Assembly (NCBI GenBank): GCA_963723235.1 | Contig: CAVRPV010000011.1 | Coordinates: 129,177-193,176 of the forward strand | Length of the DNA stretch: 64,000 nucleotides | Direction: 5' to 3' | Source of the DNA: an uncultured delta proteobacterium | GTDB lineage: Bacteria > Desulfobacterota > WTBG01 > CAIYCZ01 > CAIRTM01 | Shown: one piece after another, positions 1-64,000 of the stretch | How the letters are laid out: the number at the start of each line of letters is the position of its first letter | Numbering within the stretch: position 1 is the stretch's first letter | Program-made: the position numbers and the translations under genes | The notes under the pieces: generated by a model | The model's input: the letters and a program-made list of their open reading frames with translations, nothing else | What the model was told of the DNA's origin: nothing | The model's database searches: none

Positions 1-189
1 CTGATAGATTCGGCTGAGCAGATTGCCCGCGAGGTGGAGAAGTCCCTGCGCGAAGGCAGCCTCCTGCGCACTGAGCCCGGAGGGCCGCCGCAGTATTTTG
101 TGACCGATATTCCCCAGCGTTTCGCTTCGACCGGCGCCCTGTTTCTGGGAGAATCCCTTGGGGATGTCCAGCTTATTGATATCATGTAG
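1..189 (+). CDS. murI: glutamate racemase, C-terminal part (5' end lies outside the window)
   Basis: The frame is open from the window edge to TAG at 187-189. The peptide LIDSAEQIAREVEKSL...YFVTDIPQRF...FLGE resembles MurI C-termini (recognised by eye). Confidence 0.55.
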   Translation: MIDSAEQIAREVEKSLREGSLLRTEPGGPPQYFVTDIPQRFASTGALFLGESLGDVQLIDIM

Positions 190-314
190 CAGGCTGTTGA
201 AAAACACCCATCTGCTGCGTTGTGCTTATCATTCGTCTTTGCGGCGTACGGCACAGTACGCCTCATTCCTCATGATTGCGCACGCCTTGCATGTGTGCGT
301 TTTTGAACAGCCTG
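190..314. repeat. ~125-bp near-palindromic intergenic element, copy 1
   Basis: Termini are CAGGCTGTTGAAAAA ... TTTTTGAACAGCCTG, with a central hairpin GCGGCGTAC-loop-GTACGCC. It is near-identical to the copies at 45393, 52551 and 62619. Confidence 0.85.
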
Positions 315-358
315 TATAATAAGATTTTTTCAACACCCTGGTAGAGAGCAGACCCGGT

Positions 359-955
359 ATGGCACGTAAAAAAAGAGCAGGTTTTTTCGGTTTTAAAACG
401 TTCATTGTGCTGCTCGTGCTGCTGGCTGCGGGCGCGCTTTTTCTGTACGTGCGCTCGGGCGGCACACTCAAAGAACTGGGCCGCTTTTTGCCGTCGGAAT
501 TGCGGCTTGACCCCCCGGCGTCTGCGCCGCAGGGATCCTGGGAGGCGAGCATTTTTTTCGGCGATCCGGACACGGATCTTCTGATCGCTGAAAAACGAAC
601 GCTGCCCTGGGATAAAGATCCCGAGAAGCGGGCGCATCTGCTGATGACAGAGCTGTTGCGGGGTCCTACAGGTGCTGCCATGCGCACAACCCCGGACTCA
701 ACCGTGCTGCGCTCGGTTTCAATCACGTCTGATGGTTTGGCTAATGCTGATTTCAGCGCACAACTCTCCAGCGAGCATCCCGGCGGCAGCTCCTCGGAAT
801 TGCTGACCGTTTATTCAATCGTCAATACGCTTGTATTCAATATTGACGATATCAAGAAGGTGCAGATTTTAATTGAAGGACAAGCCATTGATACCATTGC
901 CGGGCATATGGATTGCCGCCAGCCCTTCGCACCGGATATAAAAATCATAAAATAG
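359..955 (+). CDS. GerM-domain protein with N-terminal membrane anchor
   Basis: 198-aa ORF with an N-terminal hydrophobic segment. The pattern LLRGPTG...VLRSVSITSDGLANADFS...IVNTLVFNIDDIKKVQILIEGQ is typical of GerM domains. Confidence 0.6.
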   Translation: MARKKRAGFFGFKTFIVLLVLLAAGALFLYVRSGGTLKELGRFLPSELRLDPPASAPQGSWEASIFFGDPDTDLLIAEKRTLPWDKDPEKRAHLLMTELLRGPTGAAMRTTPDSTVLRSVSITSDGLANADFSAQLSSEHPGGSSSELLTVYSIVNTLVFNIDDIKKVQILIEGQAIDTIAGHMDCRQPFAPDIKIIK

Positions 956-1097
956 ATGTTCCTCACAACGCTCCATATCTGGTATAATTCATAAGATTAT
1001 CCAGATAGAGTGCCTGGCTGCGCCGCAGTATTCCCGATGTCTTGTGGCGGGACGTGCCGGTAAACGTTTTTGTTTTGATTAAGGCTGCATAGAACCT

Positions 1098-3134
1098 ATG
1101 GCTCCTCAAATAAAGTTGGATAAAATTCGCAACATGGGCATTATGGCCCATATTGACGCGGGTAAGACCACGGTTACCGAGCGGATTCTGTTTTATTCCG
1201 GGAAGTCCCACAGAATTGGTGAGGTGCACAACGGTCAGGCGGTCATGGACTGGATGGAGCAGGAGCAGGAACGCGGCATTACCATCACCTCGGCGGTAAC
1301 TGATTTTGTCTGGAAGGGTCATGGTATTCACCTGATCGATACGCCCGGCCATGTTGATTTCACGATTGAGGTTGAGCGCAGCCTGCGGGTTTTGGATGGC
1401 TGTGTAGCTGTTTTCTGTGCGGTCGGCGGCGTTGAGCCGCAATCCGAAACCGTCTGGCATCAGGCCGACAAGTATCATGTGCCGCGCGTTGCATTTGTGA
1501 ATAAAATGGATCGCGTCGGCGCGGACTTTTTTGCCGTTGTGGAGCAGCTGCACGCAAAATTGGGCGCCAACGCGCTGCCGATTCAGCTGCCAATCGGCGC
1601 TGAGGACACCTTCCGCGGTGTGATCGATCTTATCGAGATGAAAATGATGCTCTGGCATGAGGAAGCCTTTGGCGATGCCTGGGATGAGCAGGACGTTCCG
1701 GACACCATGCTCGAGGCTGCTTCCGAATGGCGTGAGCGATTGGTGGAAGCGCTGGCTGAGCAGGACGACGCCCTGATGGAGAAATACCTGGCCGGCGAGG
1801 AGATCAGCGTCCGCGAGATCAAAACAGCGCTGCGTGCCGCAGTGCTTACGCGCACAATCATACCGGTTATGTGCGGCAGCGCCCTGAAGAACAAGGGGAT
1901 ACAGCCCATTCTTGACGCTGTTATTGATTACTTCCCCTCTCCGCTGGATGCTCCGCCGGTGCATGGCATTGTTCCTGAAACCGGAGTTGTGGCCGAGCGC
2001 AGCTGCAGCGATAAAGAGCCCCTGGCCGCCCTGGCATTCAAGGTGGTCATGGATGACGGCCGCAAGCTTACCTATCTGCGCATCTATTCCGGAACGATCA
2101 GTGTCGGTGAAGAACTCTATAATCCGGGCAAGAAAATTCGTGAAAAAATAGCGCGTATTTTCAGGATGCATGCCAATCGCAAGGAACGGGTTGAGCTGGC
2201 GCATGCCGGCGAGCTGATTTCGGTTATGGGCCTGAAGCAGACCACAACCGGCGACACGCTCTGCTCGGTCAAGGCCCCGATTCTGCTGGAATCAATGGAA
2301 TTTTACAAACCGGTTATTTCGGTGGCGATTGAGCCCAAGGGCATTGGCGATGAGGACCGGATGAACGCGGCCCTGGAAAAGCTGTCCGAGGAGGATCCGA
2401 CCTTTCACGCACGGGTTGACGAGGATTCCGGGCAGACGGTTATTTCCGGCATGGGTGAGCTGCATCTTGAAATAATCACCGACCGCATTCAGCGCGAGTT
2501 TCGCGTGCCGATCAGAACCGGCAAGCCGCAGGTGGTGTATCGTGAAACAATTCTGAAAGCGGTTGAGAGCGAAGGTGTTTTTGACCGTGAAATCAATGAT
2601 GCCAAACAGCACGGCCATGTTGTTGTGCGCCTGGAGCCGCTGCCGCGCGGCAGCGGGGTTGACTTTGTCTGTACGGCTCCGCCTGAAGCGGTTCCGCCGC
2701 AGTTTATTCCGGTAATCGAGCAGGCCTTCCATGACGCAACCCTGGCGGGCATGATGTCCGGCTATCCGATCGTCGATATAAAGGCCACACTCATCGGAGG
2801 GTCCTGCCGCGAAGGTTCATCAACCGAAATGGGCTACATCATGGCTACGGCTGCTGCTGTGAAGGAAGGCATTACAAAGGCCGAACCGCTGCTGCTGGAA
2901 CCGATCATGGATGTTGAAGTCGTCACGCCGAATGAATGCATCGGTGACGTGATAGCCGATATCAATACCCGCAAGGGCAAAATTGAAAATATTGCCGACA
3001 AGGGGCCGGCGCGGATCCTATCGGCCAGTGTGCCGCTGAAAAATATGTTCGGCTATTCTACGGCGCTGAGATCATCAAGCCAGGGCCGTGCCACGTTTAC
3101 GATGAAGTTTTCTAAATTTGAATACCTGGGCTGA
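1098..3134 (+). CDS. fusA: elongation factor G family GTPase
   Basis: Uninterrupted 678-aa ORF. Motifs [17 protein letters not shown] and NKMD, plus EF-G domains II-V. Confidence 0.95.
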
Positions 3135-3229
3135 GACATATCCGGACTGGTTGCGACTGTGCCACGGTTGATGGTAGTGCAACGCTTGAAAAAATGAAAT
3201 TGTTCACATTATAACAAGGAGAAGAAGCC

Positions 3230-3448
3230 ATGAGAGAACGCGTAGAAGAAGCCCTGAAAAAAATCAGACCGGCCCTTGAGGCTGACGGTGGCGGTATTGA
3301 ACTGGTTGATATCGTTGACGGTGTCGTGAGTGTGCGCCTGAAGGGTGCCTGCAAGGGCTGTCCCGGCGCCCAGATGACCATGAAAATGGGCGTTGAGAAA
3401 GTGATAAAGGACCAGGTGCCGGAAGTTAAATCAGTTCAGGCGGTGTAA
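3230..3448 (+). CDS. NifU C-terminal-domain-like Fe-S assembly protein
   Basis: 72-aa ORF with IRPALEADGGGIELVDI..VSVRLKGACKGCPGAQMT (CxxC). A GGAGAAG RBS lies upstream. Confidence 0.85.
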   Translation: MRERVEEALKKIRPALEADGGGIELVDIVDGVVSVRLKGACKGCPGAQMTMKMGVEKVIKDQVPEVKSVQAV

Positions 3449-3467
3449 GCCTGCAGCAGAGCGCGTC

Positions 3468-3688
3468 ATGGATTTTCTTCTCTGTGCAATCGGCCTGGTG
3501 CTCATTATGAGGGGATACCGTATTTCGCCTTCCCTGAAAAGATGAAGCAGATGCTGGCAAAAATACCGTGTATGCCCACATCGATCATGCGCGCGTTCGG
3601 CATGGTCGCGGTCGTGATTTTATTTATATTTCGGCCGGCTGTGAGGGCGCGCCCTGCCTGCTGTCCTGATACGTTCAATCAGAGCTGA
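3468..3688 (+). CDS. DUF2065-like small membrane protein (one frame interruption near 3509-3514)
   Basis: MDFLLCAIGLVLIM then, after a -1 shift, GIPYFAFPEKMKQMLAKIPCMPTSIMRAFGMVAV. A paralogous segment lies at 35558-35692. Confidence 0.5.
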
Positions 3689-3826
3689 GCGCTGATACCT
3701 CGGGTGACATGGGCCGGCATGGTCGCGGTCGGTGCCGGACTTATTCTGATTTATATTTCGCGCCGGTTGCTGTAGCCGGCCGCGCCCTGCCTGCTGTCCT
3801 GAATACGTTCAATCAGAGCCTGAAGC
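3596..3826. repeat. direct duplication of the DUF2065 gene 3' end plus downstream sequence
   Basis: ggcatggtcgcggtcg...gcgccctgcctgctgtcctga(a)tacgttcaatcagagc occurs twice (about 3596-3690 and 3716-3826). The second copy retains the fuller C-terminus MVAVGAGLILIYISRRLL*. Confidence 0.6.
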
Positions 3827-4159
3827 GCTGCATAAAACCCTCGGGCTTTTTCATGAACCCTGTTGCGAAGGGTTGCTGCGGATGTCTTTTCCCTGCGCCC
3901 GGGCAGGGGGTTGTATACTATTTAGAATAATGTTCGCATAGCTATTGAAGTATGGACGAATGCAGAAGAGCATGCTATAGTCCGCCCCGCAGGCTGGCCC
4001 TGTTTTGCGTATGCTGCAATCCGGGCGCGAGATTTTACTTGTAACAACACACGCAACGCGAAATATTTTCCAGGGAAATAAGCACAGATAACGGATCTAC
4101 GTAAGCCGACCGCGTGCAGCGGCGCCTGCCCTTTGCCTGGGGCGGAGAAAAGAGGAAAA

Positions 4160-5101
4160 ATGATGGATAATTACCGGATCGCAGAGAATCGACTTACCCT
4201 GATCACTCAGGGCGCAGGTCAGGTTTTAGTTGCAATTTCGCCTGATGATAACGAGAGAGCATTTCTTCAGGAGAAGTTTCTCATTGATGACTACGATCTG
4301 AGTTCCACCTTTGATCCGGATGAGGTTCCCCGGCTCGATCTGGACGATGGCCGGCTGCTTTTGATTTGCAAGCTGCCCCATAGCGCAACCATTTCCGAAG
4401 CTATTGAACTGGATGTCGGCGTGGTCGGATTGGCGCTTTTCCAGGATTGCCTTGCATTCGTGCGGGCAAGCGGCGGCTTGTCTTTCACGGACAGGGAATT
4501 TCGTAAAATCAACGATATCAAAGATGTGATGCTGGCGTTTTTGCTTCGCACAGTTAGACATTTTGTCAGCCACCTGAAGGTAATCAAGCAGATCAGCTCC
4601 GAGTTGGAGAAAAAAATCACCGTATCAATGGAGAACAAGCATCTTCTTCAAATGTTCAACCTCAGCGAAAGCCTTGTGTACTATGTTGACGCTATTGAGG
4701 CCAATGGGGCCGTGCTGGCAAAGCTGCGGAGCATATCCGCTCAGCTCGGGTTCCAGGAGCGCCATATTGAAATGCTTGAGGACATCATTCTGGAAAATAC
4801 CCAGGCCGCGCGACAGGCCGCTATCTACAGCTCGGTCCTCAGCGGCCTGATGGATGCGCGCGGCTCGATAGTAAACAACAACATGAACGTTTTGCTGAAG
4901 AACCTTACACTGATCAACACCGTGTTTCTGCCCCTGAACATCATCGCCAGCATCGGCGGCATGTCGGAGTGGACCATGATGACGAAAGGACTTCACTGGT
5001 GGCTTTCGTACAGCCTGTTCTCACTGGGTTTGGTGGTCTTCGGCTTGGGCACATGGGTGTTCATGAAGAAGGTAATTGACCGAAAGCCCCAGGAGCCCTG
5101 A
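4160..5101 (+). CDS. CorA-family (2-TM-GxN type) divalent-cation channel with GMS in place of GMN
   Basis: ATG at 4160 follows an AGAGGAAAAA RBS. The C-terminal pattern FLPLNIIASIGGMSEW plus two TM helices is CorA-like architecture. Confidence 0.75.
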   Translation: MMDNYRIAENRLTLITQGAGQVLVAISPDDNERAFLQEKFLIDDYDLSSTFDPDEVPRLDLDDGRLLLICKLPHSATISEAIELDVGVVGLALFQDCLAFVRASGGLSFTDREFRKINDIKDVMLAFLLRTVRHFVSHLKVIKQISSELEKKITVSMENKHLLQMFNLSESLVYYVDAIEANGAVLAKLRSISAQLGFQERHIEMLEDIILENTQAARQAAIYSSVLSGLMDARGSIVNNNMNVLLKNLTLINTVFLPLNIIASIGGMSEWTMMTKGLHWWLSYSLFSLGLVVFGLGTWVFMKKVIDRKPQEP

Positions 5102-5233
5102 AGCGAATCCGCCGAAAGCATCCGCTGACCTCCGGGTGAGCCGCTTTATAAAGGGCTGCATCTGATAATCAAGTGCAGCCTTTTGCTGGAAAATCATCAA
5201 CATGCCGGGCTTGCATCAGACAGGAGAAAAGCA

Positions 5234-5611
5234 GTGACACCATCTTCAATGATAATAATCACGTCAGCGCTGGTGTTCTATTCCATCGGGGTGTGGTGTG
5301 AACGTTTCGCAGGCAGACTGAAAGCCTGGCATCTTGTTGCCTTCTGGCTGGGGCTCGTGTGCGATACATGGGGCACCGGAATGATGTTTGACATGGCCGG
5401 CGGGATGACGTTTGATGTCCACGGGCTGACAGGCGTGCTCGCCATCATCTTGATGTTGATACACGCAGTCTGGGCAAGCGTAGTCCTATTGAGAAAAGAT
5501 GAGTACTGGATTAGGAGCTTCCATAAGTTCAGCGTGGTCGTGTGGGTGATCTGGCTTGTTCCTTATTTCAGCCCGGTTTTCTTGGCAATTGGAAGGCAGG
5601 GGGCAGGGTAG
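5234..5611 (+). CDS. small 4-TM membrane protein (HsmA/TIGR03987-like, by recollection)
   Basis: GTG at 5234 lies 6 nt after AGGAGA. Hydrophobic ORF: ALVFYSIGVWCERFAGRLKAWH...VHGLTGVLAIILMLIHAVWA. Confidence 0.5.
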   Translation: MTPSSMIIITSALVFYSIGVWCERFAGRLKAWHLVAFWLGLVCDTWGTGMMFDMAGGMTFDVHGLTGVLAIILMLIHAVWASVVLLRKDEYWIRSFHKFSVVVWVIWLVPYFSPVFLAIGRQGAG

Positions 5612-5633
5612 CCTGGCGACCCGGTTCGCACTG

Positions 5634-5684
5634 TCATGCGCCTTCAACGATTTTGATTTCCTCCTCCGTCAGGCCATAAAGTTC
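5634..5684 (-). pseudogene. 16-codon remnant resembling the C-terminus of restriction-modification methylase/specificity proteins
   Basis: The minus-strand peptide ELYGLTEEEIKIVEGA* is preceded by an in-frame stop. The LYGLTEEEIKIVE tail is characteristic of R-M proteins (by recollection). Confidence 0.35.
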
Positions 5685-5785
5685 CTACATCATGTTGTCA
5701 TAGTCCGGCCTTTGCTTATATCTCTTCGTTTCATTCCCCTCAATTCAATAAAATTAAGCAAGGGCGATCTTCACTTGCTTATGTT

Positions 5786-5838
5786 GCCGGACAGCTGCGG
5801 CCTACGACTGCGCTCAGGACAGGCTTAATCCGGCCTGA
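5786..5838. repeat. degenerate REP-like hairpin
   Basis: GCCGGACAGCTGCGG...CGCTCAGGACAGGCTTAATCCGGCCTGA resembles the long REP variant at 10148 and 26559. Confidence 0.4.
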
Positions 5839-5892
5839 CAACTTAAGCGGCTACAACATTAATTTTTTTCATTTATAAGGTTGACCACCATG

Positions 5893-6861
5893 TTACAGAT
5901 CACGTCCTTTTTCTTGCGGTCTGCTTTCGGCAATGAGCAATGTTATCGCCACCAGGGCATTGTCAGCAAGGCGTTTTGTGCCATCATCACGGAGCAACAG
6001 GCTGTTCTTCTCCATAAACCAGAGGAACAATGCAGCAGCAATGCGCTTGTTCCCGTCGACAAAGCTGTGGTTTTTTACAAGAAAGTACAGCAGGTGCGCG
6101 GCCTTTTCCTCAAGGCCCGGATATGCCTCTGTACGCCGCGCATGTCTGCATGACAGCACTCAGGGAGCCGGACAGACTATCGTCCTTTCCTTGCCGAACA
6201 ACAAGGAAGCGCCGAATTTACCCCGCAAACGCTCTATCATGTCCACGGCTTCTTCATAGGTAATTGCCCTGACTTTGCCCTTGCGGGTCTTGCCTTGTTT
6301 TCAGCCGCTGATGATCATAATCGTCGAGCAGATCAAGCGCGTAGGAATAATCAGCCACAACATGTAAAAGAGCCCGGGCCTGGTCGGTGGTGACATCATA
6401 GCGGTCAAGCACCTGCTCGACGAGCTTCAAGGATTGCCGAAGCTCTTTCAGGCGGCGCTCGTTGACGGAATATCCCTTAACCAGATGATCTTTCATAATC
6501 TGCGTAGCCCAGATACGAAACTGAGTGCCCCGCTGGGATTTGACCCGGTAACCGACCGAAATGATAACGTCGAGATTGTAATAATCCACATCACGTTCAA
6601 CCTGCCGCTTTCCCTCCAGTTTGAACTATCCGGAATTTCCGGATAGTTCGATCACTTTGTAATTCCTTTTTCTTTATATATATTTTTGACATGCTCCGAT
6701 ATAGTCCGGCGGTCTTTATCAAAAAGCTCACTCATTTGAACCTGTGATAACCACACGGTTTCCTGCTCCAGCTTTACATCCAGAGCAGCCTTGCCGCCTT
6801 TTGCCTGATAAATAACTATTTCGCCTTTGTTTGCTTCTTTCATACAGCAACCCCATCCCAA
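5893..6861 (-). CDS. RhuM-family / Fic-DOC fusion protein (at least 3 frame interruptions as assembled)
   Basis: Fragments 6652..6861 (EIVIYQAKGGKAALDVKLEQETVWLSQVQMSELF), 6254..6589 (DYYNLDVIISVGYRVKSQRGTQFRIWAT) and 5893..6159 (HSFVDGNKR Fic motif). Reading across frames restores KEGELQSDRTIRKFRIVQ.EGKRQVERDVDYYNLD. Confidence 0.8.
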
Positions 6862-7050
6862 AGCAGGTCCGTCAACTGCAGCCTGTGCAATTTTTGCACA
6901 GGCTGCCCGGGCTCCTATTCACCGCGTGAACATAAATCGCATAATACTTACATAATTTGTAAGCATTATACACGCTAATTCATAATGCTAAACGCTATCA
7001 GAGGATATCACAATTTGTGATATGTTCCTGATCTCACCGCAGTTCAGAGT

Positions 7051-7228
7051 TCGTAGGCCGGACTGAAATCCGCCGTAGCGGATATGTCCGGCACATTTTT
7101 TATTTAACACATTTGCCGGACACGCTCACGCTTTGTCCGGCCTACAATGCCATGGTTTAAAACCTGTCAAATTCGGCCAGTGAGCTTTTTAATGTAGGCC
7201 GGACTCACTTTGCTTTGTCCGGCCTGCA
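7051..7228. repeat. REP array (three hairpin units plus a conserved ~45-nt linker)
   Basis: GTAGGCCGGACT...GTCCGGC, then GCCGGACACGCTCACGCTTTGTCCGGCCTACAA, then the linker tgccatggtttaaaacctgtcaaattcggccagtgagc, then TGTAGGCCGGAC...GTCCGGCCTGCA. Confidence 0.85.
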
Positions 7229-7274
7229 GCTGTTGACGACAAGACAGGCATCCGCAATGTTTTTTATGAACTTA

Positions 7275-7883
7275 CTATTTTTCTGCGGCCGGGATCAAGC
7301 CGTCTTTTGTCATGCGCTTGACCATAACAGCGATAAAGTCCGAGATAAGGCGATCCTGCTTCGCCTGGTCTATCCAGGTGTCCGACAGCGCTGTCCAGGC
7401 CAGTTTCTCGGTCTTGATATCGTAGACATTGGTCTCGAGCCTCGCGACCTGCTCACTCACAATATAACCGGGATCTATCATGGACGAATACCCCATACCG
7501 TAATATCCGCCCCACCTGCCGTAGGACGGCGGATAGTAGGTATCGACCTTTTCTTTATTGATCAGGCGCGTAGCCAGCACGGCGTCCGCCCCCAGTGTGC
7601 GGATCTTTTCGGCAGCGCCCTTCTTGTCGTTCAGCTCTTCGAGCGTTATGACTTCGTAGCTTTTGATAACGCTCACACCATGAGCCGCAAGGCTCTGAGC
7701 GAAGGTATCCTCAAATGACCTGCGCATGGCGGGCTCTTTGGCGATACCGACCACCATCATTTTCTTGATCGTTCCCATCTCTACATTCGGGTCTTTCCAA
7801 ACCTTCGTCAGCGTCGTGGTCGCGCAGGAAGCTGCGGCGAACATTAAAACCAGCGAAATTAAAAGCCAAAATCTGTTCTTCAT
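7275..7883 (-). CDS. lipoprotein (DUF4136-like, by recollection)
   Basis: ATG at 7883 follows a GGAGAC RBS. Signal peptide and lipobox: MKNRFWLLISLVLMFAAASC. Confidence 0.6.
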   Translation of the reverse strand: MKNRFWLLISLVLMFAAASCATTTLTKVWKDPNVEMGTIKKMMVVGIAKEPAMRRSFEDTFAQSLAAHGVSVIKSYEVITLEELNDKKGAAEKIRTLGADAVLATRLINKEKVDTYYPPSYGRWGGYYGMGYSSMIDPGYIVSEQVARLETNVYDIKTEKLAWTALSDTWIDQAKQDRLISDFIAVMVKRMTKDGLIPAAEK

Positions 7884-7925
7884 AGTGGTCTCCTTTGTAT
7901 TGTTGGTTTTTATTAAAACACGTCT

Positions 7926-7956
7926 GCCGGACAGCTCGCGCCTTGTCCAGCCTGCA
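7926..7956. repeat. single REP unit
   Basis: GCCGGACAGCTCGCGCCTTGTCCAGCCTGCA. Confidence 0.55.
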
Positions 7957-7963
7957 CCTGTTA

Positions 7964-8619
7964 TCACTGCATCAACGTCTTCAAGCCGCTTCTGAGTATT
8001 TCAACGCCAATACAGATAACAAAAAATGCTGCCATTTTAGATATTGCCAGTGCCGCAGCCGGCGAAAATTTATTGCGAATGTACTTCACGTTAACGTAGC
8101 AGAGATACACGAGCACGCACATGGCAATAATCGCGATCAGCCCGGCTATATGCGCGGAAAACGCGAACAGCGAATCATGCCCTGCATGCGCGCCGAAGGT
8201 AATGGCAACAGCCAGGCCACCGGGGCCGATAGTGATTGGAAACGTAAATGGGTAAAAACTTTTTTTCATCCGCGGAGGCATCGGTATCGTGCTCAGGATG
8301 GCCCTCGGTTTTTTTTGTGCTGTCGTCAGCGTTGAGCATCTGCCACCCCATGAGGGCAAGCACAAGGCCGCCCGATACCTGCACCACGGGGATTGTAATG
8401 CCAAAAAGTTTTAGAAACAAAACGCCGAACAGATAAAAAATCAATAAAAGAATAAAAGAGTTTGAAGGCTATCTTCAGCGAAATTTTTTTCCAGACATCC
8501 GGATGCACGTCCTTCGTCATTCCCGATAGAATCAGTGCGGTCCCGATCGGATTAACAACCGGGAACAACGCCATAAAAATAGTTGGAATGACTTTTAATG
8601 CGATCAGCAGCGTGGTCAT
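7964..8619 (-). CDS. MarC-family (UPF0056) membrane protein (two frame interruptions)
   Basis: Fragments 8326..8619 (FMALFPVVNPIGTALILSGMT), 8175..8444 and 7964..8404 (YPFTFPITIGPGGLAVAI...) together tile a MarC-like protein. Confidence 0.8.
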
Positions 8620-9120
8620 ACATGCACCTCTTTGACTATGAGTTTATTATCGGGCGTCGTGTCTAGTATATCAAAACATGCGGGCCGCCGTAACAAATTA
8701 AAATTCGTGGAATCGCGGTTCTTGTCGCCGGCACATGCTGACCAGCTCTGAACAAAATCTCAGGGTATCCATTTTTTTGAAATATACCCCACACGCTGCC
8801 GCAGGACCGCCCGTGGGGCGGCGAAAACGATTGCAAGGGCAAGCATACGCGTAGCTTTGATCCCGGGGCTCATCCATCGTGGTAGCAGTCGCAAGAATTT
8901 GATTCGATCAATTGAGAGTATAAAATGATGGAGGTTGTGTGTCAATAAGCTCTGTTGTACAATGTCGCAATGGTGATAGCAATTGCGGCCTCGTAAAACG
9001 AATGTTGCCATGGGGCCTCAAGGGTAGATTGCTGAGAAACGTTGATTAATAATGCGCTGCACAGGATGTAAAGCCTTGTTTCTTAATATCTCACCGGAAA
9101 GAAAAGGGAGGAAAGAGAGA

Positions 9121-9411
9121 ATGACAGTTACAACTCGTTTTTCGCTATGTCTGGTAATACTGCTTTGCTCGCTCCTATGCGGCTGCGGCCCGTTTGTCGT
9201 AACAGAAACAGGATATGATGCTGACGGTGAAGTCGGTTCCGAGACGGTGAGTATAACGACGGCCCGGCTCCCCGGGTTTTGTCGGAAAGCGGAGATGTGC
9301 CCGACAGCGCAATCAACAATTCGGGAATTGCTGAACAGGATGACACTGTCGGGATGCCCGATGAATAACGCTACGGTGCTTCTTTATTCAGGGAAAACGA
9401 TATCCAGATAG
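9121..9411 (+). CDS. small hypothetical lipoprotein
   Basis: ATG at 9121 follows GGGAGGAAAGAGAGA. Begins MTVTTRFSLCLVILLCSLLCGC (lipobox). Confidence 0.45.
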   Translation: MTVTTRFSLCLVILLCSLLCGCGPFVVTETGYDADGEVGSETVSITTARLPGFCRKAEMCPTAQSTIRELLNRMTLSGCPMNNATVLLYSGKTISR

Positions 9412-10037
9412 TTGAGCATCTCGTCTTTGTGCTGCTCCAGGCAGGCAGCAAAAACGCAGCCCTGCTCATAGGGGCACGGGGCAAGAGTGTGATGTCCCGC
9501 ATATACGGTTCCCTGTCCGCCGCCTTCACGGTCGCGAATCAGCAGAAGCATCCTGCCCGCGCAGCTTTTGGGGCCCGCAGGTGCTTCGCCGGAGTGTATG
9601 GTAAATACATACGTTTTCTCATCAGCGGCGTATGGAGCCCACGCGAAACCACCCGGAAGCGCCATGCCGTCTTCAGGGATCAGGCTTGTTTCAGATCCGC
9701 CGGCAGGATCGTAGCATGTCAGGTGGAATTCGACAGTGTAACGTGATTGCTCAGGGTCAGGCATGTAGGTATATCCGTACTGCTGCATCTGAGCTATGCC
9801 CGCTCTCTCAAGTTCGACTATACCTATATCGCTACCCTTCACCCATTCCCCGCCGGCAATCTTGAAATTTGTTATGCGCAGGTTAAATGTGGCTTTCTGC
9901 GCATTAAAATTATCAATATCTTGGGTTACAACAGCAGGATTATTGGCGGGGTCACTGCTCGCAAGCCTGGCTTTTGATCCTGTGCAGGCACCACATACCA
10001 GAGCAGACAACGCAACTGCAATCAGTAGATTCTTCAT
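9384..10037 (-). CDS. hypothetical lipoprotein
   Basis: 217-aa ORF beginning MKNLLIAVALSALVCGAC (lipobox). I recognised no family. Confidence 0.6.
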   Translation of the reverse strand: MKNLLIAVALSALVCGACTGSKARLASSDPANNPAVVTQDIDNFNAQKATFNLRITNFKIAGGEWVKGSDIGIVELERAGIAQMQQYGYTYMPDPEQSRYTVEFHLTCYDPAGGSETSLIPEDGMALPGGFAWAPYAADEKTYVFTIHSGEAPAGPKSCAGRMLLLIRDREGGGQGTVYAGHHTLAPCPYEQGCVFAACLEQHKDEMLNYLDIVFPE

Positions 10038-10147
10038 GGTGGCGGTTTCTCCAATCTTAATTAATTGTATTCGGGGTTTAGCATGGTTGCCCTGTCAGAG
10101 CGGCTATGCACGCCGGTATTCCTGTATCTTTGTATCTTCGGCATTGT

Positions 10148-10199
10148 GCCCGACACGTTGCGCCCATGACTTCGCTCAGGGCATGTTTTGTCCGGCCTG
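10148..10199. repeat. long-variant REP hairpin
   Basis: GCCCGACACGTTGCGC..CTTCGCTCAGGGCATGTTTTGTCCGGCCTGA. The same variant occurs at 26559-26611. Confidence 0.5.
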
Positions 10200-10483
10200 A
10201 GATGCCCTGATTTTAGAGCATTTAACTCAATCATGTAGCCGATTTGTCATTTCGAATCCGCCAGAGCCGAGATGAGTCCGAAGGTTGCGCCGGGCGCATC
10301 AATCTTTTAAGATTTCTCCCTTTGGTCGAGATGACAGTAAAAGAAACAGGTCACAGAAAAAAGTTACATGCGCTAGTCCCTGCTAACGCAATCAGTTTAT
10401 AATGAAATAACATGCTGCGTCAAACAACGATTTTAAACTGTTGCTACATTGAGCCCGAAAATAAATGTTTTTTAATCGTTCTG

Positions 10484-10518
10484 CAAAAATACGGGCCGCC
10501 TCTTGCGAAGCGGCCCGC
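10484..10518 (-). terminator. rho-independent terminator downstream of sulfatase S1
   Basis: Minus strand reads CGGGCCGC-TTCGCAAGAG-GCGGCCCG followed by TATTTTTG. It lies 23 nt after the S1 stop. Confidence 0.6.
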
Positions 10519-10540
10519 GTGGGTTCATGAATGAAACAAC

Positions 10541-13061
10541 TTATTTCGCGTCGCCGGCTTTCTGCATGCCTTCTTCGAGCTTCTTGATGTCCTCGGGCGA
10601 CAGCTTCGGCCGGTCAACCTTGATCGTCAGCTTGTTGAGCTTGCGCGGTCAGGGTGAACGGCGGCTGGTAGTCCGCGTCGTTCACGCCGGTCAGGGTGTC
10701 GGAGCCGATGTCGAAGCTCTCGTCCCATTGCAGGATCATCGGCAGCGTGTGCGGCATCTTATGGTTTGGACTGCCTTGCCGTCCACCTTGAGCGTGCCGG
10801 TGCCGGGCCGGCCGAGGCCGCTCATGTTGTTGAAGGCGAGCGTGCCCAGCGCCAAGGCCGTCATACTTGAAGTCGAACTCGATCGTGTGCTTGCCGGGCG
10901 TGAGCGCTTCGGGGCCTTCCCACTTGATGCGCTTCAGGTCGATCAGGTTCCAGAGAAACACCGGCTTGCCCTTGAGCAGGTAGAAGCCGTAGCCGGCAAA
11001 CCGGCCGCCCGAGGTCAGGATCATGCCTTCGGCGCCGCCTTCCGGGACGTCGATGTCCGCCGTGATGGTGTACGAAGCTGTTGAGCAGCAACGGCGAATC
11101 GCCCTGCGGCAGGCCGACCATGGGCCTGGTGTACACGAACTCGGTGCGGCCGGCGGTGATGTTCGGGCGCGGGGCCACGATGCGGGCCGCCACCGAGGCG
11201 TCCAGCGGGAAGACCTGATACTTCTTCGCTTCCTCGATGAACATCTTCTTCATCTCCTTCACTTTGTCCGGATACTTGTCGGCGAGGTTCTGGGACTGGC
11301 TGAAGTCCTTGTTCAGGTCGTAGAGTTCGAGCACCTGGTTGTTGAGCGGGTCGGGATTGGCTGCGCCGAAGGCCTCCCACGGCGCGCGGTTGACCTTGGT
11401 GCTCAGCAGCCAGCCTTCGTGATACAGGGCCCACTGGCCCATCATCTCGAAATACTGGGTCTTGTGCCGGGACGGCTCCTTGGCGTTCTTTTTGTCAAAC
11501 GTGTAGGCGAAGCTCGTGCCCTCGATCGGCGCCTGCTTGATGCCGTCCACGTATTCGGGTGCGGGGATGCCGCAGACCTCGAGGATGGTCGGCACGATAT
11601 CAATGACGTGGCATGAACTGCTCGCGCAGGCCGCCCTTGTCCTTGATGTGGCCCGGCCAGGAGACGCCATGCCTTGGCGGATGCCGCCGAGCTTCGAGGC
11701 GTTTTGCTTGAACCAGGTGAAGGGCGTATCAAAGGCCCAGGACCAGCCCGCCGACATGTGGTTGTAGGTCTGCTCCGTGCCCCAGACGTCATACCATTTC
11801 ATCTGCTCGGCGACGGGCACATGTCGACGCCGTTGAAGAACGCGACTTCGTTGGGCGTGCCCAGCGGGCCGCCCTCGGCGCTGGTGCCGTTGTCGCCGTT
11901 GATGTAGATGATGAGCGTGTTGTCGAGCTTGCCCATGTCCTCAATGGCCTGGATCACGCGGCCGATTTCGTGGTCGTTGTAGGCCGCATAGGCGGCGAAG
12001 ATTTCCACCTGCCTGATGAAGAGCTTCTTCTCCTCGGGCGTGCAGTCATCCCAGTTCTTGATGACATTCGTCGGCCAGGGCTCCAGCTTGGTGTCCGGCG
12101 GGATCACGCCGAGGCGCTTCTGATTCTCAAAAATCTGCTCGCGCAGCTTGTTCCAGCCGTCGTCGAAGAGGTGCATGGCGTGAATCTTGTCCACCCATTC
12201 CTTGGTCGGATGATGCGGCGCGTGCGTGGCGCCGGGAACGTAGTAGATGAAAAATGGCTTGTCCGGGTGCGATCTGGTGGACTGCGGTTCAGGTAGTCGA
12301 TGGCGTCGTCGGCCATGCCGGTAACCAGGTTCCAGCCCGGCTTGCCCTCGAAGGGATAGATCTGCGTGGTGTTGCGGAACAGGTTCGGCTGCCACTGGTT
12401 GGCGTCGCCGCCGACGAACCCGTAGAAATACTCAAAGCCCATGCCGATGGGCCATTGATCGAACGGCCCGACCTGGCTGGCCGCAAAAGCCGGCGTGTTG
12501 TGGTCCTTGCCGAACCACGAGGTGGCGTAGCCGTTGTCCAGCAGGATGCGGCCGATGGTGGCCTTGTCCTTGGCGATGATGCTGTTGTAGCCCGGAAAGC
12601 CGGTGGACTGCTCGGAGATCACGCCGAAGCCGGCCGAGTGATGGTTGCGGCCGGTGATCAGCGCGGCGCGCGTCGGCGAGCAGAGCGCGGTGGAGTGGAT
12701 GTTGTTGTAGCGCAGGCCGGTCTTGGCGATGCGGTCCATCGCCGGCGTCGGGATGACGCCGCCAAAGGTGCTCGGGCACGCCGAAGCCGGCGTCATCGGT
12801 CATGATGAGCAGGACGTTGGGCGCGCCCTTGGGCGGCACGATGCGCGGCGCCCACCAGGCTTTCGACTGCAGGGCGCCGTCCTTGATCACGCCGCCGAAT
12901 TTCGGATCGGGCGCGGGGAGCTGTTTGCCGTCGATGGTGGTGGTCGCGGCGGGCGAACCGGGCGTGCCGGTGATCTGCTGGGCCATGCGCGATACCCGGC
13001 GCTGTCAGAACGGCCGTGCCCAGGACACCGTACAGGAGATTATTCTTTGCTGCGTTTTCAT
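10541..13061 (-). CDS. arylsulfatase S1, ~800 aa AtsA(Rv0711)-like, Cys-type, secreted (at least 6 frame interruptions as assembled)
   Basis: Fragments 12432..12986, 12104..12796, 11799..12395, 10861..11820 and 10614..11024 tile one sulfatase. Signature [16 protein letters not shown], with the Cys codon at 12680-12682. ATG at 13061 follows AAAGGGGAA. Signal peptide [25 protein letters not shown]. Stop TAA at 10541-10543. Confidence 0.9.
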
Positions 13062-13108
13062 GTTTTCCCCTTTCTGATCGGGTTGGTATTAAATCACCTG
13101 CTTATAGT

Positions 13109-13195
13109 TGTAGGCCGGACTAAATCCGCAGCTGACGATCCGGCGATCTGTTGTCAATCTTTTGCCGGACACGCTCCGCTTTGTCCGGCCTACAA
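13109..13195. repeat. REP pair (inverted GTAG-type hairpins)
   Basis: TGTAGGCCGGACTAAATCCGCAG...CCGGC, a spacer, then GCCGGACACGCTCCGCTTTGTCCGGCCTACAA. Confidence 0.85.
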
Positions 13196-13257
13196 GTGTC
13201 ACAGGTCGCTTCGGTTTATGCCCACTGTTTACGTGGTGCTCTGTATTTATCGCCCTT

Positions 13258-13638
13258 CTAGCGCCTCTTATGTCTTCCCCCTGTCCGCTGATTGTTGAAC
13301 CATGCACGAGCCAGAAGGATCGTCAATATGGCGTGGAGCACCACCGCCGGCCACAACAGGCTCCCGACCCACTCGCCGCTCATGCCCAGCCAGGCGAGGT
13401 ACAGTGTGGCGAGCAGGCTGTAAGTCAACATTGCCGGCAGCCCGGAGGTGGCATCGCCGGCCGGCCAGCAGGCCAGGCCCAGGGCAATCAAAGCGATGCC
13501 GGCCACCCGGGCTACCGGGATGGAAACACCGGTAAGTTCTGCGCCGAACAACAGCCGCCCGACGAGCGACGGCACAATCAGCAGCGCCACGCCAGTCGCG
13601 GCTTCGCCAACAGCGGCAAAAACAAGCACCTTTTTCAT
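13258..13638 (-). CDS. small 4-TM membrane protein between the two tandem sulfatases
   Basis: ATG at 13638 follows an AAGGA RBS. Sequence MKKVLVFAAVGEAATGVALLIVPSLVG...; hydrophobic throughout. Confidence 0.6.
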   Translation of the reverse strand: MKKVLVFAAVGEAATGVALLIVPSLVGRLLFGAELTGVSIPVARVAGIALIALGLACWPAGDATSGLPAMLTYSLLATLYLAWLGMSGEWVGSLLWPAVVLHAILTILLARAWFNNQRTGGRHKRR

Positions 13639-13690
13639 CACATCCTTTCTACGCCTTTCGCGCCAGAGGTCCCGTGTTGCGCATCCGCCG

Positions 13691-16194
13691 CTAGTCACGG
13701 GCCCCGGCAACGGTCTTGTGCATCTGCTCGCGTTCCTCTGCAGTCACCTGTTCCGTCTCGAGATTGAAGGTGAGCTTGTTGATCGTGCCGGTGAACTTGA
13801 ACGGAGAGTCGTAGCGATACTCCAGCATCGCGACGCCGGTACGCGTGTCGCTGCCGATATCGAAGGTTTCGTCCTCCGGGAACGTGATCGGGGTCGAGTG
13901 TGCTCCATGGAATTTCTGGCCACTTCCTTGCCGTCCACGGAGAGCACGCCTGTGCCTCCCTTGCCCAGGCCCGGGCCATCGGACTTGAAGTCGAAGACGA
14001 TGGTGTGCTTGCCCGGCACTCAGCTCGGGACCCGTCCCAGATCGTGCGCTTGAGGTCGAGCAGGTTGTAGAGGAACACCGGCTTGCCCCGGCGAATACCC
14101 CCCACACCCTTGCTCAGGAAGAGCCCGTAGCCGCCGAAGCGGCCGCCGTCGGTGACGATCATGCCTTCCGCGCCCCCTTTGGGGATCGTGACCTCGGCGG
14201 TGATGGTGTACGACTTGTTCAGGATGCTCGGAGCGCCGCTGTTGGGCACGCCGGACAGCGCGCCCGAGTAGGTGAAGACCATTCGTCCCGCCGTGAGGTT
14301 CGGCCGCGGCGCGTTCCAGCGTGCAGTGACGAGTTGTCGAGCGGCAGCACGTCATGCTTCTGGTCGCCTCTGCGTAGAAGAGCTCCTGCATCTGCTTGAG
14401 CTTCTCCGGCATCTTGGCCGCCAGGTCGTTGAATTCGGTGGGGTCCTCCGGCGACGTTGTAGAGCTCCCACTTGTACCCGGTGATCACGTCGGGCGCGGG
14501 CTTGGTGCTCAGTTCCCACGGCAGCGTCGCCGGGGTCGTGCATGCCACCCACCCGTCATGGTAAATGGCGCGGTTGCCGAGCATCTCGAAATATTGCGTC
14601 GTGCGCCTGGACGCGGCGTTGGCGTTCGCCTTGTCCCAGGTGTAGGCCATGCTCACGCCGTCCATGGGGCGCTGCTTGATGCCGTTGAGCGTTTCCGGCG
14701 CCGGGATGCCGGTCGCCTCGAGGATGGTCGGAACGATGTCGATGACATGGTGAAACTGGCGGCGAATGCCGCCTGCGTCGTTGATGTGGCCGGGCCACGA
14801 CATGGCCATGCCCTGGGCCGTGCCGCCGAAATGCGACGCCACCTGCTTCATCCACTTGAACGGCGTGTCCATCGCCCATGCCCAGGGCGCCGCAAAGTGC
14901 GGGAAGGTCTTGTCCGATCCCCAGAACTCGTACCAGAGCAACTGGTCCTTGACCGGCACGGGAACGCCATTGAAGGTGGTGAACTCGTTCGGCGTGCCGT
15001 TGAGCATGCCCTCCGGCGCTCGCGCCGTTGTCGCCGCTGATGTAGATGATCAGGGTGTTGTCGAGCTGGCCCAGGTCTTCGACAGCCTGGATGACGCGGC
15101 CGATCTCGTGGTCGGTGTAGGCGAGGTAAGCCCCGTAGACGTCGGCCTGCTTGATGAAGAGCTTCTTCTCCTCCAAACCCGAGGGAATCCCACTCCGGCA
15201 GTTCCTTCGGCCACGGCGTCAGCTGAGCGTTCTCGGGCATGATGCCCAGCCGCTTCTGGTTGGCGAAGATGGTCTCGCGAATCTTGTTCCAGCCCTCGTC
15301 GAACAGGTGCATGTCGCTGATCTTCTTGATCCACTCCGGCGTCGGATGATGCGGCGCGTGCGTGCCGCCCGGCACGTAATAGACAAAGAACGGCTTGTCG
15401 GGCGCGATCGGCCTTGATCTGCTTCATGTACTGGATCGCTTCGTCGGCCATGGCCGTGGTCAGGTTCCAGCCCGGTTTGCCCTCGAAGGGATAGATGGCC
15501 GTCGTATTGCGGTACAGGTTCGGCTGCCACTGGCTGGCGTCGCCGCCGACGAAGCCGTAGAAGTACTCGAAGCCCATGCCGTTCGGCCACTGGTCGAAGG
15601 GCCCGGCCTGGGTCGCCTGATAAAAGGGCGTGTTGTGGTTCTTGCCGAACCACGAGGTCGCATACCCGTTCTCCTTCAGGATCTCACCGATGGTGCCGTT
15701 TTCCTTCCGGATGATCGAGTCGTAGCCCGGGAACCCTGTCGCAATTTCGCCCACGACCCCAAAGCCGGCCACGTGATGGTTGCGGCCGGTGATGAGAGCC
15801 GCGCGTGTGGGCGAGGAGAGCGACGTGGAGTGAAAATTCGTATAGCGCAGCCCGCTTTTCGCGATGCGATCCAGTGCCGGTGTCGGGACGACGCCGCCGA
15901 AGGTGCCCGGCGCGCCAAACCCGCAATCGTCGGTCATGATGAGCAGCACATTGGGCGCGCCCTTGGGCGGCACCACGCGCGGCGCCCACCACGCTGTCGA
16001 CTCCGAGGCCTTCTCCTTGATCACGCCGCCGAATTTCGGATCAGGCGGCGGGAGTTGCTTCCCGTCGATGGTGACGGTGGCGGTGGGCGAACCGGGTGTG
16101 CCGGTGATCTGCTGGGCCATAGCCTGCGCCCGGGGTGGTCAAAACGGCCGTGCTCAGCACTCCGTATAAGAAAATTCCTCTGTTGGGTTTTCAT
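13691..16194 (-). CDS. arylsulfatase S2, tandem paralog of S1, Ser at the formylglycine position as assembled (at least 5 frame interruptions)
   Basis: Fragments 15050..16120, 14848..15375, 14556..15176, 14219..15007, 13695..14282 and 13691..14107. Signature [17 protein letters not shown], with Ser codon tcc at 15814-15816. ATG at 16194 follows AAAGGGGAA. Signal peptide MKTQQRNFL.YGVLSTAVLTTPGAG. Confidence 0.9.
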
Positions 16195-16260
16195 ATGCTT
16201 CCCCTTTCTGCAATTTGATTTTTAAAACCCAAAGAACATGCAAGCGTGCATCCGCACACA

Positions 16261-16974
16261 TCAATTGATCCAGCCTTCCGCCTGAAATCGTATTTTGAGT
16301 TGATCGGCTATTTCCTTGGCGGTCTGTTTGGCCCGGCCCTCAACTTTGTCGCTGCCGCTTTCTTCCCCATAAATACTCATCCCGCTGCTGACAATGAGCC
16401 CAGCGGGATTATGTGTGGCAAGCAACACGGCAACTCCCAGCGCTCCTCCGGGTTTTTTTGAGCCTTCCGCATCTGTTTCACCTGATCCGAGCTTGCGCAA
16501 GCCCTGGTTCGTCACTTGAAAGCCTTCGACCATGGCTTTCAAATCAGTGTTGCCTGCCCCAAAGCCCAGGCCGATGCGCGCGGTCTCATCTCCCTTGGAG
16601 TAGGAAATAAGATAGCCCTTGATAACCAGATCGTTAATCTGCGGCATTGTGCCCTGCACAGCATGTACCGCCTGCATTCCCATAGCATTGATCTCGTTAA
16701 CCAGTTCCTGCTCGATCTCAGCACCAAGCGTGCGGCCCTCTGCAATTTGCTGAGGTGTTTGGGTTGTGCCGCCTTGAGGGAACTCGCCGGCAAGTGCGGA
16801 TTCGGGCGGAATATCAGCCGGCGTGGCTGCAAAATCATGTACCCAGATAGTGACAGGCCGCGGGAGTTGTTTGGATACGAGCACCTGACGGTTGGAAATT
16901 TTGGTTTCGGCGCACCCGATAGTCAGGCACAGAGCGACAAATAGAATACCTGTAACAGTGCATAGTTTGTTCAT
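16261..16974 (-). CDS. lipoprotein (DUF4410-like, by recollection)
   Basis: Intact 237-aa ORF beginning MNKLCTVTGILFVALCLTIGC (lipobox). It lies directly upstream of S2 on the same strand. Confidence 0.65.
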   Translation of the reverse strand: MNKLCTVTGILFVALCLTIGCAETKISNRQVLVSKQLPRPVTIWVHDFAATPADIPPESALAGEFPQGGTTQTPQQIAEGRTLGAEIEQELVNEINAMGMQAVHAVQGTMPQINDLVIKGYLISYSKGDETARIGLGFGAGNTDLKAMVEGFQVTNQGLRKLGSGETDAEGSKKPGGALGVAVLLATHNPAGLIVSSGMSIYGEESGSDKVEGRAKQTAKEIADQLKIRFQAEGWIN

Positions 16975-17037
16975 GGCTTCTCCTTTAAAAATGGTTTATG
17001 TGCTATGATAACGTGATTTATTGGTTTTTTTTAAATT

Positions 17038-17253
17038 TGTAGGCCGGACTAAATCCCGCAGGGCGGGATGAGTCCGGCAGTTTTGCATTGTCTTTTTGTG
17101 CCGGACACGCTGCGCTTTGTCAGGCCTACAATGCCACGGTTTCCAACCTGTCAAATTCGACCAGTAAGCATTGTAATGTAGGTCGGACTAAACGAATGAT
17201 CCGGCGGTTATCAACCTTATTGCCGGACACGCTGCGCTTTGTCCGGCCTACAA
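17038..17253. repeat. REP array (four hairpin units plus conserved linker)
   Basis: TGTAGGCCGGACTAAATCCCGCAGGGCGGGATGAGTCCGGC; GCCGGACACGCTGCGCTTTGTCAGGCCTACAA; linker tgccacggtttccaacctgtcaaattcgaccagtaagc; TGTAGGTCGGAC...; GCCGGACACGCTGCGCTTTGTCCGGCCTACAA. Confidence 0.9.
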
Positions 17254-17320
17254 ATGTTTCATAACGTTTAGTTCATTTCTGGCGTTTACCTTAGCTGTCC
17301 GGCATATGAGAATCCGCCAT

Positions 17321-17839
17321 CTATTCAAAATCCATATCCTGTGTGGATTGGGGCACAGCCGAGCCCCAATTGTTTTCATACAAACCCTGCTTAACAGCTT
17401 GCTTAAAAGAACTGTGCTCCCACTCTATCGGCCTTTGCACATATCCATGCTTTACCGGATTATAATGAATATAATCCATATGCCTGCGCCAATCCACATC
17501 ATCCCGGATCAGATGTTCCCAAAAACGCGGTTGCCAAACAGCCTTTTCCCGGCGCGCATTGCATTCCGCAGCAATGCCGACAGAAAAGAACCTCTTTATC
17601 ATCATCCAGCGTGTGGAAAAATCATGGTCTTTGCCGGGCAGCGTCCATATGCAATGAAGATGATCCGGCATTACCGCGATAGCATCAATTTCAAAAGGCC
17701 TTTTTGCCATGACATGTTTCAATGCGAGCCGGAGCCGTTCAACCGCATCTTTATTGGTCAATAAATGTCTGCGGCCATGTGTTACAACGGTAAAAAAGTA
17801 ACAGCCTCCGTCCGCATATGCCCTTTTATAGATACGCAT
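17321..17839 (-). CDS. REP-associated tyrosine transposase (RAYT, IS200/IS605 Y1-like)
   Basis: Intact 172-aa ORF. HUH motif in MPDHLHCIW and catalytic Tyr region YIHYNPVKHGYV. REPs lie on both sides. Confidence 0.9.
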   Translation of the reverse strand: MRIYKRAYADGGCYFFTVVTHGRRHLLTNKDAVERLRLALKHVMAKRPFEIDAIAVMPDHLHCIWTLPGKDHDFSTRWMMIKRFFSVGIAAECNARREKAVWQPRFWEHLIRDDVDWRRHMDYIHYNPVKHGYVQRPIEWEHSSFKQAVKQGLYENNWGSAVPQSTQDMDFE

Positions 17840-17881
17840 GATATTATTTTCTTATGTGTCCGTTATTTGTCACCCATTATT

Positions 17882-18057
17882 GCCGGACATGCTGCGCTTT
17901 GTCCGGCCTACAATGCAACGATTTTTAACTCGTCAAATTTGAGCAGTAAGAATTTTAATGTAGGCCGGACTAAATCCCGCAGAGCGGGATGAGTCCGGCG
18001 GTTTTTTTATGTGTCAACCATTATTGCCGGACATGCTGCGCTTTGTCCGGCCTACAA
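17882..18057. repeat. REP array (three hairpin units plus conserved linker)
   Basis: GCCGGACATGCTGCGCTTTGTCCGGCCTACAA; linker tgcaacgatttttaactcgtcaaatttgagcagtaag; TGTAGGCCGGACTAAATCCCGCAGAGCGGGATGAGTCCGGC; GCCGGACATGCTGCGCTTTGTCCGGCCTACAA. Confidence 0.9.
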
Positions 18058-18093
18058 TAATCAATGCCTTCAGGTTCGTTTCCGGCTTTTACC

Positions 18094-19350
18094 TTAATTC
18101 TCATCAAGCTTTATCACCAGGGGCGCATCGATTGCCTTCATCACATATGACGCAGGAAATCCGTTTTCCAGCAGCTGCGTCATCGCGTGCAAATATTTGC
18201 GGATATGATGAAAGAAATTGTTATATCCCGTGCACAGATACTGCAGGCCCGGTTCATTCGCACTTGTTGTTGCAAAGCGATGCTTGGGGCAGCCGCCCTG
18301 ACAGGCCGCCAAAACGCCGCACTCGCGGCACTCCTGCGGCAGGGCTGTTTCCTTTGACGTGCCGAACCCCGATTGCAGCGACTTATCCACCATCGCGGGA
18401 AGATCGCCGGTAAGAATGTTCCCGAGCTTATACTGCGGATACACACAGTGGTCGCAGGCATAGACATCGCCGTTGTGTTCAATCACCAGTGAGCGGCCGC
18501 ACTGTTTTGCATGGATGCAGACCGGCGAGGGGTTGCCGATCCAGGCATTGAGCGCCCACTCGAAGTTCATGACAAAAACTGTGCCCACATCATGGCGCAC
18601 CCACTCGTCATACACGGCGATAAGAAATTCGCCATAGTCCTCAGGTGTGACCGACCAGGGGGTGACCTGCGTATTGTTTTCCTGTTGGTCAAGCGCAGCA
18701 GGGCAGGCAAGGCGCAGGCCGCCTGCGCCGGCTCGGCAAGCCGCTCGACAACGGGCGCAAACTGTATGAACTCGATCCCCTCATCCCGAAAAAACCGGTA
18801 TACGTCCAGGGGCCGCTGTTGCTGTTTCACGGGCAACGCAGGCCAGCACGTTATAGTCAACCTTGTGTTTCTGCAGCAGCCGCAATCCCCGCATGACGTT
18901 ATCAAAGCTGCCCTTGCCGGCACGGTCGCGGCGATAGCGGTCGTGGATATCCTTCGGGCCGTCAATGCTGATGCCGACCATGAAGTTGTTTTGTTTGAGA
19001 AAGCGGCACCATGTGTCGTTAAGCAGCGTGCCATTGGTCTGCAGGGAATTGCTGATCGTCTTTTGTTTGGCAAAAGGCCGCTGCAGCTCGATGACTTTTT
19101 TAAAGAAATCTATTCCGAGCAGGGTAGGTTCCCCGCCCTGCCAGACGAACTCCACAACCGGCGTGGGCTGGGAGGTGATGTATTGCTTTATAAAGGCGGA
19201 AAGCACGTCATCGGGCATGCGGTACTGCTCACCTGCGCCGAACAGCGCCTGCTTCTCAAGATAAAAGCAGTACTCGCAGTTGAGATTGCAGGCCGGGCCC
19301 GTGGGCTTGGCAAGCAGATGGATGCCCTGCGCGGCTTGCGGCCCGCCCAT
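18094..19350 (-). CDS. anaerobic sulfatase-maturating enzyme 1 (radical SAM/SPASM, AslB/AtsB/ChuR family; at least 2 frame interruptions)
   Basis: N-terminal fragment 18781..19350 has AKPTGPACNLNCEYCFY (CxxxCxxC) and QGGEPTL. C-terminal fragment 18094..18615 has the Cys-rich SPASM region (YACDHC...CRECGVLAACQGGCPKHRF). Confidence 0.9.
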
Positions 19351-19444
19351 CGGACATATTGGGCATATACCTCATCAAAATTATAGTGTTGTTGGCTTAC
19401 AATGTTATTTTGCTGCTGTTATTTTCTACAGATATCTCCGTTTG

Positions 19445-20487
19445 CTATTGTTGAAAAGCGAAAATGCGTTTCCAGTCGTTCTTCATGCTGATGACGGTCC
19501 AGCCCTCCTTCTGTGCGCCTCGCCATGAGCGCATCGCTGAAGGTGCCGATCTTCGACGCCGGGCCGTAGGCAAACTCGCGTGCCGCGTCGTCGTGATGCA
19601 CCAGCATCATCAGCGCGCACCGCCGCCGCCTGCGTCCACTCCAGCATCTGCTGGTCGCCGTCGGAGTTGCCGAAGGCGGCGATGGGCCGGCGGCCGATGT
19701 GCTGATTGATGCCGACCGGCTTGCCGGCCTTGTCGTCGATGAAGTTGAACTCCGGCAGCCGCACGAGCACCGGGCTTGCCGTCGCGCATCTCGAATTTCG
19801 TCTTGATGCTGCTGCCGATGACCTGCTCGGGCGGGATGCCGTAGACTTTTTCCGTCCAGGGGCGCATGAACTCGATGCCGCCGCCGGAGACGATGAAGGT
19901 CTTGAAGCCGTTGGCCCGCAGGTAGGCGAGCAGTTCGAGCATCGGCTGATAGACCATCTCGGTATAAGGCCGCTTGGTCTTGGGATGCTTCGCGGTGGCG
20001 AGCCAGTCCTTGACGATCTTGCTCGAACTCCGTCGGTGGTCATGCCGGCATGCGTGGCCATGACGATCTCGACGATGCGCCTGTCTCGCCGCCCGGCAAG
20101 CGCGCCTTTCACGTCGCCCTTGAGCAGCGAGGCGAAGGGCTCCTTGGTCCTTCCACTCCGGATGCTGCGGCGCCAGCGCCTTGACGCGGTCGAGGGCGAA
20201 GAGGAACTGGAAATACATCGGCTGCTCGGCCCACAGCGTGCCGTCATTGTCGAACGTGGCGATGCGCTCGGCCGGCGGCACGAAATCCGGCTGCGCCTTC
20301 CTTGGTTACCTTTGTCGACGAAATCGATGATCGACTTGCTTGGCCGCGCCGTCGTTCCAGGAGGGCAGCGGATCGGCTGGCGCGTGCGACTGCGTCGCCG
20401 CGGAACGAGCAGCGATGACGGCAGCGCAATAGAGGCAAGCGGCGATCGTCTCAGATCAATTGCGACGTGCTCGTTTCGATGCGGCAT
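19445..20487 (-). CDS. secreted HAD-superfamily hydrolase (several frame interruptions)
   Basis: ATG at 20487 follows an AAAGGAG RBS. Motif I is FDNDGTLW (DxDxT). FIVSGGGIEFMRPW and GNSDGDQQMLEW are found across frames of 19483..20487, 19610..20281 and 19419..19610. Stop TAG at 19445-19447. Confidence 0.7.
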
Positions 20488-20517
20488 GGAATCGCTCCTT
20501 TCTGAGCTTAGATAGAA

Positions 20518-20543
20518 GCGGGCGGCTCTTGCGAGCCGCCCGC
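20518..20543 (-). other. GC-rich intercistronic hairpin between sulfatase S3 and the HAD gene
   Basis: GCGGGCGGCTC-TTGC-GAGCCGCCCGC. On the minus strand it has a GCAA loop and no clear U-tract. Confidence 0.4.
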
Positions 20544-20562
20544 TCAGTATTTGCCTATCGTC

Positions 20563-22229
20563 TTACTGCCCTTGTTTGGCTGCATGGCTGCCTCGATCTT
20601 CTGCTTTCACCGCATCGAGGTTGAAGCTCGCGCCCTTCTGCATGGGCGGATACTCGATGGCCGTCATGGCCAGCTTCGCCACTTCCTGCTGGACGAACAC
20701 GAAGCGCCAGAACTCATACTGGAACCAATCTGAAGTATTCCTGCGCTCCGTCCTTGGTCCCGTTTGACGGCCAACCCGTGCGCTCGAACGGATCGAGGCG
20801 CAGGTTGGTCAGGATACGGCACGTCGACGTGTGACTTTGGCGCCCAGCCAGCCGTCGGGCTGGTCGATGAAGCGATACTTGAAGTCGTCGATACGCACCG
20901 CGCCGAGCGTGCTTTCGCCGAAGTAGAAGATTTCGTGGCGTTCGACGGGCCTTTGCCGGTGATCAGCGTCCATCTGGTTGTAGCCATCAAGATGGTCCTT
21001 GTAGGTGCGTGTCGCCGAGTTTCTTACCCTTCAGCAGTTCGTCGGCGATGTTCGGATTGCCGGCCGCGGCGACGAAGGTCGGGAACCAGTCGAGGCCGGA
21101 GAAGATGCCGTTCTGAACCTTGTCCGCCGGCACTTTGCCGGGCCAGCGGATGATCGCACGGCACGCGGAAGCCGCCTTCCATGACGGTGCCCTTTGGTCT
21201 GCGCGAACGGCGTCTGTCCGCCATCGGGCCAGGTGAAGACCTCGGTGCCGTTGTCGGTGGTAAACACGACGATGGTGTTGTCGTCCACGCCCATGTCCTT
21301 GAGCTTCTTCATGACGACGCCGACGATGTCGTCGAGTCTGGGCCATGCCGGCTTCCTGGATGGACCAGCCATTCTTCGAGTTGCGCATCGTTCTCGTACT
21401 TGTCGGCGAGAGATGCGTGACGATGTGCATGCGCGTCGGATTGAGCCAGAGGAAGAACGGCTTGTTGTCGGCCTTGGCCTTGTCCATGAACTTGATGGCG
21501 AGGTCGAGAATTTCGTCGTCCACGGTTTCCATCCGCTTGGGATAGAGCGTGCCGGCATCCTCGATCTTCTGCTTGCCGACCTTGCCCCAGCGCGGCATCA
21601 CCGTCGGGTCGTCCGTGTCGGTCGCCCAGCTGTGGACCATGTTGCGCGGCCCGACTTTGTCCATGCAATTCCTGCGGGTAGTGCGGGATGCGCGGGGTCT
21701 TCCATCGCGTCGAGGTGATAGAGGTACCGAAGAATTCATCGAACCCGTGGACGGTGGGCAGGAATTCGTTGAGATCGCCAAGGTGGTTCTTGCCGAACTG
21801 GCCCGTGGCATAGCCCATGGCCTTAAGCGCGGTGGCAATCGTCAGCGCCTCGGCGGGCAGCCCGATTTTGGCGCCGGCCTGGCCGACCGTGGTCATGCCG
21901 GTGCGGATCGGCAATTCGCCGGTGATGAAGTTGGCGCGGCCCGCCGTGCAACTCGCCTCGGCATAATAGTCGGTGAACAGCATGCCTTCCTTGGCCATCT
22001 TGTCGAGATTCGGCGTCTTGCCCGGCCATCATGCCGCGATGATAGGCGCCGATGTTCCAGCATGCCGATGTCGTCACCCATGATGACGACGATGTTGGGT
22101 TTGCTCCTCTGCTTGGGAGTATCAGCAGCTTGCGCCGTTGCTGTCAGCGGCACTCACCGTGAACCCTGCCAGCACGCATCCGACTGCCGCCCACTTGCGG
22201 GCCTTTCTCTTGAGATCTTCTTTTCTCAT
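20563..22229 (-). CDS. sulfatase S3, ~550 aa, Cys-type (CxAxR), secreted (at least 4 frame interruptions; 3' end approximate)
   Basis: ATG at 22229. Signal peptide [68 protein letters not shown] and [10 protein letters not shown] are found across 21893..22153, 21309..21998, 20987..21838 and 20664..20990. Confidence 0.85.
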
Positions 22230-22322
22230 CACACTGTCCTCCTTGTTTGTGTTGACAATTCCCGGCAAGAACTATGGAAAACGGCTTTTCCGCATCTCAT
22301 GTCTTCCCGGGTCTTTCTGTTG
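22230..22322 (-). promoter_or_regulatory. conserved 5' leader shared with sulfatase S4, containing an imperfect palindrome
   Basis: Sequence ttcccggcaagaac.atgga.aa...cttttccgc.tctcatgtcttcccgg. It is about 85-90% identical by eye to 33216-33308. Confidence 0.4.
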
Positions 22323-22370
22323 TGGACATCTTTGCTACATACGGTTGCCCATAATAAAGGGTGTTAAAAA

Positions 22371-22478
22371 GCCGGACACGAGCTTGATGGTATATGGCAA
22401 TTGCAGGCCGGACAAAGCGAAGCATGTCCGGCACTGGCGCAAGTTTGTAATGGAACAATGTTCTTTATCCGGCCTGCC
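22371..22478. repeat. REP cluster
   Basis: GCCGGACACGAGC...; TGCAGGCCGGACAAAGCGAAGCATGTCCGGC; ...TTATCCGGCCTGCC. Confidence 0.7.
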
Positions 22479-22483
22479 TTGCG

Positions 22484-23725
22484 CTACGGCGCAACCGCGG
22501 GCTTTTTTTCGACAATGCTCCAGCCGCGCTGCTCAAGCGCGGTGCGGGCCTGCGGGTCAACCTTGCCGTACACAATGAGATGCTTGCCCGTAACGCCTTT
22601 CATCTTGCCTATGGCTGCGGAAAAGAGCTGCTCCTTCTGGTCAAGATTCTGCGTCCAGGCGATATAGTCAAGGGGGAAAACACCAACAATGGTATTGTCT
22701 TTGGTTTTGAGAAATGTCTTGCCGTTGACATCAACCATACTTTTTATACTCTTTGCTTCTGAAGCGTACGCGGCCATACACTCGGCCTGAAACCGCACAA
22801 AAAGTGCCACCGAAGGGTCCTTGACACCAAAGCAGTTCAAGATAAAATTAGAGCGGCCGCTGACCCCCTGCATGCTTTCAAGGGCGCCCACAATGAGCGT
22901 CTTGTCATACGGGTTGAAAAGATAGTTGTTTAAAAATTCATCAGCCAGCTGGGGCGTTACGCCCATGGCCAGAAGCGCCTTTTTGTTGATGTCGTTAAGC
23001 TCGGCCGGTGATTTATCGCGCACCTTTTTTTTCATCGAGTCCGAGGTGCTCGACAGGCTGATCACCGTGCCGGGAATATCGGGAATGGCTAAAAAAGCGG
23101 CTTTCACAGTCAGTCCGCCGGCAAATGATACCCAGGCAAGCTCATCGAGCTTATCCTGCAGCTGCTTGTTGGCTGTATAGGGATTCACATCGAGGCGGTA
23201 GGCGAACATGCGTTTTGCCGCAGCCTGCCCCAGGGCGGTCTTGGCGACATTGGGCTGGTTGGGGTCCTTGCTGACGATGGAGGTACCGACATCGCTGAAC
23301 CACCGGCCGATGCCGGTACCGATTTTTTTCACCGTATCAACAGGCTCGGTCACCAGCCCCTTGGCCGTGTTGTAGGGCCCGAGGCCCGCTTTTTTAAACG
23401 CGTCTTTGAACTCATCCGATTTCGAAATTTTTTGTATTTTTTCCAGCGCGGCACGCTCTTTTATATATATCATAAGCGCCTGCGTGCTTTCGATGGCAGC
23501 GCTGCCGCCCGGGTCGGTGACGCTGTATTCATTTACAAGGCCGTCATTTTTGACCTCTTCGGCAACCCGGTAATCAGACCCGTTTAACAGGGCCGCAGGC
23601 ACGAAATCGGCGCTCTTGAGCATCAGGGGCGGGCTCTGATACCCGGGCTGCTGCGCCTCCGCGCTGGAGGAGGAAATATGCAGCACTGCACATAGTAAAA
23701 CTGTGACACAAAGGTGTCTCTGCAT
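22484..23725 (-). CDS. secreted hypothetical protein (413 aa)
   Basis: Intact ORF with signal peptide MQRHLCVTVLLCAVLHISSSSAEA. I recognised no family. Confidence 0.7.
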   Translation of the reverse strand: MQRHLCVTVLLCAVLHISSSSAEAQQPGYQSPPLMLKSADFVPAALLNGSDYRVAEEVKNDGLVNEYSVTDPGGSAAIESTQALMIYIKERAALEKIQKISKSDEFKDAFKKAGLGPYNTAKGLVTEPVDTVKKIGTGIGRWFSDVGTSIVSKDPNQPNVAKTALGQAAAKRMFAYRLDVNPYTANKQLQDKLDELAWVSFAGGLTVKAAFLAIPDIPGTVISLSSTSDSMKKKVRDKSPAELNDINKKALLAMGVTPQLADEFLNNYLFNPYDKTLIVGALESMQGVSGRSNFILNCFGVKDPSVALFVRFQAECMAAYASEAKSIKSMVDVNGKTFLKTKDNTIVGVFPLDYIAWTQNLDQKEQLFSAAIGKMKGVTGKHLIVYGKVDPQARTALEQRGWSIVEKKPAVAP

Positions 23726-23776
23726 GAGCTAGTCCTTTCCAATAGATTAAAGGTAGATTAAATAGGTCAACGTCCT

Positions 23777-24538
23777 TTACTGGCTGATCTTCTCCATCAA
23801 GTACTCAAGCGTGCTCTCGGCAAGCAGCATGTCCCGCAGACGCTGCAGCCCACCTCCTTTCTCAAGTTCTGCCTGCAATGATTTCTTTGTCGTTTTAAAT
23901 TCTTCGGCCTTCTCGGCAATGCGTTTGTCAACATCGGTATCGTCAACCTCGATGCCTTCCTGCCGCGCTATCTGCTTCAGGATCAGCATCAGTTTTATCT
24001 GGTTTTGCGCGGCCTGCCACTCCGGGCTGCCTGGTGCGCTGCCGTCGATACCATCAAAGGCGAGTTCATCCTTCACCAGACCTGTCAGGGATATCGAAGC
24101 TCACCAGCTCCAGAAGCTTCAGCGATATCTGGTCGCGGGGGTCGACGCTTCCGTCATCGATTTTCAGGCTGCTCAAATCCGGCAGCTCGATCTTCGGCAT
24201 GGGATAAAAGCGCAGCTGAGCGCGAAAGATCTCGCCTCGCGCGCACTCAATATCCTCTGCCTCCGCAAGACCCAAAACCTCAATCCCGGCTTCCCGGACA
24301 GCCTCGCGGCCCAGGCGCTGCGCAGCTCGATACGGAAAGATCTTCGATGATTTCTTTCTGAAAGCGCTTCTCGATCACGCTGCGCGGGACCTTGCCCGGC
24401 CGGAAGCCCGGAACGGAGGCCTTGGCATACCCGGCCACGACGTCGTCGTAATCGGCGGCAAGCTCGGACCACTCGGCCTCGACCTTCAGGCGGTGATAGC
24501 CGTCATTGCTAGTTGTTATCTAATGGGGTGGTTTTCAT
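23777..24538 (-). CDS. short trigger-factor-like protein lacking the PPIase domain (about 3 frame interruptions)
   Basis: ATG at 24538. N-domain ribosome-binding signature VPGFRPGKVPRSVIEKRF. The C-terminal fragment 23777..24076 resembles the TF C-domain end (LILKQIARQEGIEVDDTDVDKRIAEKAEEF). Total length is only about 250 aa. Confidence 0.6.
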
Positions 24539-24605
24539 AGGTTATCGAAATGGATAAATGAGAGTTGTTGGGTTTCGCCCTTTACATTCTGTACGTTTTC
24601 ATAAG

Positions 24606-25981
24606 TCAATTTAATTTCTGTGCAGGTTGGGTTGAGATACGAAACCCAACGCAATGTTTTCCGGGCTTAACCCTAACCCTACTAAAAAAAATCTTCATTC
24701 CCAGACCCGACACCCGACACTTTCCCCTCCTCACCCTCTTCTCCGGCTGCCAGTGCTCTGCGGCATGCGTACGGACCTCTTTGACCACTGTTTGCCCCAG
24801 ATCCCGCACGATCTTCTGCACGGGCTCATCGATATGGGAGAAAAACTTTTTCCAGCCGCTGCACAGGTAATTCAGCCCTGCCTCGCCCTCGGAGGTCTTG
24901 ATGAAGCGGTTCTTCGGGCACTCCCCGAAGCAGGTGAACTGGTAGTCGCACCTGCGGCATTGCTCCGGGAGCAAACCCTCCTTCATCATGCCGAATTTTT
25001 CCTGCTGCTTCGAGTAGGCCATGTCCGCGAGCGGCCGCTCCTGCAGGTTGCCGGCGCAATACTCCGGATAAACATAATGGTCGCAGGCATAGACTGATCC
25101 GTCGCGCTCAAGCGCCATACCCTTGCCGCACAGGGGGCCCTGCGTGCAAAGCGGCGACACATGGCCCATCCAGGTCTCAACCGCCGCCTCGAAATAGTTC
25201 ACATAGATTTTGCCAAGGTCTTTGCGATGCCACTCATCAAAGACGCGGCAGAGAAAATCGCCCCAGTCATCGGGGTCAACGCTCCACTCCTCCACAGCCG
25301 ATCCCTCGGTGCCGGGCCGCGCCTGGGGCGAGCCCTGCACCGGCATCAGGTTGCACGTCCCATCGCTGGGGCGCAATACTCTGGAAGCCCACGGGCTCGA
25401 CAATCGGAATGAACTGCATTCTTTTTGATCCCACCTGATCGCGCAGGAACCGGTATACCTCAAGCGGTCGTTGTGCCGTTAGCCGGTTGACGCAGGAGAG
25501 TGTTGCGAAGTTCACCTTGTGCTTTCTCAGCAGCTTTGAAGCGCGAAAGGCGCGGTCGAAGCTCCCCTTGCCCGCTGTATCTTTTCGATAAGTGTCGTGC
25601 AGACTGCTTCGGCCCGTCGATAGAGAGACCGACAAGGAAGTTTTCATCATGGAGAAACCTGCACCAGTCGTCGTCCAGCAGCGTGCCGTTGGTCTGCAGA
25701 TCGTTTTCGCAGCGCACATGGGCCGGGCAGTATTTCTTCTCAAGCTCAACAACTCTCCGGAAGAAGTCAAGGCCCAGCAGGGTCGGCTCGCCGCCCTGCC
25801 AGGAGAAGACCACCTCTTTGTAGTTCTGGCTTTCAAAGTATTGGCGGATAAATGCCTCAAGCACTTCATCGGCTATGCGCCATTGTTCAGGCCTGCCCAG
25901 CAGTTCCTGCTTGGAGAGATAGTAGCAGTAGGCGCAGTCAAGATTGCACAGCGAGCCCGTGGGCTTCACCATCACATGCAT
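24606..25981 (-). CDS. anaerobic sulfatase-maturating enzyme 2 (radical SAM/SPASM; at least 2 frame interruptions; C-terminal end uncertain)
   Basis: Fragment 25460..25981 has VKPTGSLCNLDCAYCYY and WQGGEPTL. Fragment 24606..25463 has YACDHYVYPEY...CRRCDYQFTCFGECPKNRF. The last ~40 codons may be read-through past a T8 run near 24684. Confidence 0.9.
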
Positions 25982-26074
25982 GCGCCGATGGGCTTGCCGC
26001 GAAAAATCTGCATTTTATGCTGCCAAATGTCCGTCATGCTGTCTTCGCAAGTCTGCATATTTGCAGTAAGGTTT

Positions 26075-26537
26075 CTATTTTTTTCTTACGAACTCCACCT
26101 CAAATTGTTGCTGCTGCACGGCTTGAAAATAAATGCCTGTCAGCCGGTCCGTGGCCGGGTCATAGCTCAGCGTGTAGGTCGAGCCGGGATAATTCACATC
26201 GCGCAGTTCGACAAAAACCTGCAGGCGGCCGTCCTGAAGTTTCCATTCGCGCGACGCGACATTGATCGGCCGCGGGTTAAAATAGGCGGCCTTTAAGATG
26301 CCGTCCGGGCTGACGCTGCTCAATTCCAAGCACATATCCGCCGTCGGGCCGCAGCCATTGGCCAAGCAGTTTTGACGTGTCCGGCCCTGACGAAGCTGCG
26401 TATTTTCCCCACATCCAGTAGCCCGCCATCGCCACCACGACCGCAACAACGATGATGCCGGCTACCCACCAGCCGGTGCGGCGGCGGGGAGCAGCGGACT
26501 GCTGAGGCTTAGCTTTGTGTTTGGTTTTTTTGCTCAT
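26075..26537 (-). CDS. membrane-anchored hypothetical protein (one frame interruption)
   Basis: Fragment 26277..26537 (MSKKTKHKAKPQQ...WWVAGIIVVAVVVAMAGYW) joins 26075..26449 (SPDGILKAAYFNPRPINVASREWKLQDGRLQVFVELRD). Confidence 0.55.
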
Positions 26538-26558
26538 TTCAGTTCCTCAAAAGGTTTT

Positions 26559-26667
26559 GCCGGACACGCTGCGCTCTTCGCACTTCGCTCAGGGTCATGC
26601 TTTGTCCGGCTTTGCGCCAATTCGTTTTTGTAGGCCGGACTAAACCGCAGGGCGGGATGAGTCCGGC
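26559..26667. repeat. REP pair (long variant plus GTAG hairpin)
   Basis: GCCGGACACGCTGCGCTCTTCGCACTTCGCTCAGGGTCATGCTTTGTCCGGC ... TGTAGGCCGGACTAAACCGCAGGGCGGGATGAGTCCGGC. Confidence 0.8.
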
Positions 26668-26782
26668 AGTTTTTATTAATCTGTTTGTTGAACACGTCCG
26701 CTGCAGCGGATCCAGCCGGCTTACTGCCCAAGCTGGGAGAGCGCATACTGCAGCGGTGCGCTTGATACCTTGATCAGCCCAC

Positions 26783-27483
26783 TCAAGTGGAGTCGCTCAT
26801 CTCCAAGACCAGAAAGATTGAGCCGGAAACCGCCAGTGCGCAGAGCACAATAGAAACGATAACTGTTGCATTGCGTGGTGCAAGCAGGCCAAAGCCGCCG
26901 AATAAAATGCAGAGCCAGAATGCCAGCACCACCAGAAAAGGCATCGGAAGCGGGTTTTTTCCTGCGCGAACACCAGCCAGCGCATAGCCATCAGGTCACG
27001 GCCGATTTGCTGTGCCTGCGCCTTGCACTCGCGCTGGGCATCAGTCTGCGGGGAGAGTTTGCCGATACCGCCCCACAGAGCTTCGACCGCCTGCAGCTTC
27101 TCGCGAGTATCCATGTTCACCGGCGGGGCATCTTTTTCAGGCCATGTCGCATGCAGCCTGTCGGTTATGATCTGTTTGAACTGCTCACGGATCAGTTTCG
27201 TCTCCGGCCCGTAATGGGCAAGGGCCCGGTCAAGCTGAATGCTATTGGCGGCGCTCTGCTGAATCTCACTGTTGCTCAGGTCAAAGGTGCTCTTTGCCGA
27301 GGAGGTCAGCAGGCCCAGCACAAGGGCGGCCAATGTGGCAATCAGGCCCATGGAAAGCTTTATGACCTCCTTTGAGTCTTTGCTGAGATGATGCTCAGGC
27401 AGCATCGAGTTGATAATGATGCCGGCAATGGCGCTCATGAAGACGCACGCGAACACGATCAAGGAGATTGCTAATGGACTCAT
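26783..27483 (-). CDS. membrane protein (DUF4239-like, by recollection; one frame interruption near 26950)
   Basis: ORF 26797..27483. Shifting frame after WLVFAQE restores two TM helices, NPLPMPFLVVLAFWLCILFGGFGLLAPRNATVIVSIVLCALAVSGSIFLVLEMSDST*. Confidence 0.55.
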
Positions 27484-27538
27484 GTTTTTAAACCGCTCTA
27501 TTGTTTATACAACAAACGTTTTTTTAAGCCAGCCGAAC

Positions 27539-28198
27539 CTATGACTGAAACGGCTGAATTTTCATCTCAACACGGCGGTTGAGCATGCGTCCTTCCGGAG
27601 TGCTGTTGTCGGCAACGGGGCTGGCTTTTCCCATGCCGATGGTCGTCAGCCGGGAAGCGCTGACGCCCTGCATGACCAGAGCATTTTTTACTGCATCGGC
27701 CCGCTTCTGCGACAGCTGCAGATTATAGGCTTCAGAGCCTGTGCTGTCGGTATAGCCCGCTATCTGTATGGTGGTATCGGGATACTGGTTGAGAATTCCC
27801 GCCACACGGGCGATTTCCCCGGAGCTGTAAGCGCCGGGCTGAATGGCGGATGAATTATGGGCAAACAGCACATCTGATTTGAACGTGACAATAAGGGCGT
27901 TCTGTTCCTTCTTCACACCCTGCAGAATTGCCGCCTGAGTCTGCGCCTGCGACTCGGCAAGCGCCTGCTTGAATTCGCGCTCCTGCTTGTCCATCATATA
28001 CCCGATACCGCCGCCGACAAGGCCGCCCAGCACCGCGCCTGCCGCCGCACCTTTGCCCCCGCCGATTGCATAGCCAAGACCGGCTCCAAGTATTGTTCCT
28101 GCGGCGACGCCGATTGAGGTTTTCTTGTTTTCCTGTATGGTTGCGCAGCCCGGAAGCATGAGCGCTATACAAAGCAGCACGGTTAGTAATTTTTTCAT
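27539..28198 (-). CDS. OmpA-family lipoprotein with glycine-zipper segment
   Basis: Intact 219-aa ORF. Lipobox LMLPGC, Gly-zipper GAGLGYAIGGGKGAAAGAVLGGLVGGGIG, and OmpA_C motifs GYTDSTGSEAYNLQLSQKRA and NRRVE. Confidence 0.9.
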   Translation of the reverse strand: MKKLLTVLLCIALMLPGCATIQENKKTSIGVAAGTILGAGLGYAIGGGKGAAAGAVLGGLVGGGIGYMMDKQEREFKQALAESQAQTQAAILQGVKKEQNALIVTFKSDVLFAHNSSAIQPGAYSSGEIARVAGILNQYPDTTIQIAGYTDSTGSEAYNLQLSQKRADAVKNALVMQGVSASRLTTIGMGKASPVADNSTPEGRMLNRRVEMKIQPFQS

Positions 28199-28269
28199 GA
28201 AAATTCTCCCTTTATGCGTTTTGTAAAATCAGCAATTCTGCGCTGCTGCACGAATGGTTGCCGTCAGTA

Positions 28270-28749
28270 TTACTGCAGCGGATGGCCGGCAATGCCGGTT
28301 TTAAGCTTGGGCTTGATGAGCGCATCCCATATGACCCGGATGACCGGAACATCAAGCTTTGCCGGGTTTGCCGCGTAATAGCCATCCGCGGCAAGCACGA
28401 TATCGTTTAGTTTCGCGCCGGCCAGCCCTTCCGCAGCCTTGGCGGAAAAGTTTTGCACTTTCAGTGAAGGGAATTTTTCCATCAGCATTTGCTCGATGGT
28501 TATCACGTGGCAGATGCCCCACACAAAACTCACTTTCTCTGCCTGAGTCGCCTTTTGCCATTCAATGCCGGTAAGCAGGGGCATGCCCATTTCTGCAAGC
28601 TGCTTATCAACATCATCCCTGAATTGAGTCTTTTCTTTTTTTTGCTCCTCTGTTTCTGCCCGTGCGGAGCTTAGCGCGCAACAGGCAACAGCCGCACATA
28701 CCGCAATAACCAGAAAGCTAACAATCGTTTTCTTTCTTTTCATGCTCAC
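28270..28749 (-). CDS. secreted hypothetical protein
   Basis: 159-aa ORF with an N-terminal signal-like segment KKTIVSFLVIAVCAAVACCALSSARA. Confidence 0.55.
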   Translation of the reverse strand: MSMKRKKTIVSFLVIAVCAAVACCALSSARAETEEQKKEKTQFRDDVDKQLAEMGMPLLTGIEWQKATQAEKVSFVWGICHVITIEQMLMEKFPSLKVQNFSAKAAEGLAGAKLNDIVLAADGYYAANPAKLDVPVIRVIWDALIKPKLKTGIAGHPLQ

Positions 28750-28877
28750 GTCTCCTTGTTGTGATTGTATCGGTGAAGGGCTGCTTTAAAAGTTATACGG
28801 TACCATCAAACTAATTGTGCCGTTTTATAGACATTCTGTGAAATATACAGCTGTGGTTTTTTTTGGGTCCGGGCCGC

Positions 28878-30143
28878 TTAAAATTTATAGACAATATTCA
28901 TATTGAAGACAGTAATGTAGTTCGTATTGTATTTTCCCTTGAGTTCGCCCCGCAGCGGCCCGCCTTCCTGATCGACACGGGAACTGCCGGCATCAATCAG
29001 TTCAAAAGCCCCGCCGATGGTAATATCATTGTTTATTTCATACTGCAGGCCCGTGGCATAGCGGATCTGACGATCAAGAGGGAGCACGGGTGAGCGGTCC
29101 TGCGCTTTGTCAATCGGCGATGTGTCATAGGCAACCCCCGCGCTCATCAGCCACTTGGGCGCGATACGGTACTGGGCCCCGAGCGCGACATGGTAGGTGT
29201 CCTGGTAGTCAAGGTCGTCGGTAAGCGAATTCGTTGCTCTGCCGGTTTCGACGCTGATCTCCGGCTCGCCGAATCGGCTCCAGTCCTGCCAGCCGAGATT
29301 TGCGCACAGGGCGAGCTCCGGGGTAAGCTGATGCCAGATGCTGAACATGATGTCCTGCGGAATGGTCGTGTCAATCGAGAGGTTTTTTAACACATCCGGC
29401 AGGGCACTAATGATCCAGCCTTCTTTGTTGACGTCAGGCTTATCGCTGAAGTTCAGATCCACTGCCGAGCGGTAGGTAAGGCCAAGACGCGTCTGTTTGC
29501 TGAGTTCAAGCAAAATGCCGAGATTATAGCCATAGCCGATATCCGTATCTTTGTATTTCAGGCTGCCATCGTCCTGACCGGGCCTCGGCGAATTAACAGC
29601 CACCTTGGTATACATCTTCCCCCCGACAACGCTGACACCGCCGCCAATGGAGATATAATCGTTCAGCCGGTAGCCGATTGAAGGATTGATACAGGCTGTC
29701 AGAAATTCTGCGTCCTGGACATAATATCTGCCCGACCAGCCATCGCCATAATCAAGTCCCAGGCCAAAATAGGAGCCCGAGTAAATTCCGAGCCGGAGGT
29801 CGTCGTTAACCTTGTGCACATAGGCAAATGTTCCGCTCGGCATAAACCCGCCGGCATCGCCGCCGCCACCGCCGCTGTTGGTTGCGCTGTCGACATGGAA
29901 TTTTGATGTTACGTTTATGCCCAGGAAGCCGCCGACAAGCTGGCTGCGGTCGAGTACGGTCATTGCAGCCGGGTTGCCGAAGGCGGTTGAGGCATCAAGG
30001 GCTGATGCCGCCCGGCCCGCATTGGCCATGCCCATGTCGGGGATGGCGCCTTCATACATCCAGAGCCCGCCTGCAAAAGCATGCCCCCTTGCCATGATCA
30101 TAAAAAACAGCAGCAATAGTATTCTTAAAACTTTTTTATTCAT
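28878..30143 (-). CDS. FadL/OMPP1/TodX-family outer-membrane channel for hydrophobic compounds
   Basis: Intact 421-aa ORF with a signal peptide. N-terminal GMANAGRAASALDASTAFGNPAAM is typical of FadL-family proteins. Aromatic C-terminal residue (..VYKF). Confidence 0.8.
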   Translation of the reverse strand: MNKKVLRILLLLFFMIMARGHAFAGGLWMYEGAIPDMGMANAGRAASALDASTAFGNPAAMTVLDRSQLVGGFLGINVTSKFHVDSATNSGGGGGDAGGFMPSGTFAYVHKVNDDLRLGIYSGSYFGLGLDYGDGWSGRYYVQDAEFLTACINPSIGYRLNDYISIGGGVSVVGGKMYTKVAVNSPRPGQDDGSLKYKDTDIGYGYNLGILLELSKQTRLGLTYRSAVDLNFSDKPDVNKEGWIISALPDVLKNLSIDTTIPQDIMFSIWHQLTPELALCANLGWQDWSRFGEPEISVETGRATNSLTDDLDYQDTYHVALGAQYRIAPKWLMSAGVAYDTSPIDKAQDRSPVLPLDRQIRYATGLQYEINNDITIGGAFELIDAGSSRVDQEGGPLRGELKGKYNTNYITVFNMNIVYKF

Positions 30144-30330
30144 TTTCCCCCCTTAAATATTGAACAATCTGGTAGTACACTCCGTGTATAGCACACTGTT
30201 ACATTGTAAGAAAATATTATTTTTCAATAAACAATTGGGGATATAGCCTGTTCTCAATTGCGCATTTTGCAGACTGGCAAAAACCGCCGCAGGGGATGTC
30301 CGGCATTAAAATATTACAGAACCGGCTGCT

Positions 30331-31267
30331 TTAGAGATCAAACAGCGCGCCCTTGATGAGCTTCGGGATCACCGGCGTTACCACCAAGTTGTATGTTCCA
30401 CATCTGGCCGAAGTCGTCCGGCCGTATGGGCATGTACTGCGCTGCAAGGCCGAGCTTAACCGGCAGCCTGCCGAACTTGACGACCTTATTGACCGCAACT
30501 CCAACGGGCACGGTCCAGCGGTTGTCCTTCTCCTCCTCCCAGTTTGCAAGTATGTTGCCAGAATACCCCACGCTCCAACCGTCTTTTAAAAACCACGCGG
30601 CAATGGGCTGCAAGTTCATCTGGTTCGTGTGATCGCGGTCTTTGTCGCCGGCAAATGACGACCAGTTTTGGACGAAAGCTCCGAGTATCCATTTTTCTGA
30701 AAGATAGCCTGCCACTGCCGCCGGACCCGCTTGCCACTTTTCCTGACCCGTGTATTTCGATGTGGCCGTGGGAAGAATAAACGTGGGCCCGACGCCGAGC
30801 AGCCAATGGCCGACAAGGCTGGGGCCGGGAGAAAACATTTCAGCTACAATGGTATCGCCAAAGGCCGTTGTGCGCCGATAGTCCACATTGGGCTTCGAGC
30901 CCCCGTTTTTTTCGGACACGTGCGGATAGGGCGTGGAGTTGAAAAGCTGAAATACGGGCCGTGTTATGAGATTCCAGTCTTTGGTGAGCGCTACGGGCAT
31001 CACGGGCTGAAACTGCAAATTTGACTGCCAGCGGCCGGGATGGCTAAGGTGATAATTGTTCTGCTGAATCACCAGGGACCAGATAGTGCTCACCGGGTTG
31101 GCGAGCTCCTTGTTGAGTTCAGTTGCTGACTTGCCCTGGTTTTCATCCTCTGCCGCCGGGACGACTGCCTCAGGCTTGACCTCGGCATCCCCTGCGATGC
31201 CTGCAGTTGGAGCAAGAACAAGAAACAGTACGGTCGTGATCAACAATAATTTGATCAAAATTTTCAT
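30331..31267 (-). CDS. outer-membrane beta-barrel protein (MetA-pathway/'transporter' family-like; one frame interruption near the 3' end)
   Basis: ORF 30338..31267 has a signal peptide. Shifting frame gives the C-terminus ...MWNIQLVVTPVIPKLIKGALFDL* (ORF 30331..30549). Confidence 0.6.
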
Positions 31268-31537
31268 TATGCAGTACCTTTTTCCCGGCTAAGAGTTGTA
31301 TTTGATAGCATATTGACAACGTCAGCCGCAGCGAATTCAACAGACTAGGGTTTTAAATCAAACACCTTGAGTTTCCTGGCCGCCGTACCGAACTGCCCGA
31401 GCTGATAAACGGCAGCGCCAGCCGGCGAGAAGGTGAAGTTCTCGAACGGTTCGGCAAGCTGCATGTCACTCAGATGCTGCATTTCACAATTGACGGGAGC
31501 GGCCCCGGAGAATTTCCCGGAGCCGCCCGCCGAATGT

Positions 31538-33215
31538 TTATTGTCCCGGAAGGCCCAGGTTGAAGCCGTCTTTCCCAAGCTGTTCGCGGAGCCACTGAAA
31601 CTTCTGGTATTTGGAGATTTCGACCGGACCGTCGTAGCCCATGCTCTGGAGCTTGCGCGGAGGGTACTGCGCATAAGTCTTCATCAGCCCCATGATTGCC
31701 TCGGTAATGGGGATCATGGTCCAGGTCCGCTCCGTCCAGTTGGTCATAAAAAGGTCATACCGTTCCTGAGGGTCCTGCAAAAGGTCGAATATCTGGGGAA
31801 TGGTGGCAACATATTTTTCCGCGCCCTTCCAGCCGAGATTGGTGTCCACGGCAAGACCTCCGGTCGGTTGCCCATTATCGCCGCGCAGGTTGAACACGGC
31901 TTTGTAGTTGCCGACACGGGCTGCGCCGGGGGAAAGCTCGTTCTCAGTGAAGTAGAACCATGAACTGCGTGCCGACTTGCCGGTGCCAAAGAGAACCGGT
32001 GACATGTCATAGCTGTCAAAAATAATGGGCTGCCCCTCGCGGTCCTTCTCCGGAAGCTTGATTCCTGCGAGCGAAGCAAAGGTAGCCATGTAATCCAGTC
32101 CGCCCAAGATGTCGTGATTCTTTGAACCGGCCTTGATCTTCGGCCCCCAGGCAATAGCGGGAACGCGGTTGCCGCCTTCACGCACCGTGCCTTTGGTACC
32201 CCGGAACGGCGTGTAGCCGGCATCCGGGTAAACGTCCTGCCAGGCACCGTTGTCCGTGGTCCAGAAAATATACGTGTTCTTGTCGAGGCCCAGCTGACGA
32301 ACCTTATCGACCACTCTGCCGATCCGCGTGTCGTTCTCTACGAGGGAATCAGCGTACTTGCTCTTGGAGATCGATTTATGCTTGAACTCAGGAGCGGGCA
32401 TGTTCGGCTGATGCACCTTCATAAAGTTGATGCTCATGAAGAACGGCTTGTCGGATTTTGCCGCCTTGTCGAGATAGTCAAGAGCCGCCTTCTCGATGTA
32501 CTGGTCGATGAACGGAATCCCGACCACACCCTTCTCGGGAGTGTTGACATACTGGCCGTTGATTTTGAATTCTGTAATCGCCTTCTCGCCTGCTTTTCCG
32601 GAGAGGGCACCCTTGGTCACTTTGTCAAACATCTCTCGCAGCTTTGGATCCATTTCGGGGAACCAGGTCGGGTCGCCATAGGTATAGGCATTAAGGTGAT
32701 AGAGCCCGCAATATTTCATCTCGTCATAGCCCTGATTTATGGGCAGAGCATAATCGGCCTCGCCCAGGTGCCATTTGCCGGTGAAGAAAGTCTGGTAGCC
32801 GCCGGTCTTTAGCACCGATGCCAGGGTCCACTCCGCGGCCGGCAGCCCGCCGCCCTGGCCCTGAAAGGCCACGGTGGTCATGCCGCTGCGGTTGGGGATG
32901 CGGCCGGTCTGCACCGCTGCGCGGCCCGGCGTGCAGCTCGGCTGCGCATAGAACGAGAAGAAGGTCATGCCCTTCGCTGCCAATTTGTCGAGGCTGGGCG
33001 TGGGCATGCCGCGGCCCTCGCCGCCGCCATAGGGCCCCGCAGTCTCCGTAACCGAAGTCATCGGACAAGATCAGGATGATATTGGGTTTGCTCCCCTGCT
33101 TGGGAGCATCAGCGGCCTGCGCCGGCGCTGCCGCAGCGCTCACAGTGAACCCTGCCAGCACGCACCCGACTGCCGCCCACTTGCGGGCCTTTCTCTTTAG
33201 ATCTTCTTTTCTCAT
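31538..33215 (-). CDS. sulfatase S4, ~555 aa, Cys-type (CxPxR), secreted (one frame interruption near 33050)
   Basis: ORF 31538..33061 (YAQPSCTPGRAAVQTGRIPNRSGMTTV, GKWHLGE) joins N-terminal [58 protein letters not shown] from ORF 32724..33401. ATG at 33215. Confidence 0.9.
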
Positions 33216-33308
33216 CACATTGACCTCCCTGTCTGTGTTGCACGGTTCCCGGCAAGAACATGGATAAGCAGCCTTTCCGCCTCTCATGTCTTCCCGGTGT
33301 TTCTGTTG
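33216..33308 (-). promoter_or_regulatory. conserved 5' leader shared with sulfatase S3
   Basis: See 22230-22322. The imperfect palindrome TTCCCGGCAAGAACATG...CATGTCTTCCCGG spans 33247-33297. Confidence 0.4.
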
Positions 33309-33357
33309 CGCCACCATCGTTACCACATAATTTTGTTTGATCAATTCTTGGAATGCA

Positions 33358-33673
33358 TCACTGCGGGCACTGGGCCTTGATCTCGGCGATCTTTTTGTCA
33401 ATCGCCCTGTTATATTCGCCGGTAGCCACTTTAAATTTATCTACCTCTGTGCAGCGTGACGATGCCGATAACCGCACCGGCAGGCACCACTGCGGTTACC
33501 CCTTCTGCTATCATTTTTCCGACACTGGCTTTTTCAGACTGCAGCACCCGCAAATCACCTTCCGCGGTTGCGCAGTTGACGGGCTTTGCCAGGTCCTGCT
33601 TGTCCTGTTTGGTTATGGGCGCGCAGGCAGACATAAGGGTTAACACCATGATTGTCAGTAGAATTTTTTTCAT
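33358..33673 (-). CDS. small lipoprotein (one frame interruption)
   Basis: MKKILLTIMVLTLMSAC (lipobox). After a shift near 33440 it continues ...TEVDKFKVATGEYNRAIDKKIAEIKAQCPQ*. Confidence 0.5.
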
Positions 33674-33743
33674 TGCTTGTCCTCCCTTTTTTTAATTGTT
33701 GGTATGCGCAGACGTTGTTGCCTGCCAGCTCCGGCTGTTTCCA

Positions 33744-34451
33744 CTAGTAATCGGCATCATCCTGATCAACAACAAAGCCACTACCATCACCTCTACCACT
33801 ACCGTCATCACCATCATTATTATCATTATCATCATCATTCAAGTCATCATCATTGTCGTCATCGCCATCGCCATCAACATACACGACAGTTCCGTCATCC
33901 CCTCTGCGATACATCCGCCGGGCTTCACCGTCATATGAGTGCGGCGTCATCGGCCTGCCGATGCTGTCTATAAACAGGGTACAGGGGCCGCCGCTTGCTA
34001 TCATTTTTCCATGCAGCACCTTGATGTCATAGGTCAGCACGTCGCCCTTGAGCACCGGGTTGCGCAATTCCACGACCATATCGTGAGTTTTATTTTGACT
34101 GAAAACCGACAGGACGGCATTGGGCGGGTCGGCGGCAAAGCTGTCTTCACCCTGCGACCACTTCGGTATGGCATGGGCGGTTAGAATATGGCCGACGATA
34201 CGATCCGGGCGATCGGAAAAGAAAATCGTGTTCGGGCCCACTCCTTTCAGGATCATTTGATTGTCTTTGAGCTCTACGCTTTGGGCAGTCTGCACAAAAA
34301 GCAGATTAACTTTTTTGGGAGCAGCGCTTGCAGCATCTGCCGCAGGTACGGCAGCAGCGCTATCGACGGGTTTGGTTTCTCTGGTTATGCACGTGCAGCC
34401 AGCCATGAAAGCCACTGCCGTCACAAATAGGACTATTCCTTTCATGCGCAT
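33744..34451 (-). CDS. secreted/lipoprotein of unknown function with a ~45-aa Asp/Asn-rich C-terminal tail
   Basis: Intact 235-aa ORF. Lipobox FMAGC. Core LLFVQTAQSVELKDNQMILKGVGPNTIFFSDRPDRIVGHI. Tail DGDGDDDNDDDLNDDDNDNNDGDDGSGRGDGSGFVVDQDDADY. Confidence 0.7.
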   Translation of the reverse strand: MRMKGIVLFVTAVAFMAGCTCITRETKPVDSAAAVPAADAASAAPKKVNLLFVQTAQSVELKDNQMILKGVGPNTIFFSDRPDRIVGHILTAHAIPKWSQGEDSFAADPPNAVLSVFSQNKTHDMVVELRNPVLKGDVLTYDIKVLHGKMIASGGPCTLFIDSIGRPMTPHSYDGEARRMYRRGDDGTVVYVDGDGDDDNDDDLNDDDNDNNDGDDGSGRGDGSGFVVDQDDADY

Positions 34452-34496
34452 CTCAAGCCTCCTGTATTATTTTTGTAGCGTTAAATATTGTGGTAA

Positions 34497-34612
34497 GCAG
34501 CCACGGCCCGCATTGGCCATGCCCATGTCAAGGATGGCGCCCTTATGCAGCCAGAACCCGCCTGCAAAAGCTTGCCCACCTCCTAAAATGATAAAGCCGG
34601 GCAGTATATGAG
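34497..34612 (-). pseudogene. N-terminal remnant of a FadL-family gene
   Basis: The minus-strand peptide ..AFAGGFWLHKGAILDMGMANAGRG matches HAFAGGLWMYEGAIPDMGMANAGRA of 28878..30143. DNA similarity to 30005-30110 is visible. No downstream continuation. Confidence 0.6.
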
Positions 34613-34736
34613 TATTTGATAATAGTTCGTTTTGTTTCTGGTGCGACTATAGGACTACCGCTGATACGTGTCAATAATAAATAATGATTGCTGAAAAGAC
34701 AGTACATTCGTCCGGCAAAACGGGTGATAAAGCAAC

Positions 34737-34773
34737 AGCCGGACTTATCCCTCCAGGCGGGATTTAGTCCGGC
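34737..34773. repeat. single REP hairpin (inverted orientation)
   Basis: GCCGGACTTATCCCTCCAGGCGGGATTTAGTCCGGCC. Confidence 0.7.
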
Positions 34774-34866
34774 CTTTCAAGCGGTACAGCGCTCATGCCC
34801 GGACAAGGGTGAAGGAGGCTTTTTGCGTTTGGGCACCGTGCGGTATTTTTTATGCGGTATTTTTTA

Positions 34867-34895
34867 TTGACATGCGCGTGCCTACTGCCTATAGT
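34867..34895 (+). promoter_or_regulatory. sigma70-like promoter for the 34966 gene
   Basis: TTGACA (34867-34872), a 17-nt spacer, then TATAGT (34890-34895). It lies about 70 nt upstream of the ATG. Confidence 0.5.
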
Positions 34896-34965
34896 TGTCA
34901 CATATTCAAGCAATGATATTTTGAAAAGAAGCACATAACCAATAATACTGATGGAGGTACATGCT

Positions 34966-35406
34966 ATGAAAAAACGCAGTTCTATCATCACAGCCGTACT
35001 GGTTTCCCTGCTTTTCATTGCAGCATCCGTGTCAGCGCAGGATGCCATAGATCTGCAGAAAGAGGGCAAACAGCTTATGGAAGCCAGTCAGTACCTGATT
35101 GACCAGGGCCAGATAATGGAGAAGTGCGCCTGTACGGATAAGGCAGCGATGATCGCTCAGGGTAATGCGATGGTTCTAAAAGGCAATGATGTTGTCGCCA
35201 GCGCCTCGATGATGATGACAGCTAATGGCCGTAGCGGAAATGGGGAAGTCGGCGAAAAGATCAGGTCAGCCGGCAACCTGCTGATTGCCAAAGGTAAAAA
35301 GGCCGGGCCCCTGACGGCAAAAGACAAAGAAGAAGTCAACAAGCTCGGCAAAGAAATGGCCGAACTTGGCAACCTGAAGTTGCATCAGGCCGAAATTATG
35401 CAGTAA
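34966..35406 (+). CDS. small secreted helical protein, unknown function
   Basis: MKKRSSIITAVLVSLLFIAASVSAQD signal peptide. 146 aa. Followed by a strong terminator. Confidence 0.65.
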   Translation: MKKRSSIITAVLVSLLFIAASVSAQDAIDLQKEGKQLMEASQYLIDQGQIMEKCACTDKAAMIAQGNAMVLKGNDVVASASMMMTANGRSGNGEVGEKIRSAGNLLIAKGKKAGPLTAKDKEEVNKLGKEMAELGNLKLHQAEIMQ

Positions 35407-35435
35407 TAAGAGGCATTCAAAAACAGCGGTAATGA

Positions 35436-35470
35436 GCAGGCGAGGTTGCAAAACCCCGCCTGCTTTTTTT
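35436..35470 (+). terminator. rho-independent terminator
   Basis: GCAGGCG-aggttgcaaaacc-CGCCTGC followed by T7. Confidence 0.7.
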
Positions 35471-35557
35471 ATGTGGAGGCCTGCTTGTTTACAAGTCTTC
35501 ATTATACCCCGAGGAATTCTTCAACCCTTTATTATACTTAATGGCGGAATCATCGCC
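35462..35557. repeat. ~96-bp repeat 'X', copy 1
   Basis: tttttttatgtggaggcctgcttgtttacaagtcttcattataccccgaggaattcttcaaccctttattatacttaatggcggaatcatcgcca. Nearly identical to 39122-39220. Confidence 0.8.
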
Positions 35558-35692
35558 AAAATCTTCGCCTTCCCCGAAAAGATGAAGCAGGTGCTGGCAA
35601 AAATACCGGGTATGCCCACATCGATCATGCGCGCTTTCGGCATGGTCGCGGCCGGACTTATTCTGGTGTATATTTCGCGCCGGCTGCTGTAG
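35471..35692 (+). CDS. chimeric ORF: repeat X fused to the C-terminal two-thirds of a DUF2065-like protein
   Basis: The ATG at 35471 lies inside repeat X. The C-terminal FAFPEKMKQVLAKIPGMPTSIMRAFGMVAAGLILVYISRRLL* matches the 3468 gene. Whether it is expressed is unknown. Confidence 0.35.
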   Translation: MWRPACLQVFIIPRGILQPFIILNGGIIAKIFAFPEKMKQVLAKIPGMPTSIMRAFGMVAAGLILVYISRRLL

Positions 35693-35974
35693 GCATGCCC
35701 TCCTGAGCGCCGGACGTGCATGGTCCATTCGTTTTATAAAAAAGCCTGAAGCGCTGAATGAGCAGCTTTCAGGCTTTTTTATGGTTTTTTTTCTGAAACC
35801 GTTGTAAGCAGGAGACGGACAGTTCGTTTGCCTGTGCCATGTTCGCGAAGATGCGCGCTATGGCGGATATGAATTCTGATGCTCGAACCGCGCGCGCTGC
35901 ATGTGCCTGGCAGCGTTGCTTTTTGCACGCTTGCAGCAATGAGGAAAATGTTCTCAAACTGGAGAAGATTCGAC

Positions 35975-36868
35975 ATGATCCGTTTTATTGTATGTGTTGT
36001 TGTCTGCCTGGCGGCTTGTGCAGCTCAGGCGCAAGAGCCGATTGCAGCAGTTACTGTGAGTCCGGAACAAAGTATTGTAAAAGATGCTGTCTGGAACAGA
36101 CCGCTTGCTATCTCCTCCAGGCAGGACGCTGCTGCCTGTTTCAGTGCTGAGGCGATGAATGCGCTTGTCAGTCAGGTTGATTTTGAAAAGCAGTTCCTGC
36201 TGGTATTTGCATGGCAAGGCTCAGGCGGCGACAGGCTGAGCTACACCGTGGCCGAGTCGTTCCCGGAGCAGATTTTCTTTTCCATGAAGCGCGGACTGAC
36301 ACGTGATCTGCGGCCGCATATGCACGTGTATGCGCTGCGTTCAAACGTGCGCTGGAGCATACAGGACGAGGGCAATACCGGACAGGCAACGCCCGCTGCA
36401 GAGCCGCAGAAATTCTTTGAACCCGGCAGCATGGCATGGATGCAGGCGGTCGACCGCAGGGCCGGCGGATGCGGCCCGGACATCGGTTCGGCTGCGTGGA
36501 TGCAGGCCGTGGCACTTAAGCTTGGCGTGTATGATGGACAGGGGCATGGCCCGGACCCGGGCTCAGAGGAATGGCTGTATGCGATTCACCGCAATGCCTT
36601 CGGCAGCGAACCGGAAACCCGCGTGCGTGCTGTGTACATATCGGCTGATGGTAAAAAACTGCCTGTGATCTATGATCGTCTCAGGAAAATCGTGACGCTG
36701 GCGACACCTGATGGCGAGATAACACTGCCGCAGGCAGTTTCGGCTTCAGGGGCGCGCTACACAGCTGATGAACATGAGGTGTTCTGGAATAAAGGTGCAA
36801 ACGCCAGCTACTGGAAGAACGGCACATTGCTCTTTGAAGGCGTTGAGATGTCCGGGCTGGGTGATTGA
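35975..36868 (+). CDS. lipoprotein with C-terminal MliC-like (lysozyme-inhibitor fold) domain
   Basis: ATG at 35975 follows a GGAGAAG RBS. Lipobox VVVCLAAC. C-terminal VYISADGKKLPVIYDR...LPQAVSASGARYTADEHEVFWNKGANASYWKNG resembles MliC. Three GSxxW(M/L)xA(V/I) repeats lie mid-protein. Confidence 0.6.
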   Translation: MIRFIVCVVVCLAACAAQAQEPIAAVTVSPEQSIVKDAVWNRPLAISSRQDAAACFSAEAMNALVSQVDFEKQFLLVFAWQGSGGDRLSYTVAESFPEQIFFSMKRGLTRDLRPHMHVYALRSNVRWSIQDEGNTGQATPAAEPQKFFEPGSMAWMQAVDRRAGGCGPDIGSAAWMQAVALKLGVYDGQGHGPDPGSEEWLYAIHRNAFGSEPETRVRAVYISADGKKLPVIYDRLRKIVTLATPDGEITLPQAVSASGARYTADEHEVFWNKGANASYWKNGTLLFEGVEMSGLGD

Positions 36869-36910
36869 GGCATGCTGAATTATAAAAAGAACCGGAAGCA
36901 GGCCGCCTGC

Positions 36911-37828
36911 TCACCAGAACGAATTGATTCCTATGGCAAAGCTGTCTGAATCAGACCCGGTAGATTCCTGAGTGCGGGTGCCGATGTAGGATATTTTGAC
37001 ACCCAGGTAACGATGGAGGGGGAAGCCGAAGCTGAGGGCCCAGATCAGGTTCTGCTTGCGATCATCTTTTGTATCTCCATCCACCGTTGATATCCCCCCA
37101 TAGTCATAACCGCCGCTGGCGCCTGCCCAGAGCCCCGGTCTGAAGGTGTACATGAGATGGCTGTGAACAGTATAGAGGGGTTCCTGCTCTAGTTTTCTAC
37201 CGTTAAAAAAATCATTGTTATCGGTGTAGAGCGCAACGAATGCAGTTGTTTCCAACGACCATTTCCCGCGGGTGTGTACTACGCCAACCTGAGGGCGGAA
37301 GGTAAACCGGTTGGTTCCGAGGTTGATCAGTTTATCATCCATATAGTCGCCGGTCGGCAACTGTATCGACAGGCCTGCTCCAACGATGGTTTCAATTTTT
37401 GTGCCTGCCCGGTATGCCGCGTATTGCTTGCCTTCGAGCGGTGGTGCGCCGTAGAGGTTGACCGCGAATCGCAAAACGGTATCAGACCAGCCGCTTCGGC
37501 TGGTTTTTGCAGAAACCCCGTCAAGCTTTCCGTACCAGCGCCCCTTCTGATATGCCTGTAAAAGGTCAAGCCGTGCTGTTTTGTCGAACAAAGCGAAGGT
37601 GCGGATGTACTTCGCAGCCCAGGTATCCAGCTCCATTGTGACATCTTCGAGTTTGATGACAGGGTCAAAGCCAATGTCCGCATCGGTATAGGCATATGCG
37701 ATTCCGAAAAAGTTCGTATTGATCGGCAGATGGCTCCAGCGCCTTGGTTCTAATTCATCAGCCGGGCAGGGACAGGTGAAGAGTAAAAAAAACGGAATAA
37801 ACAGGCAGAAACGGAAGACACGTTTCAT
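36911..37828 (-). CDS. outer-membrane beta-barrel protein (MetA-pathway/'transporter' family-like)
   Basis: ATG at 37828. Signal peptide MKRVFRFCLFIPFFLLFTCPCPA. Alternating beta-strand pattern and C-terminal ..IGINSFW. Confidence 0.7.
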   Translation of the reverse strand: MKRVFRFCLFIPFFLLFTCPCPADELEPRRWSHLPINTNFFGIAYAYTDADIGFDPVIKLEDVTMELDTWAAKYIRTFALFDKTARLDLLQAYQKGRWYGKLDGVSAKTSRSGWSDTVLRFAVNLYGAPPLEGKQYAAYRAGTKIETIVGAGLSIQLPTGDYMDDKLINLGTNRFTFRPQVGVVHTRGKWSLETTAFVALYTDNNDFFNGRKLEQEPLYTVHSHLMYTFRPGLWAGASGGYDYGGISTVDGDTKDDRKQNLIWALSFGFPLHRYLGVKISYIGTRTQESTGSDSDSFAIGINSFW

Positions 37829-38197
37829 GCAATGCCTATGAAAAACCAAGCGATAATCTCCCTGGAGACACCGTCGTATAGCGTATTTTAAAAAAGACAT
37901 AACCGTTTTTAATGTGTCTGTCATCTCGACCAACGAAAGAGAGCTGGATGTTTTGTGTAAACAAGAACCCGGATTCCTCAGTCGCACTGCTCCTTCGGAA
38001 TGACAACTGATTACAATATGTAGAAAAATGCTGCGGCCTGTTTCAATGCACCTATACAGCCGCTTGTTCAGAGCTGTGGAATATTGTTACATAATCTCGT
38101 CGTGAATAAATGGCATACAGAAACACAACATGGCATCTGCGAATTTTTCGAAGGTGCCATGTCTGTATCGGATAGATAAATATTTTTTCAGCGTTCC

Positions 38198-38893
38198 TTA
38201 CTTCGCCCGCAGTTCGGCAAGGCGCTCCTGCATCCGTTCAGCCCAGTAATCGACGGCATTTTCCACCGTATGCCATTTGTTGAACTTGTCGAATTCTCCG
38301 GTCACTTTGCCGCCCACCCGGCGGTCAACCGCCGCTGCCAGGCGCTTGCCCGTCAGGCTGTCCTGCATCTCAACTTCTATCCCGGCTGAGCCGACAAAGG
38401 AGCACGATCCGGTGGCCAGTGTCTGAATGCCTGCAATCGCAAGGCCGATGGGCAGGATGGTCGAGACGGTATCAAGCACCACATAGGAGCTGTCTGCTTC
38501 GGTAATCGCTATGCGCAGGCGCATGACGCCGGGGCCGGGCTGCTGCACGAACACATAATCTTTCGCAAGTTTTTCACGGACTGCCGCATCCGCATAGTTC
38601 AGGAGTTTGCGCTGATCTTCGGAGGAAACATCCATCATCTGGCTGTTTTCTTTGGAAGCGTACATCCTGATCGGGTCCATGAGGATTTTGTTATAGGCTT
38701 TTATATCGGCTTTCGGGTCGATGTACACGAGCAGGGCCTGATCCTCGCCGCCTTTTTTGAGCTGCGAATAATCGCCCAGAAATCCCGTTGTCTCCGTGCT
38801 GCGGGCCTGCATCGATGCGCAGGCGCCGGCTATGCATACAACAGCCAGCAGCGTAACCATTGCTGCCGATTTTGCTCCATAATTTTTCATCAT
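38198..38893 (-). CDS. DUF3313-like lipoprotein
   Basis: Intact 231-aa ORF. Lipobox IAGAC followed by TGFLGDYSQLKKG, characteristic of DUF3313 (by recollection). Confidence 0.7.
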   Translation of the reverse strand: MMKNYGAKSAAMVTLLAVVCIAGACASMQARSTETTGFLGDYSQLKKGGEDQALLVYIDPKADIKAYNKILMDPIRMYASKENSQMMDVSSEDQRKLLNYADAAVREKLAKDYVFVQQPGPGVMRLRIAITEADSSYVVLDTVSTILPIGLAIAGIQTLATGSCSFVGSAGIEVEMQDSLTGKRLAAAVDRRVGGKVTGEFDKFNKWHTVENAVDYWAERMQERLAELRAK

Positions 38894-39121
38894 TAAGCCT
38901 TTCCATGGTTCGGGTTGAGGGCACGCTCTGCCCCAATGGGTATACTATACAATGGGCTGTATCGGAAATCAAATAAAGTTCCAGTGATGTGCTTGAGCAG
39001 AATCGGATGGTTGAAAAAACACATGGAGGCAGGAGCATATCGTCGCCCGTCTCCATAAAGAATTGCATGGCTTGTAGATGATTATGTATGTGTATAGCGC
39101 ATGGTTCTCATGACATGCGGC

Positions 39122-39220
39122 TGCTTTTTTTTATTTGGAGGCCTGCTTGTTTACAAGTCTTCGTTATACCCCGAGGAATTCTTCAACCCTTTATTATACT
39201 TAATGGCGGAATCATCGCCA
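39122..39220. repeat. ~96-bp repeat 'X', copy 2
   Basis: See 35462-35557. This copy overlaps the 3' end of ORF 39183..39680. Confidence 0.8.
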
Positions 39221-39629
39221 GATTCCTTCGTTCTCTTCGTTTTCCTTCGTTTTCCTCGTTCTCGTCCCCATCATCTTTTTTGGTAACATTATCACCCATG
39301 GTCGACCTGCCATGCCCGCTGCGCTTCACGTGCGGGTTGGTCTTGCCTTTGGTAGTCGTAGTTGTCGATTTGCCGCCTTGTGCTATCGTTGTTCCTTGCG
39401 GACACTTACTACCACGGGTAAGGACGTTGTCTTTGAACGCCGGGTTGCCCAATTCCGTGATCATGCCAGGAAGTTCTTTTTGATTTAAAACATACAGGGC
39501 GGCATTGGGTTGGGTGGAGGCAAAGCTGTCTTTTCCCTGGGCCCGCCGTGGCATGGCCCGTGTGGTCGCGATGGGAACAATGCAGAACACCAAAAGCATT
39601 GCTGCTATGAACAGTATAGTTTTTTTCAT
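39183..39629 (-). CDS. secreted paralog (N-terminally shorter) of the 33744 protein, with an acidic tail
   Basis: ATG at 39629 follows a GGGAGGA RBS. Signal peptide MKKTILFIAAMLLVFCIVPIATTRA. AQGKDSFASTQPNAALYVL aligns with SQGEDSFAADPPNAVLSVF. Tail KKDDGDENEENEGK. The 3' end runs into repeat X, so the stop is uncertain. Confidence 0.5.
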   Translation of the reverse strand: MKKTILFIAAMLLVFCIVPIATTRAMPRRAQGKDSFASTQPNAALYVLNQKELPGMITELGNPAFKDNVLTRGSKCPQGTTIAQGGKSTTTTTKGKTNPHVKRSGHGRSTMGDNVTKKDDGDENEENEGKRRERRNLAMIPPLSIIKG

Positions 39630-39913
39630 GGCACCGTCCTCCCTTGTATGGTGGTTATTAATGCTTTTTTTGTATAGCATATTTTGAACAATTTAAGCGT
39701 TTCCCAGAGTAATTTTTAATAAAGAAACGTCATTCTCAATAACAATACCTGCGACCGCGGTGCGGACAAAGTCCTTGACGGAATGCGAAATAAAGCCTAT
39801 GGAAATTTAATAAAGAGCATAGCAGACACGATGTTCCGCTCAGCATGCAAGCATAACCCTTTGGCGGAACATGAGATGATTGTACCTATGTCCACAAGCA
39901 AAAGGAGGCAACT

Positions 39914-40187
39914 ATGAAATTATTACTGTATCTGCATTGTAGCTGCGTTTTTTGTGTTGCAAACACCTGCTTTGGTTTTGTGCGATTCAAGTTCCGGCAG
40001 TGGTCTTGCTGAAGAAGAAGGGCTGAACAGGCATGATTCTGCGGCCGATTATCCCGAAGAGTCGAACAAGCATCCCGCTCCCGGTTATAGCAAAGAGTTG
40101 AAAAAGAAGGATCCCGCCGTCGTTTATGACGAAGAGTTGGACGAGCAGGACTCCGCCGTCGAAAATGAAGAAGACTTAAACGACTAG
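39914..40187 (+). CDS. small acidic lipoprotein (one frame interruption at a T6 run near 39947)
   Basis: A strong AAGGAGG RBS precedes the ATG at 39914 (MKLLLYL...). After the shift it reads LQTPALVLCDSSSGSGLAEEEGL...DEELDEQDSAVENEEDLND* (ORF 39954..40187). Confidence 0.5.
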
Positions 40188-40251
40188 GCCTCCGCTTTCT
40201 GAGCCATTCCTTCCGGCATTGGGATTCAAAGCAGTGCATAGGGGCAGGCCC

Positions 40252-42994
40252 CTACGAACTGACCGTTTTATTGTGTGTTGAATTCGTACTTTTTTTCGGG
40301 AGCGGGCTCAGCACGCGCACAAGGGCCTTTTCCAGTTCAACGATCAGGAAAACACACGCACCGGCAACAGCAGTCTCGAGCCAGTGCGCGGCTGACATGG
40401 GCCGCGAGCTGAACAGCACGTTCATGAACGGGGCGTAGCGTGTAGAGTATCTGCAGGAGCGCCAGGCAGCCGATCGTGATCCAGGCGGCGCGGTTTGAAA
40501 ACAGCGTGTCAAGCCGCAGGCTTGAATCGCTATGAAGCGGCTGTTGAACAGGTAGAACATCTGGGCCACCACGATCGTGTTGACCGCCAGTGTCCGTGCC
40601 AGCTCGATCGGCATGCCCCGGCCGGTTTCAAAAAGAAAGATCGCGATGGTTATCCCGCCGATCAGCAGCGACACAAAGCTGATATGCCAGGTGAAGAAGG
40701 CGCCCAGTATGGGAGCGTTCGGGGAGCGCGGGGGGCGGGTCATGACGCCGGGCTCTGGCGGCTCAAAGGCCAGGGCCAGCGCAAGCGTTACCGCGCATAC
40801 CATGTTGACCCACAGTATCTGCACCGGCAGGATCGGAAGCATGAATCCGAAAACAACCGCGGCCAGGATCACGAATGCCTCGGCCCCGTTGGTCGGAAGG
40901 ATAAACAAAATGGCCTTGCGCAGATTGTCATAGATGGTGCGGCCTTCCTCGACCGCGCGCTCAATCGTGGCGAAGTTGTCATCGGCCAGCACGATGTCGG
41001 CCGCCTCCTTGGTTGCCTCGGTGCCTTTGATGCCCATGGCTACGCCCACATCGGCGCGTTTAAGGGCGGGGGCGTCATTGATGCCGTCGCCGGTCATGGC
41101 AACGACCTCGCCTTCGGCCTGCAGGGCGGTAACCAGGCGCAGCTTGTGCTCGGGGCTGGTGCGCGCGAAAATATCATACTGCTGGACAATCCGCCGCAGT
41201 TCATCATCGGAGGCTTTTTCGAGGTCATGGCCGGAAATGGCGCCCGCCTCCGAGCCGATGCCCATCTCGCGGCCTATGGCAAGAGCGGTGCCGGCATGGT
41301 CGCCGGTGATCATTTTGACCCGTATGCCTGCCTGACGGCACAGGGCGATTGCGCGGATCGCTTCGGGCCGTGGCGGGTCAATGATGCCGACCAGGCCCAG
41401 GAATGTCATGCTCTTCAGGTCGGGGGTGGCCAGCGTGTCAGGGTGCGTGCCGGCTTCGCGTGAGGCGGCCGCAAGCACCCGCAATCCCTGTGAGCTCAGT
41501 TCATCAATGGAGCGCTCCCAAAAAGCGCGATCAAGCTGTTCACGGGAGCCATCGGGCCCGATTTGTTGCGTGCAGCGCTCAAGCAGACGGTCGGGAGCGC
41601 CCTTGAGCAGGATGCGGCGCTGCCCTGAGGGCTCACTGACAAGAGCGGCCATGAATTTATTATGGGATTCGAACGGAATTACGGCTCAGGCGCCGGTATT
41701 CTTCAGTCATTGAAAGCGGCCTTGAGCGCGAGCGTGCGCAGCGCACCCTCGGTGGGCTCTCCCACCACTTTCCAGTGGCCGTCTTCCTCGACAACATGTG
41801 CGTCATTACATACGGCCATGACCTCAATGAGCCCAAGCAGATCAGTGCTTTCAGCGATGGTAACAGCGTGTCCCTCGCACATGATGGACCCGTGCGGCGC
41901 ATATCCGGTTCCTTCGGCATCATAGCGCGCGCAGCGGGTTATCGACATGCCGGGCGGTCATCTCATTGCAGGTGAGCGTACCGGTTTTATCCGAACAGAT
42001 AACCGTGACCGAGCCCAGGGTTTCGACCGCGTTGAGCCTGCGCGTTATCGCGCTGTGCTGCGCCATGCGCTGAACGCCAAGGGCCAGGGTGATGCTGAGC
42101 ACCGCCGGAAGGCCCTCGGGGATAGCGGCCACGGCAAAGCCGATGGCAGCGAAGAAAAGCTCGGCAATGCCGCGGTCATGCACCAGGTACCCGGTTAAAA
42201 ACATCAGGATTGCCAGGGCGACGATACCGATTGAAAGTATTGTGCCGAAGCGCGTCATCTGGCGGGTAAGCGGTGTCGAGATCGTCTGTACCCCGGCGAG
42301 CATGGTGCTGATGCGCCCGATCTGGGTCGCCGAGCCCGTGCCGATAACCACCCCGATTGCGCGGCCGGCCGTAACCAGGGTGCCGGAAAACGCCATGCAG
42401 TACTGGTCGCCCGGCACGGCATCCCGCCCGACTGCCGCGGTATTTTTTTCAACCGGAACCGATTCGCCGGTCAGGGCCGATTCCTCGACGCACAGGCTGT
42501 GCACCTCAAACAGGCGCATGTCCGCGGGTACGCGGTCTCCCGAGCGCAGGCGCACGATATCGCCGGGAACGACATCCCCGGCATCAATATTCGTCCAGAC
42601 AGTGTCGCGCAGAACATGCGCGCGCAGAGAGAGCATTTTGCGTATGCCTTCGAGCGCCTTTTCAGCCTTGCCTTCCTGAATAAAGCCGATAAAGGCGTTG
42701 ATTATCACCACGCCCAGGATAACACCCGTGTCAACCCAGTGGACCAGCAGGGCGGTTACGGCCGCGGCTGCGAGCAGCACATAGATAAGCGGGTCATTGA
42801 AATGCTTGAAAAACCGTTTGAGCAGTCCGGGGCCGGGAGGAGCGGGTAAAAGGTTGGGCCCGGTTGCGGTAAGGCGCCGGGCAGCTTCCTCAGCCGTGAG
42901 GCCGTCGGTACTGCTGTTCAGCTCTGAAATAACCGCGCTATATTCGCGGGCATGCGGCTCAGGGCAGTTAAAGGCGGCTTACGGTATGTGTCAT
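40252..42994 (-). CDS. P-type cation-transporting ATPase, type II (SERCA/PMCA-like) (at least 4 frame interruptions)
   Basis: Fragments 41920..42780 (AAIPEGLPAV, ICSDKTGTLT), 41703..41948 and 40252..41652 (MTGDGINDAPALKRADVGVAMG). The N-terminus (ATG at 42994) is restored across frames: ...ELNSSTDGLTAEEAARRL. Confidence 0.9.
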
Positions 42995-43270
42995 GCGTGT
43001 ATCCACTCCGGTTATTCAGGGTGTACGGTTCAACGGCGGTTTCTTGGTTGATACTGATGAACGTAAATTTTTGTCTGTGATACGGCAGAACGCCCGCTTT
43101 CCATGGAAGAAGATTGCGGGTTCGGCGTCAATGGTATTGTATGTACTTTGCGTACATCTGGCAAGGCAAAAAGGCTTAAACATGGACGGATTGCGGGGAT
43201 GTATAACGGTTCGTTGACAAACGAGAGTACCTGTGCTACCTGTTTTTTCTTTGCGTATGCGGAGGAAACC

Positions 43271-43843
43271 GTGGAGACACTGCGAACTTTTGTTGCTCTT
43301 GTGCTGCCTGATGATGCGCGGCGCGCGCTGGAGCGCGAGCAGCAGGATCTGGCCGGCCGGGTCAGCGGTGTTAAGTGGGCCAGTCCCCGTACGATTCATG
43401 TGACGCTTGTGTTTCTCGGTCCGACTCCGGCTGCAGCCATTGCAAAGATCAGCACCGTGATGCGGGAGGTTGCGGCCTGTTGTGAGCCGATTACCATTAC
43501 CCTGCAGGGTATCGGCGCGTTCCCCAGTACACGCAGTCCCAGGGTTATATGGGCCGGGATGCGGGACTGTGCCGCGTTGCTGGAAATGCAGCAGCAGCTT
43601 GCGGATGGTCTGGACGCGCTTGGCTTTCAAAAAGACAAAAAGCCGTTTAAGGCCCATGTAACGTTGGGACGCGTTCGTGACGGCAGCGCTCGCAGCGCTT
43701 TGAGCGCGCTGCTGGATGAGCGGCACAATCAAAGCTTTGGCGAATTTCAGGCCGAGCGGCTGGCATTTGTGCACAGCGACCTGCAGCCGTCCGGCCCGGT
43801 ATATACACTATTGGAAGAATCCAAACTGTTACATCATAGATGA
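43271..43843 (+). CDS. thpR: RNA 2',3'-cyclic phosphodiesterase (2H family, LigT/ThpR)
   Basis: GTG at 43271 follows a GGAGGA RBS. Two HxT motifs (HVTLVF, HVTLGR). Positioned upstream of recA. Confidence 0.8.
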
Positions 43844-43856
43844 AGGAGACTTGAGC

Positions 43857-44907
43857 ATGGCAAACGATGATAACCGGCAGCGCGCACTTGATATGGCGGT
43901 GAGCCAGATAGAAAAACAGTTCGGCAAGGGGTCCATCATGCGCCTGGGTGAGGAAGGCGCACTGGTGAATGATGTTCCGGTTATTCCGACCGGGTCGCTC
44001 AGCCTTGATATGGCCCTGGGCACTAGGCGGCATTCCGCGCGGCCGGGTGATTGAAATTTACGGTCCGGAATCCTCCGGGAAAACAACCCTGGCTCTGCAT
44101 GTCGTCGCCGAGGCACAGCGCATGGGCGGATCAGCCGCATTTATCGATGCCGAGCATGCCCTGGATGTGACCTATGCCCGTAAGCTTGGCGTGAAGACCG
44201 ACGAGCTGCTGATCAGCCAGCCTGACAGCGGCGAGCAGGCCCTTGAGATCTGCGAGGTGCTGGTGCGCAGCGGCGCGCTGGACGTGCTGGTCATTGATTC
44301 GGTCGCGGCCCTGGTGCCCAAGGCCGAAATCGAAGGCGATATGGGGGATTCGCACATGGGCCTGCAGGCCCGGCTGATGTCGCAGGCCCTGCGCAAGCTC
44401 ACCGGTTCGATCAACCGCTCACGCACCGCTGTTATTTTCATCAACCAGATCCGCATGAAAATCGGCGTCATGTTCGGCAACCCTGAAACTACCACCGGCG
44501 GCAATGCACTGAAGTTTTACGCTACCATGCGCATGGATATCCGCAGGATCGGCGCGATCAAGGAAGGCGATCAGGTTAAAGGCAATCGCACGCGGGTCAA
44601 GATTGTGAAGAACAAAATGGCGCCCCCGTTCCGCGAGGTTGAGTTCGATATCATGTTCGGCGAGGGTATTTCGCGCGAAGGCGATTTGCTTGATCTGGGG
44701 GTTGAAAACGGCGTAATTGAAAAAAGCGGCGCCTGGTTTTCTTATAAAAAGGACCGTTTAGGGCAGGGCCGCGAAAATGTGAAAACATTTCTGCGGGAGA
44801 ATGCCGATATGTGCACTGAGATTGAGCGCGTGATTCGTGAAAAAGCCGGATTTCTGAAGACCGCTCCTGTGAAACCGGGCAGCGAAGCTGATGCGAGCGG
44901 AGCGTAA
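43857..44907 (+). CDS. recA: recombinase RecA (one frame interruption near 44025)
   Basis: [31 protein letters not shown]... then [17 protein letters not shown] (Walker A). ORFs 43716..44054 and 43969..44907 join if one base in ggcactAggcggc is removed. Confidence 0.97.
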
Positions 44908-45394
44908 AGAGCCTGATATACGGTCCGTGCTGGCTGCAGCATACGCGATGCTGGCCCGCAGTCCGCACAGCCGCGCGCAGGTGCTCGCAAAACTGGAGAG
45001 CAAGGGTTTTGCGGGCGAGCTGATCGAGGACTGTGTGAAGCGCCTTGACGAGCTCGGGTATCTTGATGACGCTCAGATTGCCCGGCGCTGGGCCCAGGTG
45101 ATGCTGCGCGAGCGCTGCTGGGGGATATTGAAGGCCGAGCAGCAGCTGCAGCAGCGCGGCATCGAGCGCGACCTTGCCCGGCAGGTTCTGGCTGAAGCTC
45201 AGCAGGCATTTCCGCAGATAGACGGCGCCCGGAAGGCTGTGGCCGGGCGTTTCAGTGACCGGACAGCGGATATACCGCTCGCCAAGGTTGTTAATTTCCT
45301 GCGCTCGCGCGGTTTCAGCAGCGAGGTGGTGTATCCGGCAGCGCGGGAGTGGGAGAAGAACAAAACCGGGCATGAGCCTGATATCGAAGAATAG
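44891..45394 (+). CDS. recX: RecX regulatory protein
   Basis: 167-aa ORF overlapping the recA stop. Helical-repeat pattern ([24 protein letters not shown]...). recA-recX synteny. Confidence 0.8.
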
Positions 45395-45515
45395 GCTGTT
45401 GAAAAACGCACATCTGCTGCGTTGCGCGCATCATTCGTCTCTGCGGCGTACAAAAAGTACGCCTCATTCCTCATGATATCGCGCGCCTTGCATCTGCGCA
45501 TTTTTGAACAGCCTG
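45393..45515. repeat. ~125-bp near-palindromic element, copy 2
   Basis: AGGCTGTTGAAAAACGCACATCTGCTGCG...GCGGCGTACAAAAAGTACGCCTCATTCCTCATGA...TTTTTGAACAGCCTG. It abuts the recX stop. Confidence 0.85.
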
Positions 45516-45609
45516 TATGTGAAGATATTTTTAACGTCGGGTAAAACGCGCCGGCAACTGCAAAAAAGTTTAATGGTGCGCACGGCACACCCTACGCTCT
45601 TCATAACAA

Positions 45610-45641
45610 TGTAGGCCGGACTGAGCGTCAGCGTGTCCGGC
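45610..45641. repeat. single REP hairpin
   Basis: TGTAGGCCGGACTGAGCGTCAGCGTGTCCGGC. Confidence 0.7.
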
Positions 45642-45655
45642 AAGTGAATGAATAA

Positions 45656-48327
<2,672 letters not shown>

Positions 48328-48384
48328 ACAGGGTACAGAGCCGGGGTGCAACCGGATACTGTAAGACTGCATGGAGGGGCGGGC

Positions 48385-48928
48385 ATGGATCCACAGGTTC
48401 CAATTCCAGTTGAACATATTGAACATAAAATTTATTGCATTCGCGGGCAAAAGGTCATGCTCGACCGTGATCTTGCGCAACTCTATGGATAGACAAAGGC
48501 GTCTGAAGCAAGCCGTTAAAAGGCACCGCGTAAGGATTTCCGGATGATTTCATGTTCATGTTGTCTCTTTCGGAGTATGCTATTGGACGTCGCACTTTGT
48601 GATCTCCAAAAGTGATAAGAGGGGTTGACGTAATGTCCCATGGCTTTTACCGAACAGGGCGTTGCAATGGCCGTTGACATACTCAGTAGCGATCGCGCTG
48701 TTGCAGATAAGTGTACAGATCGTGCGGGCATTTATTCGTTTGCGGCGGAAGTTGCTTGACAGCAAAGAACTGCGGCGAGAGCATGACGAATTGAAACGCC
48801 AGACCAATGACCGCTTTCAGGTTGTTTTTGAAACGCTGGATTATTTGCTGGCCGTTGAAGTGCAACCGAAACGCAAAATCGGATTCGCGGCCAAAGAGAA
48901 ACGCGCAGCGTATGCGGTGAAGCCGTAG
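48385..48928 (+). pseudogene. ORF6N/KilA-N-like DNA-binding protein gene, about 5 frame interruptions in 540 bp
   Basis: IRGQKVMLDRDLAQLYG / ETKRLKQAVKRHRVRFPDDFMF / AFTEQGVAMAVDILSSDRAV / VQIVRAFIRLRRKL...RFQVVFETLDYLL, each in a different frame. Confidence 0.65.
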
Positions 48929-48942
48929 ACTCGATACCAATT

Positions 48943-49477
48943 TTAATCCACTTCACATTTTCCAGGAATGATTTTCAGGGTAAAGCGCAGGTAGGTGCCG
49001 AGCAGAACGGTTCGGTTCTGCTGCGGAAGGGATGCGTACATATTGATCATGCTGGGAGCATTGCTGCCCAGCAGCAGTGTCAGGGGTTCAGCGTCGTCGC
49101 GCGTATATACCTGCAGGCTGAACGCGGGAGGGTCGAGACCGTAGAGCGTCTGGTCTTTACTTGGTTCAAGCTCATCAATCATAACCGCTCCGGCAATTGC
49201 GTCGAGCAGGCTGTCAATAAGATCAGCGGATGCGCGCGCACCGGAGGGTTCAACCACCAGCATCTCTCCGTTTTGCCGCGCAAGGCGCACGGTTTTTTTT
49301 CTGTCGCTTACAACCACGCCGTTTATGTCGTCTGATTTCCAGATGAAAAACGCTCTCGTATGTTTCAGCAGGCAGAACAGCCTTAGTCTGCGGCGCATTC
49401 GTTCTTTCAAAGAGCAGCACATAGGCAAGCAGTGCGCAGAACAGCAGAGACCAGAAGGCAAGGCGTTTGAGGTTCAT
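48943..49477 (-). CDS. DUF4340-like protein, last gene of the GldG ABC operon (one frame interruption)
   Basis: The ATG at 49477 overlaps the GldG stop (ATGA). Membrane anchor MNLKRLAFWSLLFCALLAYVLLF. Continues in ORF 48943..49461. Confidence 0.55.
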
Positions 49478-50847
49478 GCGCGCCGGCGCCTCCACCAGAC
49501 AATAGCCAGGCCGCACAGCAGTACAAGCGCGGGCTGCACGACTACGCACAGCCAGTATATGATCTGCCCCTGTTGCCTGGTCATAAAATACATATCAGGT
49601 GTTGCTGTAGAGGTTCCGCGAGATAAGAGCAGGTCATGCTGTTCAGAGAGCCAGTTGATCGTATTAAGGAAGAAATCCTTGTTGCCGACAACGCCGAAAT
49701 AGGGATCAGCGGCAAAATTTGAGTTTCCCATAACAACAAGGTATCCGCCTGGCGCATCAATATTCTGCGGGGGCAGTTCGGAAATGACTGCGACCGGCAC
49801 CGGACCGGCCATGTCCGGGCCCGGGTCGAACTGCATGGACCCGTCGCGCACGCTTTGCGTGTTGCGTTCGGCCCAGCTGTCAGGGCCGGATACGGCCAGC
49901 ACGGTTTGGGTTATCTCGTCTGCGCTTTGCGCACGGGGCAGAATTGAGCGGCAGTAGGGGAATACAACGTTTTTATTCGTGGAACTCGCAATCGGGTGGC
50001 GCTCATCCGGGGTGATGAGCGGTGTTAAAACATCAAAGCCCATCAGCTTGCTGCGCGTATCAATGATATAGTCGCGCTGCAGCTCAATCGCGTATTTTTC
50101 CAGCAGGAACTGCTCAACGCGGGGCAGGGGGAACGAGTCAGCGAGCATAAGGACCCGGCCGCCCTGCCGGAGATAGCGATCTATCATTTCAAGTTCATGT
50201 GCCAGGTAATCCTCCTGCGGTCCGGCAATGATCAGGATAAGCGTGTCGTCCGGAACCTGGGGCGCGTTCATCAACACCAGCGGTTCCACGCGGTAGTTTT
50301 CAAGCTGAAGTGCCTGCCGAACCTGGTTGAAACTGTTGACCGGTTCAGTCGCATCAAGGCTTTTTTCGCCGTGGCCGCTCACGAAGCGCACAATTTTTTT
50401 ATTTTTTTCAGTCAGCCGTATCAGGGCCGTGACCAGATTATCCTCGCTGAAATACTTCAGGCGTTCGCGCCTGCCCTGGTACTCGATAATAGCGGCCCCG
50501 TAATTCGTGACGTCAAAGCTTGCCGCGCGTGCAGGGTTCTTATCCAGATCAATAAACTGAAACGTCAGCTGGCCGGATGCGCGCTGCAGTAAATCCAGCA
50601 AATCCTGAAATTGCTGCAGTTCGTCGCGTTTGTGGAAAATAGTGATGTGGAGGGGTTCGCTCAGCGTGTTAAGCACGCGCCCGGTCAGGGTGGACAGGGT
50701 ATAGGCTTTTGAGGGCGTCAGGTCAAAGCGGACCTTGTGACGGTAGCTGATATAGTTTGCAAGCCCCAGACTGCCTGCCACCAAAGTGATCAGCAGCACC
50801 AGCTCAAACACATACAGGTATTTTCGGGCAAAGGCGGGTTTGTTCAT
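49474..50847 (-). CDS. gldG: GldG-family ABC-transport auxiliary protein
   Basis: Intact ORF. The ATG at 50847 overlaps the permease stop (ATGA). N- and C-terminal TM helices flank a large periplasmic domain, as in GldG/ABC_transp_aux proteins. Confidence 0.75.
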   Translation of the reverse strand: MNKPAFARKYLYVFELVLLITLVAGSLGLANYISYRHKVRFDLTPSKAYTLSTLTGRVLNTLSEPLHITIFHKRDELQQFQDLLDLLQRASGQLTFQFIDLDKNPARAASFDVTNYGAAIIEYQGRRERLKYFSEDNLVTALIRLTEKNKKIVRFVSGHGEKSLDATEPVNSFNQVRQALQLENYRVEPLVLMNAPQVPDDTLILIIAGPQEDYLAHELEMIDRYLRQGGRVLMLADSFPLPRVEQFLLEKYAIELQRDYIIDTRSKLMGFDVLTPLITPDERHPIASSTNKNVVFPYCRSILPRAQSADEITQTVLAVSGPDSWAERNTQSVRDGSMQFDPGPDMAGPVPVAVISELPPQNIDAPGGYLVVMGNSNFAADPYFGVVGNKDFFLNTINWLSEQHDLLLSRGTSTATPDMYFMTRQQGQIIYWLCVVVQPALVLLCGLAIVWWRRRRA

Positions 50848-51581
50848 TTGCCTCTCCACGTGCGCGCTGCCAAAGAACAGCGCGTGAGAAAGAGGAAGAA
50901 AAACACCAGGCTCAGATAGTAGATAACCGAGTCAGAGTCGACGACGCCCTTGATGAAGTTGAGGAAATGTTCAGACAGCGAGACCTGATGTAAAACAGCG
51001 ATTGTCTGTTGGCCGGCAATGCCCTCGTTCCAGTCAAGGTTCCACATGGTCAGCAGCACGGCAATCGTCACGATAGAGGCCACGATCTGATTTTCGGTCA
51101 ATGAGGAGACAAACGTGCCGCAGGCAATACAGGCCGCGCCCAGCAGGAACAGGCCAAGGTAGCATGCAAACAGGGGGCCCGGTTCAACGCCGAAATATAC
51201 TGCGATCAGGGCCGGGTACAGCAGGGTCAGTCCCAGCATCAGCATATATACCAGCAGGCAGGCAATATATTTCCCGAGGATGATATCATTGTCGCGCAGG
51301 GGAGCCGTGAACAGAAGCTCAATCGTGCCCATCTTTTTTTCTTCGGCAAACAGGCGCATGGTGAGCAGCGGGATCAGGGTCAGCGGCGCGAATCTCAGGT
51401 AATGAAACGTGTACTGCCACAGCCCGACTTTCAGATCAGAGCCCACGAAGGTGAGAAACATCACCAGGTAGGTATAAAAGGAATAGCCGGCCACGATCAG
51501 GAACATGGCGATGACCACGTAGGCGATCAGGGAGGAAAAGTGCGACCGCAGCTCTTTTTTGAGAATGCTCAGCATGTTCAT
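50844..51581 (-). CDS. ABC-2 type permease
   Basis: MNMLSILKKELRSHFSSLIAYVVIAMFLIVAG..., six predicted TM segments. The start overlaps the ATPase stop once the ATPase frame is corrected. Confidence 0.8.
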   Translation of the reverse strand: MNMLSILKKELRSHFSSLIAYVVIAMFLIVAGYSFYTYLVMFLTFVGSDLKVGLWQYTFHYLRFAPLTLIPLLTMRLFAEEKKMGTIELLFTAPLRDNDIILGKYIACLLVYMLMLGLTLLYPALIAVYFGVEPGPLFACYLGLFLLGAACIACGTFVSSLTENQIVASIVTIAVLLTMWNLDWNEGIAGQQTIAVLHQVSLSEHFLNFIKGVVDSDSVIYYLSLVFFFLFLTRCSLAARTWRGK

Positions 51582-52535
51582 GGCTGCATGCGCTCCTGGT
51601 CGCCTATGAGCTGAATGAAAATTTCTTCCAGCGTCATGGCATCCGGTCCCAAAGCACGCAGGGTCCAGCCGCCCTCGTATCACGCAGCGGGCCAGTTCAT
51701 TTACTACCTGCGCGCCCGGTTCTGTTTCCAGCGTGAAGGCTGCTGATACGCTGTTTTTATTGTGTGCTGGACGCACTGCACATACACCGTCAATGCGGGC
51801 CAGGGCCGCGGCAATGTCAACGGCCGGGCCGTCGGCTTCCAGGTACAGGCGCGGTATTTTCTGAATACGCTGAACAAGATTGGCGGGTGTGTCCAGGGCC
51901 AGTAAACGGCCCTCGTAGATAATGATCACCCGGTCGCAGGTCATGCTGACTTCGGGCAGGATGTGCGTGCTGAGGATAACGGTTTGGCTGCCGCCAAGAC
52001 CTTTAATCAGGTTGCGGATATCGGCAATCTGGCGGGGGTCAAGACCCACGGTCGGTTCATCCAGAATCAGAACCTCCGGATTGCCCAGCAGGGCCTGGGC
52101 AATGCCGACCCTCTGGCGATACCCCTTGGAAAGCATGCCGATCATGCGGCGCGCATGGGTTTCAAGTCCGCAGCGCTCAATTGCCTCGGCAACGCCTGCT
52201 GCGCGGGCCCGGCGCGGCACGCCCTTTATCTCGGCAAAAAAATTGAGATAGCCTGTCACGGTCATGTCGTGGTACAGGGGCACGCTTTCGGGCAGGTAGC
52301 CTATCGAGCGGCGAACGGCAAATGGATCCTGCAGGATATCATGGCCGCAGATGCGGGCTGTTCCGCTGGTGGGCGGGAAAAAACAGGTCAGGATGCGCAT
52401 GGTGGTGGTTTTGCCGGAACCGTTGGGGCCCAGAAATCCCATGATCTCGCCCTTGTTGATATGGAAGGAGATGTCCTGAATGCCGCGTGAGGGGCCGTAT
52501 GTTTTTGTCAGATGGTCGACTTCAATTGCGGGCAT
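51578..52535 (-). CDS. ABC transporter ATP-binding protein (one frame interruption near 51660)
   Basis: Walker A GPNGSGKTT, signature LSKGYRQR, Walker B LILDEP. The corrected C-terminus is GGWTLRALGPDAMTLEEIFIQLIGDQERMQP*. Confidence 0.9.
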
Positions 52536-52550
52536 GGTGTGTTGTTCTGG

Positions 52551-52681
52551 CAGGCTGTTGAAAAAAGGCCATCTGTCCCGCTGGCGTTGCGTTTGTCATG
52601 CGTCATTGCGGCGTACGGAAAAGTACGCCTCATTCCTCATGACTGCACGCGCCTTGCATCTAGCCATTTTTGAACAGCCTG
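52551..52681. repeat. ~125-bp near-palindromic element, copy 3
   Basis: CAGGCTGTTGAAAAAAGG...GCGGCGTACGGAAAAGTACGCCTCATTCCTCATGA...TTTTTGAACAGCCTG. It begins 16 nt upstream of the ABC ATPase start. Confidence 0.85.
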
Positions 52682-52914
52682 TTAAAAAAGATTTTTTAAC
52701 ATCCGGTAGTGGTCTGATCCGGGCTGCGGTCATCGCAAAGGAAAAATTTGTAGCATGTCCGCGGGGTTGTGTCAATCTGCGGGCGCCTTTTGGCACGCAT
52801 CGCATCGGATCGCAATCGATGGTTTTAAAAAAGCCGATCCCGATAGCATGTCCGATCGCCGGATCTGTCAATGGGATTTCTCAGCTCAGGGCGGCTTCTT
52901 TTGCAAAGACCGTG

Positions 52915-53610
52915 CTACATGCCGAAATGCATGTCAAGGGAGCGCTCAATTCCGCCTTTTTCCCCGAAGAGCGCTTTCCAAACCCTCACCCCCGGGTCAT
53001 GATCAACCAGTGTTTTTAAATAGTCGTCAAAAACCGCCTGCGTTTTGCGGAGTTCTTCGCCTGATTTCGGTGCGGTTTCATCGACCACATCGCAAAATAA
53101 ATTGAGGTATTCTATGTAAATTCCGGCAGCCAGTTCATCCAGCTCAGGTGGAAAATTTACCTGGCAGGACGCGCGCGAAAAAACTTCCTGCACCTGGCCG
53201 GCCTGTTTTTTTTCAAACTTCATCAGTTCCGGGTAGCGGTTGCGGATGGTGAGCATGCGGTCAAAAATGGCGCTGTCATCGTGATGGGTTTTGCCGGCGC
53301 GGTGAATGTCGACAATCAGCATTTTTTTTGTGCCTGTTTGCATGACTTCGCCCGCGAACACGGGCAGGTCATATTCAACACGCGGTCTGATGAAGTTGGA
53401 GCGCACGGCAAAGTACACGGGCAGCTGCGGCCGTATAAACACGATTCGCAACAAGCGATCGGTGCTGAACACCTCGCCGTCAATTTTCATCAGGCCCAGC
53501 GCGCGCAGCGGGCGCTCAGGGAAGGGGTGTTTCAATGCGACCGGCTTGAGCTGGTAGCGTTTGCGCATTTCAGCCTGGGCACGACTGTGAATGTCCATTA
53601 AATCCGCCAT
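52915..53610 (-). CDS. hypothetical protein with by-eye resemblance to ferredoxin-dependent bilin reductases
   Basis: Intact 231-aa ORF. VEYDLPVFAGEVMQTGTKKMLIVDIH compares with PcyA [26 protein letters not shown]. The C-terminal DHDPGVRVWKALFGE compares with NDKTRRVLEKAFGE. The function call is low-confidence. Confidence 0.6.
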   Translation of the reverse strand: MADLMDIHSRAQAEMRKRYQLKPVALKHPFPERPLRALGLMKIDGEVFSTDRLLRIVFIRPQLPVYFAVRSNFIRPRVEYDLPVFAGEVMQTGTKKMLIVDIHRAGKTHHDDSAIFDRMLTIRNRYPELMKFEKKQAGQVQEVFSRASCQVNFPPELDELAAGIYIEYLNLFCDVVDETAPKSGEELRKTQAVFDDYLKTLVDHDPGVRVWKALFGEKGGIERSLDMHFGM

Positions 53611-53643
53611 GGCGATGTGTCCTTTCCTCTATGAGTTGATATT

Positions 53644-54426
53644 TCAGGCCGGTGCCTGCGGCGCAATCCGTTCGCAGGCGGTGCGCATGAGCGCAAGCGC
53701 CTCCGGGCACAGTTCCCATGCGGGCAGGCGGAGCCTGTCGGCCTGCATGAGCCTGTCATCATATGGCAAAAACCCAAGCACATCGAGACCGTCGGCATGC
53801 TCGTTGATAAAATCAGTGTCAGAGGCGCTGCGTATTTTGTTGGCGATCAGGCAGACGCGCTCAAGATGAAGATCGCGTGCCAGGGCGCGGATTGCGCGCG
53901 CGGTCTCAATGCTGCGCATGCCCGGTTCCACGACCACGATCAGCTGATTAACCGCCTGTGCGGTTGCGCGGCCCAGGTGTTCTATGCCGGCTTCCATGTC
54001 CATGATGACGGCTTCATTGCGGTACAGGATAAGGTTCTGCATCATGGCCTTCAGCATGGCGCTTGCCGGGCAGATGCAACCGGCACCGCCCTGTTTCACC
54101 GTTCCCATTTTCAGCAGCCTGATGCCGTCCTTCTCCTGCCAGAGCTTTTCCGGCAGGTCGGCAACATGCGGATTGATTTTAAAAAATGATCCGACATTGC
54201 CGGGAGGGGCCCCGGTGCGCTCTTCAATCAGCTTAGACATGGATGCCAGCGGAACAATGGCATCATCAGCTATTCCAACAGCCGCACCCAGGTTCGCGTC
54301 CGGATCAGCGTCAACCGCGATAACGGCACATCCGCGCTCGACGAGTGCGCGGCACAGCAGGGCTGCCACGGTTGTTTTACCAACCCCGCCTTTGCCGGTC
54401 ACGGCGATTTTTAAGGGTGTTTCCAT
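53644..54426 (-). CDS. CooC/MinD-type P-loop ATPase (Ni-insertion accessory-like)
   Basis: The ATG at 54426 gives METPLKIAVTGKGGVGKTT (deviant Walker A). CxC motif GGAGCICP. Confidence 0.8.
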   Translation of the reverse strand: METPLKIAVTGKGGVGKTTVAALLCRALVERGCAVIAVDADPDANLGAAVGIADDAIVPLASMSKLIEERTGAPPGNVGSFFKINPHVADLPEKLWQEKDGIRLLKMGTVKQGGAGCICPASAMLKAMMQNLILYRNEAVIMDMEAGIEHLGRATAQAVNQLIVVVEPGMRSIETARAIRALARDLHLERVCLIANKIRSASDTDFINEHADGLDVLGFLPYDDRLMQADRLRLPAWELCPEALALMRTACERIAPQAPA

Positions 54427-54645
54427 GTGAAGCCGCTTCCTTTCATCGGTTTGTAACAGCCTTTGTATAGCATACCACGCTTTGAACATCAATCATCGCC
54501 CTGCGGTTGTCACGCACAAACACCGCACTGCGGATGCATAAAAAAATTGCAAAAAAATAGCATTTAACATACATTGCAAACATCCGATATATGATTGTGC
54601 TTTCGACGGAGATACAATTCGAATGAGCAGGGGAATCAAACGCGC

Positions 54646-55560
54646 ATGAAAAAAGACGTTTCAATTCTAATTGTTGATGATGAAGAGAACGCCCGGGATA
54701 CCCTGGCGGAACTGCTGGCCGGGGAAGGCTACGCAGTGTGTGGAGTCGATTCCGCTGCCGCTGCCCTGGAAATTATCGGGTCAGGTTCCTATGATCTGGT
54801 GATAACAGATCTGGTCATGCCCCGCAGTGACGGTATCGTTCTTACCAGGAATATCAAGAGCCTGGGCATTGATATTCCGATTATCGTTGTCACGGGATTT
54901 GCGACCATTGAATATGCCGTGGAATCGATGAAGGCCGGTGCTTTTGATTTCATCACCAAGCCGTTTAATTTTGAACAGGTCAAGCTCACGATTGAAAAGG
55001 CGTTTGAAACCAAACGGTTGCGCCAGCTTGCGAGTGAAAGTGAGTTTTACCGGCAGCTTTCAAACAGCGATGAACTGACCCAGCTTGCCAATTACCGCTC
55101 TTTCCATGAGATTTTTCAACATGAGATTGACCGCGCGCTGCGCTATGACCGGCCCCTGGCTCTGCTGATGATCGATATCGATGATTTTAAAAAATGCAAT
55201 GACACCTACGGGCACCTGACAGGTGATGCCGTCCTGAAGCAGATGGCCGTTCTTATAAAAAAGAATTCGCGCGGATCTGATTGTGTCGCCCGCTATGGCG
55301 GTGAGGAGTTTTTCGTAGTTCTGCCCGAAACGGTCGAGCCCCATGCACTGGTGGTTGCCGAGCGCATGCGTACCGAAATTGAGAGTCATGTTTTTCTGGA
55401 TGAAAACCAGCAGCCGATTTCAAGCCTGAGCGTGACAATCGGCATTTCCTCCCTGCCTTTGCGGGCTATCAATAAACGTGACCTGATCAGAACCGCTGAT
55501 TTTGCCCTCTACCGGGGCAAGGCTGCCGGTAAAAACTGCGTGATGTTATTCGAGGAATAA
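54646..55560 (+). CDS. response regulator receiver - GGDEF diguanylate cyclase
   Basis: REC domain (ILIVDDEEN...DLVITDLVMP) followed by a GGDEF domain with an intact RYGGEEF site. Confidence 0.9.
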   Translation: MKKDVSILIVDDEENARDTLAELLAGEGYAVCGVDSAAAALEIIGSGSYDLVITDLVMPRSDGIVLTRNIKSLGIDIPIIVVTGFATIEYAVESMKAGAFDFITKPFNFEQVKLTIEKAFETKRLRQLASESEFYRQLSNSDELTQLANYRSFHEIFQHEIDRALRYDRPLALLMIDIDDFKKCNDTYGHLTGDAVLKQMAVLIKKNSRGSDCVARYGGEEFFVVLPETVEPHALVVAERMRTEIESHVFLDENQQPISSLSVTIGISSLPLRAINKRDLIRTADFALYRGKAAGKNCVMLFEE

Positions 55561-55581
55561 TCCGCAACCGGGGCCTGAGCC

Positions 55582-56709
55582 CTATGTCCGTCCGCTTAAC
55601 GCCGCACTCTTTGCATTGATCGTTTCCAGCAGATCAAGATAGGCTTTTTCAAATGCGGCAACCCCGTCTGCGAGCAGCTCGTCGTAAATCGCCTGCAGGT
55701 CAATGCCCAGGGAGGAGATGGCGCGCAGAGCTTCCGGCGCTTCGGCAAAGCCGTCCTGTATGCTTCCCGCTTTTCCATGATCCCTGAAGGCCGCGATTGT
55801 CTGGGGCGGCAGGGTATTGATGGTGCCGGGTGCGATCAGCCCTTCAACGTACTTGACATCGCTGTACGCCGGATCTTTTGTTCCGGTGCTCGCCCACAGC
55901 ACACGCTGCTGCCGGGCGCCGAGGCCGGCGAGCTTTTGAAAGCGCTCACTGACGAAAAGTTCCTGATAGATGGCGTAGGTGACCCGTGCGATGCTTTCAG
56001 CCGCACGGCCTCTCAGTGACGATGCCTGATGGGCCTGAGGGCCGCCCTGTGCGATAAGGGCGTCCAGGCGCTTGTCAACCTGCGTGTCAAGGCGGCTGAT
56101 GAAAAAGCTGGCAACGGAATGCACGTCCTGCACGCTTGCGCCGCGGGCAAGCCGGCTTTCCAGGGCGGCGATATAGGCCAGGGCCACGCGGCGGTAGCAT
56201 TCCGGATCAAACAGCAGGGTGATATTAACGTTGATGCCCTGCTCAAGCAGGCTCTGCGCAACGTGGATGCCCTCGGGGGTTCCGGGGGCTTTTACCATGA
56301 TGTTGGGCAGGGCGATCAGGTCCATCAGGTGCCGTGCTTCGGAGATGCTTTCCTCGACCCGGAAAGCGTGCTGCGGGTTGAGCTCAATGGATACAAAGCC
56401 GTCCATGTGTTTGCTGGCCTCAAAAACCGGCAGCATCAGCTTGCCCGCTGCGATAATATCCTCCACGGTAATGGCCTCATATATTTCCGCAGTGCTTTTG
56501 CCACGGGTGAGCAGGCTCTGAATCTGCTCATCATAGTCATTGCTTTTTGAAACCGCGTTCATGAAAATGCTCGGGTTTGACGTGATGCCGCTGATGCCGT
56601 CTTCGTCGATCATGCGCTGCAGGGTGCCGTCGGCAAGCTCCCGGCGTTGAATATTGTCAAGCCACAGGCTTTGTCCTGCCTGCGTGATGATCTGTGTTTT
56701 GGATTTCAT
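55582..56709 (-). CDS. tal: transaldolase
   Basis: ATG at 56709 (MKSKTQIITQAGQSLWLDNIQR). SNPSIF, IMVKAPGT and NVNITLLF motifs. Intact. Confidence 0.9.
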   Translation of the reverse strand: MKSKTQIITQAGQSLWLDNIQRRELADGTLQRMIDEDGISGITSNPSIFMNAVSKSNDYDEQIQSLLTRGKSTAEIYEAITVEDIIAAGKLMLPVFEASKHMDGFVSIELNPQHAFRVEESISEARHLMDLIALPNIMVKAPGTPEGIHVAQSLLEQGINVNITLLFDPECYRRVALAYIAALESRLARGASVQDVHSVASFFISRLDTQVDKRLDALIAQGGPQAHQASSLRGRAAESIARVTYAIYQELFVSERFQKLAGLGARQQRVLWASTGTKDPAYSDVKYVEGLIAPGTINTLPPQTIAAFRDHGKAGSIQDGFAEAPEALRAISSLGIDLQAIYDELLADGVAAFEKAYLDLLETINAKSAALSGRT

Positions 56710-56751
56710 ACATATGTCCTTTCCGGCAAAAACGTTTTGATTGTTGACACA

Positions 56752-56866
56752 CTCGTAAAAAGTCCGGATGCTGCGTTGCGCTTCATCCTCAGTCATTGCG
56801 GCGTACAGCACGTATGCCTTATTCCTTCGGATGTACGCGCCTTGCCTGCGAACTTTTTACGAGCGT
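56752..56866. repeat. divergent copy 4 of the near-palindromic element
   Basis: The same core GCGGCGTACAGCACGTATGCCTTATTCCTTCGGATG..CGCGCCTTGCC but different termini CTCGTAAAAAGT...ACTTTTTACGAG. It lies in the tal 5' region. Confidence 0.6.
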
Positions 56867-56922
56867 TTCTGAATTAATGGTTATTTTCTGACTTTTTACG
56901 ACTTCATCAATTGTTGACCGGT

Positions 56923-58767
56923 TCATTCCCGGGGCAGTTTTATCCTGAATACAGTCCAGTTTGTGTCCGGAGAGCTTTCAAACTCGGCAATGCCGTTATG
57001 CATTACGGTAAATAGCTTGACGATGGTGAGACCCTGGCCGCCGGTTTCATTTCCGGAGCGCGCCGGCCCTGCCTGCGTCTTGAAAATCTGGCTGCGCGTT
57101 TCATCCGGTATGACGCCGGTATTGCCGATTGCGATTACGATAAAAGTATTTTCCTGATACACGTCGATCTGCAGGCGTCCCTGTTTAAGTTCTTGCAGTT
57201 TTTTATGGGCGTTGTCAAGCAGGTTGCCGATAATTCGCCCTGTTTTCTTGCGGTCGGCCATAATGCGGCAGTCGGGCAGGTTGATATTCTGGACTATTTC
57301 AACCTGGGGAGGGAAGTAGTAGCCTTCCAGCCTCTCGGCGATAATCTCAACGAGGTCAACAGGCTCCTTGCGCGCAAACGGCACGCGGTCGGTGATAATA
57401 TCATTGACGTTCAGCATGCTGCGATAGAGTTTTTTGTACAGCACGTTGAGTTCTTCAGCGGTTGTGTCAGGCGAGGCAAGGCGTTTTGCATACACCTTGG
57501 CGATCGCGCCGAAGGAAAGCATTTGATTGAAAAAATCATGGCGCTCCTGCGAGCGCAGCGATACCTGAATGCACAGCTCAATGTCCCGGGCCAGCGCATT
57601 GCAAAAGAACAGGTCAGCGTTTGAAAGCGGGCGGGTTTCATCCGCATCCAGAACGATGATATTGGTAACGACATTATTTTCATCCTGTATCGGCACGAAG
57701 TACACATTGTCGATCTGATGATGCAGGTAGAGGTCAAAACTGGCCCGCATGCGTGCATCATTGCGCGCATCGGTAATCAGCAGGGCCGTTCCCTTGCGGC
57801 AGACTTCTTCAAAGGCCGGATGCTGGCTGAAGTGCAGGGCTGCGCCATAGGAGTGTTCAAATGCGTCCATGGGATATCCCGCGATTAACACAGCTACCCG
57901 GTCCTCACCGGTATCCTGCTCAATGCTAAACAGCGAACAGCGTTTTACATGGATGGATTCGGCAATGCGTGCAATCAGGAAACTGAGAACCTGGTCAAGC
58001 GACTCGGTTCGCTTTAAGATGGATATGAGCGCCTGGCGGCTTTCCTGCAGGACCAGCGCGCGATTCTGCAGTTCGAGCTTGCGCTGCTGGGAGAGCACAT
58101 AGTTGAAGCGGCTGACGATGCTGTTTAAGAGTTTGATCTGTGCGGGAGGGAATTTTTTGTTTTTTTCCGTAAAGTACAGCTGCAGGGTTCCGACGAGTAC
58201 GTCTATTTTTTCGGCACCGTCATAGTCAGTGAGGCGGACGGGCAGGGCCAGCATTGAATTGAGGCCGCGCGCAAGAATTTTTTCCTTGTCGCGGTAGAGC
58301 GGCTCAGCGCTTATGTCCGGCACGCAGTAAGGCGTGTTTTCCCTGATGGTCTTTCCTGCCAGCGAATCTTCGTAGGGAATCTCTTCGGCGCGTTCTTCAT
58401 TCCAGTTGTACTGGCCGGCTGCAATCATGCTGTTGCGCAGCGGGTCGTGGGTCCGGCAGGTGGCGCTTTGCGCCTCGCAGATCAGGGCCGTGTCACGGCA
58501 CAGAACATGCAGCAGTTCATTCTGAGAGATTTCCGGGGAGATATTGACGATGTCGTCGGCAATGCTGACAACGCGCTCAAGGTCAAGCCAGGGATTTTCA
58601 GCCAGAAATGCGATGCGCGCCACTCCCTGGTCACCCAGGGTATCGATAAAGTTCCGGGTGTGCGGATCGCGCAGCAGCTTCAGCATTGCCGGGTGCTTTT
58701 GAAGAAAGGCAGCCGCTTCCTGCAGACCGGCCGCGTCATTATGAGCGCGTGCATCCATGGCTGTCAT
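56923..58767 (-). CDS. GAF-domain sensor histidine-kinase-like protein
   Basis: Intact ORF. C-terminal HATPase_c motifs (IIGNLLDNAHKK, GGQGLTIVK). The start (58767 or 58863) is uncertain. Confidence 0.7.
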   Translation of the reverse strand: MTAMDARAHNDAAGLQEAAAFLQKHPAMLKLLRDPHTRNFIDTLGDQGVARIAFLAENPWLDLERVVSIADDIVNISPEISQNELLHVLCRDTALICEAQSATCRTHDPLRNSMIAAGQYNWNEERAEEIPYEDSLAGKTIRENTPYCVPDISAEPLYRDKEKILARGLNSMLALPVRLTDYDGAEKIDVLVGTLQLYFTEKNKKFPPAQIKLLNSIVSRFNYVLSQQRKLELQNRALVLQESRQALISILKRTESLDQVLSFLIARIAESIHVKRCSLFSIEQDTGEDRVAVLIAGYPMDAFEHSYGAALHFSQHPAFEEVCRKGTALLITDARNDARMRASFDLYLHHQIDNVYFVPIQDENNVVTNIIVLDADETRPLSNADLFFCNALARDIELCIQVSLRSQERHDFFNQMLSFGAIAKVYAKRLASPDTTAEELNVLYKKLYRSMLNVNDIITDRVPFARKEPVDLVEIIAERLEGYYFPPQVEIVQNINLPDCRIMADRKKTGRIIGNLLDNAHKKLQELKQGRLQIDVYQENTFIVIAIGNTGVIPDETRSQIFKTQAGPARSGNETGGQGLTIVKLFTVMHNGIAEFESSPDTNWTVFRIKLPRE

Positions 58768-59022
58768 GCTAATACAAATCCGGTTGAATGTAAAAAGAAA
58801 TTGTACGCAGGCGGCAGTTTGGGCCATGCTGCATGCATCCGGGCAACGGGCTGTGTGCAGCATCCGGACTTTTTAAGAACAGGCCATGGGCTGCACAAAA
58901 AATTTGCTTCCTGACGCTGCTCCGTTGTAGTATGCACTCAGATCCGTGTGTATACGTACCGGAACATGAGCGCACGGTACATGATGAATGGTTGAAACGG
59001 CATTGCGCCACAGGAGTACGGT

Positions 59023-61170
59023 ATGAAAGAAACGTTTATTACCCGGGGCGGAATACAGGTCGAGCGCGTTCAGGAAACGCTCGCACTGGAAACGGCCCTG
59101 GATGATGTCTATCGGCATATCGACCGGGCCCGGGGCTGTATCCTGGCCAGTGACTATGAATATCCGGGCCGCTATTCGCGCTGGGATATCGGGTTTATCG
59201 ATCCGCCTTTTGAACTGGTGAGCCATGGCCGCGATTTTTCCTTGCGCGCGCTTAATCTCCGCGGCAACGTGATGCTTGCAATGCTCGGCGCCGGTATCGC
59301 CGGGCACGGCGATGTTGAAAACTGCCGGCAGGATGAAGGTCTGATCAGCGGCCGGGTTCGCTCAATGCCGCACGGGTTTCCGGAGGAGCAGCGCAGCAAG
59401 CAGCCCAGCATTTTTTCCGTGCTGCGGGCTTTGTGCGATCACATGGCCTGCGAGGACGAATACCTGAGCATGTTCGGCGCGTTCGGCTATGATCTTGTGT
59501 TTCAGTTCGAGCCGATCACATTCCGGCATGACCGCTCCGCAGCCGGGCCCGACTGCCATCTTTTTTTTGCGGACCGCATAACCGCGATTGACCGTCAGAA
59601 AAAAACGGCCTTCAGGCTTTCGTATGAATTCAGCACGCCCGGCGGCCTGACGACCGTCGGCATCCCGGTGACCGGCGAGCGCATCGAGCCGGGCCTCCCT
59701 CAGGCGGCAACTGATGTATCCTGCGATCACAAGCCGGGTGAATATGCCCGGAAAGTTGAGCGCATCCGGCAGGGATGCCTGCAGGGTGATTTTTTTGAAG
59801 TGGTGCTCTCGCAGGAATTCAGCGTGGCATGTGCGCATACGCCCGGCGAGCTGTTTAACCGGTTACGGGACTCCAATCCCAGCCCGTATGACTTTATAAT
59901 CAATCTTGGCTCAGAGCAGCTCATTGGTGCGTCGCCCGAGATGTTCGTGCGGGTCAACGGTCGCGAAGTTGAAACCTGCCCTATCAGCGGTACGGTTAAG
60001 CGCGGCGATGGTCCCATGCAGGATGCCGAACAGATCAGGATTCTTCTGACCAGCCGCAAGGATGAATCTGAGTTGACCATGTGCACGGATGTTGACCGCA
60101 ACGACAAGTCACGGGTGTGCGTGCCCGGCTCGGTTCAGCTGGTTGGCAGGCGCATGGTGGAAAGCTATTCCCGGCTGTTTCATACCGTTGATCATGTCAA
60201 GGGTACGCTGTTGCCTGACTATGACATGTTTGATGCGTTTCTTTCGCACATGTGGGCCTGTACCCTGACAGGCGCGCCCAAGCCGATTGCCATGCAGACC
60301 ATTGAAGATCTTGAAAACAGTGCGCGTAGATGGTACGGCGGTTGCGTGGGCCTGTTTACCTTTAACGGGCAGCTCAATACCGGCATTACAATTCGCACGA
60401 TTCATCTGCAGGACGGCACGGCCCGGGTTCGCTCCGGGGCCACGCTGCTGTATGACTCGATACCTGAGGATGAGGAGCAGGAAACGCGCATCAAGGCCTC
60501 GGCGTTTCTGGGTGCGGTCACTGCGCCGGTTGCTGCGCGGCTCACGCCCGAGGTCCCGCGCTTGAAAGCAAAGCGTCCCGGTGTCAGGGTTCTGTTTGTC
60601 GACAATCAGGACAGTTTCGTGCACACGCTTGCAAACTATGTCCGCCAGACCGGCGTTGATGTCATAACCCTGCGGGGCGGTTTTGCCGCTCAGTGCCTTG
60701 ATGACGTGCGCCCTGATATGCTCTTTATCTCGCCGGGGCCCTGTACGCCTGAGAAAATGGGCGTGCTGCAGCTTGTGGATCAGGCTGTACAGCGCGCTTT
60801 GCCCGTGTTTGGCGTATGCCTGGGGCATCAGGGCATTGCGCAATACTTCGGTGCGGAACTGGGACTGCTGCCCCGGCCGATGCACGGACGTGAAACCGCT
60901 GTTACGCATCAGGGCAAAGGCATTTTCAAGAACCTGCCCAGTCCCATGACAGCGGGGCGCTACCACAGCCTGTATGTCAAAAAAGATGGCCTGCCCGCAT
61001 GTCTGGAGATAACCGCTGAGTCCGATGACGGTATTATTATGGCCCTGCAGCATCGGGAACTGCCCATATGCTCGGTGCAGTTTCATCCTGAATCAATTTT
61101 AACGCTTGAGGATGACGCCGGGCTGAAATTAATCGCCAATGTTATCGAGCGTTTGACCATGCGGACCTGA
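59023..61170 (+). CDS. trpE: anthranilate synthase, fused components I and II (TrpE(G) type)
   Basis: Intact 715-aa ORF. The N-terminal chorismate-binding part has (L)TGAPK. The C-terminal glutamine amidotransferase has GVCLGHQ and the QFHPES triad. Confidence 0.9.
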   Translation: MKETFITRGGIQVERVQETLALETALDDVYRHIDRARGCILASDYEYPGRYSRWDIGFIDPPFELVSHGRDFSLRALNLRGNVMLAMLGAGIAGHGDVENCRQDEGLISGRVRSMPHGFPEEQRSKQPSIFSVLRALCDHMACEDEYLSMFGAFGYDLVFQFEPITFRHDRSAAGPDCHLFFADRITAIDRQKKTAFRLSYEFSTPGGLTTVGIPVTGERIEPGLPQAATDVSCDHKPGEYARKVERIRQGCLQGDFFEVVLSQEFSVACAHTPGELFNRLRDSNPSPYDFIINLGSEQLIGASPEMFVRVNGREVETCPISGTVKRGDGPMQDAEQIRILLTSRKDESELTMCTDVDRNDKSRVCVPGSVQLVGRRMVESYSRLFHTVDHVKGTLLPDYDMFDAFLSHMWACTLTGAPKPIAMQTIEDLENSARRWYGGCVGLFTFNGQLNTGITIRTIHLQDGTARVRSGATLLYDSIPEDEEQETRIKASAFLGAVTAPVAARLTPEVPRLKAKRPGVRVLFVDNQDSFVHTLANYVRQTGVDVITLRGGFAAQCLDDVRPDMLFISPGPCTPEKMGVLQLVDQAVQRALPVFGVCLGHQGIAQYFGAELGLLPRPMHGRETAVTHQGKGIFKNLPSPMTAGRYHSLYVKKDGLPACLEITAESDDGIIMALQHRELPICSVQFHPESILTLEDDAGLKLIANVIERLTMRT

Positions 61171-61721
61171 TGTTTTTCAAGATTCGCAGAGCGTTTCAAC
61201 CGTACAATCAAGAGAAAAAATCAGGTTTAGTTTTTATCCTGTTGAAATCTCATGTGGTTTTTTTGATACTTCAGGCGGGTTAACCATTCCAGCCTCATTT
61301 TTCTACCTAAGTAGCTGTAATTCCATTGTTTGACGTATATTGATCCAAAATGGAGCAATCTGCTCTTGCAGGCCTTATTACACGGCCTCATGTGTTTTCC
61401 CATGGGGTTATCCACAGCTTATAGACATGTTGTGTGGAAATCATCCGCGCATCCTTGCGAATGCAGAAAACAGTGCGTACATTCCTACAATAATCGGTTC
61501 AATGCATACTGATGCCTTTGAGCAGATGCTCCGGCAACGCATCAAAGTCCGTGCGGTTTTTACAGCGGGAATATGCATTTCCTGATGGTAAACCATCGGA
61601 ACGCGGTTCCTGAATATATGGCTTGCGGTCACGGACAACACATGTTAAACATACAGCCTGCATTGAGCTATGCACATTTTTGGTTCACCTCCGGCTGCAT
61701 GTACAAGGGAGCGGACAGCGC

Positions 61722-62576
61722 ATGCGCACCATCGGCATTATTGTTAAAAAAAACCGGTTGCAGGCCCTGGAACAGGTAAAAAGCATTGTTCCGCTGCTGC
61801 TGCGCGAGCACAAAACGGTATTGATTGAAAATACCATTGAACCGTTTGACGAGAGCCTGAGATTTTGCGCACGCTCGCAGGTAATCGCCGAGTCCGAGTT
61901 GCTGCTGGTGTTCGGCGGTGACGGCACCCTGCTGAGTGTGGCCCGCGAGCCCGGGGTTGAGTCCGTTCCGATTCTGGCGGTCAACCTCGGCGGACTGGGG
62001 TTTCTGACTGAAACACGGACACAGGAACTGCAGGGCATGCTGGGCCGGGTATGTGCCGGTGATTTTGACATTGAGCGGCGCATGATGCTTGATGTGCGCC
62101 TGCAGACCGGGCGCGGCGAGGATATGCGCTTCAGGGTTCTCAATGACGTGGTGATCAACAAGAGCGCGCTGGCGCGCATGATAGATATTGAAACCCTGGT
62201 TAACGGCGATTATCTGACCACCTATAAAAGCGACGGCCTGATCGTGTGCACGCCGACCGGATCAACCGGTTATTTTCTCTCCGCCGGCGGCCCGGTTATC
62301 TATCCGGATCTTGCGCTGATATCTCTTGCGCCGATCTGTCCGCATACGCTGTCGCAGCGCCCCATTATTCTCAATGACGCAAGCGTGATTACGCTGGTTT
62401 TGAAAACCCCCGAAGAGGATGTTCGCCTGACCATGGACGGCCAGGTGGGCGAGCGGCTGCATGCCGGCGATGTGGTGGAGGTGCGCAAAAGCGCTGCCGC
62501 GCTTCAGCTGATTACATCTCCTTTCAGGACCTACTTTGAAGTATTGAGGGAAAAATTTCGCTGGGGTGAGCGCTGA
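61722..62576 (+). CDS. nadK: NAD kinase
   Basis: ATG at 61722 follows AGGGAG. GGDGTLL and TPTGSTGY motifs. Confidence 0.9.
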   Translation: MRTIGIIVKKNRLQALEQVKSIVPLLLREHKTVLIENTIEPFDESLRFCARSQVIAESELLLVFGGDGTLLSVAREPGVESVPILAVNLGGLGFLTETRTQELQGMLGRVCAGDFDIERRMMLDVRLQTGRGEDMRFRVLNDVVINKSALARMIDIETLVNGDYLTTYKSDGLIVCTPTGSTGYFLSAGGPVIYPDLALISLAPICPHTLSQRPIILNDASVITLVLKTPEEDVRLTMDGQVGERLHAGDVVEVRKSAAALQLITSPFRTYFEVLREKFRWGER

Positions 62577-62618
62577 GCAGAGCCGTGTCCAACAGGGGAA
62601 CGAAAAATTTTCTGTGTA

Positions 62619-62743
62619 CAGGCTGTTCAAAAAATGCGCAGATGCAAGGCGTGCGATATTGTGAGGAATGAGGCGTACTTTCCGTACGCCGCAAAGACGA
62701 ACAATGAGCGCAACGCCGCAGATGTGCTGTTTTCAACAGCCTG
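62619..62743. repeat. ~125-bp near-palindromic element, copy 5 (inverted relative to copies 1-3)
   Basis: CAGGCTGTTCAAAAAATGCGCAGATGCAAGGCG...GGCGTACTTTCCGTACGCCGC...TTTTCAACAGCCTG. It lies between nadK and recN. Confidence 0.85.
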
Positions 62744-62761
62744 CTAAGGGATGCAGGAGCC

Positions 62762-64000
62762 ATGCTGCAGGAACTGCGCATTCGCAACTTTGCCATTATT
62801 CAGGCGCTTGACGTAAGCTTTGACAGCGGGCTCACGATTCTGTCCGGTGAGACCGGCGCGGGCAAGTCCATCCTGGTCGGCGCGCTGGGACTTCTGCTGG
62901 GCGGGCGCGCAACAGCCGATATGATTCGAACCGGCGCGGACGAAGCAACGGTCGAGGCGGTTTTCGATGTCGCCGGGAACACTGATTTTGCCGCAGATGC
63001 GGTCCGCTCAGGCCTGGACGTATCTGATGACTGCCTGATTCTGCGCCGTATTATTTCGCGCTCCGGCCGCAATAAAATCTATATCGGCGACAGCGCGGCC
63101 ACGCTGCAGCAGCTTGCCCATATTGGAGGGCGCCTGCTGGATATCTCCGGGCAGTATTCACAGCAGCTCCTCCTTCACCTGGAAAATCATGGAATCATTC
63201 TGGACGCCTTTTGCGGCAATCAGGATCTGCTGCGCGACTATGAAGCAGCCTATGATGCTTTTCAACAGGCCCGGCAGGAGCTGCACGAGCTGCAAACAGG
63301 GGAGAGCCGTTCTCGGGAGCAGCAGGAACTGCTTCAGTTCCAGTATGCTGAAATTGAGCAGGCCCGCGTTCAGCCCGGCGAGGATCAGGCGCTTGAACAG
63401 GAGCGCACGGTGCTGCAGAACGCGCGTGGTCTGTATGAGCGCACGCAGGGGACTTATCAGCAGCTCTATGAAGATGAACACTCCTGCCTGGGGTCTGTGC
63501 AGCGCATGGCCCGCGATATTACCCAGGCCGCCGGGCTTGATCCGCAGCTGCAGACTAGCGGTGATCAACTGCAGCAGGCTGCAGCCATGCTGGAAGACGT
63601 TGCATTTGAATTGCGCGCCTATGCCGAGCGGGTGGTGATCGATCCGCAGAAACTTGAGGATGTTGAAAATCGCCTGGAACTTCTGCAGCGGCTTAAGCGC
63701 AAATACGGGGGAACCCTGGAGGGTGTGCTGCAGCGCATGCAGGAATGTTCCGACTCTTTGGCGGGTATTTCCAGCGGAAGCGCGCGCATCGAAGAGCTGC
63801 AGGCAGGTCTTGGTCGGCAGCTCGATGATCTCTGGCGCGCGGCCGGTGTTCTTACAGCGCGGCGGCGCGGTGCGGCTGAAACCCTGCAGAAAAAAGCAGC
63901 TGCCGAATTGAAGTCGATCGGCATGGCGAAAGCTGTTTTTATCTGCACGATTGCAACGGCTGAGCGCCAAGCCGGCGGGGCAGATGCCGGGGCTGAGGGC
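62762..64000 (+). CDS. recN: DNA repair protein RecN, N-terminal ~413 codons (3' end lies outside the window)
   Basis: I read this frame directly; it is absent from the ORF track because no stop falls in the window. MLQELRIRNFAIIQALDVSFDSGLTILSGETGAGKSILVGAL, followed by a long coiled-coil. Confidence 0.9.
   Translation, partial: MLQELRIRNFAIIQALDVSFDSGLTILSGETGAGKSILVGALGLLLGGRATADMIRTGADEATVEAVFDVAGNTDFAADAVRSGLDVSDDCLILRRIISRSGRNKIYIGDSAATLQQLAHIGGRLLDISGQYSQQLLLHLENHGIILDAFCGNQDLLRDYEAAYDAFQQARQELHELQTGESRSREQQELLQFQYAEIEQARVQPGEDQALEQERTVLQNARGLYERTQGTYQQLYEDEHSCLGSVQRMARDITQAAGLDPQLQTSGDQLQQAAAMLEDVAFELRAYAERVVIDPQKLEDVENRLELLQRLKRKYGGTLEGVLQRMQECSDSLAGISSGSARIEELQAGLGRQLDDLWRAAGVLTARRRGAAETLQKKAAAELKSIGMAKAVFICTIATAERQAGGADAGAEG

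Follow-up and report, generated by a model that had tools for sequence, protein, structure and literature searches.

We analyzed a window of 64,000 nucleotides from an uncultured delta proteobacterium (a MAG of Desulfobacterota type), in which the region 10484-33308 contains the following features:

10491..10518, minus strand: terminator-like hairpin (12-bp stem, then a T run), directly 3' of the S1 stop
10541..13061, minus strand: S1, ~800-aa PAS/AtsA-like arylsulfatase, Cys-type, signal peptide
13258..13710, minus strand: small membrane protein, 150 aa, conserved immediately 3' of S2-type sulfatases
13691..16194, minus strand: S2, ~800-aa arylsulfatase, Ser-type, signal peptide
16261..16974, minus strand: DUF4410 lipoprotein (Pfam PF14366, 68.6 bits), intact
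17321..17839, minus strand: REP-associated tyrosine transposase (RAYT), IS200-like Y1_Tnp (Pfam)
18094..19350, minus strand: anSME1, anaerobic sulfatase maturase, cytoplasmic
19460..20487, minus strand: secreted HAD-superfamily hydrolase, signal peptide, 64% GC
20563..22229, minus strand: S3, ~555-aa sulfatase, host-type leader
22484..23725, minus strand: 413-aa secreted protein, intact, member of the conserved core
23777..24538, minus strand: trigger-factor-like (TF-like) gene, ~250 aa, Trigger_N and Trigger_C, no PPIase domain, GFRPGKVP signature
24606..25981, minus strand: anSME2, anaerobic sulfatase maturase, core gene common to R and L054 (below)
26797..27483, minus strand: bestrophin-like membrane protein (Pfam PF14023)
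27539..28198, minus strand: Gly-zipper lipoprotein with an OmpA C-terminal domain
28878..30143, minus strand: FadL/TodX-family outer-membrane channel (PF03349, full length), intact
30331..31267, minus strand: COG4313/Phenol_MetA_deg-like channel, 12 strands (AF2 model and Foldseek)
31538..33215, minus strand: S4, ~555-aa sulfatase

The genes named in the initial annotation were found at their assigned positions on the minus strand, but none of the seven enzymes (0/7) is an intact single open reading frame. Its family assignments held: Pfam found Sulfatase (PF00884) in S1 to S4, Radical_SAM and SPASM in both maturases, Toluene_X/FadL over 28878-30143 (236 bits) and HAD at 19.5-20.5 kb, where the DNDGT motif is present. 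After frame correction, the sulfatases have the expected formylglycine signatures (C-S-P-T-R in S1, S-S-P-T-R in S2, C-T-A-G-R in S3 and C-T-P-G-R in S4), and signal peptides are present on all four and on the HAD hydrolase, with those of S1, S2 and HAD needing further frame corrections.

Using frameshift-aware alignment, we found S1 and S2 have 64% and 81% identity, respectively, to Rhizobium binae arylsulfatase; their leader reads MKTQQR...LYGVL.TAVLT.PG. Against solved structures, S2 matched 1HDH by sequence comparison (E 1e-55; S2 only, S1 being its paralogue). The Ser-type signature of S2 is rare (2 of 120 close homologues), and its serine depends on one base (TCC vs TGC) in an error-prone assembly. 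The 150-aa membrane protein also follows the sulfatase in L001, L003 and the Rhizobium plasmid L011 (tblastn). S3 is 81% identical to a Microvirga arylsulfatase, and its mature part is like that of a sulfatase encoded on a Microvirga (alphaproteobacterial) plasmid. Over the 5' UTR and signal peptide, S3 and S4 are 92% identical; the two enzymes have a common leader of 29 residues, which is similar to a Smithella sulfatase leader. S4 itself is 79% identical to the intact 551-aa P0143.

Both maturases contain CxxxCxxC (CNLNCEYC and CNLDCAYC), and every auxiliary-cluster cysteine in their Cys-rich C-termini has a counterpart in anSMEcpe (4K36). Scored after frame correction against TIGR03942 (cut-off 349 bits), anSME1 reached 518.6 bits and anSME2 478.5 bits. 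The comparison with 4K36 gave E 1.6e-63 for anSME1, with every cluster cysteine kept, and E 7.6e-64 for anSME2; anSME1 also shares about 80% identity with an anSME from a deltaproteobacterium. The HAD hydrolase matched PDB 4OVY (E 1.5e-125), a structure without assigned function, and has 67% identity to a Microvirga HAD protein.

Three outer-membrane channels had been claimed for the region, and we found two. The second beta-barrel is a real 12-strand channel (AF2 pLDDT 83.6, pTM 0.76), which matched the COG4313 channel 4RL8 and FapF with TM 0.52-0.60 (Foldseek); several of its homologues have PF13557. A third true channel (Phenol_MetA_deg) lies outside the region, at 36911-37987. The OmpA-family protein at 27539-28198 was rejected as a channel on the basis of its Pfam domains. 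The 413-aa protein had no Pfam or NCBIfam family matches. REP palindromes (repeat families D3, D8 and D10) flank the RAYT gene at 17038-17254 and 17863-18058.

The region had been described as one supercluster, and comparison with related genomes argues against a single unit. The closest relative (R, a 93-98% identical genome) lacks 5608-22435, 27040-28877 and 30116-33357, and with them S1, S2, S3, S4, HAD and anSME1; the OmpA-domain lipoprotein lies in the 1.8-kb missing stretch, and S4 and the barrel lie together in that of 3.2 kb. R retains FadL (97% identical), anSME2 and the 413-aa gene (92% identity) only, besides the 3' part of the bestrophin-like gene, whose product may be a bystander. 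In L054, an independent MAG from another sample, the order anSME1-RAYT-AS800 is kept, and a second block (anSME2-TF-sulfatase-HAD-barrel-p413) is arranged differently. Moreover, S1, S2, S3 and HAD are of foreign composition (61-64% GC vs about 50-55% in the adjoining host-type genes) and have close relatives in unrelated genomic contexts. A Microvirga plasmid has the same order (FGE, S3-like sulfatase, hypothetical gene, HAD, S2-like sulfatase), and S3, HAD and S2 match this proteobacterial arylsulfatase cassette, with an anSME replacing the aerobic FGE. Close relatives have in common a lineage core composed of FadL, anSME2, the TF-like gene and the 413-aa gene. Mobile cassettes, S3-HAD and S2 with its small membrane protein, both of types known on alphaproteobacterial plasmids, were added to this core, and S3 acquired a leader of host type.

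The gene-neighbourhood comparison revealed recurring kinds of genes rather than a fixed single unit: anSME, sulfatase, secreted HAD and a FadL or COG4313-like channel co-occur in numerous MAGs of anaerobes and on many contigs from metagenomes. Relatives of the HAD hydrolase at 70-90% identity occur in 80 genomes of many phyla, and the gene directly upstream is a sulfatase in 34 of 67 genomes. These 80 HAD loci contain the barrel family (11), FadL (4), FGE (8) and anSME (5). The TF-like gene, which the initial annotation did not include, sits just after anSME2. Among 66 metagenome loci with such a gene, its immediate upstream neighbour is an anSME in 37 of 42 cases and its immediate downstream neighbour is a sulfatase in 31 of 38; in the window the 413-aa gene comes next in place of a sulfatase. 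An intact operon of anSME, TF-like gene, sulfatase, HAD and FadL is present in Smithella (L090).

It is unlikely that the channels, HAD and TF-like gene are mere neighbours of sulfatases that serve general sulfur scavenging without dedicated uptake or a chaperone. FadL belongs to the conserved core and in R adjoins anSME2 with no sulfatase nearby, it is found in only the 4 HAD loci counted above, and the cluster yielded no regulator. However, the sulfatase-HAD adjacency persists across wide divergence, the anSME/TF-like/sulfatase adjacency is retained while TF-like proteins of these loci diverge to 31% identity, and a FadL or COG4313-like barrel recurs beside these modules in unrelated taxa.

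Reading the seven enzymes required 47 frame corrections by frameshift-aware alignment (S1 10, S2 9, S3 14, HAD 9, S4 1, anSME1 2 and anSME2 2). The barrel has one frameshift near its 3' end and the TF-like gene at least two, and genes of the window outside the cluster are likewise broken (alaS 7, recA 1 and a P-type ATPase 6), for a total of 64 corrections over 12 genes. An alternative in which these seven genes are true pseudogenes, part of a horizontally acquired island that real frameshifts are inactivating, is improbable. Their frameshifts reach 4-10 per kb in the foreign genes at 61-64% GC, compared with 0 per kb at up to ~56% GC, and adjoining host-type genes are intact; the sites lie outside homopolymers, which differs from the textbook Nanopore error pattern, and nearly all of these genes are, as noted, wholly lost from R. 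However, the roughly 11 kb of coding sequence in the cluster contain no in-frame stop, and 53 of the 64 corrections are 1-nt insertions against 11 deletions. Real bacterial pseudogenes have the opposite bias. Also, S2 has a dN/dS of 0.18 relative to its 92%-identical relative, within the 0.13-0.19 of other S2-type homologue pairs.

At reference residue 153 of anSME2, the window and R have the same frameshift and L054 has one 2 residues off, whereas 18 other loci, nearly all short-read, have none. R and L054 are long-read assemblies, as the window presumably is, and related contigs are Nanopore-only assemblies with one Medaka polish (PMC12313526). Hence, errors of long-read assembly are the most likely source of the frameshifts, since alaS, recA and the P-type ATPase are broken alike, single-base insertions predominate, and S2 remains constrained; recent real decay of the foreign genes, or a poor consensus over a strain-variable island, is a less likely source. 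Genuine decay of the sulfatases, which had been named as grounds for abandoning the initial proposal, is unlikely given that housekeeping genes show the same damage.

Chimeric joins or a mis-polished consensus from abundant soil Proteobacteria, which would make the high-GC S1/S2 and S3/HAD foreign to the genome, are very improbable: at the DNA level S2 shares 92% identity with L002, a contig of entirely different gene context, GC steps from about 50% to 61-64% at gene boundaries and error density peaks exactly in the high-GC segments, but host REP elements lie both within and beyond the island, including 13145-13196 (between S1 and S2) and 22367-22433 (the S3 boundary), S3 has its host-type leader, the order anSME1-RAYT-AS800 recurs in L054 with a sulfatase of 61.5% GC, and three separate foreign segments alternate with host DNA on one strand.

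Among known systems, Klebsiella atsBA and the anSME-sulfatase pairs of Bacteroides and Clostridium (AtsB, ChuR, anSMEcpe; 4K36) similarly place a radical-SAM/SPASM maturase beside exported type-I sulfatases, with CX3CX2C and both auxiliary clusters kept and with Cys-type and Ser-type substrates. In contrast, the window has two maturase paralogues for four sulfatases of two size classes, inserts a TF-like gene between maturase and sulfatase, adds a secreted HAD hydrolase and hydrophobic-solute channels, and lacks glycan-utilisation genes in the region annotated. The cassette of Microvirga sp. VF16 pMVF16-5 and Rhizobium binae p2 is alike in order and strand (~560-aa CTAGR-type sulfatase, secreted HAD, ~820-aa sulfatase with a small membrane-protein partner). 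There, Microvirga has the aerobic FGE upstream, whereas in the window FGE is missing and anSME1 lies between HAD and S2; S2 of the window is Ser-type and its S3 leader is host-type. The Pantoea sp. SOD02 plasmid operon (FadL-family, arylsulfatase, anSME, MoxR) also has adjoining channel, sulfatase and anSME genes, but the proteins are distant (FadL 32%, S4 32% and anSME2 about 50% identity) and HAD, the TF-like gene and the COG4313 channel are missing.

Uncultured Desulfatiglans-related Deltaproteobacteria from another habitat have sulfatases and maturases proposed to open organic sulfate esters as a source of carbon and sulfate (PMC6129605); that paper lists the genes, and the text consulted does not describe a conserved operon, HAD, channel or chaperone. 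Trigger-factor-like PceT/RdhT proteins of reductive dehalogenase operons are believed to keep hold of the precursor until it is exported (work cited in PMC8905343). The likeness is a trigger-factor paralogue in the operon of an exported enzyme that depends on a cofactor or modification. The window protein, as predicted from its gene, keeps the N-terminal ribosome-binding domain and the GFRxGxxP signature without a PPIase domain, and its putative client is a Sec-exported sulfatase instead of a Tat-exported corrinoid enzyme. The domain arrangement of PceT is the opposite.

Taken together, we infer the function and operon structure of the locus from sequence, and we give a probability of about 0.72 to the reading of the region as a functional, modular locus for O2-independent sulfate-ester hydrolysis, built of a core and mobile cassettes, with frameshifts that are long-read assembly errors. 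In the proposed mechanism, the cytoplasmic radical-SAM enzymes anSME1 and anSME2 would turn the active-site Cys (Ser in S2) of the four precursors into formylglycine, and the precursors would leave the cytoplasm via Sec. The short trigger-factor paralogue after anSME2 probably holds nascent or unfolded sulfatase for the modification/export step. In the periplasm, where the secreted HAD hydrolase would also act, the sulfatases would attack small sulfate esters, which would enter via the FadL-type and COG4313-type channels. Small or hydrophobic substrates are a reasonable expectation, as the region annotated has two channels of the hydrophobic-solute type and lacks genes for glycan uptake.

The oxygen-independent periplasmic desulfation proposed initially fits both family membership and comparative genomics, and a sulfatase-then-HAD arrangement that recurs across phyla together with COG4313-like or FadL channels supports periplasmic O2-free hydrolysis of small-molecule sulfate esters. 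Our literature search found no paper on the linkage of TF-like gene, anSME and sulfatase, and the chief new point is that a gene for a trigger-factor-like chaperone accompanies the anSME.

The minus strand holds almost all ORFs from 9.4 to 34.4 kb, and every sulfatase, maturase and HAD gene there was spread over two or three frames, with none in a single frame. Frames were corrected with our own frameshift-aware protein-to-DNA aligner, using as references genes of finished plasmids (the arylsulfatase of Rhizobium binae p2, the arylsulfatase and HAD of Microvirga sp. VF16 and a Pantoea anSME) and intact metagenome proteins. The corrected genes start and end where the initial annotation had placed them, and Pfam and NCBIfam models confirmed their families; the trigger-factor-like gene had been missed.

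Genes of the sulfatase region (10484-33308, minus strand), with frameshifts and identity to the reference
10541-13061, minus: exported sulfatase S1; 10 frameshifts, 64 % identity
13691-16194, minus: exported sulfatase S2; 9 frameshifts, 81 % identity
18094-19350, minus: maturase anSME1; 2 frameshifts, 80 % identity
19460-20487, minus: HAD; 9 frameshifts, 67 % identity
20563-22229, minus: exported sulfatase S3; 14 frameshifts, 81 % identity
23777-24538, minus: trigger-factor-like gene, ~250 aa, between anSME2 and a 413-aa gene (22484-23725); at least 2 frameshifts
24606-25981, minus: maturase anSME2; 2 frameshifts, 54 % identity
28878-30143, minus: FadL channel
30331-31267, minus: 309-aa barrel protein
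31538-33215, minus: exported sulfatase S4; 1 frameshift, 79 % identity
Elsewhere in the minus-strand region, from fragments (Pfam/NCBIfam): OmpA C-terminal domain lipoprotein, DUF4410, IS200-like Y1 transposase, bestrophin-like

Run on the ORF fragments, Pfam and NCBIfam assigned S1-S4 to the Sulfatase family (PF00884, cut-off 25 bits; S4 scored 134.7, with fragments of S2 and S3 reaching 101 and 25.7). In sequence, the frame-corrected sulfatases match sulfatases of known structure with E values of 1e-52 to 1e-56, the closest being P. aeruginosa AtsA (1HDH) for S2 and arylsulfatase 7AJ0 for S3. As claimed initially, all four have a signal peptide and, after frame correction, the catalytic motif C/S-x-P/A-x-R near the domain N-terminus (S1 CSPTR, S2 SSPTR, S3 CTAGR, S4 CTPGR); HAD also has a predicted signal peptide, and anSME1 and anSME2 have none. 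The formylglycine (FGly) codon is TCC (Ser) in S2 and TGC (Cys) in its 92 %-identical relative (contig L002) and in 118 of 120 close homologues; besides S2, only a metagenome homologue (P0047) and a copy in a Desulfobacteraceae MAG (L046) are Ser-type. A Ser-type active site as a general mark of anaerobic sulfatases was rejected, since 34 of 34 real motifs beside an anSME and a trigger-factor-like gene are Cys-type.

The 5' UTR and signal-peptide coding region of S3 and S4 are 92 % identical (22147-22254 versus 33133-33240), and this leader resembles that of a Smithella sulfatase, despite the mature parts belonging to different sulfatase lineages. Hence, the sequences suggest that the leaders were exchanged through recombination. 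A promoter and terminator scan of the window gave one useful feature, a hairpin just after S1; its terminator-like sites showed no excess over shuffled sequence and its promoter-like matches were consensus matches only. Rfam and tRNA scans of the window gave no match.

The two genes with Radical_SAM and SPASM domains, equal to TIGR03942, are anaerobic sulfatase maturases, as had been proposed. After frame correction, anSME1 scored 518.6 bits and anSME2 478.5 bits (equivalog cut-off 349.45), and single uncorrected fragments stayed under the cut-off. Both can be aligned over their full length with anSMEcpe (4K36), the CX3CX2C cysteines and all SPASM cysteines for two auxiliary 4Fe-4S clusters being conserved, and a deltaproteobacterial anSME is 80 % identical to anSME1.

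The broken frames might mean that the cluster consists of decaying pseudogenes, a reading under which in-frame stops would be expected, selection would be relaxed and the lesions would not extend beyond the cluster, and one that the initial annotation had itself raised. This is probably not the case: the frameshift-aware alignments contained no in-frame stops in S1-S4, HAD, anSME1 or anSME2, dN/dS was 0.18 between S2 and its 92 %-identical relative (0.13-0.19 among other pairs of S2-type homologues), and frameshifts in the same window also hit alaS (7), recA (1) and a P-type ATPase (6), for which an intact 910-aa protein with 97 % identity exists. Since these genes outside the cluster are broken likewise, and since the 64 events found in 12 genes are biased towards insertion (53 insertions of 1 nt, 11 deletions) and selection persists in S2, we judge the frameshifts to be probably assembly errors, not true mutations.

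Comparison with R, the contig of a close relative, argues for errors too, because the ATPase and alaS are frameshifted at other positions in R than in the window, and the sole shared site, in anSME2, looks systematic. There, the insertion CAG[T]CTGCAC is identical in the window (near 25609, within 24819-25987) and R (L010 7622), the frameshift of a more distant locus, L054 (6504), lies 2 residues from it, and the site is read through in 18 other loci checked, nearly all short-read assemblies. Judged from contig and MAG names, R and L054 are long-read assemblies, and the window is presumably of the same kind; names of the related contigs and MAGs are in the style of Microflora Danica, which used Nanopore-only assembly with a single Medaka polishing round (PMC12313526). 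Frameshift density rose with GC, from 0 per kb up to ~56 % to 0.6-2.7 at 57-61 % and 3.8-9.7 at 61-64 %, and the sites avoid homopolymers.

Conserved or programmed frameshift positions were rejected, as the indels in S1, S2 and the S2-type sulfatases of contigs L001-L003 all lie at different places. A methylation-type motif was also rejected, with GTC/GAC k-mers only weakly enriched at the sites and neither a clear motif nor a homopolymer link. A family-wide frameshift had been considered from 'truncated' S2 homologues; the search listed no protein longer than ~1.75 times the query (the longest hits had 414 aa with a query of 237 aa and 331 aa with one of 189 aa), so this truncation is an artefact.

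The initial reading of the region as a locus for desulfating sulfate esters without oxygen was reasonable, and its unity was overstated, as the region is a mosaic relative to R and L054. In the neighbourhood comparison that had been suggested, the sulfatase-HAD and anSME/trigger-factor-like adjacencies recurred, and R lacked three stretches of the window. R (ENA ERZ25039462 contig_28208), whose shared DNA is 93-98 % identical to the window, runs P-ATPase ... FadL, bestrophin-like, anSME2, trigger-factor-like, 413-aa gene, DUF3313, CorA ... EF-G, without 5608-22435 (S1, S2, DUF4410, a REP-associated tyrosine transposase (RAYT), anSME1, HAD and S3), 27040-28877 and 30116-33357 (the barrel gene and S4). 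The modules of L054 (MAG MFD00032.bin.2.161) are ordered differently from the window: anSME1, RAYT and an 800-aa sulfatase, then anSME2, trigger-factor-like, a 550-aa sulfatase, HAD, barrel and the 413-aa gene. The low-GC left end of 5608-22435, missing from R, also contains Fic/DOC and RhuM-family fragments as well as a membrane gene of the MarC family (5893-6861 and 7964-8619), each split across several frames.

S1, S2, S3 and HAD have a GC content of 61-64 %, against ~50-55 % in adjoining host-type genes; S2 shares 92 % DNA identity with a contig whose neighbours are unrelated; and on a Microvirga plasmid FGE (the aerobic sulfatase maturase) is followed by an S3-like sulfatase, a hypothetical gene, HAD and an S2-like sulfatase, an order shared with the window, which has anSME in place of the aerobic FGE. 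Hence, on the grounds of foreign GC, foreign relatives and gene order, the window carries a cassette of the alphaproteobacterial-plasmid type whose aerobic maturase has apparently been swapped for anSME. The island is very probably not an assembly chimera, because host REP palindromes occur both inside it and in core DNA, its S3 leader is the Smithella-like one shared at 92 % identity with S4, and the order anSME1-RAYT-sulfatase recurs in L054.

The REP-like palindromes (GCCGGACA...TGTCCGGC) lie at 7052-7208, 13145-13196, 17038-17254, 17863-18058, 22367-22433, 26627-26673, 34727-34775 and 45602-45646. They are densest around RAYT (17321-17839), whose linkage to anSME1 is kept in L054, and further copies lie in core DNA, at the edge of S3 and in the S1-S2 interval. 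Another intergenic repeat family, ~114 nt long and present in direct and inverted copies, occupies 217-330, 45418-45531, 52584-52697 and 62630-62742.

The accessory genes were assigned as follows. HAD has the motif FDNDGTLW and scores 36 bits against PF12710 (cut-off 27) and only 28 bits against the HAD-IB subfamily model (cut-off 45); its sequence matches the structural-genomics entry 4OVY, where function is not assigned, at E 1.5e-125. FadL matches PF03349 (FadL/Toluene_X) at 236.4 bits over profile positions 5-421 of 421. The barrel (30338-31267) matched no Pfam family, with no PF13557 (Phenol_MetA_deg) hit even at E up to 5; precomputed annotation gives this domain to several homologues of 56-66 % identity. 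Its AF2 model (pLDDT 83.6) has an N-terminal helix (residues 48-56) ahead of the barrel strands, and Foldseek matched it to the COG4313 channel 4RL8 (E 6.7e-07, TM 0.52-0.59) and also to FapF. The model thus points to a COG4313-like channel, predicted to be 12-stranded from the matched structures 4RL8 and FapF. Of the three outer-membrane channels first counted in the region, we found two.

A 3.66-kb segment at 35464-39225 encodes an MliC-domain protein, a Phenol_MetA_deg outer-membrane channel (36911-37987) and a DUF3313 protein; its edges are 100-nt direct repeats, 96 % identical, and R has one repeat copy and no segment. Short paralogue remnants lie at 8703-8822 and 34504-34595: one is a fragment with 57 % protein identity to the 309-aa barrel, and the other copies the 5' end of FadL at 84 % identity. 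Further along, a ferredoxin-dependent bilin reductase-like gene (PF05996; 52915-53610, minus strand) is separated by a few genes from a GAF-GAF histidine kinase (56923-58863, minus strand), a pairing that seemed unexpected in a presumably non-phototrophic anaerobe.

A scan of GTDB species genomes for the corrected HAD gave 80 loci (70-90 % identity), spread over Verrucomicrobiota, Planctomycetota, Acidobacteriota, Nitrospiraceae and many Proteobacteria; deltaproteobacterial MAGs are numerous among them and include Syntrophorhabdaceae, Desulfatibacillum, Desulfosarcina, Syntrophus and Smithella. In 34 of the 67 loci with enough flank, the gene immediately upstream is a sulfatase on the same strand, and the 80 loci include the 309-aa barrel family (11), FGE (8), anSME (5) and FadL (4). 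FadL-family, arylsulfatase and anSME genes adjoin in a row on a Pantoea plasmid. We found no paper joining FadL to an anaerobic sulfatase in a search that reached only a minority of subscription papers.

The pair of anSME2 and the trigger-factor-like gene is common to R, L054, a Smithella locus (L090) and a further locus, L055.

Trigger-factor-like genes directly after anSME2 in other loci
L054: 7374-8122
L090: 7462-8160
L055: 6902-7654
L010 (R): 9112-9845

In Smithella L090, a short-read assembly, the operon is intact: anSME, trigger-factor-like, CTAGR sulfatase, HAD, FadL. Three orthologues scored over threshold for Trigger_N (58-91 bits) and Trigger_C (38-67 bits), and the residues of the ribosome-binding signature GFRxGxxP are invariant in the alignment (GFRPGKVP in the window). 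Between the N and C domains of the ~250-aa orthologues we found no central FKBP-type PPIase domain, and the intact Smithella orthologue failed the TIGR00115 tig equivalog (96.1 bits, cut-off 180). An alignment-based scan of metagenomes gave 66 loci at 31-69 % identity, with anSME as the immediate upstream neighbour in 37 of 42 and a sulfatase as the next gene downstream in 31 of 38; the sulfatase motifs were CTAGR (28), CSPTR (5) and CTPGR (1). Because the scan patterns were derived from anSME-linked sequences, the result is that this trigger-factor-like subfamily is anSME-linked, not that every anSME has such a partner. We found no paper linking a trigger factor to anaerobic sulfatases or their maturation, most subscription papers lying beyond this search. 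The closest analogy to the protein is PceT/RdhT of reductive dehalogenases.

Taking these results together, we tentatively propose, at a probability of about 0.4, that anaerobic sulfatase maturation has a third, dedicated partner in the short trigger-factor paralogue. Docked at the ribosome exit, the protein would, as a holdase or adaptor (a role its neighbourhood points to), keep nascent Sec-targeted sulfatases unfolded or pass them to anSME; its clients would chiefly be S-C-T-A-G-R-type sulfatases. By comparison with the established AtsB-type and anSME-type enzymes, FGly is probably formed on the unfolded precursor in the cytoplasm before Sec export, and the sulfatases would afterwards be active in the periplasm. 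From their positions beside the sulfatases, FadL and the COG4313-like channel may admit small or hydrophobic sulfate esters to the periplasm, and HAD may act on the same substrates or on the products. In anoxic soils and sediments, the conserved operon of anSME, trigger-factor-like, sulfatase, secreted HAD and FadL/COG4313 would constitute an undescribed, widespread pathway for small sulfate esters.

Sulfatase-anSME loci are already known in anaerobes, including Deltaproteobacteria (PMC6129605). What appears new is that a trigger-factor-like gene and a secreted HAD share a recurrent operon with them, together with the re-fitted aerobic-type cassette. For annotation, the window is a warning that long-read MAGs can hold dense, GC-linked, non-homopolymer frameshift errors that mimic pseudogenisation.

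In soils and sediments, ester sulfate makes up a large part of the organic sulfur, and to our knowledge the anaerobes that free it, and their route, are poorly known. The locus and its relatives provide a recurrent gene set for ester-sulfate release without oxygen, in which aerobic-type sulfatase cassettes appear re-fitted for anaerobic life by a maturase swap, an added host leader and, possibly, one Ser active site. The trigger-factor-like gene suggests, in a concrete and testable form, how a radical-SAM enzyme in the cytoplasm could reach a Sec substrate before export, and it may aid heterologous production of active sulfatases.

Follow-up and report, generated by a model that had tools for sequence, protein, structure and literature searches.

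Sharing of a 5' module between two divergent sulfatase genes

The window analyzed here, a 64,000-nucleotide stretch from an uncultured delta proteobacterium, contains two sulfatase genes on its minus strand, S3 and S4, and raises the question of how genes whose catalytic domains resemble each other so little came to share almost the same 5' end. The original prediction held that a near-identical unit of leader, ribosome-binding site (RBS), and signal peptide is fused in both genes to divergent bodies, and a maximum chi-square scan of S3 against S4 confirms this: 191 of 219 positions (87.2%) are identical within the tract, versus 781 of 1,583 (49.3%) outside it (Fisher p = 8.7e-29). From the maximum chi-square segment and the alignments, we place the S3 copy of the module at 22091..22310 (minus strand), where it runs from the leader hairpin through the RBS and the start codon (22229-22227) to the end of the signal peptide at the KPNI codons, and the S4 copy at 33078..33297 (minus strand), with the same sequence of leader hairpin, RBS, start codon (33215-33213), and signal peptide. 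The tract comprises ~93 nt of leader, the RBS (AAGGAGG/GGGAGG, 8 nt upstream of the ATG at 22229 and 33215), and 46 codons. Identity is highest, at 95 to 100%, in the first 27 codons and amounts to 82% in the leader, and the two signal peptides have 38 of 42 residues in common.

Both edges of the tract are sharp in the alignment, with no gradual decay, as had been predicted. At the 3' edge, located at the AAACCCAAYATC (KPNI) codons, identity drops from 27/30 to 17/30 in ~20 nt; on the other side, a fainter likeness between the genes reaches upstream to ~22341 in S3 and ~33329 in S4. Beyond the module follow the mature sulfatase domains of S3 (type A, with the Cys-type motif CTAGR; 20575..22090, minus strand; PF00884 found on its ortholog P0001) and of S4 (of another subfamily, with CTPGR; 31538..33077, minus strand; PF00884, E = 1e-44), which are identical at only 177 of 464 residues (38%). 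The GC content is 61% in the S3 body and 57% in the S4 body, with 54 to 58% in the module, in line with the distant similarity and the differing GC described earlier, and we agree that duplication alone is insufficient to account for the breakpoint. The module is present in two copies only in the 2.8-Mb genome, and the search for further leader copies that the original prediction had called for found none beyond S3 and S4.

Both genes also carry frameshifts, which the earlier account did not mention. A frameshift-aware alignment of S3, whose mature domain shares 91% identity with P0001, an intact metagenomic protein, contains 19 single-base frameshifts and no in-frame stop; an extra base at ~22145 already breaks the frame within the signal peptide, and the other 18 frameshifts lie downstream. 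S4 has a single frameshift, a +1 in the C-run at 33035-33038, ~40 nt past the module junction, which splits the signal-peptide frame from the body frame; among its more than 5,000 homologs, the best 120 (84 to 88% amino acid identity) read ..GDSGPYGGG.. across this position. The indels are clustered in the segment formed by a sulfatase-maturating enzyme gene (anSME2), a trigger factor (TF) gene, S3, and a HAD gene, with 19 in S3, three in anSME2, three in the TF gene, and at least five in HAD, while the genes neighboring this cluster are intact. There are no in-frame stops in S3, anSME2, and the TF gene, and one in the HAD alignment. The frameshifts of S3 and S4 are probably assembly errors; if they are genuine, the module-bearing genes of this genome are pseudogenes.

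Histories of module and gene body

An S3-type module is found at the TF-adjacent sulfatase of the relatives L051, G005, and P0001. The L051 module is 88 to 90% identical to the modules of both S3 and S4, although at the protein level the body that it precedes is only 51% (S3) and 35% (S4) identical. Conversely, the modules of L051 and G005 are 70 to 82% identical, though their bodies are close orthologs (~86% at the nucleotide level, our own estimate from the alignment). On these comparisons, the history of the tract disagrees with that of the gene body.

The orthologs of S4 bear on the same question. All 120 listed orthologs (84 to 88% amino acid identity) share the mature N-terminus KPNIILILSDDFGYGD, and in 114 of these 120 the signal peptide is unrelated to the module, being ordinary and hypervariable, while six carry diverged variants of the family signal. 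Since close S4 orthologs carry ordinary signals, the 5' end of S4 was replaced, and the KPNI codons mark the junction. No S4 ortholog was found in the 16 other genomes of the same family. At the 3' end of the gene, a 114-nt intergenic stretch beyond the S4 stop codon (31346..31459, minus strand) matches L051 in a blastn comparison (80% identity, E = 6e-21), and its L051 counterpart is found on the downstream side of the TF-linked sulfatase-HAD pair, so that S4 is bordered on both sides by ancestral sulfatase-locus sequence. The data fit equally well whether the S4 5' end was converted or whether, within a duplicated locus, the body was exchanged.

The pattern recurs in five other contigs; over eight paralog pairs in six contigs, the signal-coding DNA is 79 to 94% identical versus 59 to 73% for the bodies. 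Copies in other lineages have brought along part of the 3' end of the upstream TF gene, and such remnants, lying upstream of paralog copies, are direct evidence that the transfer took place at the level of DNA. For S3 and S4 themselves, we found no convincing upstream similarity to such a remnant beyond ~20 nt before the hairpin. Taken together, the unrelated signals of S4 orthologs and the incongruence between module and body support the proposal of a portable cassette for expression and secretion that reached the 5' end by conversion or recombination.

A conserved signal peptide family attached to sulfatases

Signal peptides usually evolve fast and are regarded as interchangeable. The consensus of the signal studied here opens with M-K-x-K-x4-5, contains the core WAAVGCVLA, and closes with A-A-x...K-P-N. 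Read directly from the sequence, it has the features of a Sec-type (SPase I) signal, namely, seven K/R among the first 12 residues, the hydrophobic segment W13-A30, and the cleavage site AQA|AD. A Tat signal was rejected, as no RR motif occurs in ~45 members and neither TIGR01409 nor Pfam gave a match, and so was a lipoprotein (SPase II) signal, as A-V-G-C follows after just five uncharged residues past K12, and the diverged variants P0122, P0138, P0153, P0156, P0157, and L052 have G, T, or A in place of the Cys. Pfam and NCBIfam returned no family for the 53-residue N-terminus at E <= 1, and membership in YSIRK, ESPR, or KxYKxGKxW was discarded because none of these models matches it.

Using the signal alone, 15 metagenomic sulfatases were retrieved, and ~24 signal genes lie in metagenome-assembled genomes (MAGs) labelled delta/Desulfobacterota, Acidobacteriota, Gammaproteobacteria, and Calditrichia, with variation at synonymous sites. 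A 47-position signal profile compared with 1.84 billion representatives matched 29 short fragments, a result that shows the cargo and is useless as a count; so few were matched because full-length sulfatases are represented there by cluster members picked on the body. Among the 21 fragment sequences retrieved, all but two or three continue into sulfatase motifs. Signal identity is 57% between family pairs whose mature domains are 20 to 35% identical, and just 31% among S4 orthologs with 85 to 90% identity. Most members were found by probes that required the WAAVGCVLA core, and the invariance of this core is thus partly by construction; independent support for it is confined to the six diverged S4-ortholog variants and to five loci reached from the TF side. 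The signal peptide forms a previously undescribed, unusually conserved family that is almost exclusive to sulfatases and occurs on at least six of their subfamilies, across several phyla. Since their exchange, the S3 and S4 copies have accumulated 10 synonymous versus four nonsynonymous codon changes, and purifying selection probably maintains the peptide.

Linkage to a maturase and a mini trigger factor

The window encodes, on the same strand as S3, a PPIase-less mini trigger factor (mini-TF; Trigger_N plus the distal half of Trigger_C) at 23777..24538 and the radical SAM/SPASM sulfatase-maturating enzyme anSME2 at 24732..26037, both on the minus strand and both frameshifted in the window copy (see above). 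Intact orthologs are present in L051, where anSME2 (L051:3909-5219) has Radical_SAM and SPASM domains and the mini-TF (L051:5216-5962; Trigger_N 5e-23, Trigger_C 5e-10) is a protein of 248 residues, with Trigger_N at residues 11-125, the distal half of Trigger_C at residues 170-244, and no FKBP_C match for a central FKBP-type PPIase domain. The window mini-TF retains the ribosome-docking motif GFRPGKVP, in agreement with the GFRxGxxP pattern of trigger factor N domains. Between the mini-TF and the S3 leader lie REP-like hairpins and an intact 413-residue open reading frame (22484..23725, minus strand) that has no Pfam match and is not found at the corresponding position in L051 and G005.

In a sample of 401 genomes of the phylum, the mini-TF is present in four, and the signal profile matches precisely the same four; the signal adjoins the TF in two of them and lies ~0.85 kb downstream in one. 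At the order level, the two occur together in the same two of 21 genomes. Further mini-TF loci are ordered anSME, TF, sulfatase in six of six cases, with the family signal in all five for which DNA was available, and the anSME and mini-TF frames overlap in those six loci, mostly by 4 nt, which suggests translational coupling. The reverse is not true: the mini-TF is present in five of 17 signal-bearing genomes and missing from 12, and a close anSME2-type enzyme is present in six and missing from 11. Strict co-occurrence is ruled out from the signal side by the 12 genomes without a mini-TF, and functional coupling of the signal to mini-TF and anSME is not obligatory. Our literature search returned no paper tying trigger factor to sulfatases or anSME.

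A hairpin in the shared leader

The imperfect palindrome that had been predicted in the shared leader is real and folds at about -23 kcal/mol in both copies. In S3, the stem-loop occupies 22259..22310 (minus strand; -22.8 kcal/mol, z = -3.16), with one of 200 shuffles being equally stable, and its homolog in S4 occupies 33247..33297 (minus strand; -23.8 kcal/mol, z = -3.14). The S3 structure reads CCGGG-AAGA-CAUG ... CAU-A-GUUCUU-G-CCGGG, with the apical helix GCGG/CCGU. Conservation of the outer arms was likewise borne out, the base helix being invariant in S3, S4, G005, and L051. The covariation check of the palindrome that had been suggested gave no compensatory pair among these four close leaders, to which the count is confined, as the alignment becomes unreliable when L055 and L056 are added. 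An Rfam scan of the window gave no match, promoter and terminator scans of both leaders gave nothing on the gene strand, and no sigma-54 spacing was seen in the leaders by eye. A pattern scan of metagenomes returned five stretches, none of them with the hairpin leader. A REP/MITE-like dispersed palindrome was rejected, since only two leader copies exist in the 2.8-Mb genome.

Probable exchange of the module and alternative explanations

As a whole, these data are very probably best explained by a resident TF-linked 5' module that recombined onto S4, within a family that spread from an anSME/mini-TF operon. S3 and S4 are secreted formylglycine-type sulfatases of different subfamilies, and in this account the 5' end of S4 was overwritten by recombination, either homologous or guided by microhomology (as a partial gene conversion or an exchange of cassettes), the incoming unit being the 5' module that belongs to the resident TF-linked sulfatase. 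The moved unit consists of the ~90-nt intercistronic leader with its stem-loop, the RBS, and the Sec-type signal of 42 to 46 residues, joined at its 3' end at the KPNI codons, which open every sulfatase domain. The ancestral home of the signal is the operon of anSME, PPIase-less mini-TF, and sulfatase, from where the module was copied repeatedly to other sulfatase paralogs and between genomes, sometimes along with a scrap of the TF 3' end; conversion keeps copies within the same genome alike at the DNA level. In this way, the module may place a newly gained sulfatase under the resident regime of translation, export, and maturation. The stem-loop, lying between the cistrons of chaperone and sulfatase, would most likely act at the RNA level in processing or stability, and the signal most likely acts in the cytosol before Sec export, keeping the nascent enzyme open to anSME, with the ribosome-docking mini-TF possibly mediating this access.

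It is tempting to speculate that the signal is, beyond this, a recognition tag: predicted binding by the mini-TF would hold the sulfatase unfolded until anSME has made the formylglycine, after which Sec export would follow. We regard this as possible but rather unlikely; it adds to the recombination account and does not replace it, and any sulfatase entering such a genome would have to acquire the tag, hence the sharing of the module. The idea draws on the sulfatase with the family signal that follows each of the mini-TF loci examined, on the same four of 401 genomes holding both signal and mini-TF, on the overlapping anSME and mini-TF frames in six loci, on the ribosome-docking motif retained in the mini-TF, on conservation of the signal far beyond that of ordinary signals, and on the signal peptide that AtsA reportedly requires for AtsB-dependent formylglycine formation. 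It also has a precedent in PceT, a TF-like chaperone (a TF paralog) that binds the Tat signal peptide of PceA (PMC8905343). Against it stand the 12 of 17 signal-bearing genomes without a mini-TF and the 11 of 17 without a close anSME2-type enzyme, all of which keep the peptide; moreover, the co-occurrence seen from the TF side may reflect a single inherited operon.

Alternatively, the selected unit could be a cis-regulatory element in the leader, either an operator or an RNA hairpin, with the coding identity as a by-product. We find this doubtful, although a stable hairpin is present in S3, S4, L051, and G005 (z from -3.1 to -4.1 for S3, S4, and L051), its arms CCGGGAAGAC and TTGCCGG are invariant, and the more distantly related L055 and L056 leaders have a hairpin at an analogous place: identity peaks in the first 27 codons and not in the leader, compensatory changes are absent from the four close leaders, neither an Rfam family nor a promoter or terminator consensus was found, the hairpin occurs nowhere else in the genome, and most module genes elsewhere are without such a leader, the TF stop codon abutting the RBS. 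A far less probable reading dispenses with exchange and posits a single duplicated gene, in which selection froze signal and leader while the bodies diverged. Purifying selection on the signal is indeed clear across lineages, but bodies that are 38% identical lead one to expect synonymous saturation, whereas the first 27 codons differ at just five synonymous sites and the leader is 82% identical; in addition, many S4 orthologs bear unrelated signals, and the breakpoints are sharp. Equally remote is an artefact of long-read assembly or polishing, be it a chimeric join or a consensus contaminated with reads of another copy. The many single-base indels of the anSME2-TF-S3-HAD cluster amid intact neighbors, the S4 frameshift ~40 nt from the junction, and the fact that the related MAGs are Nanopore-type assemblies would speak for it. 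However, 13% of positions differ between the copies, both of which are closer to L051, a third and independent sequence, so that neither the S3 nor the S4 module was copied from the other; a long-read misjoin at a 12-nt microhomology is implausible, and 5'-only identity is also seen in five other contigs, some of which are seemingly short-read, judging by their record names.

Implications and comparison with known systems

Conservation of one signal over subfamilies and phyla, together with its copying from gene to gene, implies a function beyond membrane targeting. The operon of anSME, mini-TF, and tagged sulfatase offers a concrete candidate mechanism for coordinating the cytoplasmic maturation of anaerobic sulfatases with Sec export of the unfolded substrate, a coordination for which we know of no established mechanism. 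If the signal does act as a recognition tag, it would amount to a Sec counterpart of Tat proofreading and would explain why the signals of incoming sulfatases are overwritten by the resident module. Tag and chaperone may be useful parts for the heterologous production of active anaerobic sulfatases. In annotation, the motif can serve as a marker of secreted anSME-type sulfatases, and the module boundaries indicate that full-length sulfatase trees mix two histories.

The tract resembles partial gene conversion and mosaic paralogs in being a bounded stretch of high identity with an incongruent history that recurs in several genomes. Unlike in ordinary gene conversion, the unit is apparently a functional front end that crosses sulfatase subfamilies and phyla and in some lineages carries a remnant of the upstream gene. 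Like YSIRK (PF04650), ESPR (PF13018), KxYKxGKxW (TIGR03715), and twin-arginine signals, it includes a sequence-conserved export signal for one cargo class; unlike in those motif families, its motif straddles the boundary between the n and h regions of a Sec/SPase-I-type signal, has neither RR nor a valid lipobox, and is attached almost solely to sulfatases.

With PceT/RdhT, TorD, DmsD, and NapD, the mini-TF shares the position of a chaperone gene beside an exported enzyme that depends on a cofactor or a modification. PceT has kept the PPIase and C domains and is missing the ribosome-binding N domain, whereas the mini-TF keeps the N domain together with the distal part of the C domain and has lost the PPIase. 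In contrast to PceT and the Tat chaperones, moreover, the pathway here would be Sec, and many signal-bearing genomes are without the chaperone. The closest parallel in maturation is Klebsiella AtsB/AtsA, where a radical-SAM maturase modifies an exported (Ser-type, periplasmic) sulfatase in the cytoplasm; in the 2003 JBC work of Marquordt et al., the AtsB-dependent formation of formylglycine is reported to require the AtsA signal peptide in the cytosol. AtsB/AtsA has no described conserved signal or TF-like partner, whereas in the family presented here both Cys- and Ser-type sulfatases are tagged.

A shared 5' module with a sharp boundary

The original prediction held that the sulfatase genes S3 (22310-20575) and S4 (33297-31538), both on the minus strand, carry a near-identical 5' module, and alignment confirmed this. 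Local and global alignments gave 87% identity over about 235 aligned bases, and 30-base windows scored 27-30/30 across the start codon (ATG at 22229 in S3, 33215 in S4) and the first 27 codons. We located the breakpoint by pairwise alignment and a maximum chi-square scan, which bounded the tract at 22310..22091 in S3 and 33297..33078 in S4, with 191/219 identical positions within it versus 781/1583 beyond (p = 8.7e-29). The tract comprises a leader of about 93 nt, a Shine-Dalgarno sequence 8 nt 5' of the ATG, and 46 codons, the last of which encode KPNI. In the signal peptides, 38 of 42 residues are alike, versus 177 of 464 in the mature domains, and the signal codons have acquired 10 synonymous and 4 non-synonymous differences since the exchange. 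The suggested search for further leader copies, run on the 2.8-Mb genome (20 contigs, 83% complete, 53% GC), returned the S3 and S4 copies only. Two further sulfatases, S1 and S2, also share a near-identical N-terminus (12500-12986, 15700-16120); since it is not a signal peptide, they form a separate, probably cytoplasmic, class of large sulfatases.

Both S3 and S4 are broken in the assembly, a point on which the original prediction did not remark. Against its intact metagenomic ortholog P0001 (91% amino acid identity), S3 could be read over 1.65 kb only with 19 frameshift corrections, of which one falls within the signal peptide around 22145, and showed no in-frame stops; S4 has a single +1 in a C-run at 33035-33038, a site across which all orthologs read GDSGPYGGG. 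Dense single-base indels extend over 19400-26100, where anSME2, a mini trigger factor (mini-TF), S3, and a HAD gene are 74-91% identical to intact orthologs. The radical SAM/SPASM sulfatase-maturating enzyme anSME2 (24732-26037) and mini-TF have three frameshifts each and no in-frame stop, and the HAD gene has at least five, with one stop in its alignment. FadL and a 413-aa ORF, lying amid these genes, are intact. Another observation was that S1 and S2 (10500-16200) also look fragmented in ORF lists. Frequent indels combined with virtually no nonsense codons and a protein identity near 90% make consensus error the probable explanation rather than decay, and it is unlikely that the frameshifts are real. 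The related bins are Nanopore-type MAGs; perhaps the locally poor consensus reflects a horizontally shared cluster whose reads were mixed.

S4 is a recombinant gene

Conversion or recombination of the 5' end, as had been proposed, is supported by S4 orthologs with unrelated signals and by module and body identities that are at odds. More than 5000 proteins match the S4 mature domain at E <= 1e-50; the best 120, whose N-termini we compared, are 84-88% identical with the same start, KPNIILILSDDFGYGD, and have ordinary, hypervariable, and mutually unalignable signal peptides, with a diverged family motif in six. Signals of S4 orthologs at 85-90% identity agree at only 31% of positions, the level of noise. 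This extraordinarily conserved sulfatase type (P0045-P0164) bears source labels including Desulfosarcina and Acidobacteria, among others, and no S4 ortholog was found in the 16 other genomes of the same family. The sulfatase position adjacent to the trigger factor holds the module in the relatives G005 (a genome) and L051 (a locus) and in P0001. The L051 contig is 84-89% identical to the window backbone, and its module matches the S3 and S4 modules at 88-90% identity, versus a body at 51% (S3) and 35% (S4) at the protein level. Conversely, L051 and its close ortholog in G005 are only 70-82% identical in the module and, as estimated from the alignment, about 86% identical in body nucleotides.

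The front end of S4 has thus been replaced, with the junction at the KPNI codons. Because a 114-nt stretch 3' of the S4 stop codon matches the L051 stretch 3' of its sulfatase-HAD pair, the two flanks of the ancestral locus enclose S4; either way, by conversion of the 5' end or by body exchange inside a duplicated locus, S4 is recombinant. Direct repeats of the FadL 5' end (34502-34603 and 30005-30110) flank the segment 30005-34603, which holds S4, two lipoprotein genes, and a 309-aa ORF; as the syntenic L051 lacks this segment, it resembles a block that was inserted or duplicated.

A mobile signal-peptide family and its source operon

Searching with residues 1-46 only, we found the same signal on 15 sulfatases, which span at least five body types, and the degenerate DNA pattern W-A-[AT]-V-G-C-V-L-A recovered about 24 further genes, from MAGs labelled delta/Desulfobacterota, Acidobacteriota, Gammaproteobacteria, and Calditrichia. 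These genes vary freely at synonymous positions, so conservation acts at the protein level. Where family pairs have mature domains 20-35% identical, their signals agree at 57% of positions, or 46% once nine probe-forced residues are excluded. Neither Pfam nor NCBIfam has a model covering this N-terminus. Sulfatase motifs follow the signal in all but two or three of 21 fragments retrieved from a 1.84-billion-protein library. Only two or three non-sulfatase cargos were seen, among them the apparently membrane-spanning L020 (match at 5965, minus strand)/P0018 protein (..KKAGFEKWWLGLTVGIVTVIFG..). In L053:4397-4541, a sulfatase downstream of mini-TF has an in-frame TAA within the signal c-region (..AQAGES*NKPNIVV..), which is why the gene caller began it at VVIFGDD.

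Module sharing between sulfatase paralogs is recurrent. In eight pairs on six contigs (window, L011, L021, L034, L014/L035, L046), signal-coding DNA is 79-94% identical versus 59-73% for the next 600 nt, and four pairs extend this likeness upstream, with 77-95% identity over the preceding 100 nt. For several lineages, the start of the copied unit falls within the mini-TF 3' end (..LLAES.LGYLMEIN*), and remnants of 25-55 codons lie directly 5' of sulfatase paralogs, also in genomes without the full gene (L034:1-1100, L034:2700-2860, L035 upstream of 7146, L015, L029). The apparently identical truncation junction in a Desulfobacula and an Acidobacteriota MAG suggests horizontal transfer of the recombinant.

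The mini-TF (23777-24538; intact in L051) consists of Trigger_N and the distal half of Trigger_C, without the PPIase domain; such proteins of ~250 aa form about 390 clusters in the protein collection. It occurs in 4 of 401 genomes of the phylum sample, exactly those matched by the signal profile (the signal adjoins the trigger factor in two and lies about 0.85 kb downstream in one), and within the order, which is represented by 21 genomes, the same 2 contain both. Six further loci, picked from the trigger-factor side, all show the order anSME, trigger factor, sulfatase; the five with DNA all carry the family signal, a Nitrospira-labelled one with G for C. The anSME and mini-TF frames overlap in these loci, by 4 nt in most (L052-L056), which suggests that the two may be translationally coupled. 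In L053 and L054, a sigma-54 activator and an ABM-domain gene lie 5' of the operon, hinting at sigma-54 control. Starting from the signal, the association breaks down: of 17 signal-bearing genomes, mini-TF is present in only 5 and a close anSME in only 6. We conclude that the module originated, in evolutionary terms, in the anSME, mini-TF, sulfatase operon; the hypothesis that mini-TF, as a chaperone, interacts directly with the signal peptide as its tag is doubtful.

The leader, in which a palindrome had been noted, folds into a stem-loop of 58-61 nt (-23 to -24 kcal/mol; z = -3.1 in S3, -3.1 in S4, -4.1 in L051). It is intercistronic in L051 and G005, lying between the trigger-factor stop codon and the sulfatase ribosome-binding site; there the trigger-factor gene and the leader are adjacent, unlike in the window, where an intact, secreted-looking 413-aa ORF without Pfam match (22484-23725) and REP-like hairpins (22345-22480) are inserted between the mini-TF stop codon and the leader of S3. 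Among the leaders compared, the base helix does not vary, G005 has a different apical helix, and no change is compensatory. We found no Rfam match, no promoter or terminator consensus in the leaders, and no further hairpin copy elsewhere in the genome. Folding placed a hairpin analogously in the more distant leaders L055 and L056, and many lineages lack the leader wholly. The most economical guess would be a role in RNA processing or stability.

Comparison with known systems

Module sharing proceeds by partial gene conversion or mosaic evolution, here with a complete front end for both expression and secretion as the converted unit. Taken together, the signals constitute an undescribed sulfatase-specific family, spreading as a DNA module from the anSME, mini-TF operon; it is alike in kind to the YSIRK, ESPR, and Tat signals, as a conserved signal-peptide motif, and a member of none. 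Our full-text literature search found no paper linking a trigger factor with sulfatase maturation. A second analogy, for the link between signal peptide and anSME, is AtsA, whose signal peptide is reportedly required in the cytosol for AtsB. Functionally, the nearest parallel to mini-TF and the signal peptide is the trigger-factor paralog PceT, which binds its cognate dehalogenase at the Tat signal (PMC8905343).

Follow-up and report, generated by a model that had tools for sequence, protein, structure and literature searches.

What is the near-palindromic sequence that sits on the recX stop codon, and why does it recur between genes? The original prediction described a unit of about 125 bp in five copies, either MITE-like or a structured RNA. 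It was made on the window studied here, the whole stretch of 64,000 nt at C11:129177-193176 of G000, an assembly of 2.82 Mb in 20 contigs. All five copies were found in their places by sequence inspection and alignment. Three features had gone unseen: a third arm, a target duplication and an orientation linked to replication.

Architecture and copies of the element

The five stretches of the window aligned with a mean column identity of 79%. As a family size, five was far too low. A profile built from the window's four close copies detected 153 places in G000 (nhmmer), about 110 of them near full length, giving ~150 copies genome-wide and a density of one copy per 18 kb. The family often causes contigs to break in these metagenome assemblies.

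The extent of the element was determined from the aligned flanks of 78 copies and their consensus. A type-1 element consists of the left arm L (CAGGCTGTTGAAAAA), an imperfect hairpin core of ~95 nt, the arm R1 (TTTTTGAACAGCCTG), a spacer of ~11 nt (TATAAAAAGAC) and the arm R2 (TTTTTCAACAnCCTG). R2 is complementary to L except for the variable base n, and R1 is imperfect: one G/C mismatch to L is fixed in it. From L to R2, the element most often measures 151 bp. The terminal inverted repeats of the original prediction, and the conserved TCATTCCTCATGA after the central hairpin, proved real in the alignment. The predicted unit of ~125 bp ending at R1 was incomplete: most copies run on to the third arm, which makes a 151-bp unit plus a 4-bp duplication.

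The centre of the core is invariant, with GCGGCGTAC-loop-GTACGCC followed by TCATTCCTC. The pattern GCGGCGTAC-N(5-6)-GTACGCC matched four times in the window, and in none of 100 shuffles. The conserved motif of the central hairpin thus held up, but its loop has 5-6 nt and not the 4-5 nt first given. The two halves of the element pair imperfectly, as had been proposed, and form a hairpin of ~41-43 pairs. The element is short and non-coding, and 1-nt differences in loop length destroy any common reading frame. The similar peptides in the open reading frame track are probably conserved DNA, as suspected from the start. A small peptide on the bottom strand (ATG AGG AAT GAG GCG TAC...) was rejected on the same grounds, the loop differences shifting its frame between copies.

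Copy 1 (190..340, plus strand, 151 bp) has L at 190-204, the central hairpin at 241-262, R1 at 300-314 and R2 at 326-340. It lies between two copies of the target duplication GTAG (186..189 and 341..344, both plus strand). The TAG of the left one is the stop codon (187-189) of the upstream ORF 1..189. This contact had been predicted and is correct; for the 62-aa fragment named murI, no identity was found.

Copy 2 (45392..45541, plus strand), the subject of the original prediction, has L at 45392-45406, the hairpin at 45443-45463 and R1 at 45501-45515. The first C of its L is replaced by T, and the resulting TAG in place of CAG is the recX stop, in agreement with the predicted contact. Its R2 (about 45528-45541, plus strand) is decayed, and the target duplication is no longer recognisable. 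Copy 3 (52551..52706, plus strand) measures 156 bp, with a 6-nt internal insertion. An ABC transporter gene on the minus strand has its start codon at 52535, and the element's L (52551-52565) is 16 nt upstream of it; hairpin, R1 and R2 follow at 52608-52629, 52667-52681 and 52692-52706.

Copy 5 is inverted (62593..62743, minus strand), with R2 at 62593-62607, R1 at 62619-62633, the hairpin at 62672-62692 and L at 62729-62743. Its duplication reads TTAG/TTGG on the element's strand (62744-62747 and 62589-62592). It fills the gap between an NAD kinase and a RecN-like gene, as predicted, 16 nt from the stop of the former (62576) and 18 nt from the start of the latter (62762). Unlike most copies, it runs counter to the local GC skew.

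The remaining copy had been called divergent and placed at 56752-56866. It exists, but its true span is 56746..56909 (plus strand), and it is a type-2 element, a member of a sister subfamily with the same core and different arms (L GACACACTCGTAAAAAG, R1 CTTTTTACGAGCG, R2 GACTTTTTACGACTTCATC). A perfect 6-bp duplication, ATTGTT, flanks it at 56740-56745 and 56910-56915.

Target duplication and mobility

Flanking 4-mers were identical in 37 of 137 parsed copies: 8/59 in G000, 11/22 in its congener G001, 7/27 in G030 (another family of the same class) and 11/29 in G018. The duplication is mostly TTAG, CTAG, CTAA or TTAA (i.e. YTAR), and the target logo extends to CT-YTAR-AG. Position 4 is G in 70% of the copies, and position 1 is T or C about equally. 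Perfect duplications of non-canonical sequence were also present (CTGG/CTGG, CTAT/CTAT, ATAG/ATAG and GTAG/GTAG). The outer bases of the left and right 4-mers covary, which identifies a genuine 4-bp duplication as opposed to a fixed TA or element sequence. The same covariation ruled out a TA-only duplication, as in a Tc1/IS630-like parse.

One pair of filled and empty sites was found. At locus L042 of G001, a 151-bp type-1 element lies between CTGA and CTAA. The orthologous site in G000 is a single TTAA at 55557..55560 of the window (plus strand), which contains the TAA stop of a response-regulator/GGDEF gene. At least 5 of 20 G001 insertions have no copy at the orthologous G000 site. Copy positions are mostly non-orthologous even within the genus, and one G001 copy, L034, has a clear orthologue in G000, at C17:232068. 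From the target duplication, the empty orthologous site and the presence/absence differences between congeners, it follows that the type-1 element is a non-autonomous DDE-type MITE. Together with the terminal inverted repeats and the perfect non-canonical 4-mers, these observations bear out the MITE-like character given in the original prediction. The type-1 element inserts at YTAR, and its staggered cut leaves 4 bp duplicated.

YTAR has TAA or TAG on either strand. For 20 of the 63 long G000 copies, a long ORF has its stop codon in the left duplication. Because the target contains a stop and intragenic insertions are lost, many of the surviving copies sit exactly on stop codons. The family thereby explains many oddities at gene ends, where stop codons are made or framed by the element. 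Across four genomes, L was flush with a stop codon 49 times and R2 only 16 times. This imbalance, together with the unequal bias of target positions 4 and 1, indicates that the two ends are not equivalent to the transposition machinery.

One core with different arms

Type 2, to which the window's copy at 56746-56909 belongs, has the ends GACnCACTCGTAAAAAG / CTTTTTACGAnnTCATC. G075 is rich in this type; there the core is bounded by L = GACGACTTCGTAAAAAG, an imperfect R1 and an R2 exactly complementary to L. These copies keep the order L-core-R1-spacer-R2, and AT-rich duplications of 6-7 bp flank them. G266 has a third arm type (GAGCCTGTCCCAAAA) and the duplication CTAG, and some of its copies contain a nested GC-rich hairpin.

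Across subfamilies, the core is more conserved than the arms. The recurrence of one core and one three-arm layout with other arms and a 6-7-bp duplication marks the core as a conserved module, which has travelled with at least two transposition systems. A core conserved throughout the phylum, while arms and duplication length change, inverts what is usual in MITEs, suggesting that the core has a job.

Covariation and strand asymmetry of the hairpin

Pairing was analysed in 48 copies from four genomes, in which 91.2% of the cells pair on the top strand. Changes on both sides of a pair affected 17 pairs and 75 cells, compared with 6.8 and 21.2 in shuffles (observed values reached in 0/500), although related sequences can beat shuffles without structure. 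In slid controls, the maxima were 9 pairs and 15 cells. In a separate count on 52 G000 copies, there were 103 compensated and 15 uncompensated double changes. The stem pairs thus covary, which was the outcome of the compensatory-change check put forward with the original prediction. Covariation is concentrated in the inner stems, and the arms vary little. Paired changes in near-palindromes can also come from arm-to-arm template switching, without selection.

The excess of C-A and A-C mismatches on the strand shown, noticed in the window, is real and general. Over the 48 copies, 112 A.C stood against 20 G.T on the top strand, an excess seen in all four genomes, with the columns differing by lineage. 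As A.C on the top strand is G.T on the bottom strand, the bottom strand folds better. It pairs in 95.8% of the cells, and its mean DNA hairpin energy is -29.3 kcal/mol, compared with -27.3 kcal/mol for the top strand; DNA parameters put the two strands about 2-4 kcal/mol apart.

A fold asymmetry between strands is also present in integron attC sites. This identity was rejected, because the copies are dispersed (one per 18 kb), carry duplications of their own and form no arrays.

Orientation relative to replication

The orientation of each copy, as called by nhmmer, was compared with the local GC skew. In G000, the top strand (L...GTACGCCTCATTCCTC...R2) lay on the G-rich strand in 127 of 136 copies (p = 8e-28). 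An independent call by an asymmetric 16-mer was concordant in 92/102 copies (p = 9e-18). Nearly all copies of one contig share the same direction, and copies are absent around terminus-like skew switches. Replication direction was read from GC skew, the G000 assembly being without dnaA. The G-rich strand was taken as the leading strand because it carries the excess of genes in G000 and because, in G030, skew is positive rightwards of dnaA.

Neither arm type nor R2 accounted for the bias. Concordance with the skew was 104/110 for type 1, 11/12 for type 2 and 26/31 for unclassified copies. Copies without R2 were equally biased (18:1), which ruled out a dependence on this arm. By score class, concordance was 95, 93, 91 and 86%, highest in the most consensus-like copies. 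Gene direction was ruled out as the source as well: the upstream gene was co-oriented with the element 80 times and opposed 56 times, matching the 57% of genes on the G-rich strand. The gene contexts comprised 49 tandem-sense, 39 tandem-antisense, 31 convergent and 17 divergent cases. Other repeat families of G000 were without bias (5/11, 8/20 and 10/21). Two of its REP classes were unbiased too (13/24 and 7/16), and one class reached 14/18. Within the element, G/C skew runs opposite to that of its host strand.

The bias recurred in the congener G001 and partly in G030. On the contig C1 of G030 (1.27 Mb), the skew changes sign near 950 kb, with 11 plus copies before the switch and 2 minus copies after it, so that 13/13 are concordant. 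Over the whole of G030, 29/37 copies were concordant, and 16/24 outside C1. In G001, neighbouring copies were co-oriented 20:7, and 12/14 were concordant by synteny to G000. The recent G001 insertions were concordant in 6 of 7 cases. No bias was detectable in G018 (15/31), in the closed Desulfosarcina chromosome G031 (13/23), in G266 (neighbour co-orientation 26:21) or in G075 (13:13 and 7/16), all four having a weak GC skew by which a moderate bias could be masked.

The orientation of this MITE is thus linked to replication in some lineages. A link of this strength (>90%) was not found described for such non-coding elements in the literature searched. In drafts of some uncultured Desulfobacterota, the family marks the replication strand.

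Distribution of the family

The family is common in sulfate-reducing and syntrophic bacteria. An exact 25-nt core was present on more than 119 contigs. Its carriers include Desulfosarcina cetonica JCM 12296, Desulfococcus, Desulforapulum, Smithella, Syntrophales, Syntrophobacteraceae, Desulfobulbaceae, Desulfurivibrio and Desulfatiglandales, as well as some Nitrospirota and Rokubacteriota MAGs. Of an evenly drawn sample of the phylum, 47/401 genomes and 29/254 genera had the core, and its large expansions are separate from one another. Element identity between G000 and G001 is 86-93%, compared with 65-85% for the flanking genes. A distribution this patchy, together with the high identity, suggests that the family has spread horizontally and in recent bursts.

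Search for a parent element and for known families

No autonomous element with the same ends was present among the 30 best DDE_Tnp_1 (PF01609) loci of 31 related genomes. G000, G002, G022 and G030, all rich in copies, had no match to PF01609, the IS4/IS5-type DDE domain. Two IS examined in G001 have ends unrelated to the element's arms. At 119 named loci, a single pair of arms 0.6-3.5 kb apart enclosed no transposase. In six copy-rich genomes, no IS701 transposase (NF033540) scored above the cut-off. Because a resident transposase was not found, the G000 copies are probably relics of past bursts. YTAR targets are the rule of the IS5 family. Of the marks of that family, the YTAR duplication was found, and shared ends or co-occurrence with DDE_Tnp_1 were not; the target rule fits the IS5 type.

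G000 encodes one IS200-type TnpA (C2:1435-1902) and one RAYT (17321-17839 of the window, minus strand). On both sides, the RAYT has only its own GTAGGCCGGAC REPs and not the MITE. Neither gene adjoins a MITE copy.

Rfam gave no match at gathering score over the 64-kb window, and an E-value scan of one copy returned chance-level matches only (E > 2). The element had no blastn match in a plasmid collection. Full-text literature searches returned no paper with its arm or core sequences, and searches on MITEs of these taxa gave nothing relevant. As far as searched, it is not a named element, in line with the original prediction.

Cause of the orientation bias

The best explanation overall, which we hold to be slightly on the probable side, is a MITE with a portable core on which a replication-linked filter acts, depending on the host lineage, through the folded single strand. 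The G-rich strand, taken as the leading strand, would have the same sequence as the lagging-strand template. Copies exposing the better-folding strand on this template would be quickly lost or never established. The surviving orientation would put the weaker-folding strand where replication leaves DNA single-stranded. In E. coli, Trinh and Sinden reportedly saw in 1991 that asymmetric palindromes are deleted depending on their orientation on the lagging-strand template.

The filter taken on its own falls a little short of an even chance in our estimate. Its weak point is the small energy difference between the strands, about 2 of 28 kcal/mol. A simple thermodynamic filter was rejected: per-copy strand energy differences fail to predict the exceptions, and per-genome energies do not track the bias cleanly. 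The 19 G000 copies with a better-folding top strand are not flipped, and the exceptions are without reversed asymmetry. Young copies are as biased as old ones, so a filter would have to outpace sequence divergence. Four carriers also speak against it, since G018, G031, G266 and G075 have the same strand asymmetry as G000 despite showing no detectable bias.

A further reading, which seems possible but rather doubtful, makes the ~95-nt core a portable module of at least two transposition systems. Its one-strand fold would meet the replication fork, and in some hosts only one orientation could be inserted or kept. If so, the family would be a duplication-generating non-coding element that senses replication polarity.

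The bias could also arise at insertion. An asymmetric transpososome, with one site at L and two at R1 and R2, would enter in a single orientation from the start, guided at the fork by the beta clamp or by lagging-strand discontinuities, as in the TnsE pathway of Tn7. Insertion of this kind agrees with a bias that is no weaker in the most consensus-like copies (95%) and in the recent G001 insertions. It also fits the unequal ends, visible in the target logo (position 4 G in 70%) and in the stop-flush counts for L and R2, and the L-core-R1-spacer-R2 asymmetry that is kept in subfamilies with unrelated arms. Precedent comes from Gomez et al. 2014 (PMC3971601), who report that several IS families are oriented by replication and that transposases of the IS5a type, among others, bind the beta clamp. 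However, the G000 subfamilies differ in arms and duplication length, probably use different transposases and still share the bias, and the same subfamilies are unbiased in G018, G075 and G266. Two subfamilies with one bias in G000 and none in other hosts point to an effect of host and core, not to a property of one transposase. A double site at R1 and R2 is also hard to reconcile with R2-less copies that are as biased as long ones. We consider fork-guided insertion unlikely, though a serious candidate.

A structured RNA as the main function, the second half of the original prediction, was not supported, and we regard it as improbable. The repeats would have spread or been retained as a 3'-UTR stabiliser, terminator or sRNA. 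Covarying stem pairs, the G.U-compatible asymmetry of one strand in four genomes, the many copies directly after stop codons and the conservation of the core across the phylum speak for such an RNA. Against it, orientation is independent of the flanking genes in the four contexts counted above (49/39/31/17). The mRNA at stop-flush sites mostly has the top strand, i.e. the weaker-folding one. No sigma-70-like promoter or intrinsic-terminator pattern was found in the copy at 45392..45541, and Rfam held no match. The duplications and the presence/absence polymorphism show mobility, and the covariation of a near-palindrome is also possible by template switching.

Alternatively, the host might select the core as a polar chromosome element, where the machinery of replication or segregation would read a directional site (a priming signal, for instance, or a Chi- or KOPS-like motif). 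A bias of 90+% is typical of polar chromosomal motifs. The greater conservation of the core than of the arms, the higher identity of elements (86-93%) than of flanking genes (65-85%) between G000 and G001, and the lack of copies around terminus-like skew switches suit this idea. Against it, most carrier lineages are unbiased, the family is patchy in the phylum (47/401 genomes), positions are mostly non-orthologous even within the genus, and the element's G/C skew opposes that of its host strand. This role is accordingly quite improbable in our view.

Mobilisation as single-stranded DNA by an HUH/Y1 enzyme, in which an IS200/IS605 TnpA or a RAYT would move the element via hairpins of the lagging-strand template and give the bias directly, is very improbable: bias and hairpin architecture recall IS200/IS605 elements (PMC5027513), and G000 encodes one enzyme of each kind, but the perfect duplications of variable sequence (4 bp in type 1, 6-7 bp in type 2) are unlike HUH transposition, the RAYT has its own REPs, and the IS200 copy is far from any element.

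Comparison with known systems

The preferred reading, a MITE whose portable core is filtered by replication in some hosts, has the MITEs of the IS5-family type among its closest counterparts. Common to both are 15-nt terminal inverted repeats, a 4-bp YTAR duplication, small size, lack of coding capacity and high copy number between genes. The present family differs by its doubled right end (R1 and R2), by an internal core that is its most conserved part, and by a sister subfamily that has its own arms and duplicates 6-7 bp. It also differs in that no IS with the element's ends was found, and in that the four carriers G000, G002, G022 and G030 are without a DDE_Tnp_1 match.

The Correia/NEMIS elements of Neisseria and the ERIC elements of enterobacteria resemble it as abundant intergenic sequences of 100-160 bp with inverted ends and long hairpins, often near genes. 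Their sequences are unrelated. Correia elements duplicate TA, whereas the duplication here has 4 bp. We know of no replication-linked orientation bias in Correia/NEMIS or ERIC.

Within the same phylum, the MITE Chunjie of Geobacter uraniireducens Rf4 (Chen et al. 2008, as summarised in PMC10969869) occurs between genes in many copies and in variants of different size; its inverted ends are conserved, and it has direct repeats. At 178-235 bp, it is longer than the 151-bp element, a comparison made on the summarised description only.

IS200/IS605 and REP/RAYT systems share the reliance on hairpins and a strong orientation bias relative to replication. They depend on Y1 enzymes and leave no target duplication; here duplications are present, and the RAYT of G000 goes with its own REPs.

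For full-length IS, Gomez et al. 2014 (PMC3971601) reported that several families are biased by replication direction, with IS5 subgroups rarely so in Proteobacteria. Their survey covers IS with transposase genes, and the word MITE is absent from it. The correlation of orientation with replication is common to those IS and to the present family, in which the biased element is non-coding. Bias of a whole IS is confounded by selection on the direction of its transposase gene, and a non-coding element biased by more than 90% removes this confound. The element could thus reveal how replication polarity shapes the insertion or the survival of hairpin DNA.

Element copies and their genomic setting

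The first three bases of the hairpin MITE copy next to recX (window 45392-45394) read TAG and form the recX stop codon, at a position occupied by CAG in other copies. The end of recX as now found therefore depends on the insertion.

GC skew switched sign in the converging, terminus-like manner on contig C10 of the source genome, and on the 1.27-Mb contig C1 of a second carrier genome, G030. Around each switch lay ~300 kb without element copies, at about 71-372 kb on C10 (outside the window), where ~16 copies were expected, and at 886-1168 kb on G030:C1. G+C content was 51% in the source genome contigs C10, C17 and C20, versus 54%.

Variant copies were found in other genomes. In G266, the left half of the element core was split by a GC-rich hairpin (GGGGAGCCTGCCCCGGCGAAGGCCGGGG) at five loci (L264, L265, L267-L269). 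The hairpin resembles another small element that has inserted within the first. The alignment of the G018 copies had GACCAGCCTG in place of GAACAGCCTG as the inner right arm (R1), as did some copies from G030, which gave a second mismatch to the left arm; the outer right arm (R2) was still complementary. No orientation bias was detectable for the G018 copies.

Other repeats and transposase genes

Three more small repeat families, with 11-21 copies each, were present genome-wide in the source genome: a palindrome of ~90-134 bp starting with CCGTTCGCCCTGAGC (e.g. C12:20008-20141), a 79-bp double hairpin starting with GTCATTCCGGCGCAGGCCGGAATC (e.g. C11:35145-35223), and a ~200-bp family (e.g. C10:3626-3824). 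None of the three had an orientation bias. The same genome carried an intact IS200-type TnpA gene (C2:1435-1902, 155 aa), adjoined by an rve-type transposase ORF fragment.

Within the window, at 17030-18060, inverted GTAGGCCGGAC REP pairs flanked both sides of a minus-strand gene for a 172-aa RAYT (17321-17839). Unrelated to the hairpin MITE, this gene and its REPs are a classical REP/RAYT unit.
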